Program-made: the position numbers and the translations under genes
Notes under the pieces: generated by a model
The model's database searches: none
Seen by the model: only the letters and a program-made list of their open reading frames with translations
What the model was told of the DNA's origin: nothing
Origin: an uncultured virus (IMG/VR IMGVR_UViG_3300034284_002793)
Taxonomy: Duplodnaviria; Heunggongvirae; Uroviricota; Caudoviricetes
DNA length: 20,000 bases
IMG/VR virus record: IMGVR_UViG_3300034284_002793
Span: 112,628-132,627 of that record
Reading direction: 5' to 3' (one strand)
Shown here: piece after piece, positions 1 to 20,000 of the stretch
How the letters are laid out: every line of letters begins with the position of its first letter
Position numbering within the stretch: position 1 is the stretch's first letter

Positions 1-330
1 ACATCTGGATCTGGAATAATCACTGGAATTGTTGGTTGGAGAAATGTTGAGTTTGTTACAAAAGAATATGGTACTGGAATAATGACAGGCTTTATTGGTA
101 GTAGAAATGCCCCATACTCTGGCATATTGACTGGAAATTTTTACCATAAAGATAAATTTAGCAATAAAATAATTGGACCAAAATTTGGTTTAAATACTGG
201 ACAATTATATAATGAATCATTTGGTATTGGATTTAAAGTTCCTTATGGAAATAGGGTAGGAATTGATTTGTACAATCCACTATCTGGAATATCAGACATA
301 AATATAACTATGTTTGGTTACTATGAATAA
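1..330 (+). CDS. 5'-truncated (S/T)G-rich probable virion protein, C-terminal part
   Basis: Frame is open from base 1 through the tracked ORF 82..330. TGIVGWRN and TGFIGSRN units resemble repeats in the next gene. Confidence 0.75.
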   Translation, partial: TSGSGIITGIVGWRNVEFVTKEYGTGIMTGFIGSRNAPYSGILTGNFYHKDKFSNKIIGPKFGLNTGQLYNESFGIGFKVPYGNRVGIDLYNPLSGISDINITMFGYYE

Positions 331-336
331 TATGTT

Positions 337-3300
337 ATGCTATTTGAAGACATAAAGCATCCACTTGTTAGCGATTTTTTAACTAGAATCAGTGGGTCTG
401 GCTATACATATTTAAATACTGAGTCTTCTAGTAGAATAAATGATTTTGTTAAATATTTGGGATCCATCACTGCAGATAATGGTGACGATTTTGCTTTTTA
501 TCCCCTAAGGCAAGCGCAAAATATAGGAATAGGAAATCAGATATTTGGCATTGGATATATGGCATCTGGCACAAATATTGTTTTTCCCCAAAATATAAAC
601 TGGACAGAGTCTGGCATTTTACTAAATAGCATTAAAAATTGTGGTATTTTAAATTTTTCTGGCAAATTAAAAGATTCAAAATTTCAATTTAGAAAAAATG
701 AAACTTCTATCTTTTATTTTTTAAAACATAATAGGCCTAAATATGAAACATCGTTATATAGGGATGGACAAGTATGTCCATATTTTTGGTTCGATGATTC
801 CTTAGATAATTTTGGCGTAATTGCTCCAGAATTTTCTACCAGCGATTTTAGAACAACCGGGACAACATACCTTTATGACGAAATATATGGTGGAGATAAA
901 AAGGGCTACCAGATTGATTTTTCATCAGATGATCCAACAAAATATAATGTGTTTAATTCTAATACTGGAAGGGCGATAGGCACTGGTATAGCTCCATATG
1001 TACCACCAGCAGTTTCATTTTATGAAATGGACAATAATGAAAATAAATTTGTATGTATTAACGCAGTAATACGAGAAAGCCAATATTCTATTAGATCATT
1101 TTTTGGCCGCGATTATAGAAGTTTAACTGGAAATTTTCCAAATCCATATCAATCTATTGAAGTTACTGATCCAAAAACTCAAGAAGTTTATATTGATAAT
1201 TTTTTTCCAAGAAGAATGGTAATTGGCGCTGGCGTAAGAAACAAAAGCGCAGCTGGCTATGATTTGGATGGCACAGATCATATATGTGCTGGAATTTTAA
1301 TATTAAGAGGCGACTATAGCAATAAATCAAAAGATATTGCCGAAAATATGGCTGAGGCTATTGGTATAAAAATTCGCCCTCCTAAAAATTTGGATACAAC
1401 ATTTGCTTTTGGAAATATATTAAATGATAGATTTGCCTGTAGCGGATATATAGCATCAATCAATTATTATGATTATACAAGTCCAGTTTTATACAAAACA
1501 TATAGCGACTATTATGATATTGTAAACTTTACAGCTTCAATATACAGCGGATCATACATTGACTATGGCCAATGGACATATAATGTGGTCAATAGCGTTA
1601 CTGGAGAATTAAGATCGCCACAAATCGGTGATACAATTAATAATGATAGCAATATAACTGGAATAGTAAATTTAATTGGCTTCCAAAATGGCATAACAGC
1701 TCCGTTTGGTGCATTTTATAATCAAGGAGTAATAGGTTTTGTTAGTGGATATGCTACAAAAATAAATAACGAATTTATCTTTAACAGATTCACAGAGCAG
1801 ACAGAAAGTGGAGCGAGCGGTTTTTATAGATCAAATATCAGCGGTATAGCAACGGGGCAAATTTTCTTTCCACCAATAAGAAAAATATTTCAAGAATTAA
1901 TTACTGGATATGTTAGTGGCATTAAAGACTCAGATAGTTTATTTACTCCCTTTGATTCTAGCTCCAACCTATATTCTAGTGGATATTATTATGGTGATCA
2001 AGTATATGCATACCCACAAATTGGCATTATACCGCAAAAAATAACTGGCTATATTAGCGGATTTTTATCTGAAAACGGAATATTCTCAGAATTTGATAAA
2101 AATTATTTGGATAGTTCTAGTGGATATTTTTATAGCGAAAATTCATACGAATTCTTGCCTAAAAAAACTATTACTAATTCTCCCGTAACAGGATTTTTAG
2201 TTGGAATGAAAAGCGGAGATTATTTTTCCGGATACTATCAAAATACACCAACTGACGGCTTGTACAGTGGATTTTTTATAGATAATGATTTTTCTAACCC
2301 AGCAGAAATAGAACCAGTTATTGAAATATATTTTCCAACAGGCTCTGGGTTGTTTTCTGGATTTAGCGGCATGTCCGGAATAGATGAGCGTCTTGGCTTT
2401 AATTTTACAGGATTTTTTCAGAACATATTTGATATAAATGGTGATCCGATTTTGGATGAGAGCGGAAATGCAATCATACTGTCATTTGATGGAAGTAGTG
2501 GATTTATTGATATTGGTGCTGGGCCATTTCCAAACACAAGAACAGCTTCATGCACCGGAATTATAGGGTCAAAGAATGTTTTAAATTTTTCTGGAAGTTT
2601 TGATGGCTTTAATAATATAGAAGTACCAGATATAAATTATGGATCTTCATATAGTGGATTTTTCATTGAATCTAGTGGGTTTGTCGGTACAGGAAATTTT
2701 GGAAGTGGAATGTTTACAGGATTTATTGGATCTATAAATATACTTGAATACATCAACTTAACAGGATTTCAAGATAACTTAGATTTTCTTGCCGGAGGAT
2801 TATTTACAGGATTTTCGTTTCCGCTTGGGTCTGGTTTTAGTGGATTATATGATAATCTTTCTGGAACTGGAATACAAACAGGATTTATTGGATCAAGATA
2901 TTATCTTATGGAATCTGGATCTTTTTCTGGATTTTCTGGCTTTTCAGGATTTTCTGATGCATTTTTAAATGAAATAAATATTGATTTTTCTTTTCAAAAT
3001 GGAAGTGGATTTTCTGGACTATATTTTCAAGATTCTGGCTACGGTGTTATCTCTGGATTAATTACTACCGGAAAATCTCCATTGCTATTTGGGGATCCAT
3101 TATATTTCGTTCCTTCTATATTGGCAATATCATATGGTGGCAATTTTACGCAATTCATAACTGGTGACTTTATTTTTACTGGCGTTATTCCAGATATTAC
3201 TGGTATTAGATATTTATCTGGTGCTGTATTTACCTATGCAATTAATACAGGATCATTAATAACTGGAGACATTTTTGTAACAGGAACGCACCCAGAAATA

Positions 3301-4122
3301 ACCTCATTAAACTACTTTGCTACTACAGGCGAAGATATTATATTGTCTGGCTTTGATGGCAATGCACTTTCATATATATTTAGATTGGAAGCATATGAGG
3401 GGCAAAAGCTTGAAAGTGGAGTAAGGGTAGAAATTAATAAATTTATATCAGGATTAAAAACTGATGGTATATGGGATAGTATTACAGATTGCTGTTTGAT
3501 GGCTGGACCAAGAACATTTTCTGGAGCTTTTGTTCCATTAAAAGGAAATAGCGGTATTGGTTATAACTTTATTAGTAGTGATTATAATCGCGCTAGCGGT
3601 TTAATTGGTGATGCATCATCAAAATATGTTGATTCTAATCGAAGCTTAAACATAGAACCTTCAGGAAACCAACACTTGGCAGTTTATATAACTAAAACTG
3701 GATCGCCATCATTTAATCAGTACTATATCGGCGCTGGTGTTCAAAACGTAACTGGATCAAGCGCTATTTATGCTAGCGGTGCAGGTGCGCTTTTCCAAAA
3801 ATCTAGAGCAAGTGGAATAGCTAATTATCAAAATTTTGGACCATCCACGGGCTTCATGGCGGTCTCAAGATTTAGCACGGGTATTTGGGCTGCAAGAAAT
3901 ACATATATATCAGAAACAGCCTTTGTTTATGTAGAAAGTGGGGCGCAACCAGCGAATGTGTATGTTTTTGCCAATAATAATACTGGCATTGGGGCTGGTA
4001 TGCCAGAGGGTTATAGCGATGCAAGAATTGCCATTTATTCTATCGGCACGAATATTAATATATTATCAAATTATGAAAATAGAGTTATTTCATACCTTAG
4101 TGGTATTAAGAAATATGTTTAA
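337..4122 (+). CDS. 1261-aa probable tail-fibre/virion protein with (S/T)G-rich internal repeats and a C-terminal possibly lectin (ConA/LamG)-like domain
   Basis: Long ORF with repeated TGFIGS and SSGYFY units. The C-terminal DGNALSYIFRLE...INKFISGLKTDGIW...CLMAGPRTFSGAFVPLKG segment resembles a domain I recall from aquatic phage structural proteins. Confidence 0.7.
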   Translation: MLFEDIKHPLVSDFLTRISGSGYTYLNTESSSRINDFVKYLGSITADNGDDFAFYPLRQAQNIGIGNQIFGIGYMASGTNIVFPQNINWTESGILLNSIKNCGILNFSGKLKDSKFQFRKNETSIFYFLKHNRPKYETSLYRDGQVCPYFWFDDSLDNFGVIAPEFSTSDFRTTGTTYLYDEIYGGDKKGYQIDFSSDDPTKYNVFNSNTGRAIGTGIAPYVPPAVSFYEMDNNENKFVCINAVIRESQYSIRSFFGRDYRSLTGNFPNPYQSIEVTDPKTQEVYIDNFFPRRMVIGAGVRNKSAAGYDLDGTDHICAGILILRGDYSNKSKDIAENMAEAIGIKIRPPKNLDTTFAFGNILNDRFACSGYIASINYYDYTSPVLYKTYSDYYDIVNFTASIYSGSYIDYGQWTYNVVNSVTGELRSPQIGDTINNDSNITGIVNLIGFQNGITAPFGAFYNQGVIGFVSGYATKINNEFIFNRFTEQTESGASGFYRSNISGIATGQIFFPPIRKIFQELITGYVSGIKDSDSLFTPFDSSSNLYSSGYYYGDQVYAYPQIGIIPQKITGYISGFLSENGIFSEFDKNYLDSSSGYFYSENSYEFLPKKTITNSPVTGFLVGMKSGDYFSGYYQNTPTDGLYSGFFIDNDFSNPAEIEPVIEIYFPTGSGLFSGFSGMSGIDERLGFNFTGFFQNIFDINGDPILDESGNAIILSFDGSSGFIDIGAGPFPNTRTASCTGIIGSKNVLNFSGSFDGFNNIEVPDINYGSSYSGFFIESSGFVGTGNFGSGMFTGFIGSINILEYINLTGFQDNLDFLAGGLFTGFSFPLGSGFSGLYDNLSGTGIQTGFIGSRYYLMESGSFSGFSGFSGFSDAFLNEINIDFSFQNGSGFSGLYFQDSGYGVISGLITTGKSPLLFGDPLYFVPSILAISYGGNFTQFITGDFIFTGVIPDITGIRYLSGAVFTYAINTGSLITGDIFVTGTHPEITSLNYFATTGEDIILSGFDGNALSYIFRLEAYEGQKLESGVRVEINKFISGLKTDGIWDSITDCCLMAGPRTFSGAFVPLKGNSGIGYNFISSDYNRASGLIGDASSKYVDSNRSLNIEPSGNQHLAVYITKTGSPSFNQYYIGAGVQNVTGSSAIYASGAGALFQKSRASGIANYQNFGPSTGFMAVSRFSTGIWAARNTYISETAFVYVESGAQPANVYVFANNNTGIGAGMPEGYSDARIAIYSIGTNINILSNYENRVISYLSGIKKYV

Positions 4123-4189
4123 TTATTAATTAATAAAAAATTAAATTTTACAATATTAGAAATGTATATATAATAAGGGAAATAAAGTT

Positions 4190-5485
4190 ATGCCTCTAAA
4201 TATTTTAAAAAAACGCCATATCGAAACAGAAATTGAGAATAACACTCATGTAGATGGTGAATGGAAAGTTGAGATTGTATGCCAAAATGGTGAAATTAAA
4301 AAGCCTCTTGGAGATAAATGGCGAAAAAACTTAATTCAAGATAGAGGATTGAATATATTCAATGGCACGTATGGAAGTTTTAGCAGCAATGCTAATGCGA
4401 ATACTAATTCAATATCAGCCTTTATAAGTTCGGCATATTTTGGAAATAGCAGTGCTGATCCGTTTGCTACAGATAAAACATTTTTAACTAGCACAAACAA
4501 TAATATATACTATACAAGAAGAAACACTCTAAACGTACCAGAAAATACAAATCCAAACAGCGATGATTTAGTAACGGGGTCACGAACTTTTACAAAAGTA
4601 TGGGATTTTGCATCTCTGGCTGCTGGCGAAACGCGCGATGTTAGAGAAATAGTGATTGCGGCCAATACTTATGATGGTTTTAATAATTCTACCGATCAAA
4701 GCAAGGGGACCCAAGGAACATTTACAACAAACATACCAGTAATTTCGCGCTTTATTCTTCCATCAACAGTAACTCTAACTGAATTTCAATTTTTAAGACT
4801 TTACTATTCAATAAAAGTAACAGTTCCAGCAATAGTTACGCCAGTTCCGATTACATTGTCAAATAACGGTTTTGATGGAACTGGTCAATTAAAATTAATA
4901 GGCCTATGGTCTAGTATATTTTCTGGAAATGGCCACTTATGGCAGCGCAGAAACTTTGGCACTTTGATTAACGTAGTTTCAACTCCACATACGCCATGGT
5001 CGCTAATCGGAAGAGATGGAATGGCAGCTTTACCGCTTAAAGGCAATTCAAATCCAAATTTAAATTTTAATTTTCCAGCAGTTGGTGCTGATTTTTCAAT
5101 ATCGTATGCAAATGCGTTATATGATGCAACACAAACTGTACTCCATACTTCACCAGGCTGCTCTGTTAGTCCATCGTCAGCAGTTCAACAAACGGTTGTA
5201 AACCAGTCTGTGTCAAGAGAGGCTACTATGCTGTTTCAAGCAAATAACCCAAGCGTGAATAGCCCACTTGCTGGATTTGTTTTCCTTCCTCGCGGTGAAG
5301 GCAATAATTTTACGGGAGGATCGACTCCAACTTTTACCGAAGCTCTTACTACAGATACTGCTCTTGGAAGATACATGTGGTACTGGAGGTTCACAGACCC
5401 AACATTTACAAATCCAAGATCTGTAATTAAAGATGTCAACTATGGCCTTGTGGTTAATTTGCGGCAAACAATTGCAAGAGGCTAA
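4190..5485 (+). CDS. 431-aa probable phage tail/structural protein
   Basis: Long T/S/N-rich ORF. N-terminal GEWKVEI...WRKNLIQDRGLN resembles the NLIxxxGLN motif of phage tail proteins. AAGGGA lies upstream. Confidence 0.6.
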   Translation: MPLNILKKRHIETEIENNTHVDGEWKVEIVCQNGEIKKPLGDKWRKNLIQDRGLNIFNGTYGSFSSNANANTNSISAFISSAYFGNSSADPFATDKTFLTSTNNNIYYTRRNTLNVPENTNPNSDDLVTGSRTFTKVWDFASLAAGETRDVREIVIAANTYDGFNNSTDQSKGTQGTFTTNIPVISRFILPSTVTLTEFQFLRLYYSIKVTVPAIVTPVPITLSNNGFDGTGQLKLIGLWSSIFSGNGHLWQRRNFGTLINVVSTPHTPWSLIGRDGMAALPLKGNSNPNLNFNFPAVGADFSISYANALYDATQTVLHTSPGCSVSPSSAVQQTVVNQSVSREATMLFQANNPSVNSPLAGFVFLPRGEGNNFTGGSTPTFTEALTTDTALGRYMWYWRFTDPTFTNPRSVIKDVNYGLVVNLRQTIARG

Positions 5486-6151
5486 TTATTTATCTAAAAA
5501 TTTTAGTTTGATTTTGCCATTACTGTCTATTAATGCATAGCTAACTGGTAGGTCGCATTGGGAGCCCAAGTTAACGCATTCAACCCAATCCACAGTTTTG
5601 TGTTCGGGCATATGGGTGTGGCCAAACACCACAGTACTGCATCCTAGATCGCGGCCATGATGTGCAACCCGGCGCAACACTCTTTCAGCCGAAGAACGCC
5701 ACGTTTTTATTTTTCGCTTGAGCTTGCGGGTGAATTTTTGCCCCTTGTCAATTTTTTGCAAGAAATAATATATTCCAGATGCTATTTCAGTGAGTACTGG
5801 CCGCATTTTAATAATATAATCCCAACGATCACCGTGGACAAAATAGAAACGCTTTCCATTAATAACCTCAATGTGTTCGTGTTTAAAATCAAAACCTAAT
5901 AGCGCACTAACAGTATCCAGATCGCGGTCATGATTACCCTTAATAAAAATGCATTTTTTATTTTTTGATAGTTTGCGCAATAATGATAATACTTTCCACT
6001 GACGTTTGCATAAACGATGAATATTGTACGAATCCAGCAAATCTCCACATATTATTAAACTATCATACGTTTCCTCTTCAAGTATTTTTAAAACTAAATC
6101 TGCTTGGCATACAGGGCTGCCAAGATGTATGTCTGAAAGGCACAGTATCAT
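5486..6151 (-). CDS. Calcineurin-like metallophosphoesterase, LpxH/YbbF-like
   Basis: All five motifs are present in order: DIHLG, GDLLD, GNHD, HGD, GHTH. The stop codon directly abuts that of the convergent gene. Confidence 0.9.
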   Translation of the reverse strand: MILCLSDIHLGSPVCQADLVLKILEEETYDSLIICGDLLDSYNIHRLCKRQWKVLSLLRKLSKNKKCIFIKGNHDRDLDTVSALLGFDFKHEHIEVINGKRFYFVHGDRWDYIIKMRPVLTEIASGIYYFLQKIDKGQKFTRKLKRKIKTWRSSAERVLRRVAHHGRDLGCSTVVFGHTHMPEHKTVDWVECVNLGSQCDLPVSYALIDSNGKIKLKFLDK

Positions 6152-6548
6152 AATGTTTTATATTATTTTTTTTATTTATTACTTTTTTACCTCACTTGAT
6201 TACACTCTTCAATCATTTATAGCATATTACAATATAGAAACAAACAGTCCATGTATTTTTAATTCTTTTTTATTATAATATATGCTGATATTTACAAAGA
6301 TCGATATATACCAGTCTATTAATAAAGCCATCCTTTATTTTTAATTCTTTTTTATTATATATGGGTTGATTTTATTGGCGTTAGGATACCCTAACCACCC
6401 TGATAAGTAAAAGAAGGATAGATTTAAAAGTTGTAGAGTTTTAAAAATAGGCCCTAGCGACCAAAAGCTCAAACGCTTGTATGAATTTTTTTCAAAAATA
6501 GGGGGTACTTGTCAACAAAAAAAAGTTTTAAAAAAGATAAAAAATCCC

Positions 6549-6576
6549 TTGCTTTCTCGGTGATCTGTGGTAGAGT
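6549..6576 (+). promoter_or_regulatory. sigma70-like promoter, first of the early region
   Basis: TTGCTT-16 nt-TAGAGT with upstream TG and an A-rich UP tract. ATG 6583 follows after 6 nt. Confidence 0.7.
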
Positions 6577-6582
6577 GTAGAC

Positions 6583-6768
6583 ATGAAGAAGAAATACTAC
6601 ACCAGCACAGAGATCCTTGAGTATGCGAATAAGAACAACGCAGCTTGCATCTCTGCATCTGTGAGCCTGCGAGTGTTCCGCTACTGGACTAGCAAAGGTC
6701 AATACGAAGTGAAGTTCTACAGGGTAGAGCCTTGCGTGTGGGAGAAAAAAATCGTAAAAAAACCCTAA
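6583..6768 (+). CDS. Hypothetical protein, 61 aa
   Basis: ORF starts 6 nt after a -10 box. Confidence 0.7.
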   Translation: MKKKYYTSTEILEYANKNNAACISASVSLRVFRYWTSKGQYEVKFYRVEPCVWEKKIVKKP

Positions 6769-6809
6769 AGATCCCTTGACTTTAATGACAGCTCTGATAG
6801 ATTAAATAC

Positions 6810-7040
6810 ATGAATACATTCGAAGACTACATCAAACACAACGGCAAAGAATACTACCTCTGCACAGAGTATGCGTTCGATCACACTGATCAGTTGCAAC
6901 TCTCTGGCTTTGTCTTGACTGATGAAGACGGCGAAGACATCTCGCAAGATGACTTCGAAGCGAACAAGGATCTTTACGATCATGTCTGCATGGTTCTTGC
7001 TAACGAAGATGCTACCTGCTACGGCGGCGCACCTTGCTAA
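6810..7040 (+). CDS. Acidic hypothetical protein, 76 aa
   Basis: TTGACT(6776)-16-TAGATT, then ATG after 6 nt. Confidence 0.75.
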   Translation: MNTFEDYIKHNGKEYYLCTEYAFDHTDQLQLSGFVLTDEDGEDISQDDFEANKDLYDHVCMVLANEDATCYGGAPC

Positions 7041-7044
7041 CACT

Positions 7045-7131
7045 ATGACACACATCATTATGACATACATTGCAGAGGCGCTTGCCGTGGTGCTTATCCT
7101 CCTGCTTGGCGTTGCGATTCTCTCGATCTAA
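7045..7131 (+). CDS. Small single-TM peptide (start 7045 or 7060)
   Basis: Hydrophobic LAVVLILLLGVAILSI. The stop TAA is the first triplet of element copy 1. Confidence 0.5.
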   Translation: MTHIIMTYIAEALAVVLILLLGVAILSI

Positions 7132-7203
7132 GTTGTTCTAAATCAACGACTTACAACGGGCCACCCTGCGCGCGCGCGTAAGTCCTTGATAATGAGGCAC
7201 TTA
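7129..7203. repeat. Double-palindrome element, copy 1
   Basis: taagttgttctaaatcaacgactta + 25-nt GC core + taagtccttgataatgaggcactta. Confidence 0.9.
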
Positions 7204-7257
7204 CGAATGTCAAGTAAAAAAGATAAAAAAAATTTCACACAATCGCAAAAAAATCCC

Positions 7258-7285
7258 TTGCTTTTTCGGTGGCCTGTGATACATT
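7258..7285 (+). promoter_or_regulatory. sigma70-like module promoter
   Basis: AATCGCAAAAAAATCCC-TTGCTT-16-TACATT. Equivalent promoters have -35 at 8193, 9767, 10536, 11900 and 13286. Confidence 0.75.
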
Positions 7286-7291
7286 GTATGT

Positions 7292-7639
7292 ATGAAAGAT
7301 AAAGAAAACACCACGTTCAACGTCAACGGAACCCTTTGCACGCTCGTCGTCTCGGAAGATCGGGAGGATGATTGCACGAAGCTTTGGCATGACCTCGTCA
7401 GCGTTGACACTGGCAAGGTCGTCGCAACCCTCGACTGGTCGCCCTACTCTTGCCCCTCTAATGAGGAAGTGCAGCAGATCATCGACCTCGGCCTGCCTAA
7501 TGGCTTGCGTTGGGCTAACTCTCACCCTTCTTCTCGCTTCAACTTCGATAGCCTCATGCTGGCGAAATACCTCTCTGGCTACGAGCATCCCGATGGCGGC
7601 AAGATCGAACTGGTCTTCCGCGTTCGCTTGGCCGCATAA
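7292..7639 (+). CDS. Hypothetical protein, 115 aa
   Basis: ATG 6 nt after the -10 box; codon usage matches the region. Confidence 0.8.
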   Translation: MKDKENTTFNVNGTLCTLVVSEDREDDCTKLWHDLVSVDTGKVVATLDWSPYSCPSNEEVQQIIDLGLPNGLRWANSHPSSRFNFDSLMLAKYLSGYEHPDGGKIELVFRVRLAA

Positions 7640-7682
7640 AAAAACTCTTGCGCTTCCACTCAACATCCCATACTCTAACAAT

Positions 7683-7892
7683 ATGAACAGCATCCACGAC
7701 GACTACAACACGCAACCGCAATCCGACGAATACGCGACCGAGCACGAGGAAGTGCGCGGCACGTTCGCCGCCGAGCCTGCCGTTGAGCAGGAGCCGCAAC
7801 CCTATGATGGGTTTGAGGGGCAGTGGGCTGGGGATGGGTCGGGCTTCGACGACCTCGCAGACTGGGGCGAGCAGGAGGGCTGGGACACGTAA
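7683..7892 (+). CDS. Very acidic hypothetical protein, 69 aa (start moved from tracked 7368)
   Basis: TTGCGC(7648)-17-TACTCT-6-ATG. N-terminus IHDDYNTQPQSDE is shared with the 13320 gene. Confidence 0.75.
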   Translation: MNSIHDDYNTQPQSDEYATEHEEVRGTFAAEPAVEQEPQPYDGFEGQWAGDGSGFDDLADWGEQEGWDT

Positions 7893-8012
7893 GAGTGTCA
7901 TAAACTTTCTCCGAACGTTTCGATGCGTGTCTCCATGACGCGGGAATAAACGATGAGGAGACGAAGCGCCCGTTTAAACGGGCGTTTCAATTTGCTAAAA
8001 TTCAATGTTGCG

Positions 8013-8087
8013 TAAACCCTTGATATTCAACAACTTACGCTGGCGCGCGGGGCGCGCGGCCGTAAGTCCTTGATAATTAACGACTTA
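8013..8087. repeat. Double-palindrome element, copy 2 (GC core inverted)
   Basis: taaacccttgatattcaacaactta + cgctggcgcgcggggcgcgcggccg + taagtccttgataattaacgactta. Confidence 0.9.
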
Positions 8088-8226
8088 CGTAACGTCATCA
8101 AGAGTGTCATAAAGAATGTCATAGCGCAAAATTCAAACGCTCGTTTGCCAAAACGTCAACAAAAATAGTTTCGCTAATCGCAAAAAAATATCTCGCTTTT
8201 CGCGCGTCCTGTGCTATTCTGTATAC

Positions 8227-8409
8227 ATGAGAAACAACAACAGAAGCTGGCGCGACGAAGAACGCGAAGCAACCCTCGACTACCCGCTAGGTGTGGATCG
8301 TGAAGATCCCGCCTACCAGCAAAGCCCAGACGCTTACGAGCGTGAAATCGAGCGCCTTAATCGGCACGAAGGCTGGGAGCGTAATCGCGGTGGTTACTAC
8401 CGCCGATGA
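8227..8409 (+). CDS. Hypothetical protein, 60 aa
   Basis: TGTGC-TATTCT-6-ATG. Confidence 0.7.
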   Translation: MRNNNRSWRDEEREATLDYPLGVDREDPAYQQSPDAYEREIERLNRHEGWERNRGGYYRR

Positions 8410-8452
8410 AAAATCGCTTGACTTTCAGCCCCATTTCACCGATACTTTCAAC

Positions 8453-8617
8453 ATGACAGAAAACACCACAACTGGCTGGCCCGAAGTCTGGAACTTCGAC
8501 GAACCCAAAGACGACAACCTCACGCCCGAACAAGCGTTCGACATCCTTTTCGGCTACGCCGAGGAGCGTCATCGCAACGACCCGTGCGCTCGTCCCGCCC
8601 CTAAACCCAAACACTAA
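8453..8617 (+). CDS. Hypothetical protein, 54 aa (start moved from tracked 8291)
   Basis: TTGACT(8418)-17-GATACT-6-ATG. Confidence 0.7.
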   Translation: MTENTTTGWPEVWNFDEPKDDNLTPEQAFDILFGYAEERHRNDPCARPAPKPKH

Positions 8618-8621
8618 CACT

Positions 8622-8831
8622 ATGACAAACACAGACGGCATCATCAAGTCGCTTGAAACTCTCATCAAGCATGAGAAAGCAATTCAGCGTCAAGAAAAAG
8701 AAATTGAAAAATTAAAAGACATCATTGATGGCTCTTTGCAGACGATGCAGGGCCTTCTTGTGTTGAGCGCTGTTCTCTCAAAAGAGATTGAAAGCTTGCA
8801 CAATAATAAGCCTTCTTTTGGACTAAACTAA
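8622..8831 (+). CDS. Hypothetical coiled-coil protein, 69 aa
   Basis: Tightly packed ORF with a heptad-like pattern. Confidence 0.65.
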   Translation: MTNTDGIIKSLETLIKHEKAIQRQEKEIEKLKDIIDGSLQTMQGLLVLSAVLSKEIESLHNNKPSFGLN

Positions 8832-8832
8832 C

Positions 8833-8988
8833 ATGAGCAAAATCATTATGACAATCGACACGCGACCGCTTGCGCGTGTCATAGAGCGCAGCGTCCGCAA
8901 GGCATCTTGCCGCCCATCCTTCGCCATGCGTGTCAAGAAAAAATTCGCGCGCAAGGCAAAGTTTTTTCGCGGTTGGTCTGATCAGTAA
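8833..8988 (+). CDS. Small basic protein, 51 aa (not in ORF track)
   Basis: MSKIIMTIDTRPLARVIERSVRKASCRPSFAMRVKKKFARKAKFFRGWSDQ. Starts right after the previous stop; its TAA is the first triplet of element copy 3. Confidence 0.6.
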   Translation: MSKIIMTIDTRPLARVIERSVRKASCRPSFAMRVKKKFARKAKFFRGWSDQ

Positions 8989-9060
8989 AGCTTTGAATAT
9001 CAACGACTTGCGGCGGCGCGCCCCGCCGCGCGGCATAACCCATTGCAAATCAACGACTTG
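8986..9060. repeat. Double-palindrome element, copy 3
   Basis: taaagctttgaatatcaacgacttg + cggcggcgcgccccgccgcgcggca + taacccattgcaaatcaacgacttg. Confidence 0.92.
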
Positions 9061-9072
9061 CAATATATAGTA

Positions 9073-9089
9073 TTCAGGTAGCGTGCCAA
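9073..9089 (-). promoter_or_regulatory. sigma54-like -24/-12 motif facing element 3
   Basis: Minus strand reads TTGGCACGCTACCTGAA. Confidence 0.55.
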
Positions 9090-9164
9090 TATTGGCGAAT
9101 CTATAAAAATAAAAAAATAAAAAAACCTATTGACGAAAACATCAAACCGAGTTAGCATAAATGT

Positions 9165-9629
9165 ATGAAAAATAAAATTATAACAATCATAGTCACTGCA
9201 TTGGTAACCGCAGCAGTTACTTTCGTTACTCTATCACTTACAGATAGCGAACCGCTGACCGACTGGGTAAAAATGGCGAAGTTAAGAATTAAAGGATGCT
9301 CTGATCCCGAGGCGCACCTGAGCAACGCCAAGCGGATAAAGGGTTGGCTTACCGCAGTTGGAGAGCATGAGCCTGTTAGTGTGAGAATCAGAGAAGGTGT
9401 AGGCTTGCCGCCAGACCAGAGTTTGGCTCCTAAAGGGGTTAAACTCACTCCAACAGCTACAGAAATGTTCATTTTAGTTCGTTCTTCTGATTTTGAGAAC
9501 AATATCCGTGAGATATACGAATTTGATCTCATGAAAATTATGGTGGATAAGGATGCAAGAAAACAATTAAGAGAACTTATTACCAAAACTAAAGCACAGA
9601 GCAATGAGTTTGGTTTCGGTAGTAACTAA
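9165..9629 (+). CDS. Membrane-anchored or secreted hypothetical protein, 154 aa
   Basis: N-terminal basic then hydrophobic segment. TTGACG(9130)-17-TAGCAT-6-ATG. Stop lies inside element 4. Confidence 0.8.
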   Translation: MKNKIITIIVTALVTAAVTFVTLSLTDSEPLTDWVKMAKLRIKGCSDPEAHLSNAKRIKGWLTAVGEHEPVSVRIREGVGLPPDQSLAPKGVKLTPTATEMFILVRSSDFENNIREIYEFDLMKIMVDKDARKQLRELITKTKAQSNEFGFGSN

Positions 9630-9697
9630 CTGAAATTCAACAACTTGCAGAGCCAGATCGGGCCGCGCGGCGTAACTCCTTGATATTCAAAGACTTA
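9623..9697. repeat. Double-palindrome element, copy 4
   Basis: taactaactgaaattcaacaacttg + 25-nt core + taactccttgatattcaaagactta. Confidence 0.88.
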
Positions 9698-9709
9698 CGC
9701 AAAACGCTA

Positions 9710-9726
9710 CGCAATAGCCATGCCAA
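9710..9726 (-). promoter_or_regulatory. sigma54-like -24/-12 motif facing element 4
   Basis: Minus strand reads TTGGCATGGCTATTGCG, with canonical GG-N10-GC. Confidence 0.6.
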
Positions 9727-9800
9727 GTTGCAGAAAAAAAATTTCACACAATCGCAAAAAAATCCCTTGCATTTTTGCGCGTCCGCGCTATATTGAAATC

Positions 9801-10316
9801 ATGAAAGAGAGAAAATCACTAAACGAAAAGCCTCTGACTTGCCTGTTCGTCGGCGTTACCCTCGCTTTGGTATCAGCAGGAGTTGCCATTTATGGGTTGC
9901 GGTTTGGGTTTGCGTCTATTGCCTTTTTGCTTGTTGCTGCTGCAATCTTAAATATCGCAGCGTGGTTTTTTGCCACCCCTGTCGTCTCTTTCGTTGGCGA
10001 TTTTGTAGGAAAATTTTTTACTGGAAGTCAAAACTTTAGCAAGCCCCAGCCTGCTTACAGCCTGCCAGATGGTCTTGCCGCTACCGGACAAAACGCTTGC
10101 GCTATCCTTGCCTACAATGAACTTGCAAAAAATCATCCCGAAGAAATCTTGCCTCATCTTCGCGTGATGAGAATATGGATTGAAAAAATGAATGACGTTG
10201 ACGCTGCGGTTATGGCTTACAATCTCGCCTTGAAAAAAATTCGCGGACAAAAAAATCGCAACGAGTTTACAAAAATGGCAAAAAATAATTTCAGCAAATT
10301 CATCAGCTTTGAATGA
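9801..10316 (+). CDS. Membrane protein with 2 predicted TM helices and a helical, possibly TPR-like C-terminus (start moved from tracked 9720)
   Basis: TTGCAT(9767)-16-TATATT-6-ATG; two hydrophobic stretches. Confidence 0.75.
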   Translation: MKERKSLNEKPLTCLFVGVTLALVSAGVAIYGLRFGFASIAFLLVAAAILNIAAWFFATPVVSFVGDFVGKFFTGSQNFSKPQPAYSLPDGLAATGQNACAILAYNELAKNHPEEILPHLRVMRIWIEKMNDVDAAVMAYNLALKKIRGQKNRNEFTKMAKNNFSKFISFE

Positions 10317-10383
10317 GTGTCATAGCAATGTCATAAACGCTCGGTCAAACGGGCGTTTTACTTTGCGCGAAACCAATTCTATA

Positions 10384-10458
10384 TAAACCCTTGAAAATCA
10401 ACGACTTACGGCGGCGCGCCCCGCCGCGCGGCGTAACCCATTGCAAATCAACAACTTA
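10384..10458. repeat. Double-palindrome element, copy 5
   Basis: taaacccttgaaaatcaacgactta + cggcggcgcgccccgccgcgcggcg + taacccattgcaaatcaacaactta. Confidence 0.92.
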
Positions 10459-10470
10459 CAACATACATCA

Positions 10471-10487
10471 TTCAGATAGCGTGCCAA
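10471..10487 (-). promoter_or_regulatory. sigma54-like motif facing element 5
   Basis: Minus strand reads TTGGCACGCTATCTGAA. Confidence 0.55.
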
Positions 10488-10569
10488 CTTTGCAGAGGGG
10501 CAAAAAATAAAAAAAATAAAAAACGAAAAAATCCCTTGCGTTTTTGCAGTCCTGTGCTATTCTTTAAGC

Positions 10570-10722
10570 ATGGAAAAGAAAATGACTCAATATGCGGACA
10601 AGCTCAACGCCTTCCGCGCTGGCGAAATCACCGAGGACGAATGGAAAGCGTTCTGTTTTGAGGCTCTCTCCGAGATTCTCGAAGACACGAAAGATGTCCT
10701 CATCAGGCTGAAAAATGCTTGA
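10570..10722 (+). CDS. Hypothetical protein, 50 aa (not in ORF track)
   Basis: TTGCGT(10536)-16-TATTCT-6-ATG; MEKKMTQYADKLNAFRAGEITEDEWKAFC... Confidence 0.7.
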   Translation: MEKKMTQYADKLNAFRAGEITEDEWKAFCFEALSEILEDTKDVLIRLKNA

Positions 10723-10753
10723 CCCAATCGCAACAATCAAACATACTACGACC

Positions 10754-10930
10754 ATGAAACAAACACCACAAAAAGCCCAACTCTGGGCAGTCGGAAACAA
10801 AGTCTATCGCGTCATCCGCAACGAAGGCGACAAGACTCACGTTCATCATCACGGGCAAATGGCCCTGTTCTATACGCGCCATCTGAAAATGGCGACACCT
10901 TCACAAGTTGCAGAATACTTGGGAAAATAG
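10754..10930 (+). CDS. Hypothetical protein, 58 aa
   Basis: TTGACC(10719)-17-CATACT-6-ATG. Confidence 0.7.
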   Translation: MKQTPQKAQLWAVGNKVYRVIRNEGDKTHVHHHGQMALFYTRHLKMATPSQVAEYLGK

Positions 10931-10966
10931 TTTGACAATCACCACAAAACCTAACAGAATAACAAC

Positions 10967-11182
10967 ATGACAAAAAAACAATTCACCGCAATCGCTAACA
11001 TCTTGGGAAAACGCTTGGCCGAAAAAGTCAAAGCACCCATCGGAGAATACGAAGTTGTCGAAGTCCTCGCGTTGGACTTGGCGAAATACTTCTCGACAGA
11101 AAACCCTCGTTTCGACGAAGATCGCTTTCTGGAAGCTGTTTTTACTCACACCCCTAACATCCCTGTGGGATCATATAAATAA
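10967..11182 (+). CDS. Hypothetical phage protein, 71 aa
   Basis: TTGACA(10932)-17-CAGAAT-6-ATG. MTKKQF..IA...NPRFD..RFL.A pattern recalls a common small phage protein. Confidence 0.8.
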   Translation: MTKKQFTAIANILGKRLAEKVKAPIGEYEVVEVLALDLAKYFSTENPRFDEDRFLEAVFTHTPNIPVGSYK

Positions 11183-11186
11183 TCAC

Positions 11187-11366
11187 ATGAAAAAATACAT
11201 CACATTCGACCGCATTGCCTACGCAATGTCCCTCTCCACCTTCATCTTCATCGCCGTGACGCTTTGCGCTGCTTGCGTTGAATTGCAAAACAGAACCAGC
11301 AAGAACCAAAAGCAAATGCAGGAAGAAGTCCGCGCAATGTTTGCCCACATCGAGGCACCTCTATGA
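11187..11366 (+). CDS. Small single-TM protein, 59 aa
   Basis: ATG just after the previous stop; hydrophobic segment; ATGA overlap with the next gene. Confidence 0.65.
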   Translation: MKKYITFDRIAYAMSLSTFIFIAVTLCAACVELQNRTSKNQKQMQEEVRAMFAHIEAPL

Positions 11367-11563
11367 TTACCCCCAATATCCAAAAAGCTCTTGAGTCAAA
11401 CGGAGTTCGTTTCTTTGCAAAAGACTTTCTCATGGAAGGTATGCGGAAAGACTGCGTTGACGCCGTGCATGATGCAAAACTCGTTTACGAATTGCTAAAA
11501 GAACGCATGGAAAAAATGCTTGCAATCGAACCCGAAGACGAATACATTAAAGCCAATGAGTAA
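11363..11563 (+). CDS. Hypothetical protein, 66 aa
   Basis: ATGA-coupled to the upstream ORF. Confidence 0.7.
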   Translation: MITPNIQKALESNGVRFFAKDFLMEGMRKDCVDAVHDAKLVYELLKERMEKMLAIEPEDEYIKANE

Positions 11564-11744
11564 AGACCAAGTCAAAGCCGTGTGCGATTACTCGCATGAT
11601 GTCATAATGAAAATCAAAGCCGTGTTCGGATTCAAAAAGAAAAGTCCTTCGCTTCTTTGTCATAGTCTCGCGCACCTCAACACCGCGACATGGCTTGAGC
11701 GCGCGGTCTGCAACGGCACAATCATGGACTACAAGCCGCGATAA
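11556..11744 (+). CDS. Hypothetical protein, 62 aa
   Basis: TTGCAA(11520)-17-TACATT-7-ATG. Stop lies 2 nt before element 6. Confidence 0.6.
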   Translation: MSKDQVKAVCDYSHDVIMKIKAVFGFKKKSPSLLCHSLAHLNTATWLERAVCNGTIMDYKPR

Positions 11745-11746
11745 CG

Positions 11747-11821
11747 TAAAGCGCTAATAATCAAGCACTTACGGCGGCGCGCCCCGCCGCGCAGCGTAAG
11801 TCGTTGAAAATCAATCACTTA
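11747..11821. repeat. Double-palindrome element, copy 6
   Basis: taaagcgctaataatcaagcactta + cggcggcgcgccccgccgcgcagcg + taagtcgttgaaaatcaatcactta. Confidence 0.92.
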
Positions 11822-11833
11822 GGCAAAAGCACT

Positions 11834-11850
11834 TTCATACAGTGTGCCAA
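11834..11850 (-). promoter_or_regulatory. sigma54-like motif facing element 6
   Basis: Minus strand reads TTGGCACACTGTATGAA. Confidence 0.5.
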
Positions 11851-11933
11851 GTCCGCTGTCAAGTAGAAAAAAAATATTTTTTTAATCGTAAAAAATTCCT
11901 TGCGTTTTTGGCATATTGTGGTATTCTTTAATT

Positions 11934-12173
11934 ATGAAAATCACCAAGCCCGACCTCTACGAAGCCCTCATCCAAGCGCGTGTCGCCTTATCGAAAGACA
12001 TCCGCGAAACTTTGCGCGGTCGCCACCTCTCCTACGTTCAAGACCTCTCGCGGAAATCCATCCGCGAAAAAATCGCGGCCTATCGGTTGCTCTCCAACCT
12101 CTCCACGATCAACGCGGAAAGCTACTCGGACAACCGCTCTCTGCGTCACGTTAAAAAAGCTCTTGCCAAGTAA
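11934..12173 (+). CDS. Basic hypothetical protein, 79 aa
   Basis: TTGCGT(11900)-16-TATTCT-6-ATG. Confidence 0.7.
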   Translation: MKITKPDLYEALIQARVALSKDIRETLRGRHLSYVQDLSRKSIREKIAAYRLLSNLSTINAESYSDNRSLRHVKKALAK

Positions 12174-12198
12174 CGCAATCTCTGACAAAATCACCACC

Positions 12199-12882
12199 AT
12201 GAAACTACTAAGCACCAACAATACCAAAATCAAAAAAGGCGAAAAGCTCGGCTGGCGCACTTACGGCCTTTCACTTTCACCCGCTGGCAAAAGTGGAAAA
12301 CAATTCTGTCCGCATCGCTCGGCTGGCTGTGAGTTTGCTTGTCTCGACACTTCGGGCATGGGCATCTTCTCAAACGTCCAAGACGCACGCCTTGCAAAGT
12401 CGCGTTTCTTCATCGACAACCGCAACGAGTTTCTCGCTCAGTTGCATAAAGAATTGCACAATGCCGAAAAGTGGAGCGCAAAAAATAATACGCCTGTGGC
12501 CGTGCGTCCGAACGTGCTTTCTGATCTGCCTTTCCATAAGCTGATCGACATGGCGCGCTTTCCGTCAATTCAGTTTTACGATTACACGCCGAACCTTCAA
12601 CGCATGATGCAGTTTCTAAACGGCGAGTTGCCTAAAAATTATCACCTGACCTTCTCGCGCAAAGAGGACAATCAGCATCGTGTCCACGCTGTTGTTGCCG
12701 CTGGCGGTAACGTGGCCGCTGTCTTTAGTGAGTTGCCCGAAACCTACCTCGGAAAGCCTGTCATAAACGGCGACGAAAGCGACTTGCGTTTTCTCGACGC
12801 GCAGGGCGTGATCGTTGGACTCAAAGCAAAAGGCAAAGCTCTCAAAGATCAATCTGGCTTTGTGGTGCAAGTTGGCGTATAA
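12199..12882 (+). CDS. GP88-family phage protein (Cys-cluster, possibly Fe-S)
   Basis: CPxxSxGCxxxCL, RPNVLSD, FYDYT, NYHLTFS, GGNVAAVF and GDESDLRFLD motifs recognised by eye. Promoter TTGCCA(12163)-17-CAAAAT. Confidence 0.75.
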   Translation: MKLLSTNNTKIKKGEKLGWRTYGLSLSPAGKSGKQFCPHRSAGCEFACLDTSGMGIFSNVQDARLAKSRFFIDNRNEFLAQLHKELHNAEKWSAKNNTPVAVRPNVLSDLPFHKLIDMARFPSIQFYDYTPNLQRMMQFLNGELPKNYHLTFSRKEDNQHRVHAVVAAGGNVAAVFSELPETYLGKPVINGDESDLRFLDAQGVIVGLKAKGKALKDQSGFVVQVGV

Positions 12883-12953
12883 TGAAAACCTATGGAAATC
12901 ATAATCCTTCTTGCTGGCATTATCGGTGGCGCATTACTAATAAATAAAAAATT

Positions 12954-13112
12954 ATGACACTAAACCTAATCGCACGAAAAAACTTGTTTCGCTTGTCTGA
13001 ATACTTTTTCAGCCTTGCGGTATGGTGGGAACGCGCTGGCGTTATGACACTCCAAAAACTTTTCTTTATGGGGTGGCAAAAATGCCTTGACACACGAGAC
13101 AAATTACGGTGA
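12954..13112 (+). CDS. Hypothetical protein, 52 aa (not in ORF track)
   Basis: MTLNLIARKNLFRLSEYFF...; stop lies 2 nt before element 7. Confidence 0.5.
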   Translation: MTLNLIARKNLFRLSEYFFSLAVWWERAGVMTLQKLFFMGWQKCLDTRDKLR

Positions 13113-13114
13113 CA

Positions 13115-13189
13115 TAACCTACTGAAAATCAACGACTTACGGCGGCGCGCCCCGCCGCGCGGCGTAAGTGCTTGAAAATCAACGACTTA
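13115..13189. repeat. Double-palindrome element, copy 7
   Basis: taacctactgaaaatcaacgactta + cggcggcgcgccccgccgcgcggcg + taagtgcttgaaaatcaacgactta. Confidence 0.92.
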
Positions 13190-13201
13190 TACAAAATGCC
13201 A

Positions 13202-13218
13202 TTCAAGAAGCATGCCAA
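13202..13218 (-). promoter_or_regulatory. sigma54-like motif facing element 7
   Basis: Minus strand reads TTGGCATGCTTCTTGAA. Confidence 0.55.
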
Positions 13219-13319
13219 CTCACAGAAAAAACGCTCGTTTGAATTTTCGTCAACAAAAATACTTTTCAGAATCGCAAAAAATCCATTGCATCGTGCCGTG
13301 CCTGTGCTACTCTTTACCT

Positions 13320-13451
13320 ATGCAAGCGAACACCATCACCGACGACTTCAACACGCAAACCCAAAGCGACGAGTTTGCCTCCGAATTTGAGGCTTGGCTC
13401 GACGCGCAGGAACTGAAATACTGGCAGGAAATCGACGCTCGCGGAAATTAA
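13320..13451 (+). CDS. Acidic peptide, 43 aa, paralogous N-terminus to the 7683 gene
   Basis: TTGCAT(13286)-16-TACTCT-6-ATG; ITDDFNTQTQSDEFA. Confidence 0.7.
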   Translation: MQANTITDDFNTQTQSDEFASEFEAWLDAQELKYWQEIDARGN

Positions 13452-13455
13452 TTTT

Positions 13456-13692
13456 ATGACAAACACAAACCCACTACACGGCTACCTCTCCGACTGCTGC
13501 GGAGCCGAACACGACATCAACGCCGAACACCACATTCTCAACGAGAGTGTGCGTGGAGGATGCTCCGCTTGCGGACACTACTCGGAGTTTTCCCCTGTGG
13601 AGGAAAACGTCCGGCACAATCAACGCATCAGCCTCTCCGCTCTCAATGCGTTCGTGCCAGACGAGTTGAACTCTTACGAGCAGCCGTGGTAA
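13456..13692 (+). CDS. Small zinc-ribbon-like protein
   Basis: SDCCGA...GGCSACGH cysteine pairs. Confidence 0.7.
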   Translation: MTNTNPLHGYLSDCCGAEHDINAEHHILNESVRGGCSACGHYSEFSPVEENVRHNQRISLSALNAFVPDELNSYEQPW

Positions 13693-13735
13693 ATTGTTTG
13701 ACACTCTCAACCCTAACAACTAACATCATCAATCT

Positions 13736-14230
13736 ATGAACAAAGCAAAAGTCCTAATCAGTCCTTACGGAAACGGCATCGCTGTCGGCCTTGAGGGAAA
13801 CAAAGATCAAATCGAACGCGAATATAATCGCTTTTTTAATTGGGGCGCAGCTGGTGCTGGCGCGAATGTCGAACGTGGCAACGGCGACTCTGAAATCCAG
13901 CACGGAGAACTTGGCGACTCTTACCTCCACTATGTCGGAGAAGGGTTTGCCTACTTCCTGTCATCGGAAAAAGATATGCTTCGCGCTATGACATATGAAC
14001 ACTTGACCAAGTGGCAAGATAGCGAAACGTCAGCGCAATATAAAACAAAGCCACGCAATCACAAGAGGGATTCGGGCAAGGTATTCCGCGAACACGCGCA
14101 GATCGCAGCGCAAGACGAATATAATGAAATCGAACGCGAGAACTTCATGCTCTACCAGAAAGCTCCCGCATACATCTTCCGCGAGCTTGATGGCGGCGCG
14201 CCGTCTTGGAGAAGTGAAACGGAGGACTAA
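13736..14230 (+). CDS. Hypothetical protein, 164 aa
   Basis: TTGACA(13698)-17-TAACAT upstream; codon usage matches the region. Confidence 0.8.
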   Translation: MNKAKVLISPYGNGIAVGLEGNKDQIEREYNRFFNWGAAGAGANVERGNGDSEIQHGELGDSYLHYVGEGFAYFLSSEKDMLRAMTYEHLTKWQDSETSAQYKTKPRNHKRDSGKVFREHAQIAAQDEYNEIERENFMLYQKAPAYIFRELDGGAPSWRSETED

Positions 14231-14234
14231 TATA

Positions 14235-14504
14235 ATGAAAAAAATACTTGTCACCGTTAAGCAAATTATAGAAGTCCCAGACTCTTTCAAAATTACAAGT
14301 TTTACAGAGCCAGGAGATGTAGCGTTTGATTATATAAAAATAGGAAAAAAATTAACTGCGCCAGATATAACATGGTTTGACTATGACAAAGTTTCTGGCG
14401 TTGGAAGCGAGAGCGACGAACTCGTTGAGCGTCTCGCCCCTGCAATAGTTGACTACTCCTTGCAAGAATTTTCTTTCGATGAAGATCCTAACGTAAGTTG
14501 TTGA
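14235..14504 (+). CDS. Hypothetical protein, 89 aa, AT-rich codons
   Basis: GGAGG upstream; ATG just after the previous stop; its TGA lies inside element 8. Confidence 0.7.
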   Translation: MKKILVTVKQIIEVPDSFKITSFTEPGDVAFDYIKIGKKLTAPDITWFDYDKVSGVGSESDELVERLAPAIVDYSLQEFSFDEDPNVSC

Positions 14505-14568
14505 AAATCAACGACTTGCGGCCCCGCGCCCCGCGCCCATGTGTAAGTGCTTGATACTGAACAACTTA
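14494..14568. repeat. Double-palindrome element, copy 8
   Basis: taagttgttgaaaatcaacgacttg + 25-nt core + taagtgcttgatactgaacaactta. Confidence 0.9.
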
Positions 14569-14635
14569 TACATAATACCATAACAAGCCCATCTGATAAT
14601 AATAATGCATTTTTATTCATATGATAGTGTTTTAT

Positions 14636-14702
14636 CTATTTAGCTATTTGACTAATAACTATTTCCTATTTATCTATTTCACTTTTAGCTATTTCGCTAT
14701 TT
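14636..14702 (+). repeat. CTATTT direct-repeat array
   Basis: Exact CTATTT at 14636, 14644, 14659, 14666, 14674, 14689 and 14697, with degenerate copies at 14652 and 14682. Confidence 0.8.
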
Positions 14703-14810
14703 GTCGAAGTATTTAAGAAATTTCGACAGGTTTTTTTGTTATGTCGAAAGGATCGACATGAGAGAAAAACATTTGACTGATGTGTAAATTGTGATAGAGT
14801 TGGAGGTAGA

Positions 14811-14884
14811 GGAGTTTTAGCTCAATTGGTTAGAGCGCTGCCCTGTCACGGCAGAGGTTGCGGGTTCGAGCCCCGTAAACTCCG
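14811..14884 (+). tRNA. tRNA-Asp(GTC)
   Basis: Acceptor ggagttt/aaactcc; anticodon arm ctgcc-ctGTCac-ggcag; TTCGA T-loop; no encoded CCA. Promoter TTGACT(14773)-16-TAGAGT. Confidence 0.95.
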
Positions 14885-14892
14885 TTTTTTTT

Positions 14893-14967
14893 GGGAAGGT
14901 AGCTCAAAGGTAGAGCAGCGCCCTTTTAAGGCGTTGGTTCTGGGTTCGATCCCCAGTCTTCCCACCA
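14893..14967 (+). tRNA. tRNA-Lys(TTT)
   Basis: Acceptor gggaagg/tcttccc; gcgcc-ctTTTaa-ggcgt; encoded CCA. Confidence 0.95.
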
Positions 14968-15033
14968 AAAAAATTTCAAAAAATAATCAAAATACCCGTT
15001 GACAAAACCATCAAAAAACCCTATTCTTAAAAC

Positions 15034-15297
15034 ATGAAAGCACTACTAAATAAAGTCAAACTCGCAATCGCTGACTCCAAAATCGGTCAGTTCACCAACC
15101 CTGTGTATCGCTTGAAGTATCGGCCTTACACCGAACAAGGAAACAATGAGGTTTATACCTACTTCGTTTCTCGACCCTTCGACTTGTTCGCTAACGGAAT
15201 CGTGGCTTACTGCTTCGGCAAAGGTGTTCGCAGGTTCCGCTACGATGAAATCGTTGAGCGGGAAGTTGTATCGCTCTTTGGAAAATCTGTGGCGTAA
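15034..15297 (+). CDS. Small WYL-like (Sm/SH3-type barrel) domain protein
   Basis: LKY...VSRPF...IVAYCFGKGVRRFRYDEI matches the WYL RxFRxDRI signature. TTGACA(14999)-17-TATTCT-6-ATG. Confidence 0.6.
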   Translation: MKALLNKVKLAIADSKIGQFTNPVYRLKYRPYTEQGNNEVYTYFVSRPFDLFANGIVAYCFGKGVRRFRYDEIVEREVVSLFGKSVA

Positions 15298-15312
15298 AGC
15301 CACGAATAAACA

Positions 15313-16050
15313 ATCTGCCCGACAATCAATATCGGAAATAAAAGAAGCAAAGTTAACCGGATCTTTGCGGTGGTCGCTTAATGCGAAATATAAAACATCC
15401 GCCGAGGCAGATAAACATTTACAAGTAGCCCGAAAAAATATCGGAAACAAAAGCAGGACAGAATAGCGTCTGTCATCATATACAAAACGCACCGAGGCTT
15501 GAAATATGGGAGTCGCCCCGACCCCAAAGATGTAATGCATGACATCTCGGGGCAACTTTAAATATCTACGAGTTCATACCAGAGGGAACTGGTGCCCACG
15601 CGTAGAGAATAAACTCCCAAACTTTTAGTTCTTTTACATCTTGAGGGCTGACTCCTCCCAGAAGGGGGAGAGCGCGCAGCAGAAAACCAGAGGAATTAAC
15701 CTCCAGCCCACAACTCTCCCAAGCTCTGGCGGATACATCTCCGTTCAACTTGTGAGCTAGTCGTCGAAAGACGATTCGATGTCGGTGCCGCCAGAAGGCA
15801 CGGAGTCATAGGCAGGGAGTTCTGGCCTCCCTGTCAACACTTTCTGTCATAAAAAAAAATCGCCGTGGAGTAACGGTCCACTAGTCAGAACCTACTGATG
15901 AATAAGAGTAAGCTGATCGTGACAGCAATAAAGGGGATGGTCACCACCGACCCGCGAGCGGCTCGCGTTAGCTGGTTAGTGCTGCAAAGCATTAGCCCCC
16001 ATTTGATCCGTAAGGAGACGATGATGGGAAGCATGGCAGCCGACACTTTC
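15313..16050 (+). ncRNA. Candidate large structured ncRNA, or cluster of ncRNAs, upstream of tRNA-Cys
   Basis: No convincing ORF; many nested stems, GNRA tetraloops and complementary loops (see findings). Confidence 0.65.
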
Positions 16051-16121
16051 GCACCTTTAGCCAAGTGGTAAGGCAGGAGTCTGCAACACTCTTATCGCTG
16101 GTTCGAATCCAGCAAGGTGCT
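16051..16121 (+). tRNA. tRNA-Cys(GCA)
   Basis: Acceptor gcacctt/aaggtgc; ggagt-ctGCAac-actct; U discriminator; no CCA. Confidence 0.93.
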
Positions 16122-16187
16122 GATTATCAACGAGTTACAGCTACACGCCCCGCCGCGCCGCGTAAATGCTTGAATATCAACGCTTTA
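16113..16187. repeat. Double-palindrome element, copy 9, overlapping the tRNA-Cys 3' end
   Basis: caaggtgctgattatcaacgagtta + 25-nt core + taaatgcttgaatatcaacgcttta. Confidence 0.85.
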
Positions 16188-16240
16188 TAAAGTATAAATA
16201 TCCAGTTGACAAAATTTTCAAATAGGGCTATTCTTACAGC

Positions 16241-16966
16241 ATGATCACCACACAACTACCTCTACCCATGCGTTGCTCTTCTGATGCTCTCGTTCAGCCA
16301 GAGCTTGAACTCAAGCCTACGCGCAATCCTTCCTACTCTCGCGTCGAACGCTTCTTTGATTCCTTGGATCGTTCGCGTGTTGTGTCATACACCGACTACT
16401 GGAATTCCATTGCGCCCAAAGGAACACAAGATGCAATGTTGCGCTGGCTCTTTGCTTTTATGTCAGTCCATACGAGTTGGAAGTCCAACGTCAACGGCTA
16501 CAACGCAATCAAAACAATGGATTGGTGGCACGATCAACAAGTCCTCCTTAACAAGCTCAAGCATAGTGGCGTTGGCTTGCACAACAATCGCACGAAATTT
16601 GTCTGGCAGTTCCAGAAAAACTTTTGGGGTGATGTCAAAAAGTATTCTCACGCTCCTACGGATTGGCGCGGTCATCGTGACGAGTTGGTTAGCGAAGTGC
16701 TTGGTCTTGGCAAAGCTAAAGTCTCTTTCTCGTTGGAGATGATTCATCCCGACAAGTGCGAAGTTGTCTGCATGGATACTCATATGTTCCAAGCCTACTC
16801 GCTCGACCAAACCAAAGACGAAAAACATTACGATAACATCGAAGCCCATTGGATTTCAATGTGCCGTGCGTATGACGTTCCCTGCTACATTGCGCGTTGC
16901 CTTTACTGGGATGCGATTCAAGACAAGCAGGATTCGCGCTACTGGTCGTATGTTTTTGAAGAATAA
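16241..16966 (+). CDS. Helix-hairpin-helix DNA glycosylase-like protein (Ogg/EndoIII superfamily)
   Basis: LVSEVLGLGKAKVSF HhH-like motif followed by VVCMDTHM with the catalytic-type Asp. Promoter TTGACA(16206)-17-TATTCT-6-ATG. Confidence 0.7.
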   Translation: MITTQLPLPMRCSSDALVQPELELKPTRNPSYSRVERFFDSLDRSRVVSYTDYWNSIAPKGTQDAMLRWLFAFMSVHTSWKSNVNGYNAIKTMDWWHDQQVLLNKLKHSGVGLHNNRTKFVWQFQKNFWGDVKKYSHAPTDWRGHRDELVSEVLGLGKAKVSFSLEMIHPDKCEVVCMDTHMFQAYSLDQTKDEKHYDNIEAHWISMCRAYDVPCYIARCLYWDAIQDKQDSRYWSYVFEE

Positions 16967-17004
16967 TCCTTGCAATCCATTTCAAAATCCAATACATTAA
17001 GAAC

Positions 17005-17229
17005 ATGAACAAAACCACTACCATCATCACCCGCCGTTCACCCTTCACCCAAAAAGTTAACAGGATGGAGATTCCTCTCTCCCATTCGGAGTTTGAGAAG
17101 AGGACAATTCTTTGGCAGTCTGGGATGCTCATTCAAGATGCGTTCCCCATGCTGTCCGCTGATGAGCGCGAGTTCATCAAAACTGGTATCACTCCCGAAG
17201 AGTGGGAACAGATGTTTGGAGAAGACTAA
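17005..17229 (+). CDS. Hypothetical phage protein, 74 aa
   Basis: TTGCAA(16970)-17-TACATT-6-ATG; LIQDAFPxLSADEREFIKTG motif familiar from small phage proteins. Confidence 0.8.
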   Translation: MNKTTTIITRRSPFTQKVNRMEIPLSHSEFEKRTILWQSGMLIQDAFPMLSADEREFIKTGITPEEWEQMFGED

Positions 17230-17250
17230 TATAGAAAGGAGGAAAATATA

Positions 17251-17421
17251 ATGAAACTAATCGAAGGTGCTATTTATAACTACAAAGGGGAAGCTGTTCG
17301 TTTCCGTAAACAGATTGGCGTTGTTGCTTTCTTGTCGCGTCGTAAGCGAGGTTCGTTTGTTGGACGAACTGATTTGCTCAAGAAGGCAAATAAAAAGCAG
17401 GTCGATAAATTCCTCAAATAA
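17251..17421 (+). CDS. Basic hypothetical protein, 56 aa (not in ORF track)
   Basis: AAAGGAGG upstream; MKLIEGAIYNYKGEAVRF...; stop lies 3 nt before element 10. Confidence 0.7.
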   Translation: MKLIEGAIYNYKGEAVRFRKQIGVVAFLSRRKRGSFVGRTDLLKKANKKQVDKFLK

Positions 17422-17424
17422 GCG

Positions 17425-17499
17425 TAAAGCTCTCGTAATCATGGGGTTACGAGGGCGCGCCCCGCCGCGCTGCGTAAGTCGTTGGAAATCAACCACTTG
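17425..17499. repeat. Double-palindrome element, copy 10
   Basis: taaagctctcgtaatcatggggtta + cgagggcgcgccccgccgcgctgcg + taagtcgttggaaatcaaccacttg. Confidence 0.88.
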
Positions 17500-17511
17500 C
17501 GCATTTGTCCT

Positions 17512-17528
17512 TTCAGGAACCGTGCCAA
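17512..17528 (-). promoter_or_regulatory. sigma54-like motif facing element 10
   Basis: Minus strand reads TTGGCACGGTTCCTGAA. Confidence 0.55.
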
Positions 17529-17605
17529 TTCCCAGAAAAATATTTTCAATCAAATTGCAAAAAAAGGTTTGCTCGCTCATACAAAAACACTTATTCTTAT
17601 GAAGT

Positions 17606-18385
17606 ATGAGAAACCTAAACCTAACACTGCACTGCGGCGGTCACGCCGTGGAATCCACCCAAGTTCAGCAAACTCCCACTCCCGCACCCACGGATTCGTG
17701 GATGCCCATCCCGCACTTCGCGCTCATCGAGCGTCTGCGCGAGATCGTCGGTAGTGCTGGCTTGACCATCACGCAAGAGGCGCACGCCCTTGCTCGCAAC
17801 GGCCTTCGCTACTTCGGATTGTTCCAAGTGGCGGGAATCCCCAACTTCTCACAGGAGTCCAACATCGGGACTGTGATCGGCTTGCGCAACTCGCACGACA
17901 AGTCGTTTCCCGCTGGCATCAACGCTGGTTCCGCGCCTTTCGTGTGCGACAACCTCGCGTTTCACAACGAGATCAAAATCGCTCGTCGTCACACCAAGTT
18001 CATCATGCGCGACCTTCCTTCGCTCCTTTCGGGCGCATTCGGAAAGTTGCTCAACACTTGGGGCAACAACGCCAAGCGTATCGAGGCTTACCAGTCTTGC
18101 GCGCTCAAGGACGTTCAAGCGCACGACCTCATCGCCAAGGCTTACCGCTGTGGCGCAGTGAGCAAGACCGCTCTGGCGGACGTTCTCGACCAGTGGCACA
18201 ACCCCGAACACGCCGAGTGGTCGGAGCAGAAGAACCTCTGGGGTCTTCACAACTCCTTCACCAACGTCATGCGCGGAAACGTGCTCGCGTTGCCCAAGCG
18301 TAGCGATGCGCTCCACGGACTTCTCGACCCTATCGCAGGCGTGGCGCTGGCGAGGGCAGAAGACGCCGAGGCCATCACGGTCTAA
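17606..18385 (+). CDS. DUF932-family phage/plasmid protein
   Basis: PIPH...FGL...GLRNSHDKS...G..FVCDNL...RHT motifs typical of DUF932. Confidence 0.8.
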   Translation: MRNLNLTLHCGGHAVESTQVQQTPTPAPTDSWMPIPHFALIERLREIVGSAGLTITQEAHALARNGLRYFGLFQVAGIPNFSQESNIGTVIGLRNSHDKSFPAGINAGSAPFVCDNLAFHNEIKIARRHTKFIMRDLPSLLSGAFGKLLNTWGNNAKRIEAYQSCALKDVQAHDLIAKAYRCGAVSKTALADVLDQWHNPEHAEWSEQKNLWGLHNSFTNVMRGNVLALPKRSDALHGLLDPIAGVALARAEDAEAITV

Positions 18386-18400
18386 ATTCTGAGACGCACA

Positions 18401-18438
18401 AAAGGGCTTGGCAGGGCAACCTGTCAAGTCTTTTTTTT
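18401..18438 (+). terminator. Intrinsic terminator
   Basis: ggcttggcagg-gcaa-cctgtcaagtc hairpin followed by T8. Confidence 0.85.
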
Positions 18439-18457
18439 GCAAAAATTCATTGTTGTG

Positions 18458-18532
18458 TAAGTCATTGAATATCAAGCACTTGCGCCGCCGCGCCCAGCTG
18501 CCCAGCGTAAGTCTTTGATTGTCAAGGGTTTA
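18458..18532. repeat. Double-palindrome element, copy 11
   Basis: taagtcattgaatatcaagcacttg + 25-nt core + taagtctttgattgtcaagggttta. Confidence 0.9.
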
Positions 18533-18596
18533 CATTTTAATGCAAAAAATATCTTGACCGCACACGCAAAAGACTTTATTGTCATTATATCACCAC

Positions 18597-18923
18597 ATGA
18601 AACTATCAGAAATTCAAGCCATTGCAAACCTCACAGCAAAATTCCTCGGACTCCCAATCAAACCCAAGGCCGAAATTACTACCAATAAACGAGGCCGCGC
18701 CTACACCACGCAGGGCCGCTTCAATATTCCAGAGTGGGCCTTCAAGCACGGAGAAAAGTTTGTCATATACTATGTTGTGCATGAAGTCTGCCACTTTTAC
18801 GGAGGAACATTAGATCACGGCAAACTCTTTTGTCAAGTCGAAGACCGCGCATTAAAATTTTGGGGGCTTTACATTCAACGCAAAAAAGTTTATCCTAATC
18901 CACAATCAATCTACAAACTATGA
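18597..18923 (+). CDS. Small zincin metallopeptidase-like protein (SprT/YgjP-like)
   Basis: YYVVHEVCH...DHGKLF (HExxH plus distal His). Confidence 0.75.
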   Translation: MKLSEIQAIANLTAKFLGLPIKPKAEITTNKRGRAYTTQGRFNIPEWAFKHGEKFVIYYVVHEVCHFYGGTLDHGKLFCQVEDRALKFWGLYIQRKKVYPNPQSIYKL

Positions 18924-19168
18924 GCAAAAATACCTGCCCTGCTGATTACGATGGCGAAATGCTTGTTATCGGTGGCTATGTAAAATACGATGGAAAGACT
19001 TGGGAAGTCCTTGACTACGAAGATTCCGAACAGCCATACTTTGATGATAACTACACGGAACATAGTATTCTTTTATTGGCTTGCCGCTCGCAAGAGGAAG
19101 ACAATATTTGGATACCAGATTATGAGGTAGAGCAAACTGAATATCAGCAATTGTGTTTTGAACTATGA
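18920..19168 (+). CDS. Acidic hypothetical protein, 82 aa
   Basis: ATGA-coupled to the upstream gene. Confidence 0.7.
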   Translation: MSKNTCPADYDGEMLVIGGYVKYDGKTWEVLDYEDSEQPYFDDNYTEHSILLLACRSQEEDNIWIPDYEVEQTEYQQLCFEL

Positions 19169-19247
19169 AAAATATCGTTCTATTTGTCGCTCTACCTATC
19201 ACTATTTGTGTCTGGTCGTTCACTATTTATGGAGTAATTAAATTTTT

Positions 19248-19320
19248 GGGGTGGTAGCTCAATGGTTAGAGCGTGCGGCTCATAATCGCTTGGTTGTCGG
19301 TTCGAATCCGACCCGCCCCA
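19248..19320 (+). tRNA. tRNA with CAT anticodon, probably Ile2 (lysidine type) rather than Met
   Basis: Acceptor ggggtgg/ccgcccc; loop ctCATaa. The CTCATAATCGCTTGGT stretch resembles bacterial tRNA-Ile2; the paired 1-72 position argues against an initiator. Confidence 0.88.
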
Positions 19321-19395
19321 CATCTATTTGAAAATCAAGCACTTACAGATGAGTGCCCCGCCGCGCCGCGTAAGTCGTTGATATTCAATGGCTTA
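19321..19395. repeat. Double-palindrome element, copy 12, abutting the tRNA 3' end
   Basis: catctatttgaaaatcaagcactta + 25-nt core + taagtcgttgatattcaatggctta. Confidence 0.85.
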
Positions 19396-19439
19396 CAAAA
19401 ACACTTGACACCAATCGCAACCTGTGATACATTTAGAGG

Positions 19440-19604
19440 ATGAACACTACTATTGCATCCTGTCGTGAACAAATCCAAGAGGACTTGATTTGCTTGCTTG
19501 AAGCTGCGAATAATCTTGGCCTCAAAGAACATCTTGAAGAAGTCACTACGCTGGCCTGTAAAATTGTGGTTGACAACTTCAAAAAACTTGAGAAGATAAG
19601 CTAA
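19440..19604 (+). CDS. Hypothetical protein, 54 aa (not in ORF track)
   Basis: TTGACA(19405)-17-TACATT-6-ATG; TAATG overlap with the next gene. Confidence 0.7.
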   Translation: MNTTIASCREQIQEDLICLLEAANNLGLKEHLEEVTTLACKIVVDNFKKLEKIS

Positions 19605-19867
19605 TGAACGACTACAAACTACCCAAAGACGCCTACTCTGCTGCTCGCTATGACGAGTTACACTTTGCTGTTGCCCACTATGGCACAGCCATGCACCGAA
19701 ACCTTTGGGACTTGCTTGTTGACGCTGGCTTGAGCAAGCGACAAATCTTTTCCCAATACATGAAGGTTCTTCGTGTGACTACGGCTGTAAATAAAGACAT
19801 TCTCTATTGTGTAGGGACTGGTAATTTTTCAATCAAACCTGTTGACAAAAAGAGCAAAACCCTATAA
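19604..19867 (+). CDS. Hypothetical protein, 87 aa
   Basis: TAATG-coupled ORF. Confidence 0.65.
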   Translation: MNDYKLPKDAYSAARYDELHFAVAHYGTAMHRNLWDLLVDAGLSKRQIFSQYMKVLRVTTAVNKDILYCVGTGNFSIKPVDKKSKTL

Positions 19868-19875
19868 TATCAAAA

Positions 19876-20000
19876 ATGATGAAAACGCTAAACGCACTAA
19901 TCAAAACCGACGAGTCCATCACCGCAGTTCTTGATGGAGTTCCCAAGACGATGAGTTGTAACCATCCGTCTTTCACCGAGGCGATCACTTGCCTCGCTAC
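19876..20000 (+). CDS. 3'-truncated gene, possibly an rIIB-like N-terminus
   Basis: MMKTLNALIKTDESITAVLDGVPKTMSCNHPSF resembles my recollection of rIIB-like N-termini. TTGACA(19842) promoter upstream. Only ~41 codons are visible. Confidence 0.4.
   Translation, partial: MMKTLNALIKTDESITAVLDGVPKTMSCNHPSFTEAITCLA

Follow-up and report, generated by a model that had tools for sequence, protein, structure and literature searches.

What is the rigid 75-base repeat found where each early gene block of an uncultured lake phage ends, and is it read as DNA or as RNA? In the window (the whole stretch of 20,000 nucleotides that was analysed), 12 copies were located by repeat search and direct reading, each consisting of a 25-bp palindrome (consensus TAAGT-NN-TTGA-WWW-TCAA-NN-ACTTA), a 25-bp core that is all G+C and a second 25-bp palindrome, with the palindromes held in a fixed 50-bp register around the core. 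The copy number, positions and 25/25/25 build given in the first-pass annotation were all reproduced. When an nhmmer profile of these copies was scanned against the whole 132,627-bp record, it returned the same copies and no others; the 16-base palindrome pattern (two mismatches at most) had 22 matches in the record, none of them outside an element, while the reversed-pattern control matched nowhere in it. The record is incomplete, and a 170,518-bp contig, 100% identical, represents the complete copy of the same phage. It carries two extra copies, and all 14 lie within one early block of 47% G+C, 13 of them oriented the same way and the copy at 8013 inverted. The profile scan found no copy in the rest of the genome (33% G+C), consistent with the earlier claim of absence from the AT-rich structural half, and no solitary palindrome was found outside the elements elsewhere in the genome.

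Each early operon has an element at its 3′ boundary. Seven of the 12 copies begin at, or within 5 nt of, an upstream stop codon. On the plus strand, the TAA triplets at 7129–7131 and 8986–8988, which open the elements at 7129–7203 (core degenerate) and 8986–9060, are the stop codons of the ORFs at 6922–7131 and 8833–8988; the elements at 9623–9697 and 14494–14568 contain the stop codons of the ORFs at 9165–9629 and 14235–14504; and the ORFs at 11556–11744, 12954–13112 and 17251–17421 have their stop codons 2, 2 and 3 nt upstream of the elements at 11747–11821, 13115–13189 (the copy nearest to consensus) and 17425–17499, respectively. Two other plus-strand copies adjoin tRNA 3′ ends: that at 16113–16187 shares its first 9 nt with the 3′ end of tRNA-Cys (16051–16121), and the first base of that at 19321–19395 is the last base of tRNA-Met (19248–19321). 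Copies at stop codons and tRNA 3′ ends must thus be transcribed. Five of the 14 copies sit behind a separate hairpin and T-run of their own, hence these are probably little transcribed from upstream. Within the window, intrinsic-terminator-like hairpins on the plus strand, read from the sequence and not listed by the consensus terminator scan, are found at 7966–7994 (with a T-rich tail; upstream of the inverted, minus-strand element at 8013–8087, the plus-strand core of which reads GGGG and not CCCC), at 10339–10366 (with a T-run; upstream of the plus-strand element at 10384–10458) and at 18405–18438 (11-bp stem and T8; upstream of the plus-strand element at 18458–18532).

The next early promoter follows each element at 0–204 bp, a spread that counts against face-of-helix activation. 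The early promoters are sigma-70-type and every module has its own, while the first of them (6539–6589) has no element upstream and the last element closes the early block. The early genes are without Shine-Dalgarno sequences, and the −10 box lies 6–7 nt ahead of the ATG.

Alignment by MAFFT of 73 distinct copies from 14 viral contigs gave exactly 75 columns with zero gaps, which upheld the reported absence of indels; 12 columns are invariant, and conserved blocks are interleaved with freely varying positions. In covariation tests, which are powerless at the invariant columns, no covariation was detected in the palindromes (local hairpins paired in 73.6% of cells versus 74.6% in shuffled data; 491 of 500 shuffles as high or higher) or in the core hairpin (69.9% versus 69.0%; 106 of 500 as high), and the whole-element fold exhibited anti-covariation (73.4% versus 76.9%; 500 of 500 shuffles as high or higher). 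In 66 of the 73 copies, columns 19 and 57 do not pair with each other, and the inner arms avoid pairing at the centre. Some covariation was found in a short helix between columns 6–10 and 26–30 (77.8% paired versus 70.5%; none of 500 shuffles as high). RNAalifold produced no consensus structure for the element copies, and the folds of single copies vary (z-scores from −0.09 to −6.5). Mismatches in the palindromes are nearly balanced between G·T (109) and A·C (118), thus wobble bias favours neither the plus nor the minus strand.

These data bear on a reading that we consider unlikely, namely an RNA-level 3′ element of the T4-type PeSL kind, where the transcribed element would fold (the GC core hairpin alone, or the inner arms extending its stem) and would end the upstream early transcript, attenuate it or shield its 3′ end from exonucleases. 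The copies at stop codons and tRNA 3′ ends are consistent with such a role, the all-G+C core can form a 5–6-bp hairpin, and PeSL stem-loops in the same position are proven terminators (PMC2839356). Distant relatives (amino-acid identity of 34–36% for terminase and 37–38% for portal) likewise have a GC core between two palindromes where operons end, with a palindrome period of 50, 51 or 58 bp depending on lineage. With the 58-bp period, the core reads GACCCC-tetraloop-GGGGTC and then TTTTG; it points in the direction of the genes, and its tetraloops vary (TTCG, GAAG, GTAG and TACG). Judged by its sequence, this core is a true terminator, which leaves room for an RNA-level contribution. However, in the phage under study the coding strand has no U-tract after the core, and the consensus terminator scan listed a single terminator-like site overlapping an element (18507–18533). 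Neither palindromes nor core hairpin covary, the coding strand carries no wobble bias, predicted folds differ from copy to copy, five of the 14 copies are already preceded by a canonical terminator, and a simple hairpin leaves the invariant bases and the anti-complementary centre unexplained. The initial verdict that the element is not a terminator was too strong in view of the sister-lineage core.

Lack of covariation, balanced mismatches, an anti-paired centre and the five copies behind ordinary terminators favour an element recognized by its sequence in duplex DNA over one that acts as an RNA hairpin, and in this respect they support the first-pass interpretation. Tentatively, and with confidence just short of even, the element is interpreted as a BIME-like mark, carried by the phage, that punctuates its early transcription units. 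The layout kept by distant relatives and the palindromes found in bacterial genomes also speak for this. The most likely reader of the palindromes, here an inferred one, is a dimeric or architectural protein that recognizes their sequence in duplex DNA, and the G+C core would be either a stiff spacer or a hairpin derived from a terminator. Once bound, the complex would insulate adjacent strongly transcribed units by stopping read-through, would serve as a topological barrier and would set up the next promoter, while the repeated copies would give homology for recombination, with gene shuffling as a by-product. The fixed geometry, seen in the gap-free alignment of the 73 copies, is lineage-specific: the period varies between lineages and one relative mixes periods of 50, 51 and 60, thus a single stereospecific geometry is not required.

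As to the protein, every palindrome arm fits the IHF consensus WATCAANNNNTTR, which is proteobacterial and may not be that of the host. The IHF-type consensus used (WATCAA-N4-TTR, in agreement with the literature) matched 24 times in the window versus 1.75 expected, 22 of the matches being within elements, and exact matches occur in the left palindrome of 51 and the right palindrome of 41 of the 73 copies. HU/IHF (PF00216) had no match in the complete phage genome, where Pfam scans of 173 ORFs revealed no tyrosine recombinase and no DNA-binding family except two ECF-type sigma factors.

The strand opposite to the genes was considered as well. A motif of sigma-54-like form (TTGGCAY-N6-TGM) lies on the minus strand at 9074–9089, 9711–9726, 10472–10487, 11835–11850, 13203–13218 and 17513–17528, past the elements that begin at 8986, 9623, 10384, 11747, 13115 and 17425, respectively; the first of these is directed into its element. 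The six matches (0.27 expected) all stand exactly 13 nt from the element end, a spacing that would put a sigma-54-type start about 1–2 nt before the element, and the coding-strand loops are 62–65% A and so U-rich in a minus-strand RNA. A small-RNA or antisense unit might be imagined, with the reverse complement of the element made from the element edge as a structured RNA that ends at a U-rich loop and could pair with the copies in early mRNA. We regard this as highly improbable, as the motif accompanies only 6 of the 12 copies, five of the six motifs read GA at −12, where GC is near-invariant (the copy at 9711–9726 alone has TGC there), no enhancer-binding activator is encoded (the PF00158 match is a RuvB-like AAA+ protein), and the minus strand shows neither wobble bias nor covariation.

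Whether the elements delimit exchangeable cassettes, as had been suggested, was addressed through the relatives, among which module order differs. Out of 78 ends of synteny breaks, 48 are at gene-start promoters and 17 at elements (element zones make up 11% of sequence), most break ends being promoters without an element. Empty sites were not found: of 222 flank pairs matched between contigs, 193 had a gap of 74–75 bp and none had one near 0. Thus the case for a cassette role is weak, and the idea is only partly right. Lake-metagenome contigs contain joints at element edges (for example, 8967 to 10383 and 8087 to 8176), the short sides of which are 26–42 nt and for which related strains may account.

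The suggested resemblance to PeSLs, the promoter-early stem-loop cassettes of T4-type phages, proved apt (PMC2839356, PMC4122927). In both systems, intergenic composite motifs are repeated between small ORFan early genes in the order GC-rich 3′ element, AT-rich (here A-rich) tract, sigma-70-type promoter and next start codon, copies coincide with indels and replacements between related phages, and no dedicated recombinase is encoded. The present system differs in its 3′ part, a rigid four-arm motif of 75 bp with some invariant bases and without compensatory change instead of a simple stem-loop, in the lack of a Shine-Dalgarno sequence, with the −10 box 6–7 nt ahead of the ATG, in the break ends mostly at promoters without an element, and in its carrier, which is only remotely related to cultured phages (terminase ~23% identical to Bacillus phage terminases).

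Integron cassette arrays are likewise divided by imperfect inverted repeats into short gene modules of one orientation, and the conserved unpaired centre of the inner arms loosely resembles the unpaired central spacer of attC. Nevertheless, this is not an integron, since the phage encodes no tyrosine recombinase and every module has its own promoter; it also has no IntI or attI, the element is fixed in length at 75 bp and conserves sequence and not structure, and break ends fall mostly away from it.

A selfish or recombinogenic REP/BIME- or MITE-like repeat, which a host enzyme acting in trans or homologous recombination would spread, would have early-gene module shuffling in a cassette-boundary manner as its main consequence. 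Differing module order, the break ends in element zones and the contig joints are in line with it, and so is the distribution of the palindrome among bacteria. With one mismatch at most, four bacterial genomes had 463 (one Microscillaceae genome), 53 (one Saprospiraceae genome), 9 and 15 copies of the 25-bp palindrome (reversed-pattern control, 0 in each), and it is absent from 195 of 200 other sampled genomes of the phylum of the Microscillaceae MAG. A few unrelated lineages have accumulated it to hundreds of copies, including doublets 46 bp apart within a longer repeat. The palindrome thus behaves like a REP, and an amplified REP-like repeat fits better than a site for a universal nucleoid protein, which weighs against the main reading above. 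Still, selfish spread appears quite improbable for the phage element: no empty site was seen, neither the complete genome nor three relatives encode a Y1/RAYT transposase or tyrosine recombinase, the palindrome does not flank the Y1 genes of palindrome-rich bacteria, break ends prefer gene-start promoters, and the joints have the short sides noted above. Furthermore, siting at operon boundaries only, one orientation in 13 of 14 copies and conservation across lineages with 30–45% protein identity indicate selection for function.

Along with PeSLs, the E. coli BIME/RIB elements are the closest known systems to the punctuation mark proposed here; work by Boccard and Prentki from 1993 is reportedly cited in connection with BIME-1/RIB. 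BIME-1/RIB consists of an IHF site between two inverted REPs at transcription-unit 3′ ends (PMC2817692). Both are extragenic, regularly spaced palindromic units with a short linker at such 3′ ends, match the IHF consensus and have lineage-specific copy number in bacteria. The arrangement is inverted, as here the IHF-type consensus lies in the AT-rich palindromes and the GC-rich palindromic part forms the linker; in addition, the element is phage-borne, has no GTAG or CGTC tag and no RAYT, and its palindromy is not kept by compensatory change. In the Microscillaceae genome, 82 of 86 palindrome sites lie outside ORFs, and the spacers with sites may be tandem, divergent or convergent; as in the phage, the NN positions are unpaired, and the loops prefer T-W-A, so that the DNA palindrome extends through the centre.

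All twelve copies of the 75-bp element proposed in the first-pass annotation were confirmed exactly where they had been placed, starting at window 7129 (E1), 8013 (E2, inverted), 8986 (E3), 9623 (E4), 10384 (E5), 11747 (E6), 13115 (E7), 14494 (E8), 16113 (E9), 17425 (E10), 18458 (E11) and 19321 (E12). Each consists of two imperfect 25-bp palindromes, with 11-nt arms and a 3-nt A/T centre, flanking a 25-bp core that is almost exclusively G and C. When the full record (132,627 bp) was scanned with an nhmmer profile of the 12 copies, just these 12 were returned, and a 16-base palindrome pattern (≤2 mismatches) gave 22 matches in the record, every one within elements, versus 0 for the reversed-pattern control. 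Neither profile nor pattern found a copy outside the early block, consistent with the proposal that the AT-rich structural part carries no element.

The window is the final 20 kb of a 132.6-kb record that stops inside a gene and represents only part of a 170.5-kb genome. A complete contig of the same phage (G001; 170,518 bases, CheckV completeness 100%, first and last 255 bases identical to each other) matches the window at 100% identity over window 7704-20000 and supplies the 37.6 kb absent between the two ends of the record. It harbours 14 elements, two beyond those of the window, all confined to a single plus-strand high-G+C block of ~17 kb; the last of them lies at the 3′ end of this block and is followed by a promoter for two tRNA genes and then by minus-strand genes. 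The record has ~119 kb at roughly 33% G+C and its last 13 kb at roughly 47%; the early block (window 6480-20000, G001 1-16000) is at ~47% within a ~33% genome, with a sharp change at both ends. DNA of the phage was present in lake-water metagenomes dated 2016 to 2025, and a blastn search of a cultured-phage collection with 7 kb found no match. The early-strand genes are small, and a Pfam family (E≤0.01) is lacking for 30 of the window's 36 ORFs.

A strict pattern search retrieved 30 loci from 14 viral contigs, in which profile matches identified 87 copies (74 distinct); after exclusion of one 19-bit partial match, 73 distinct copies were aligned with MAFFT. They occupy exactly 75 columns with zero gaps, which bears out the claim that no copy carries an indel. 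In this alignment 12 columns are invariant (A2, T9, A17 and T23/T24 with their partners are among the invariant bases) and 20 further ones are ≥90% conserved, and the freely variable positions per arm are 4-7 and 19-20.

Whether this conservation reflects sequence or folded structure was assessed on the 73 copies, for which RNAalifold predicted no consensus structure. In the two local hairpins, 73.6% of cells were paired versus 74.6% with the 3′ partners shuffled among copies (491 of 500 shuffles at least as high), and double changes were fewer than in the shuffles. The whole-element fold reached 73.4% versus 76.9% in shuffles (500 of 500 at least as high), and the core hairpin was likewise without covariation (69.9% paired versus 69.0% shuffled; 106 of 500 shuffles as high). 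At the inner-arm centre, columns 19:57 are unpaired in 66 of the 73 copies, because one arm has CG and the other GC. One contrary result is a 5-bp helix of columns 6-10 with 26-30, paired at 77.8% versus 70.5% and above all shuffles, with its support coming largely from U·G pairs and a few related copies. Single-copy folds vary among copies, with z-scores from −0.09 to −6.5. At invariant columns these tests are uninformative; taken together, they show that conservation of the bases acts on sequence rather than on pairing. A folded hairpin of the N4 or attC type was rejected, as covariation is absent. The mismatch counts are balanced between G·T (109) and A·C (118), therefore neither strand is favoured as RNA; that the element serves as a unit of minus-strand RNA is, in our judgement, highly improbable.

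The elements are located between genes, from upstream stop codon to next start codon, among small ORFan genes, as are the promoter-early stem-loop (PeSL) cassettes of T4-type phages. Seven of the twelve window copies (E1, E3, E4, E6, E7, E8 and E10) begin at or ≤5 nt from the upstream stop codon or include it, two (E9 and E12) adjoin the 3′ ends of tRNA genes, and three (E2, E5 and E11) are downstream of a hairpin plus T-run; the two extra copies of the complete genome are likewise behind strong hairpin plus T-run terminators. A sigma-70-type promoter is predicted 0-204 bp past every element (after E10 by reading only). Since the first early promoter (6539-6589) has no preceding element, the element is part of a unit's 3′ end rather than of the promoter. 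The predicted promoters (repeat families D4-D6) share an A-tract, TTGC, N16-17 and TGnTATTCT, much like PeSLs, in which a strong sigma-70-like promoter is preceded by AT-rich sequence ahead of its −35 box, and a consensus scan found 31 promoter-like sites versus 14.5 expected.

Many genes inside the blocks also have a predicted promoter of their own, with the −10 box ending 6-7 nt from the ATG. Nearly all early genes in window 6539-19880 carry such a sigma-70-type promoter (for example, 7258-7294, 10533-10572 and 16206-16243). The promoters can be grouped into two classes: (i) those with A-tract, TTGC and extended −10 box, which are located after elements; (ii) those with TTGACA, which are located within blocks. 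Given this short distance from the −10 box to the ATG and the absence of a Shine-Dalgarno sequence at internal early genes, the early mRNAs appear to have little or no leader. In two related contigs, three successive elements were found 170 bp apart in orientations −,+,−, with 95 bp between them (L013:2685-3099 and L008:9641-10055); these stretches look like empty, promoter-only units.

A looser pattern, with inner arms 10-40 nt apart, matched at least 132 viral loci, which form sub-families each with a fixed spacer. Three distant relatives were compared, with identities of 34-36% for the terminase, 37-38% for the portal and 44% for the putative capsid protein. G007 (112.8 kb) harbours nine pairs of palindromes at 50 bp and one at 44 bp, with GC cores of different sequence and the same layout as in the window (stop codon, element, A-tract, TTGACA promoter). 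G008, a 22-kb fragment, has seven pairs at 51 bp, two at 50 bp and one at 60 bp, with additional palindromes present, and G006, a 47-kb fragment, has ten pairs at 58 bp with a 33-bp core. The fixed geometry that had been proposed thus holds among the 73 copies, none of which has an indel, whereas the period itself differs between lineages (50, 51 and 58 bp, with spacers of 25, 26 and 33 bp). The layout is old and conserved, with the palindromes as its constant part, and the register of each lineage is set by the length of the core, probably a GC hairpin. As the element is kept at operon ends across phages with proteins just 30-45% identical, it is under selection.

On the strand that carries the longer ORFs, the core of G006 reads GACCCC, a variable tetraloop, GGGGTC and then TTTTG, and is by its sequence a canonical terminator. 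This sister core favours an RNA role like that of the PeSL stem-loop, a terminator or attenuator, in which the transcribed element would terminate or stabilise RNA; in the present phage, however, U-tract and covariation are both absent, the cores being followed by TAAGT with no direct U-tract and the sole terminator-like site that a consensus scan placed within an element being 18507-18533. Such an RNA terminator or stabiliser is considered rather unlikely. The first-pass statement that the element is not a terminator was too strong in view of the sister lineage, and the core may still terminate transcription in this phage. In Rfam, four tRNAs alone were found at gathering scores, and the elements had no match at E≤1.

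The IHF consensus is WATCAANNNNTTR, and each palindrome arm, read outward, matches it, although this consensus comes from Proteobacteria. The window contains 24 matches versus 1.75 expected, 22 of them within elements, and of the 73 copies, 51 match exactly in the left palindrome and 41 in the right one. We infer that a symmetric, homodimeric protein related to IHF might favour the doubled arrangement, TTGA-W3-TCAA; the phage genome encodes no member of the HU/IHF family (PF00216). The best-supported reading, to which we give somewhat less than an even chance, is that the element is a boundary element bound by protein as duplex DNA, of BIME-like build, which would punctuate the early transcription units. 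This and the three alternatives weighed here (RNA terminator or stabiliser, minus-strand RNA unit, and selfish or recombinogenic repeat) are not mutually exclusive.

An accessory motif, TTGGCAY-N6-TGM, occurs on the minus strand exactly 13 nt past the element in six copies (E3-E7 and E10), that is, six matches versus 0.27 expected. Sigma-54 promoters feature GG and GC doublets 10 nt apart (TGGCAC-N5-TTGC). The GG-to-G spacing of this type is present in all six copies, yet GC is found in one of them and GA instead in five. A candidate enhancer-binding protein (PF00158 match) proved to be a RuvB-like AAA+ protein, and none is encoded. Separately, two ECF-type factors of the sigma-70 family are encoded in the record at 63564-64211 (−) (L033:18564-19211) and 103023-103706 (−) (L042:2023-2706), which suggests that middle and late transcription follow a sigma cascade.

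Gene order varies between relatives. Blastn matches of ≥230 nt to seven relatives were chained and, with one contig's second locus excluded, 78 break ends of synteny were collected, which are not independent events because the relatives have common ancestry. Gene-start/promoter zones (25% of the sequence) hold 48 of the 78 and element zones (11%) hold 17, so that promoters and elements together account for 65; four are at gene ends (2%), five in other intergenic sequence (8%) and four inside genes (54%). The expectation that breakpoints map to elements thus holds only in part, with 17 ends in element zones and 48 at gene-start promoters. The usual moving unit is a single gene with its own promoter rather than an element-bounded cassette. 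Contigs from four lake-water DNA runs also showed joints at promoters and element edges, with shorter sides of 26-42 nt and possibly from related strains.

The search for a tyrosine recombinase that would act on the element was negative: PF00589 is absent from six frames of the complete genome and from Pfam scans of 173 ORFs. The recombination-type proteins of the phage are RecA-like, RuvB-like and PD-(D/E)XK, with no recombinase or Y1 transposase found; PF01797, the Y1 family, had no match in the complete genome or in G006, G007 and G008. Flank pairs matched between contigs in 222 cases, with a gap of 74-75 bp in 193, 61-72 bp in 20 (truncated profile envelopes) and 128-152 bp in nine (tandem copies), and no empty element site was observed. 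The lack of empty sites and of a Y1 transposase or recombinase argues against a selfish or recombinogenic repeat of the REP/MITE kind, a reading we regard as improbable. The repeats may thus contribute to gene shuffling by homology, by analogy with PeSLs, whose copies recombine to give indels and replacements between related phages and mini-circles excised between flanking copies. Unlike integron arrays, the phage has no IntI tyrosine recombinase with an adjacent attI; each module has its own predicted promoter, in contrast to promoterless integron cassettes, and the element is constant in length (75 bp), in contrast to the variable attC.

The element resembles REP/BIME, the extragenic palindromic repeats of bacteria (20-40 bp), in being built of regularly spaced, extragenic, imperfect palindromes in composite units. 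REP/BIME are described as bearing a conserved terminal tag, GTAG or CGTC (PMC3733652). However, neither tag is present at the palindrome ends in the consensus, no cognate RAYT (Y1) gene is flanked by the palindrome, and palindromy is not maintained through complementary mutations. A described repeat family matching the element was found neither in Rfam, nor by sequence-word search (the palindrome words returned unrelated papers only), nor in the REP and PeSL literature examined, in agreement with the novelty first proposed. The organisation is a variant of the PeSL and BIME kinds; what appears to be new is a four-arm motif defined by its sequence, together with the fact that REP-like families of bacteria share it.

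In a collection of species-representative genomes, the pattern TAAGTNNTTGANNNTCAANNACTTA matched at least 125 loci. Many of these combine perfectly complementary NN with T-runs and probably represent chance matches to ordinary terminator hairpins, and the evidence from bacteria was restricted to amplified palindrome families. At ≤1 mismatch, a 6.8-Mb Microscillaceae metagenome-assembled genome (MAG) contained 463 palindromes, two Saprospiraceae MAGs contained 53 and 9, and an Akkermansia MAG contained 15, with 0 for the reversed-pattern control in each of the four. In a WOR-3 MAG and a Hydrothermia MAG the palindrome is embedded in a longer repeat. This multi-copy repeat (L044, L046 and other loci) carries a GGGGGGC-GAAG-GCCCCCC hairpin ~45 nt from the palindrome, so that here too the palindrome is accompanied by a GC hairpin.

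Across 238 kb of the Microscillaceae MAG (≤2 mismatches), 82 of 86 sites are outside ORFs of ≥100 codons and four inside; by spacer, 38 are tandem, 13 divergent and 11 convergent, with 20 at contig edges. The sites have T-rich 5′ and A-rich 3′ flanks and unpaired NN positions, and include doublets at a distance of 46 bp. When 200 other genomes of the same phylum were sampled evenly, five had any match (14, 1, 1, 1 and 1); with 195 of them devoid of the palindrome, it behaves like a lineage-specific REP. Seven Y1 transposase genes were found across two palindrome-rich bacteria, and none of the seven is flanked by the palindrome (≤2 mismatches). Prophage or spacer-like matches were sought in four palindrome-rich genomes, and just tRNA and palindrome matches were found. 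Just one contig of the bacterial collection, 1.9 kb long, carries the complete arrangement of two palindromes around a GC core, and this contig looks like phage DNA; that it carries two elements and is binned in a Verrucomicrobia MAG was rejected as weak evidence for a verrucomicrobial host.

A more far-reaching and doubtful possibility, though one still worth entertaining, is that the 25-bp palindrome is the site of a new DNA-binding system common to a deep clade of freshwater phages and to scattered bacteria (Microscillaceae, Saprospiraceae, WOR-3/Hydrothermia and the Akkermansia MAG), where it would be amplified in a REP-like manner. The phages would have domesticated paired palindromes around a terminator core into a phage BIME, which would recruit the REP-binding factor of the host and divide the DNA that is expressed first into insulated units. 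If this is true, palindrome content could also predict the host. The palindrome common to phage and bacterial REP-like repeats offers a handle for pull-down of the reader protein as well as for host prediction. Early regions of large lytic phages are crowded with host-takeover genes of unknown kind, and how these phages avoid interference among many strong early promoters is poorly understood. The present element extends to an unrelated phage group the PeSL idea that repeated regulatory cassettes shape the plasticity of phage genomes, with a 3′ module that is sequence-defined and very different from that of PeSLs.

Several other features of the early block were observed. A GP88-family protein (window 12199-12882; PF17338, E=2e-40) is the best-conserved early gene, at 49-52% identity in three distant relatives, against 30-45% for their structural proteins; by sequence, no relative of it was found in the PDB. 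Between the ORF at 15034-15297 and tRNA-Cys, 581 nt (window 15470-16050) contain no convincing ORF and are 83-91% conserved in relatives; this stretch folds better than 100 of 100 shuffles (z=−4.4), has no Rfam match at E≤1 and is a candidate structured RNA by its predicted fold. Iteron-like direct repeats (CTATTTAGCTATTTCA; period 15, 4.4 copies) are located at window 14631-14702, in the AT-rich gap from E8 to the promoter of the tRNA-Asp/tRNA-Lys pair. By reading, the motif (G/A)TGTCATA(A/G) was found at window 7893-7905, 8101-8125 and 10317-10338, where its copies adjoin terminator-like hairpins before or after E2 and E5.

Follow-up and report, generated by a model that had tools for sequence, protein, structure and literature searches.

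What is the function of the sigma-54-like motifs that lie on the minus strand of a phage early region, each behind a repeated element and facing into it? The window (the whole 20-kb stretch of DNA analysed here) is the GC-richer early-gene island of an uncultured lake phage of ~170 kb, whose early genes are leaderless cassettes set apart by a repeated boundary element of ~80 bp. The element is a double palindrome present in 12 copies in the window, and its downstream end can bear an optional tail of ~40 bp, the core of which is the sigma-54-like motif. A PHROG match was obtained for only 56 of the 148 ORFs tried, no island protein matched a known DNA-binding family, and an HU/IHF gene was not found in the phage. 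The copies are as follows.

7126..7205, unstranded, boundary element copy 1, short form, no motif
8010..8089, unstranded, copy 2, short form, GC core inverted
8983..9062, unstranded, copy 3, long form (palindrome 1, GC-rich core, palindrome 2)
9620..9699, unstranded, copy 4, long form
10381..10460, unstranded, copy 5, long form
11744..11823, unstranded, copy 6, long form
13112..13191, unstranded, copy 7, long form
14491..14570, unstranded, copy 8, short form
16110..16189, unstranded, copy 9, short form, overlapping the tRNA-Cys 3' end and directly adjoined by the next promoter
17422..17501, unstranded, copy 10, long form
18455..18534, unstranded, copy 11, short form, with a terminator-like T-run after palindrome 2
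19318..19397, unstranded, copy 12, short form, overlapping the tRNA-Met 3' end and directly adjoined by the next promoter

A motif locked to the boundary elements

Scanning with the pattern TTGGCAYRNNNNHTGM (TTGGCAYR-N4-HTGM) confirmed the original prediction of a minus-strand motif behind copies 3, 4, 5, 6, 7 and 10. There were six matches in the window, 6/6 on the minus strand, against 0.17 expected, and six matches were reached in 0/200 shuffles. The sites are given below as 17-mers, each consisting of the 16-nt pattern match plus one extra 3' base and starting at the first coordinate of its line. The predicted +1 positions follow the motif-centre rule, by which transcription starts 19 bp downstream of the motif centre (Bonocora et al., PMC4591121), and the bit scores come from the matrix described in the following section.

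9073..9089, minus strand, sigma-54-like 17-mer TTGGCACGCTACCTGAA, GG-N10-GA, behind copy 3; match 9074-9089; 13.7 bits; predicted +1 at 9062
9710..9726, minus strand, sigma-54-like 17-mer TTGGCATGGCTATTGCG, GG-N10-GC, behind copy 4; match 9711-9726; 16.5 bits; predicted +1 at 9699
10471..10487, minus strand, sigma-54-like 17-mer TTGGCACGCTATCTGAA, behind copy 5; match 10472-10487; 14.2 bits; predicted +1 at 10460
11834..11850, minus strand, sigma-54-like 17-mer TTGGCACACTGTATGAA, behind copy 6; match 11835-11850; 11.3 bits; predicted +1 at 11823
13202..13218, minus strand, sigma-54-like 17-mer TTGGCATGCTTCTTGAA, behind copy 7; match 13203-13218; 15.7 bits; predicted +1 at 13191
17512..17528, minus strand, sigma-54-like 17-mer TTGGCACGGTTCCTGAA, behind copy 10; match 17513-17528; 13.8 bits; predicted +1 at 17501

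Across the whole 132.6-kb record the strict pattern recurred only twice more (record positions 24544 and 72037), both 17-mers falling within ORFs. The motif is locked to the element, as had been proposed: in 31/31 distinct long-form copies from the window and its relatives TGCCAA occupies bases +22 to +27 past the aligned element end, with zero insertions or deletions in the register. At 10 positions the 17-mer does not vary at all, while divergence is seen in the 13-nt linker and in the right flank.

A promoter scan also bore out the proposed back-to-back arrangement with plus-strand sigma-70-type promoters, listed here; the first, of leaderless design, stands back-to-back with the 9073 site.

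9130..9167, plus strand, sigma-70-type promoter TTGACG-17-TAGCAT, then 6 nt, ATG at 9165
9767..9803, plus strand, sigma-70-type promoter TTGCAT-16-TATATT, then 6 nt, ATG at 9801
10536..10572, plus strand, sigma-70-type promoter TTGCGT-16-TATTCT, then 6 nt, ATG at 10570
11900..11936, plus strand, sigma-70-type promoter TTGCGT-16-TATTCT, then 6 nt, ATG at 11934
13286..13322, plus strand, sigma-70-type promoter TTGCAT-16-TACTCT, then 6 nt, ATG at 13320
17569..17608, plus strand, sigma-70-type promoter TTGCTC-17-TATTCT, then 8 nt, ATG at 17606

What lies ahead of each sigma-54-like site is the element and then the 3' end of the plus-strand gene before it; there is no gene downstream, and no conserved minus-strand ORF follows. 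The claim that a site always faces its element held in a wider family, among 133 distinct element flanks retrieved without any demand on the tail (site threshold 10 bits), where 28/133 flanks carried a site pointing in and 0/133 one pointing away; shuffles averaged 0.45 and never exceeded 2. Whole modules have been gained or lost at the elements between relatives. The module downstream of copy 1 follows the short form in the window and in relative G004 and the long form instead in three others (G002, G003 and G005), and since the two forms alternate at the same module between phages, the tail is dispensable.

Distant relatives carry textbook versions of the motif (TTGGCACGCTTTCTGCT, GTGGCACGCTTTTTGCT) behind linkers of other lengths, which indicates that the motif itself is what is conserved. 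In relative G007, whose large terminase subunit is 44% identical, 20 sites of at least 10.6 bits are packed into the 2.9 kb at the end of the island, and the adjoining 5.1 kb has none. These occur in several arrangements, always with the exact GG-N10-G spacing: some sites are face-to-face 4 bp apart (1142-1179), others are back-to-back, and six alternate within 145 bp (1811-1955).

Fit to sigma-54 recognition

The sigma-54 consensus is YTGGCACG-N4-TTGCW. We built the scoring matrix by counting bases in the 42 intergenic-sense sigma-54 ChIP sites that Table 1 of PMC4591121 gives for E. coli. With this matrix the six sites reached 11.3-16.5 bits, scores that genuine sites also have, and the 31 family sites reached 10.6-18.9 bits (median 14.5). 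For comparison, sites simulated from the E. coli matrix had a 5th percentile of 9.6 bits and a median of 16.4, the tails of short forms (n=30) scored at most 8.5 bits and the 99.9th percentile of the window was 6.4 bits. The fit of the window and family sites to the extended consensus is at the level of validated sites.

The strongly informative sigma-54 columns are invariant among the 31 distinct copies except at -12, and every E. coli column of at least 1.1 bits (TGGCA, T-14, G-13) holds the same base in all of them. The -24 block varies only at column 7 (C/T) and column 8 (G/A), bases tolerated by sigma-54, the N4 spacer is variable, and the GG-N10-G spacing is exact in 6/6 window sites and 31/31 family sites. 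Matrix and copies together bear out the sigma-54-like reading, in that this is a selected element with a conservation profile matching -24/-12 recognition.

The exception at -12 was correctly noted from the start, five of the six window sites having GA and only the 9710 site GC. The second base is C in 1/6 window sites and 11/31 family sites and A in the remainder (20/31 of the family), while A occurs there in 1/42 sites of the E. coli set (PMC4591121). GA nevertheless has precedent, being present in 3/50 sigma-54-bound intergenic sites in the E. coli table, including hydN, which is marked C in the EcoCyc column of that table, a mark we take to mean confirmed (PMC4591121).

Taken by itself the matrix lacks specificity: two matches that score as high occur in the window at 566 and 4828, within AT-rich genes. 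Of 35 matches of at least 11 bits in the window's own record, eight were judged intergenic and six of these eight are the six sites, one of which overlaps a minus-strand ORF taken as spurious. The estimated background of matches of at least 13.7 bits in the record is ~3 per 100,000 positions.

Candidate antisense promoters and competing explanations

We tentatively interpret the six motifs as sites for the host sigma-54 RNA polymerase holoenzyme that act as activator-gated antisense promoters, an interpretation we rate as quite possible though somewhat short of an even chance. The host holoenzyme would bind the -24/-12 sites in the tails of the boundary elements; as every site faces upstream, transcription would begin at palindrome 2, on its outer edge, and continue in antisense across the element to reach the 3' end of the cassette before it. 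Judged from sequence, such binding and firing could affect the early cassettes through transcriptional interference or antisense control. Of the datasets listed as carrying the sequence none is recorded as RNA, and two doubtful ones consist of contigs that give neither strand nor ends.

The searches for sigma-54 machinery that had been suggested returned nothing to drive such promoters from the phage itself. The sigma-54 DNA-binding domain was not found in phage records G000 to G005, and a search with the sigma-54 activator domain (PF00158) gave no match in G000 and, in G001 to G003, only a RuvB-like AAA+ protein. For the proposal that the palindromes are enhancer sites, the phage thus yielded no gene of an enhancer-binding protein, and inspection by eye upstream of the long forms showed no activator site common to all of them. 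With no phage sigma-54 or recognisable enhancer-binding protein, the holoenzyme would wait as a silent closed complex until fired by an activator, which the host may supply. One Verrucomicrobia genome bin with short island-like contigs has rpoN, its link to the phage being weak. Leaderless genes characterise phyla that are not known to possess sigma-54, which counts against a host sigma-54 reading; the sigma-54 DNA-binding domain gave no match in the control genomes Corynebacterium, Deinococcus and Thermus.

The further suggestion that the transcript is a conserved structured antisense RNA was not upheld. In the palindromes 74.0% of cells pair, no better than in shuffles, of which 499/500 match this level (500/500 for an alternative central helix); no compensatory changes were found in the palindromes. 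The predicted antisense RNAs fold unremarkably (z-scores +0.20 to -2.42, with differing topologies) and have no Rfam match at E <=1. A T-run after palindrome 2 is present in only some copies; promoters follow the elements, and the hairpin is without covariation support.

The sites may instead bind the host holoenzyme without firing, either as decoys that take up sigma-54 and thereby blunt sigma-54-dependent responses of the host, or as architectural anchors where cassettes join, which we consider unlikely. Promoter-bound sigma-54 holoenzyme is silent, and of the 135 sites reported for E. coli most were transcriptionally inactive (PMC4591121). The docking or decoy alternative raised at the outset gains some weight from G007, whose face-to-face, back-to-back and alternating sites cannot all be productive promoters, and neither a phage activator nor a downstream gene was found. 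A decoy, however, does not need the fixed orientation observed here; all 31 close-family copies keep one and the same register to the palindrome, and only 3 to 6 sites per close-family genome were counted in the stretches fetched. A roadblock by bound sigma-54 polymerase was tested in E. coli and not found in that report (PMC4591121). More speculative still is a wider version, that this lake phage family has wired host sigma-54 polymerase into its early region, the inward-facing sites either trapping holoenzyme and so disarming sigma-54-dependent stress or defence responses, or firing G-rich transcripts into the GC core that would seed RNA-DNA hybrids used in replication or in the recombination of cassettes. 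If true, either would mean that a lytic phage exploits sigma-54, for which no example was found in the literature searched.

It is also doubtful that some other DNA-binding protein, of phage or host, recognises the motif and partners a palindrome binder, the resemblance of the motif to sigma-54 sites being coincidence. Most of the phage proteins have no known family, the palindromes behave like protein sites and not hairpins, and the constant distance from palindrome 2 is suggestive of two bound factors touching each other; the T before TGGCA is invariant although not required in the E. coli set, and -12 breaks the rule in 20/31 copies. Set against this, the bipartite pattern, exact GG-N10-G, free spacer and tolerated Y/R changes all match sigma-54, the form is kept with other linkers and in every G007 arrangement, unlike a dimeric site of fixed dyad spacing, and matches as high as 13.7 bits are rare in the record.

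Antisense sigma-70-type promoters, with TTGGCA as -35 and a -10-like hexamer 16 nt on at the edge of palindrome 2, are highly improbable: a minus-strand consensus scan did find TTGGCA-16-TATATT (9089 to 9062) and TTGGCA-16-TATGTT (10487 to 10460), and some relatives have TATTCT at the -10 place, but an acceptable -10 exists in only 2/6 window copies, the would-be A-11 fits 18/31 copies and T-7 26/31, a sigma-70 promoter has no use for the invariant spacer TG or for the invariant Y-G that follows TTGGCA, and the true island -35 hexamers vary freely (TTGACA, TTGCGT, TTGCAT). We give equally little credence to the tail being a functionless passenger spread with the element by recombination between copies, since, although the tail may be present or absent at one and the same junction depending on the phage, the copies look homogenised (TGCG and TGAA versions swap along with their neighbours) and different element copies are joined in metagenome contigs, the 17-mer has stayed invariant at 10 positions next to a diverged linker and flank, and in distant relatives the motif recurs with unrelated linkers, on both flanks and in arrays.

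Comparison with known systems

If the sites are host sigma-54 promoters, their closest counterparts are the bacterial sigma-54 (RpoN) -24/-12 promoters such as E. coli hydN, pspA and glnA, with which they share the GG-N10-GC/GA spacing; their scores lie within the range of ChIP-validated E. coli sites, and hydN has GA at -12 as most phage sites do. Unlike those promoters, the phage sites point away from genes and into a repeat, A at -12 is their majority form, and for them we found neither a gene downstream nor an activator, whether as a gene or as a shared binding site. Many non-canonical E. coli sigma-54 sites are likewise antisense or distant from genes and silent under the conditions tested in that study (Bonocora et al., 2015, PMC4591121), whereas the phage sites are intergenic, element-locked, uniformly oriented and kept across a phage family.

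The promoter/stem-loop (PeSL) cassettes of T4-like phages are also composite repeats between small early ORFs in a plastic region (PMC2839356; PMC4122927) and, like the elements described here, are reported to mark points of gene gain and loss between relatives (PMC4122927). The present element differs from them in its double palindrome, GC-rich core, optional sigma-54-like tail and lack of conserved-hairpin support. The oop RNA of phage lambda is an antisense RNA against the 3' end of an early gene, made from a sigma-70 promoter and ended by its own terminator; its promoter, like the phage sites, lies just past the end of an early unit and points back into it, the phage sites being of another promoter type (sigma-54-like). 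RIB/RIP repeats, a BIME class, are IHF-binding repeats at operon ends in enterobacteria, and the IHF consensus is WATCAANNNNTTR, which the arms of the phage element match: it occurs 24 times in the window, where 1.75 occurrences are expected, and 22 of the 24 lie in the elements. Both RIB/RIP and the phage element are repeated palindromes at the 3' ends of transcription units, with the layout reversed in the phage, where AT-rich arms holding IHF sites predicted from the consensus surround a GC-rich core.

The sigma-54-like motif and its place in the element

The motif TTGGCAYR-N4-HTGM occurs six times in the window against 0.17 expected, always on the minus strand and at the places named in the original prediction, after copies 3-7 and 10 of the 12 element copies present. 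The element spans ~80 bp and consists of two palindromes around a GC-rich core. A profile search for the element over the window and related loci recovered 61 distinct copies, 31 of the long form, in which an optional ~40-bp tail carries the motif, and 30 of the short form, with the next promoter often placed right against the element. The proposed locking of motif to element held in 31/31 distinct long-form copies, with TGCCAA lying exactly at +22 to +27 and zero indels; these copies mix orthologues with paralogues and so are not 31 independent events.

Long forms among all elements in the fetched DNA of the window and of five related phages (G001-G005)
Window: 6 of 12
G001: 6 of 13
G002: 4 of 11
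G003: 5 of 11
G004: 3 of 7
G005: 4 of 9

The module after element 1 follows a short form in the window and G004 and a long form in G002, G003 and G005, and its alignment starts ~41 nt later in the latter three. Judged by such sequence comparison, the tail is optional and part of the element.

Likeness to RpoN promoters was scored with a count matrix, on a uniform background, built from the 42 sites that Table 1 of Bonocora et al. (PMC4591121) gives as intergenic-sense. The six window sites reached 11.3-16.5 bits, in line with the predicted resemblance, on a matrix that is that of E. coli. On the same matrix the 31 family sites scored 10.6-18.9 bits (median 14.5), simulated matrix-derived sites had a 5th percentile of 9.6 and a median of 16.4 bits, and short-form tails reached 8.5 bits at most, the specificity of the score being limited by two equally high matches inside AT-rich genes of the window. 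All E. coli columns of at least 1.1 bits have the same base, invariant, in the phage copies, save position -12, which is A in 20 and C in 11 of the 31 family copies. The -24 block varies only as C/T and G/A, as in the tabulated E. coli sites, and the N4 spacer is free; the -12/-11 versions are TGCG and TGAA, with the textbook TGCT in wider relatives. GA at -12 is found in 3 of the 50 bound intergenic E. coli sites of the table, including hydN, which is marked C in its EcoCyc column, taken here to mean confirmed (PMC4591121).

Outside the window, TTGGCACCTAAATTGCT lies in sense orientation on the minus strand of the same record (L001:8213-8229), followed directly by TGTAATATA and then by a strong ribosome-binding site and a 52-aa gene beside the endolysin. 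The site recurs in 8 variants, among which N5 varies. It was considered as independent support for sigma-54 and counted as ambiguous, since it can also be read as a plain sigma-70 promoter (TTGGCA-17-TACAGT; TATAGT in G002).

Orientation, palindromes and possible binding proteins

Wider retrieval by the inner half-sites alone, with any core or tail, gave 81 stretches on 46 contigs with 133 distinct oriented flanks. The motif points into the element, as had been proposed: 28/133 flanks have an inward site of at least 10 bits and 0/133 an outward one (shuffled-tail control: mean 0.45, maximum 2). The window's offset is shared by 23 of the 28, and the fixed register is limited to the close family, since the remaining five sit elsewhere. 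In the distant relative G007, whose large terminase subunit is 44% identical, the island end (L167:1-2900) holds 20 sites of at least 10.6 bits in 2.9 kb, 10 per strand, and the adjoining 5.1 kb of AT-rich DNA holds none. These sites lie on both sides of each palindrome element, pointing inward, and have outward partners; there is one face-to-face pair (L167 1142-1179) and a group of six alternating sites (L167 1811-1955). What stays constant throughout is the bipartite motif itself, 17 nt long, its two parts exactly spaced and the spacer between them free to vary.

The proposal that the element may be transcribed as a structured antisense RNA found no support as far as a conserved structure is concerned. 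In the two hairpins 74% of cells pair over the 61 copies, yet 499/500 shuffles did as well, and pairing in an alternative central helix was matched by 500/500 shuffles. The six predicted antisense RNAs fold into dissimilar topologies, with z-scores between +0.20 and -2.42, and Rfam returned only tRNAs at gathering score and zero matches on the element at E<=1. The most conserved parts of the element are the two inner half-sites adjoining the core, which match the IHF consensus. Because pairing is at shuffle level, conservation lies in the half-sites and the folds differ, we interpret the element as DNA bound by proteins rather than as a structure conserved in RNA. The putative antisense RNA may nonetheless open with a 5'-terminal hairpin, the six outer pairs of palindrome 2 being largely preserved. 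Two elements start within tRNAs, one in the 3' end of tRNA-Cys (window 16110-16121) and one in that of tRNA-Met (window 19318-19321); in both, tRNA sequence takes the place of palindrome 1's left arm.

On balance we favour binding of the sites by the host sigma-54 holoenzyme. Sigma-54 promoters are silent until fired by an ATP-driven activator. Activator-gated antisense promoters are our leading candidate for what the sites do, advanced tentatively; that the sites beside the element all face inward argues for a role of direction. Among the six phage records there was no sigma-54 domain, and searches of the phage found no true enhancer-binding protein (a RuvB-like protein was the sole match), no HU/IHF gene and no gene downstream of the sigma-54-like sites. 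The arrangements in G007 suggest instead docking or decoy sites at which host holoenzyme would not fire, which we consider unlikely. A roadblock role for the bound polymerase is ranked low, since Bonocora et al. (PMC4591121) tested it in E. coli and did not find it. It is similarly improbable that the motif serves another DNA-binding protein: the constant 17-nt unit, with its exact spacing and free spacer, fits sigma-54 better than it would a protein binding as a dimer at a dyad of fixed spacing. A sigma-70 antisense promoter would have a usable -10 in only 2/6 copies and leaves the invariant TG unexplained, making it very improbable, and we give equally little credence to the tail as a functionless passenger.

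The GC-richer island, its phage and the host

The window is the final 20 kb of a 132,627-bp linear virus record with an estimated completeness of 88%. The record is that of a tailed phage (large terminase subunit, 1680-aa tape measure and, by a weak match, portal) that also codes for DNA polymerase, primase, a DnaB-like helicase, ribonucleotide reductase and two sigma-70-family proteins, the majority of its proteins having no known family. The stretch is present in lake-water metagenomes of several years. The searches found no cultured relative. Large terminase subunit and DNA polymerase share <30% identity with any isolate; megablast of 13.5 kb against a phage collection gave zero matches, and sensitive blastn with a 6.8 kb query found tRNAs and one small gene only.

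GC content is 30-38% over the genome, but 42-58% in the last ~14 kb (window from ~6500 on). This block is no assembly chimera, since in two complete relatives with terminal repeats it forms a ~17-kb island with AT-rich DNA on either side. It contains small plus-strand genes and four tRNAs. In window 6500-20000 the plus strand has 15 sigma-70-type promoters (TTGNNN, 16-18 nt, TANNNT) with an ATG 5-7 nt beyond them, and the minus strand has none. As read from the sequence, this layout is a leaderless design in which nearly every small gene has its own promoter. Island DNA is 80-96% identical between phages with large terminase subunits only 55-56% identical (window 6500-20000; L036-L041), and the island looks like a module exchanged between phages.

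Other features of the record were noted. Window 15300-16050, a stretch of ~750 bp separating a small gene from tRNA-Cys, lacks both a convincing ORF on the plus strand and any match in Rfam. Where 2.3 copies of TGTCATA would be expected, window 7044-18767 has 21, some as tandem pairs after gene ends (8105/8117, 10318/10329) and others as ATGACA gene starts on the opposite strand. TGTAAT or GTGTAA lies 8-20 nt upstream of ATG in many AT-rich genes (record positions 1-119000, L001-L007) and may be a late promoter for one of the two phage sigma-like proteins. A sugar-modifying cluster (L003-L004, record ~46000-67000) comprises GDP-mannose 4,6-dehydratase, epimerases, a C-methyltransferase, several glycosyltransferases and a family-9 heptosyltransferase-like gene.

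Clues to the host conflict. The GDP-mannose dehydratase has 120 relatives among the matches listed. A 1.9-kb contig in a Verrucomicrobia genome bin carries the element, and the bin has rpoN; we place little weight on it and do not take it as the host, because its GC content of ~57-60% differs from the 44-49% of its short island-like contigs, and the terminase query was unmatched in the bin. No enrichment upstream of AT-rich genes was seen for TAnnTTTG, the -7 motif of Bacteroidota (3/37 genes). A Shine-Dalgarno-like motif precedes only 14/118 genes outside the island, and many genes are leaderless. No dataset listed as containing the stretch is classed as RNA. Two wastewater sequencing runs labelled RNA-Seq (X23 and X24; shares 0.16 and 0.14) were considered as transcript evidence and rated "probably DNA"; they consist of contigs from a relative, which cover ~15.6-20 kb with 90-95% similarity to the window in most pieces and give neither strand nor end information.

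Significance and cassette exchange

Phages are not known to use sigma-54 promoters systematically in regulatory DNA of their own, and full-text literature searches found no report of it among the papers listed. If host sigma-54 polymerase reads the sites, the phage would have tied the control of its early genes, or its takeover of the host, to one of the host's signalling pathways, and the dense arrays in relatives would constitute a natural sigma-54 sponge or insulator, usable as a genetic part.

Between elements, modules are present or absent as wholes among relatives, and the repeats mark points of early-cassette exchange between phages. Metagenome contigs link different element copies (e.g. 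9024 to 13162), and contigs of a DNA run break in or just after four elements (window 7232-7254, 9741-9763, 10407-10421 and 13138-13152); these joins and breaks may reflect genuine variation in the cassettes or assemblies interrupted at repeats. In the optional tail, the gain and loss of modules and the contigs joining different element copies, the arrangement resembles the PeSL cassettes of T4-like phages.

Follow-up and report, generated by a model that had tools for sequence, protein, structure and literature searches.

A small structured RNA of about 133 nt, hereafter called the core RNA, was found in the tRNA island of an uncultured phage, and two of its hairpin loops, L3 and L4, very probably pair with each other. 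The contact is considered real because the loops of hairpins P3 and P4 remain complementary in five different versions among relatives. As judged by comparison with its homologues, the core RNA appears to belong to a new family, absent from Rfam, among the small structured RNAs located in phage tRNA islands. The window, i.e. the whole stretch of DNA analyzed, comprised 20,000 nucleotides and corresponds to bases 112628-132627 of a source record with a length of 132,627 bases and a completeness rating of 88%. Near-identical DNA was observed in 18 lake and freshwater metagenome runs, in each of which 50% or more of the sampled words were present; eight of these runs are possibly the source itself.

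The RNA region is located within approximately 1.08 kb without convincing genes, extending from tRNA-Lys to tRNA-Cys (Table 1). tRNA-Asp and tRNA-Lys lie upstream of the RNA and tRNA-Cys downstream, likewise in relatives, and the core RNA has the orientation of these tRNAs. The sigma-70-like promoter match could be the driver of both the 87-aa ORF and the RNA island, and promoter-like cassettes of this type recur ahead of other small genes in the window. A repeat element of 75-91 nt was present in 11 copies across the window, and behind every copy an A-rich promoter-like cassette and then a small gene were found. The slot holding the RNA is ordered promoter-like site, 87-aa ORF, RNA region, tRNA-Cys and next repeat (16110-16200). 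The core RNA region itself belongs to none of the repeat families of the window. PHROGs and Pfam gave a family for none of the ORFs flanking the RNA in the four phage lineages examined, the 87-aa ORF included. A tmRNA identity was rejected, as none was detected by ARAGORN.

Table 1. Positions of the features discussed in the text, numbered from the first base of the window.
Feature	Position	Strand	Remarks
tRNA-Lys	14893-14967		Upstream border of gene-poor stretch
Sigma-70-like promoter match (TTGACA, 17 nt, TATTCT)	14999-15027	+	Consensus scan only
87-aa ORF	15034-15297		Between promoter-like site and RNA region
Module A, small three-way junction	15645-15709	+	MFE fold and co-variation
Module A closing helix	15645-50 / 15704-09	+	
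Module A hairpins	15652-58 / 15664-70 and 15690-93 / 15700-03	+	
Core RNA, about 133 nt	15713-15845	+	Conserved family member
P0	15713-15715 (ACU) / 15804-15806 (AGU)	+	3 bp; 2/3 pairs changed on both sides
P1	15716-23 / 15749-56	+	8 bp, one C-U mismatch in this copy; 5/8 pairs changed on both sides
P1a, loop UACAUC 15734-39	15729-33 / 15740-44	+	Inside P1 (15716-15756)
P2 hairpin, GNRA loop GAAA 15766-69	15760-65 / 15770-75	+	5/6 pairs changed on both sides
J2/3 single strand UCGAUGUCG	15776-15784	+	Conserved
P3 hairpin, loop L3 GCCAGAA 15790-96	15785-89 / 15797-15801	+	3/5 pairs changed on both sides
Linker GGAGUCAUA	15802-15810	+	Contains 3' strand of P0 (15804-06)
P4 hairpin, loop L4 UUCUGGC 15820-26	15811-19 / 15827-35	+	9 bp; 8/9 pairs changed on both sides
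U-rich tail after P4 (AACACUUUCUGUCA)	15836-15849	+	
Second structured cassette	15862-16046		After P4 in the window
tRNA-Cys(GCA)	16051-16121	+	Downstream end of RNA island
Reported pair tgactcc / ggagtca	15649-55 / 15802-08		Exact complement
Reported pair gggagag / ctctccc	15666-72 / 15714-20		Exact complement
Reported pair agctc / gagct	15722-26 / 15754-58		Exact complement
Reported pair gtgcc / ggcac	15785-89 / 15797-15801		Exact complement
Reported loops GCCAGAA / TTCTGGC	15790-96 / 15820-26		Exact complement
Reported pair gggctg / cagccc	15645-50 / 15704-09		Exact complement

With Rfam 15 at gathering score, four tRNAs and nothing else were found in the whole window. At E <= 10, the region 14700-16300 gave the tRNAs and four weak matches overlapping tRNAs, none of them in 14965-16050, and 12 related loci gave only tRNAs and tRNA-overlapping matches at E <= 0.1. 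Comparison of 15400-16200 with 50,697 phage records by blastn resulted only in a tRNA-like piece of 53-57 nt in seven records, and the core was detected in none of these phage genomes. Eight related phage loci were reached via a neighbouring 241-aa ORF; in these, only 15713-15845 was kept, with 88-92% identity, and the preceding DNA was replaced. A pattern made from both loops found nine viral loci, the diverged L012 among them. The GAUGUCGG strand combined with the P1a hairpin as a pattern gave 12 viral and 41 metagenome loci. Six of the metagenome loci (L045, L055, L058, L066, L068 and L070) were chance matches and were dropped before alignment, and L041 and L049, true members but truncated, were excluded from alignments A1 and A3.

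In 54 sources, a covariance model, R1, identified 46 strong matches (E <= 3.8e-20), and the 40 distinct, full-length sequences out of these 46 stretches formed alignment A3. The window copy scored 168.7 bits and was the single copy in the source phage record; three other virus records, one of them a complete 76-kb genome, carried one copy apiece. The main family is closely related, giving an effective sequence number of 2.09, and five lineages (L012, L023, L025, L039 and L067) are diverged. Four of these five were fished with patterns requiring the P1a and J2/3 blocks, L012 being the only independent one, and the apparent invariance of P1a and J2/3 is therefore partly by construction. Wider patterns added no members. 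With the P1a loop left free, 37 loci were found, of which 25 were new, and 0/25 matched R1; these were situated in GC-rich, coding-like DNA. The P1a hairpin alone gave 30 loci, and all 21 new ones matched just a hairpin of 16-20 nt in coding-like DNA. A pattern search of bacterial and archaeal species genomes gave two loci, both matching R1 just locally (17 and 15 bits), and no carrier was shown among these genomes.

The + strand was assigned to the RNA because of the frequent G-U pairs, the GNRA loops of P2 and the orientation shared with the tRNAs. The G-U pairs of P2 arise only when the + strand is read, and the P2 loops of the main family are GAAA, GCAA and GUAA. The fold of the + strand, at -80.7 kcal/mol, was better than that of all 200 shuffles (z -3.64), and the fold of the - strand was less clearly above its shuffles (z -2.17, 3/200). 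Contigs from the RNA libraries X19, X22 and X24, originating from two studies, span the region 15713-15845 in relatives and differ at compensating P2 positions. These contigs continue into other cassettes, and neither transcription nor RNA ends are shown by them; with DNA carry-over being possible, they are no more than a hint of transcription.

The core RNA is predicted to consist of P0, P1 with P1a inside it, P2 and P3 arranged around a junction, followed by hairpin P4. In A3, 96.3% of the cells were paired over the 43 proposed pairs, and both-side changes were observed in 25/43 pairs compared to 7.5±1.8 in shuffles (0/500 shuffles attained 25), figures that are favoured by the model used for the alignment as far as the nested helices are concerned, the loop-loop pairs being outside this model. 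Sliding the partner columns by 1-3 positions reduced pairing to 36-45%. P3 was paired in 100% of cells. All five P1a pairs were invariant across the 40 sequences (0/5 changed on both sides), and P1a is for this reason without covariation evidence. Within J2/3, GAUGUCGG was likewise invariant, a motif that the search patterns had required for 4/5 of the diverged lineages. The linker between P3 and P4 varied with P3 over five lineages, from 9-11 nt next to a P3 of 5 bp to 14-16 nt next to one of 7 bp.

For P0, the GGAGU strand pairs with the adjacent ACUCU rather than with tgactcc. Extension of P0 by two pairs (15716-17 with 15802-03) would be in competition with the outermost part of P1. In L012, L023, L039 and L067, P0 is both short and weak; since P0 has only 3 bp and is weak in diverged lineages, the four-way junction is provisional. 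Competing helices built from the same letters showed no compensatory change. A pseudoknot between the P1a loop and GAUGU was rejected (0/5 compensatory, one pair broken in six sequences), as was the helix UCUGGCGG/CCGCCAGA of the MFE fold (0/8 compensatory, not retained where L3 differs). A hammerhead in the cassette named module 2 was also rejected, despite a CUGAUGA motif, as an Rfam match was absent and the bases were too few for stem I.

The L3:L4 contact was examined by extracting the loops of P3 and P4 from each sequence separately. In 36 sequences the loops are GCCAGAA and UUCUGGC, forming 7 bp. In L025 both loops are shorter by one nucleotide (GCCAGA/UCUGGC). The letters are different in L023 (GUUAAG/CUUAAC), where a seventh pair is possible, and the remaining versions are GCUAGA/UCUAGC in L039 and GACAGG/CCUG(A)UC in L067. 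Contiguous Watson-Crick pairing of 6-7 bp was observed in 39/40 sequences, the exception being L067, where four contiguous pairs are followed by two past a bulged A. For random 7-nt loops, at least six contiguous pairs are expected with P = 8.6e-4. Each L3 matched its own L4 over 4-7 pairs compared to 2-3 pairs for a foreign L4, except that the near-identical versions of the main family and L025 cross-match at 6. The complementarity ends precisely at the loop borders, and the loop duplex was calculated to about -5 to -10 kcal/mol. The loop co-variation comes from four lineages, each represented by a single sequence; in L012, the loops of the main family are kept and the P4 stem is wholly different. 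The earlier note had proposed a structured RNA with a genuine contact between these two loops and a stem gtgcc/ggcac, which corresponds to P3. Both proposals were borne out, as the loops co-vary in four diverged lineages and compensatory changes, whose absence the note had itself named as grounds for refutation, were found in homologues for the loops, for P3 and for most of the other stems.

All complementarities of the earlier note were located at the coordinates and with the exact letters reported, and the remaining ones fared differently when homologues were compared. The region 15645-15835 contains six exact 7-nt inverted pairs compared to 1.36 (sd 1.48) in 2000 dinucleotide-preserving shuffles, of which 34 attained six; the region as a whole is enriched, and individual 7-mer matches are at chance level. 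From comparison of homologues, the 190-nt region comprises two separate RNA cassettes, module A and the core RNA. Nine distinct variants of module A were found, and its closing helix occurs as GGGCUG/CAGCCC, GGGUUG/CAACCC and GAGCUG/CAGCUC. The pairing gggctg/cagccc is thus supported by co-variation, as an ordinary nested closing helix of a separate cassette and not as the pseudoknot it had been taken for. In L004, both hairpins of module A carry compensating changes. Module A was found immediately 5' of the core in 9/37 distinct upstream contexts and was absent or replaced in the other 28, and in L003 and L046 another cassette lies between the two. Module A is a different cassette, and its shuffling is independent of the core.

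This arrangement bears on the fold given by the earlier note, a single multi-branch domain of 190 nt in which tgactcc/ggagtca is the closing pair and gggagag/ctctccc and agctc/gagct form stems further inside. All three pairings are exact complements in the window. The closing pair is unsupported because its 5' partner sits in module A, which precedes the core in so few contexts, although GGAGUCA is retained in 34/40 distinct cores and CUCUCCC is also conserved. In L004, two of the tgactcc letters are altered, and these changes are compensated inside module A and not at ggagtca, which is unaltered. Similarly, gggagag is part of module A and CUCUCCC part of the core, and no compensatory change was found between them. 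For agctc/gagct, 0/5 pairs were changed on both sides and the pairing is lost in L012 and L023; the alternative register, P1, had 5/8. The 190-nt domain is therefore considered very improbable.

P4 has a GC-rich stem, and its relation to intrinsic terminators was evaluated with a tail threshold of at least five U within a stretch of 8 nt that begins 0-2 nt past the stem. Such a terminator-like tail was present in 16/40 distinct homologues, and the window copy fell below the threshold. P4 may therefore be the 3' end of the RNA in just a part of the phages. What follows P4 also differs between phages. In relatives of the L008 type, tRNA-Cys starts approximately 10 nt after P4, and other relatives have the second structured cassette or different cassettes in this position. 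In L074, L075 and L076, an ORF stop codon directly precedes the RNA, which is followed by promoter-like sites. The downstream gene of the core accordingly varies between tRNA-Cys, RNA cassettes and genes with their own promoter-like sites, and in related phages the core is part of a mosaic in which eight or more RNA cassettes are interchangeable.

In the best explanation of these results, the core RNA, of about 133 nt, is a member of a family outside Rfam, located in an early-gene block among tRNAs and RNA cassettes of uncultured freshwater phages. A real structured RNA with an L3:L4 pairing is considered very probable, and slightly below an even chance is given to the explanation as a whole, the intramolecular clamp included. 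The core would be made within an early transcript also carrying tRNA-Cys, from which it would then be trimmed out. L3 and L4, loops of 6-8 nt, pair over 6-7 Watson-Crick pairs. The contact would be constitutive, as suggested by the perfect Watson-Crick complementarity, and would clamp P4 onto the junction in the manner of the loop-loop contact in small cobalamin riboswitches. The outcome would be a compact and stable RNA particle, in which P1a together with the invariant strands of the junction may present a working surface for a partner. Any specific function assigned to the core RNA would be distinctly doubtful.

Pairing of L3 and L4 within one molecule is given about an even chance. It has a steric precedent in the layout of the cobalamin riboswitch env8HyCbl, where the L5-L13 kissing loop is built from a four-way junction, a linker of 7 nt and a hairpin (PMC5028336). 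Like env8HyCbl, the core would have a junction closed by a helix, then a short single-stranded linker, then a hairpin; the loop of this hairpin is paired with one in the junction domain. The closing helix P0 of the core is just 3 bp and weak in diverged lineages, whereas P1-P3, P4 and L3:L4 are supported. The growth of the linker with P3 length in five lineages is more readily understood for a linker that has to span the same molecule. In the window the linker, with 9 nt of which three are in P0, is short for an intramolecular clamp.

A possible but less likely explanation is that L3 pairs head-to-tail with L4 of another copy, forming dimers, rings or chains of a self-assembling phage RNA. Two complementary, co-varying loops in one RNA are the signature of pRNA, and the five loop versions of the core give it this trait. 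With -9.7 kcal/mol in the main version, the loop duplex is strong, and the short linker between P3 and P4 could disfavour folding back. Rfam holds a pRNA model, and the core had no match in Rfam at E <= 10, pRNA included. The phi29 genome is small, and the source phage record here is 132.6 kb. Like the core, the phi29-type pRNA is phage-encoded, of similar size and provided with a junction and two mutually complementary loops; these pair between identical molecules, which multimerise and bind the packaging motor (PMC4201828, PMC2241910), traits that would be hypothetical for the core. ROOL and GOLLD share with the core that they are encoded by phages or prophages, often near tRNA islands, and have covarying kissing loops, which were first read as tertiary contacts and proved to be intermolecular and quaternary (PMC12286853). 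GOLLD, as its name says, was first found in lake samples. The two differ from the core in their size of several hundred nucleotides (GOLLD often >800) and in that their multimeric cages have been seen by cryo-EM. Their Rfam models gave no match in the island or in the 12 related loci. The lengthening of the linker with P3 fits better with a span within the same molecule, and the similarly laid out precedent in env8HyCbl is intramolecular.

The core could also act in the manner of a riboswitch, the junction being a ligand pocket and the kissing loop coupling it to P4 as a terminator hairpin, or as a self-cleaving ribozyme or processing element that cuts the multi-cassette early transcript; both readings are less likely than pairing of the loops within or between molecules, and each is given only a small probability. 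The similarity to cobalamin riboswitches in junction, linker, regulatory hairpin and kissing loop, the highly conserved junction strands and the GC-rich P4 with its U-rich tail in part of the homologues would suit a riboswitch. However, the downstream gene is not constant, the core is not located in a 5' leader, in L074, L075 and L076 the RNA directly follows an ORF stop codon, and L4 contains no ribosome-binding site. The kissing loop of the cobalamin riboswitch keeps a non-canonical pair and unpaired purines, and a perfect L5-L13 pairing makes the contact ligand-independent (PMC5028336). The proposed clamp would lack such ligand-dependent imperfections, the loop pairing of the core being perfect in 39/40 sequences. 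Riboswitch models of Rfam, cobalamin models included, gave no match at E <= 10.

For a ribozyme, the invariant nucleotides do cluster in junction strands beside variable stems, and the RNA lies in an array of RNAs that need separation. Small ribozymes commonly hold a loop-loop tertiary contact. Against this, ribozyme families of Rfam gave no match, either in the window (E <= 10) or in the 12 related loci (E <= 0.1), each array has a single copy compared to many cassette borders to cut, and the invariance is partly a search artefact. The least probable explanation, considered very remote, is that there is no functional RNA, the complementarity being due to chance in conserved non-coding DNA, or to a repeat or site of protein binding at the DNA level. 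Repeats are frequent in the window, but the region is outside the repeat families, GNRA loops are present, and the compensatory changes retain pairing, in part as G-U, which would read A-C on the opposite strand. The relatives in RNA-library contigs argue weakly in the same direction, DNA carry-over being possible.

Small RNAs with unknown roles, RNAC and RNAD, come from the tRNA region of phage T4 (PMC3014915). The core RNA resembles them in this origin, and no sequence similarity was found by distant blastn, sequence being the only level of comparison. A description of the core motif was not found in the literature searched. A prior listing is possible among the 8,495 candidate RNAs catalogued from IMG/VR (PMC10690425); none of six contig numbers was listed in the searchable tables of that source.

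The core RNA is distinguished by a kissing loop that is unusually well documented by natural compensatory changes. Phage tRNA islands are known as hiding places of abundant RNAs without an assigned function, RNAC and RNAD of T4, ROOL and GOLLD among them, and the core is a small and tractable example, which with its 133 nt and clean architecture is easily made and mutated. It might also, though this is rather unlikely, be a minimal self-assembling phage RNA made early beside the tRNAs, its rings or chains being a small freshwater counterpart of pRNA or of the ROOL and GOLLD cages. If self-assembly were true, module A, module 2 and the other shuffled cassettes nearby could serve as further parts or cargo. 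The mosaic of interchangeable cassettes around the core suggests that phages may trade structured RNAs as modules, in the same way as genes.

Several structured-looking RNA cassettes were found around the core, a structured RNA of about 133 nt at window positions 15713-15845; their coordinates and those of neighbouring features are listed in the table. At least eight different cassettes of this kind were seen upstream of the core in related phages, and 37 distinct upstream contexts were counted over window positions 15300-16050 and the related loci L003-L072. The small cassette containing AGCCCGAA is separated from the core by 200 nt in the window, whereas it adjoins the core directly on the upstream side in several relatives (e.g. 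L004, L033, L040, L053 and L069). The conserved stretch with a nested hairpin, found again in locus L007 with approximately 93% identity and also in L003, L005 and L008, may be a further cassette.

Features around the core (window positions)
Feature	Position	Strand	Characteristics
75-91-nt repeat, 11 copies	7129-19408		GC-rich palindromic centre
Small cassette	15429-15505	+	AGCCCGAA ... GGACAG/CUGUC hairpin ... CCGAGGCU
Conserved stretch with nested hairpin	15560-15640	+	UCUACG ... ACCAG-AGGGAA-CUGGU ... CGUAGA
Spacer UUAGUUCUUUUACA	15625-15638	+	Single occurrence in window
Module 2, second conserved structured RNA cassette	15862-16046	+	13 distinct variants in related loci
241-aa ORF	16241-16966	+	Conserved in 8 related phage contigs

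Module 2 ends just upstream of tRNA-Cys in the window, and tRNA-Asn is found in place of tRNA-Cys downstream of it in locus L076. Thirteen distinct variants were collected from related loci. RNAalifold predicted 27 pairs, with compensatory changes in six, and several extra stems missed by this prediction were seen by eye. No match to module 2 was found in Rfam, and the module was missing from the L008-type relatives, where tRNA-Cys follows the core within about 10 nt, and from the diverged lineages L012 and L025. Relatives of the core itself, present in contigs from three RNA libraries (X19, X22 and X24), did not match the window in either strand of hairpin P2, at 15762-64 and at 15771-73. These are natural compensatory variants.

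Among the eight contigs the ORF was 51-100% identical; its sole family hint was a weak Pfam match to Ogg-HhH (8-oxoguanine glycosylase fold), below the cut-off at 20.6 bits versus 27. Behind each of the repeat copies lay an A-tract together with a promoter-like CCCTTGC...TATTCT cassette, which preceded a small gene.

In relatives, the spacer was found again immediately upstream of differing cassettes, namely the three-way-junction module A, the 15429 type, the CUGUGGUC type and, in the diverged lineage L023, module 2. It is a candidate signal that may act in initiation or processing. Across window 15300-16050 and L003-L072, the sequence comparison indicates that the region behaves as a mosaic, in which the RNA modules are interchangeable.

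What the first reader, a model, noticed from the sequence alone, without database searches (positions are those of the whole stretch)
15313..16050. ~740-nt structured non-coding region in a tRNA cluster: candidate large ncRNA
Seen: no convincing ORF in an otherwise densely coding region, with continuous hairpins running up to the first base of tRNA-Cys. GNRA-capped stems include agtcgtc-GAAA-gacgatt (15759-15776), ggttagtgct-GCAA-agcattagcc (15974-15997) and tcc-GTAA-gga. Three sub-domains end in a similar A(C/A)ACTTT motif (about 15619, 15837, 16043). Known: GOLLD and ROOL are large phage ncRNAs often found near tRNA genes. I cannot match this sequence to them by eye, so it could be a divergent member or a new class, or several RNAs processed from one transcript.
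Basis: partly seen in the sequence, partly recalled or inferred. Interest (0 to 1): 0.8.

Follow-up and report, generated by a model that had tools for sequence, protein, structure and literature searches.

The report
Modular structured-RNA array beside phage tRNA-Cys
The gene-free 750 bases before a phage tRNA gene encode a string of separately folded small RNAs of unknown families, including one almost unchanging 128-base RNA, and what they do is not known.

Summary
Window 15298-16050 has no conserved ORF, folds better than shuffles on the + strand, and runs up to tRNA-Cys (16051). It matches no Rfam 15 family, GOLLD and ROOL included (E<=10).

It does not look like one large RNA. In 22 complete arrays from related uncultured ~170-kb freshwater phages, the stretch between an 87-aa gene and tRNA-Cys is 349-1278 nt long. 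It is built from interchangeable modules (A1, A2, M, B, V, core, D) that come and go, and two of them swap order.

Several modules keep their helices through compensatory changes and G.U pairs that work only on the + strand: core, B with its pseudoknot, and D. A1 is almost invariant, with one covarying pair. M rests on one comparison, and V was not tested.

The 128-nt core (15714-15843) is in 21 of 22 arrays and is more conserved than the flanking genes. Two of its hairpin loops are perfect 7-nt complements.

Best reading: one promoter transcribes gene, RNA modules and tRNA together, and the modules are probably cut out as stable small RNAs, like T4 rnaC/rnaD. Transcription, processing and function are inferred, not shown. 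Earlier notes of this scan describe similar arrays in other phages.

The parts
14999..15027 (+). Sigma-70-type promoter: TTGACA, 17 nt, TATTCT. The ATG of orf87 starts 6 nt after the -10 box, so the mRNA is probably leaderless.
   Evidence: 10 of 12 consensus matches; sequence. The same layout stands before the next gene at 16206-16234. That the promoter is used, and that the mRNA is leaderless, are inferred.
15034..15297 (+). orf87: a conserved 87-aa basic protein of unknown family. It stands directly upstream of the RNA array in every related locus where both can be seen.
15314..15411 (+). Module A1. Outer stem TCTGCC/GGCAGA encloses a hairpin (15347-15368), a small capped hairpin, and a possible loop-to-3' pseudoknot (CGGAT/ATCCG).
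   Evidence: Present in 19 of 22 arrays. (18 sequences): 98.6% of cells paired, but only one pair covaries (CG 13, UA 4, UG 1). The other helices never vary, so they are neither supported nor contradicted.
15427..15499 (+). Module A2, a paralogue of A1. Outer stem AGCC/GGCT, hairpin GACAGA/TCTGTC, and a possible pseudoknot (GCG..CGC here, GGG..CCC in the other clade).
   Evidence: Direct-repeat families D1 and D2 link A1 and A2. Present in 17 of 22 arrays. The alignment shows one compensatory pair between two clades. The fold alone is weak (z = -0.77).
15515..15553 (+). Module M: the stem GCCCCGA/TCGGGGC encloses a hairpin. It is present in the window lineage, and a related form sits at another place in L004.
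   Evidence: The L004 copy has GCCCAGA/TCTGGGC, one compensatory pair. Evidence is thin, resting on this one comparison.
15565..15618 (+). Module B. Outer stem TCTACG/CGTAGA, inner hairpin CCAG/CTGG, and a pseudoknot between the hairpin loop (GGGA) and a downstream TCCC.
   Evidence: (9 sequences): 100% of cells paired, and 5 of 17 pairs have changes on both sides, 2 of them in the pseudoknot. Covariation score is 0.193 against 0.071 in shuffles (0 of 500 as high). Slid controls pair 34-46%.
15644..15712 (+). Module V: a variable hairpin-rich spacer module, present in some relatives only.
   Evidence: found at 75-100% identity in 9 of the 37 loci compared, the window's identical twin L036 among them. 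Structure was not tested.
15714..15843 (+). Core RNA, about 128 nt. Helices: P2 at 15743-15757; P3 with a GNRA cap at 15759-15776; P5 GTGCC-GCCAGAA-GGCAC at 15785-15801; P4 GGCAGGGAG-TTCTGGC-CTCCCTGTC at 15811-15835; tail AACACTTT. The P5 and P4 loops are perfect 7-nt reverse complements, and the 5' segment CTCTGGC (15724-15730) also complements the P5 loop.
   Evidence: Present in 21 of 22 arrays; 26 distinct sequences with 92% mean column identity; 99.9% of cells paired, 7 pairs with changes on both sides, 0 of 500 shuffles as high. It is single-copy in the genome. No Rfam match.
15858..16050 (+). Module D: a multi-hairpin RNA of about 165-195 nt that ends at the first base of tRNA-Cys.
   Evidence: Helix h1 occurs as GTGGA/TCCAC, CTTGG/CCAAG, TTGGG/CCCAA and ATTGG/CCAAT. 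Helices h3, h4 and h5 also have compensatory variants. A D-type module is in 14 of 22 arrays. In 4 arrays the core lies 9 nt from the tRNA.
16051..16121 (+). tRNA-Cys (GCA), with no encoded CCA end.
   Evidence: 66.8 bits; sequence.
16122..16195 (.). Repeated stem-loop element, followed by the next promoter (16206-16234). It is a regulatory cassette like the PeSLs of T4-type phages and probably bounds the transcription unit.
   Evidence: about 9 further copies in the window, on both strands; a stem-loop in relatives (z = -3.2 and -2.1) but weak in this copy (z = +0.6). No T-run follows, so termination here is inferred, not shown.

Best explanation
The region is a cassette array of small, independently folding non-coding RNAs on the + strand, not one large RNA. 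It lies inside one transcription unit: sigma-70-type promoter (14999), leaderless 87-aa gene, RNA modules A1-A2-M-B-V-core-D, tRNA-Cys, then a stem-loop/promoter cassette. The modules belong to families absent from Rfam. One of them, the ~128-nt core, is nearly invariant and almost always present; the others are gained, lost and reordered between closely related phages. The likely mechanism has three steps. (1) The whole unit is transcribed together. (2) RNase P cuts at the 5' end of tRNA-Cys, as it does for every tRNA, and an endonuclease cuts in the A/U-rich single-stranded linkers that follow each module's closing stem (for example ACTTT). (3) The pseudoknotted modules survive as stable small RNAs that act in trans by binding a conserved partner, either a host or phage protein or RNA, or each other. 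Shown: RNA-level selection on the + strand, modularity, and conservation. Inferred: co-transcription, processing, stability and trans action.
For: Strand-specific RNA structure. In the core, 99.9% of 936 cells pair and 7 pairs change on both sides (0 of 500 shuffles as high); controls slid by 1-3 columns pair 32-47%. G.U pairs occur in P3 (15 of 26 sequences) and P4 (21 of 26), and would be C.A mismatches on the other strand. Module B, with its pseudoknot, pairs 100% and has 5 compensated pairs. The D helices have 3-4 compensated variants each.

Modularity. The 22 complete arrays are 349-1278 nt long. Core is in 21 of 22, A1 in 19, A2 in 17, B in 8 and D in 14. The order is A2 then B in the window, L003, L005 and L008, but B then A2 in L007, L037 and L052. 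The smallest array is A1 plus core.

Conservation. The core is 89-100% identical where the DNA of orf87 is 76-89% and that of the 241-aa gene 72-94% identical.

Transcription unit. The only strong promoter-like sites on the + strand are at 14999 and 16206, and none lies inside the array.

RNA libraries. Contigs from three metatranscriptome studies cover A1 (X3, identical to the window), and A2, core and tRNA-Cys of relatives (X5, X7) at depth 2-7.

Precedent. T4 carries rnaC and rnaD directly beside tRNA-Arg.
Against: No direct RNA ends or abundances are available. The RNA-library evidence consists of low-depth contigs no deeper than those of neighbouring genes, and DNA carry-over cannot be excluded. 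A1 is almost invariant, so its proposed inner helices and pseudoknot are untested. Evidence for A2 and M rests on one compensatory pair each. The core's 5' half is ambiguous. RNAalifold and the minimum-energy fold give a long helix, CTCTGGCGG with CCGCCAG (-51.3 kcal/mol). Two double changes (L054, L047) instead support the competing P5 hairpin, whose enforced fold is -49.2 kcal/mol. The linker motif is not enriched statistically. No partner or function has been identified. The stem-loop after the tRNA has no T-run, so the end of the unit is uncertain.
Confidence: 0.7

Rival explanations
1. One large ornate RNA, like GOLLD or ROOL, with a conserved core domain and variable peripheral domains. 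The whole ~750 nt would function as a single molecule.
For: All parts are contiguous, co-oriented and ORF-free, and no internal promoter or terminator is seen. GOLLD has a conserved 3' region and a variable 5' region, lies near tRNA islands, and sometimes has tRNAs in its linker region (PMC12286853, passages read). The whole stretch folds at z = -4.6.
Against: No Rfam match at E<=10. Modules change order (A2-B against B-A2). The array shrinks to 349 nt (A1 plus core), and one array (L058) lacks the core altogether. I found no conserved long-range pairing between modules; each module closes on itself.
Confidence: 0.12
2. The modules act in cis on the transcript that carries them. They would be a structured 3' UTR that protects the orf87 mRNA from 3' exonucleases, or that sets the yield or timing of tRNA-Cys maturation, with no function in trans.
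For: The array always lies between orf87 and tRNA-Cys on the same strand. Stable pseudoknots block exonucleases (established knowledge). Composition is variable, as expected if any stable fold will do.
Against: Simple stability elements need not keep their sequence. Yet unpaired loops and linkers of the core are invariant in 26 sequences, while the flanking proteins diverge to 72% identity. Four arrays do without D, and the core then abuts the tRNA, so no fixed tRNA leader is required.
Confidence: 0.2
3. The modules are the RNA partners of the orf87 protein. This small basic beta-rich protein, possibly an Sm/WYL-like barrel, would bind one or more modules and form a phage ribonucleoprotein.
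For: orf87 and the array are always adjacent. Both are confined to the same phage lineage: the orf87 scan found 10 IMG/VR contigs and the core and A-module pattern scans 9 and 6, all of one lineage. orf87 was not found next to distant relatives of the 241-aa gene. The best Foldseek rows are WYL domains (PafBC probability 0.91 and 0.89; BrxR, CapW, DriD), with Hfq lower down. WYL and Sm domains bind single-stranded nucleic acids in other systems (recalled).
Confidence: 0.2
4. The modules are RNA decoys. Each would mimic or trap a different host factor, for example an RNA-cutting defence protein, in the way pseudo-ToxI repeats of some phages neutralise ToxN (recalled). The array would then be an RNA-level anti-defence island.
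For: Cassette-like gain, loss and shuffling between near-identical phages is the pattern seen in accessory and anti-defence regions. Near-invariant sequence is what mimicry of a conserved target predicts. The modules are pseudoknotted.
Against: There are no tandem near-identical repeats of the ToxI kind (none). No Rfam family matches. A pattern scan of 185,579 species' genomes gave six hits, none of which the model confirms (best 12.8 bits), so no host original is known. The host itself is unknown.
Confidence: 0.12
5. The region is not RNA at all but a DNA-level site (origin, packaging or recombination site) or a set of small protein genes.
For: The motif TCTGGC occurs twice in direct and once in inverted orientation within the core. 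ORFs of 55-169 aa can be drawn.
Against: G.U pairs and GNRA loops make sense on one strand only. The ORFs are not conserved and carry stops in relatives. Compensatory changes preserve pairing, not sequence.
Confidence: 0.03

Closest known systems
Phage T4 small stable RNAs rnaC (species 1, 139 nt) and rnaD (species 2, 119 nt)
   Same: They are non-coding RNAs of unknown function encoded in tandem on the same strand, directly beside a phage tRNA gene (tRNA-Arg), as annotated in NC_000866. Their size range (119-139 nt) matches the core (~128 nt).
   Different: There is no sequence or structure homology: model R1 scores at most 7.6 bits on the T4 region. The predicted rnaC fold ends in a T-arm-like hairpin with a TTCGAAT loop. 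The core's 3' hairpin loop is TTCTGGC and is not detected as tRNA-like. T4 has two RNAs; here there are up to seven modules in variable sets, behind a protein gene.
GOLLD and ROOL large ornate RNAs of phages and prophages
   Same: The genomic niche is the same: phages, often near tRNA islands. They also have many pseudoknots and GNRA loops, and no known function. Their cages are held by quaternary kissing loops (PMC12286853, passages read), and the core has two loops that are perfect 7-nt complements.
   Different: No match to either covariance model at E<=10. This is not one conserved large molecule: modules shuffle and the array can be as short as 349 nt. Assembly of the core is not shown.
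UG27 reverse-transcriptase ncRNA arrays of phages (bioRxiv 10.64898/2026.09.22.753630; section 9 read)
   Same: These are phage-encoded variable arrays of ~135-167-nt structured units with hairpins and a pseudoknot. Closely related loci differ by the gain or loss of single units.
   Different: UG27 units all share one fold and stand beside a reverse transcriptase and two accessory proteins. Here the modules have different folds (only A1 and A2 are paralogues). No RVT_1 match exists in the window's genome or in two complete relatives.
phi29 packaging RNA (pRNA)
   Same: It is a ~120-nt phage RNA whose two loops are complementary and link copies hand in hand into a ring (recalled, not checked in a paper here). 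The core has the same formal feature.
   Different: No match to any Rfam family, which would include the pRNA family if it is in release 15. The core is not next to packaging genes. Its loops pair over 7 nt; pRNA's over 4 nt (recalled). Oligomerisation is untested.
PeSL cassettes (promoter-early stem-loops) of T4-type phages RB49 and phi1 (PMC2839356, abstract read)
   Same: The unit is bounded by a repeated stem-loop followed by a strong sigma-70-like promoter. Such cassettes occur about ten times in the window, and PeSLs mediate modular shuffling of small early genes.
   Different: PeSLs are regulatory DNA and terminator elements between genes. They explain the frame around the array, not the RNA modules themselves.

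Membership tests
GOLLD RNA (Rfam) | Match to the family's covariance model | tested here: not met
   cmscan of 14700-16400 against all 4227 Rfam 15 families at E<=10 gave only tRNAs and chance rows over the tRNAs. The gathering scan of the whole window gave 4 tRNAs.
GOLLD RNA (Rfam) | One large RNA (often over 800 nt) with a universally conserved 3' region | tested here: not met
   Arrays are 349-1278 nt with modules reordered, and the part next to the tRNA (D) is absent in 8 of 22 arrays.
ROOL RNA (Rfam) | Match to the family's covariance model | tested here: not met
   as above. 20 relatives' loci (116,828 bases) gave only tRNAs.
tRNA or tRNA-like element | Cloverleaf, or an acceptor/T-arm half with a T-loop | tested here: not met
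   ARAGORN and the Rfam tRNA model find nothing between 15298 and 16050. The 7-nt loop of P4 is TTCTGGC, lacking the purine-A at loop positions 4-5 of a T-loop (read; the T-loop rule is recalled).
T4 rnaC/rnaD-type stable RNAs | Encoded next to a tRNA gene on the same strand in a phage | tested here: met
   D ends at the base before tRNA-Cys. In 4 of 22 arrays the core lies 9 nt from it.
T4 rnaC/rnaD-type stable RNAs | Sequence or structure homology to rnaC or rnaD | tested here: not met
   R1 with filters off on the T4 region: the best hit is 7.6 bits, E 0.24, on the strand opposite rnaC.
T4 rnaC/rnaD-type stable RNAs | Accumulates as a discrete stable RNA processed from a tRNA precursor | not testable with these tools
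   Only low-depth contigs from RNA libraries are available, and they cannot show ends or levels.
UG27 RT-associated ncRNA array | Adjacent reverse transcriptase | tested here: not met
   No PF00078 match in G000 (88% complete) or in G003 and G004 (both 100% complete).
Type III antitoxin RNA (ToxI-like) | Tandem near-identical short repeats next to a toxin gene | tested here: not met
   Tandem Repeats Finder finds no array in 15200-16250. A1 and A2 share only 21-25-nt stretches at 76-84% identity.
WYL domain (for orf87) | Match to Pfam PF13280, or a clear structural match | tested here: inconclusive

The most novel reading that the evidence does not exclude
The 128-nt core is a self-assembling RNA. 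Its two hairpin loops (GCCAGAA and TTCTGGC) are exact 7-nt complements, joined by a 9-nt linker that can barely let them meet within one molecule. Copies would therefore link loop to loop into dimers, rings or cages. That would make it a far smaller relative in kind of the GOLLD and ROOL nanocages, with the 5' CTCTGGC segment as a built-in competitor that switches assembly on or off.
Probability: 0.12. Interest if true: 0.85.

Novelty: new variant of a known kind. Interest (0 to 1): 0.6.

Why it matters
Phage tRNA regions have been known since T4 to hold stable RNAs of unknown function. GOLLD and ROOL, which also lie near tRNA islands, were recently shown to build RNA-only cages.

This locus adds a different layout: a short gene, then a changeable string of small pseudoknotted RNAs, then a tRNA. 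One 128-nt member is held almost constant while neighbouring proteins diverge to 72% identity. Such constraint on unpaired bases points to a specific molecular partner that is not yet known.

The modules are small enough to synthesise. The promoter looks like an E. coli-type one. The complementary loops give a simple hypothesis that mutants can test.

Earlier notes of this scan report comparable module arrays in other, unrelated phages. The phenomenon may therefore be general, and no paper found in these searches describes it.

Tried and rejected
Rfam. Gathering and E<=10 scans of the window, and a gathering scan of 20 relatives' loci, gave only tRNAs.

Phage GenBank collection. blastn matched only the tRNA-Cys part, over tRNA genes where the records are annotated. 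tblastn with the 241-aa protein gave no match. The GP88-family protein hits Pelagibacter, Mycobacterium and other phages at under 50% identity, which names no host.

Bacterial genomes. The pattern CTCTGGCGGA..GCCAGAAGGCAC gave 6 hits in unrelated bacteria. None is a real match to model R1 (best 12.8 bits, driven by the pattern) or to Rfam. A host search with the metallophosphoesterase found no relative.

More distant homologues. The core is absent from the record of the 51%-identity relative and from all 50 metagenome loci where the 241-aa protein is at most 56% identical. IMG/VR scans with two core patterns and one A-module pattern returned only contigs of the same lineage.

RNA evidence. The contigs laid give no ends, strand or levels. 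The share of words held by each run was small (0.04-0.10).

Genome searches for Gp23, WYL, RVT_1, TROVE and RtcB found nothing. The Gp23 control rang in no control genome, so that answer is uninformative.

Literature. Four full-text searches gave no description of these RNAs. [quoted passage not shown] Files 1, 2 and 4 were not searched, so overlap with that catalogue cannot be excluded.

The MAFFT alignment of module D is out of register by one column at helix h1, so I counted D helices by script instead of with the pair-counting tool.

Full report
Where the window lies. The window is the last 20 kb of a 132,627-base uncultured virus record, estimated 88% complete. The record carries 17 tRNA genes. 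The finding covers the stretch between the stop codon of an 87-aa ORF (15034-15297, +) and tRNA-Cys (16051-16121, +).

Check of the observation. The three GNRA-capped hairpins and the three A(C/A)ACTTT motifs are at the stated places. The motif itself is not enriched in the window: 16 matches against 11.2 expected. The six ORFs of 55-169 aa that overlap the region align only in part to relatives, and five of the six carry in-frame stops in some. The neighbouring orf87 has no stop in 24 of 24 hits. The + strand folds at z = -4.64 and the - strand at z = -2.67. Rfam 15 gives nothing but tRNAs, at gathering scores over the whole window and at E<=10 over 14700-16400. The same is true at gathering scores for 20 relatives' loci.

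Relatives. Searches with the flanking proteins and with DNA patterns found the same locus in further IMG/VR contigs: 9 with the core patterns and 10 with orf87. Two of these are complete genomes of 166.5 and 178.5 kb with terminal repeats. A search with the 241-aa protein fetched 80 metagenome loci. A covariance model of the most conserved part (R1) found it in 21 of those 80 loci, one of them cut by a contig end; two further weak minus-strand rows (17.2 and 13.8 bits) are chance. All 21 are among the 30 loci whose 241-aa protein is at least 70% identical. Of the other nine, five have under 220 bases of upstream DNA. L057 has 1.9 kb upstream without the array. L058 has an array without the core. 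L064 and L065 have none. The core is absent from the 50 loci at 56% identity or less, from the record of a 51% relative, and from bacterial genomes: 6 pattern hits, none confirmed by the model.

Architecture. I could delimit 22 complete arrays from the orf87 stop to tRNA-Cys. The window and L036 are identical, and L061-L063 are near-identical, so these are not 22 independent samples. Lengths run from 349 to 1278 nt.

By blastn against the window's parts and the D alignment, module frequencies are:
- core: 21 of 22 arrays (missing in L058)
- A1: 19 of 22
- A2: 17 of 22
- B: 8 of 22
- a D-type module: 14 of 22

In four arrays (L008, L045, L054, L055) the core lies 9 nt from the tRNA. The order is A2 then B in the window, L003, L005 and L008, and B then A2 in L007, L037 and L052. 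Other modules, not present in the window, fill gaps in relatives. This is the behaviour of separate cassettes, not of one folded molecule.

RNA-level selection.

Core (26 distinct sequences): with the local-helix model, 99.9% of 936 cells pair, and 7 pairs show changes on both sides in 25 cells. No shuffle of 500 reaches these values, and sliding the partners by 1-3 columns drops pairing to 32-47%. P4 has one compensated pair plus a G.U to G-C change. P5 has two independent double changes: GTGCC/GGCAC becomes GTGTC/GACAC in L054 and GTGCT/AGCAC in L047. G.U pairs are frequent and would be mismatches on the other strand.

Module B (9 sequences): 100% paired, 5 of 17 pairs compensated. These include the pseudoknot between the hairpin loop and a downstream segment, seen as GGGA/TCCC, GGAAAG/CTTTCC and GGAAGG/CCTTCC.

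Module D: four of its helices have compensated variants. I counted these by script because MAFFT put helix h1 out of register.

Module A1 is the weak case. It pairs 98.6%, but only one pair covaries and the rest never vary. A2 is a paralogue of A1 with one compensated pair between two clades.

The core. It begins sharply at 15714 and ends near 15843; the sequence upstream of it is unrelated between loci. Its mean column identity is 92%, and it is 89-100% identical to the window's copy. The DNA of orf87 is 76-89% identical and that of the 241-aa gene 72-94%. Unpaired stretches are as invariant as paired ones.

Two features remain unexplained. First, the 7-nt loops of P5 (GCCAGAA, 15790-15796) and P4 (TTCTGGC, 15820-15826) are exact reverse complements. 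A third segment, CTCTGGC (15724-15730), complements the P5 loop as well. Each duplex is worth about -9.7 kcal/mol. Second, the minimum-energy and RNAalifold folds pair CTCTGGCGG with CCGCCAG in a long helix (-51.3 kcal/mol), which excludes P5. Enforcing P5 costs only 2.1 kcal/mol before any loop pairing is counted. The covariation favours P5, but the long helix tolerates the same changes with one mismatch. The RNA may therefore switch between states, pair loop to loop within one molecule, or pair between molecules. The alignment cannot decide, because all these columns are invariant.

Transcription unit. The only strong + strand promoter-like sites nearby are TTGACA-17-TATTCT at 14999 and at 16206. 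In each case the ATG starts 6 nt after the -10 box, which suggests leaderless mRNAs. No promoter-like site lies inside the array, and the one + strand terminator-like site in the scanned stretch falls on the T arm of tRNA-Asp, upstream of the array.

After tRNA-Cys comes a repeated stem-loop element with about nine further copies in the window, on both strands. It folds clearly in relatives but weakly in this copy, and has no T-run. Together with the following promoter it resembles the PeSL cassettes of T4-type phages (PMC2839356, abstract). That lead came from earlier notes of this scan on the same phage lineage.

Co-transcription of orf87, the modules and tRNA-Cys is therefore inferred from layout. 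RNase P cleavage at the tRNA 5' end is established for tRNAs in general. Cleavage in the A/U-rich linkers is my inference; they resemble the RNase E preference for A/U-rich single strands, which I recall and did not check in a paper.

RNA libraries. Contigs of three metatranscriptome studies lie on the region: an identical 151-nt piece over 15259-15409, and relatives' pieces over A2, the core and tRNA-Cys. Depth is 2-7, no higher than on neighbouring genes. Contigs cannot show strand, ends or level, and DNA carry-over is possible. This is a weak hint only.

Comparison with known systems.
- GOLLD and ROOL share the niche and the ornate style but fail the membership tests.
- T4 rnaC and rnaD share the niche and size, but R1 finds no likeness.
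- The recently reported UG27 arrays of phages are also variable arrays of pseudoknotted units. They have one common fold and an adjacent reverse transcriptase, which is absent here and in two complete relatives.
- There are no tandem repeats of the ToxI kind.
- No Ro or RtcB gene is in the record.

Novelty. The RNA families appear to be new. They have no Rfam match. Four literature searches found no description. The contig numbers were not found in the searchable supplements of the IMG/VR structured-RNA catalogue, of which three files could not be searched. The kind of thing, unexplained structured RNAs in phage tRNA regions, is known. Earlier notes of this scan report similar module arrays in other phages. 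I did not test those notes.

Noticed in passing
window 14999-15036 and 16206-16243: Near-consensus promoters (TTGACA, 17 nt, TATTCT) stand with the start codon only 6 nt after the -10 box. These early genes would then be translated from leaderless mRNAs.
   Followed up: partly
window 16122-16195; further copies near 8013-8077, 8994-9073, 10397-10452, 11747-11814, 13122-13191, 14495-14554, 17458-17493, 19334-19399: A ~70-nt repeated element has a C-rich centre flanked by short inverted arms and occurs on both strands between small genes. With the following promoter it resembles PeSL cassettes. Earlier scan notes on relatives report a sigma-54-like motif beside it, which I did not check.
   Followed up: partly
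window 1-6600 against 6600-20000: There is a sharp composition change: about 31% G+C in the first 6.6 kb (a 1261-aa protein, a 431-aa protein and a metallophosphoesterase) against 43-60% in the rest.
   Followed up: no
window 14811-14967, 16051-16121, 19248-19321: None of the four tRNA genes in the window (Asp, Lys, Cys, Met) encodes its 3' CCA end, so maturation needs 3' trimming and CCA addition by the host. This was read directly for Asp, Lys and Cys; Met was not checked.
   Followed up: no
window 16241-16966: A 241-aa protein has a sub-threshold Ogg-type helix-hairpin-helix match (E 3.5e-4, 20.6 bits against a cut-off of 27). It has at least 170 relatives in freshwater and marine metagenome contigs but none in cultured phage records.
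   Followed up: partly
L003 1315-1385 and L027 813-883: Rfam scores these as tRNA at 47.4 bits, but ARAGORN did not list one there in L003. This may be an aberrant tRNA or tRNA-like gene upstream of orf87 in relatives.
   Followed up: no
L058 1060-1210: In the one array that lacks the core, an unrelated hairpin-rich stretch of ~150 nt takes its place. It ends in a similar CAACCACTTTC tail.
   Followed up: no
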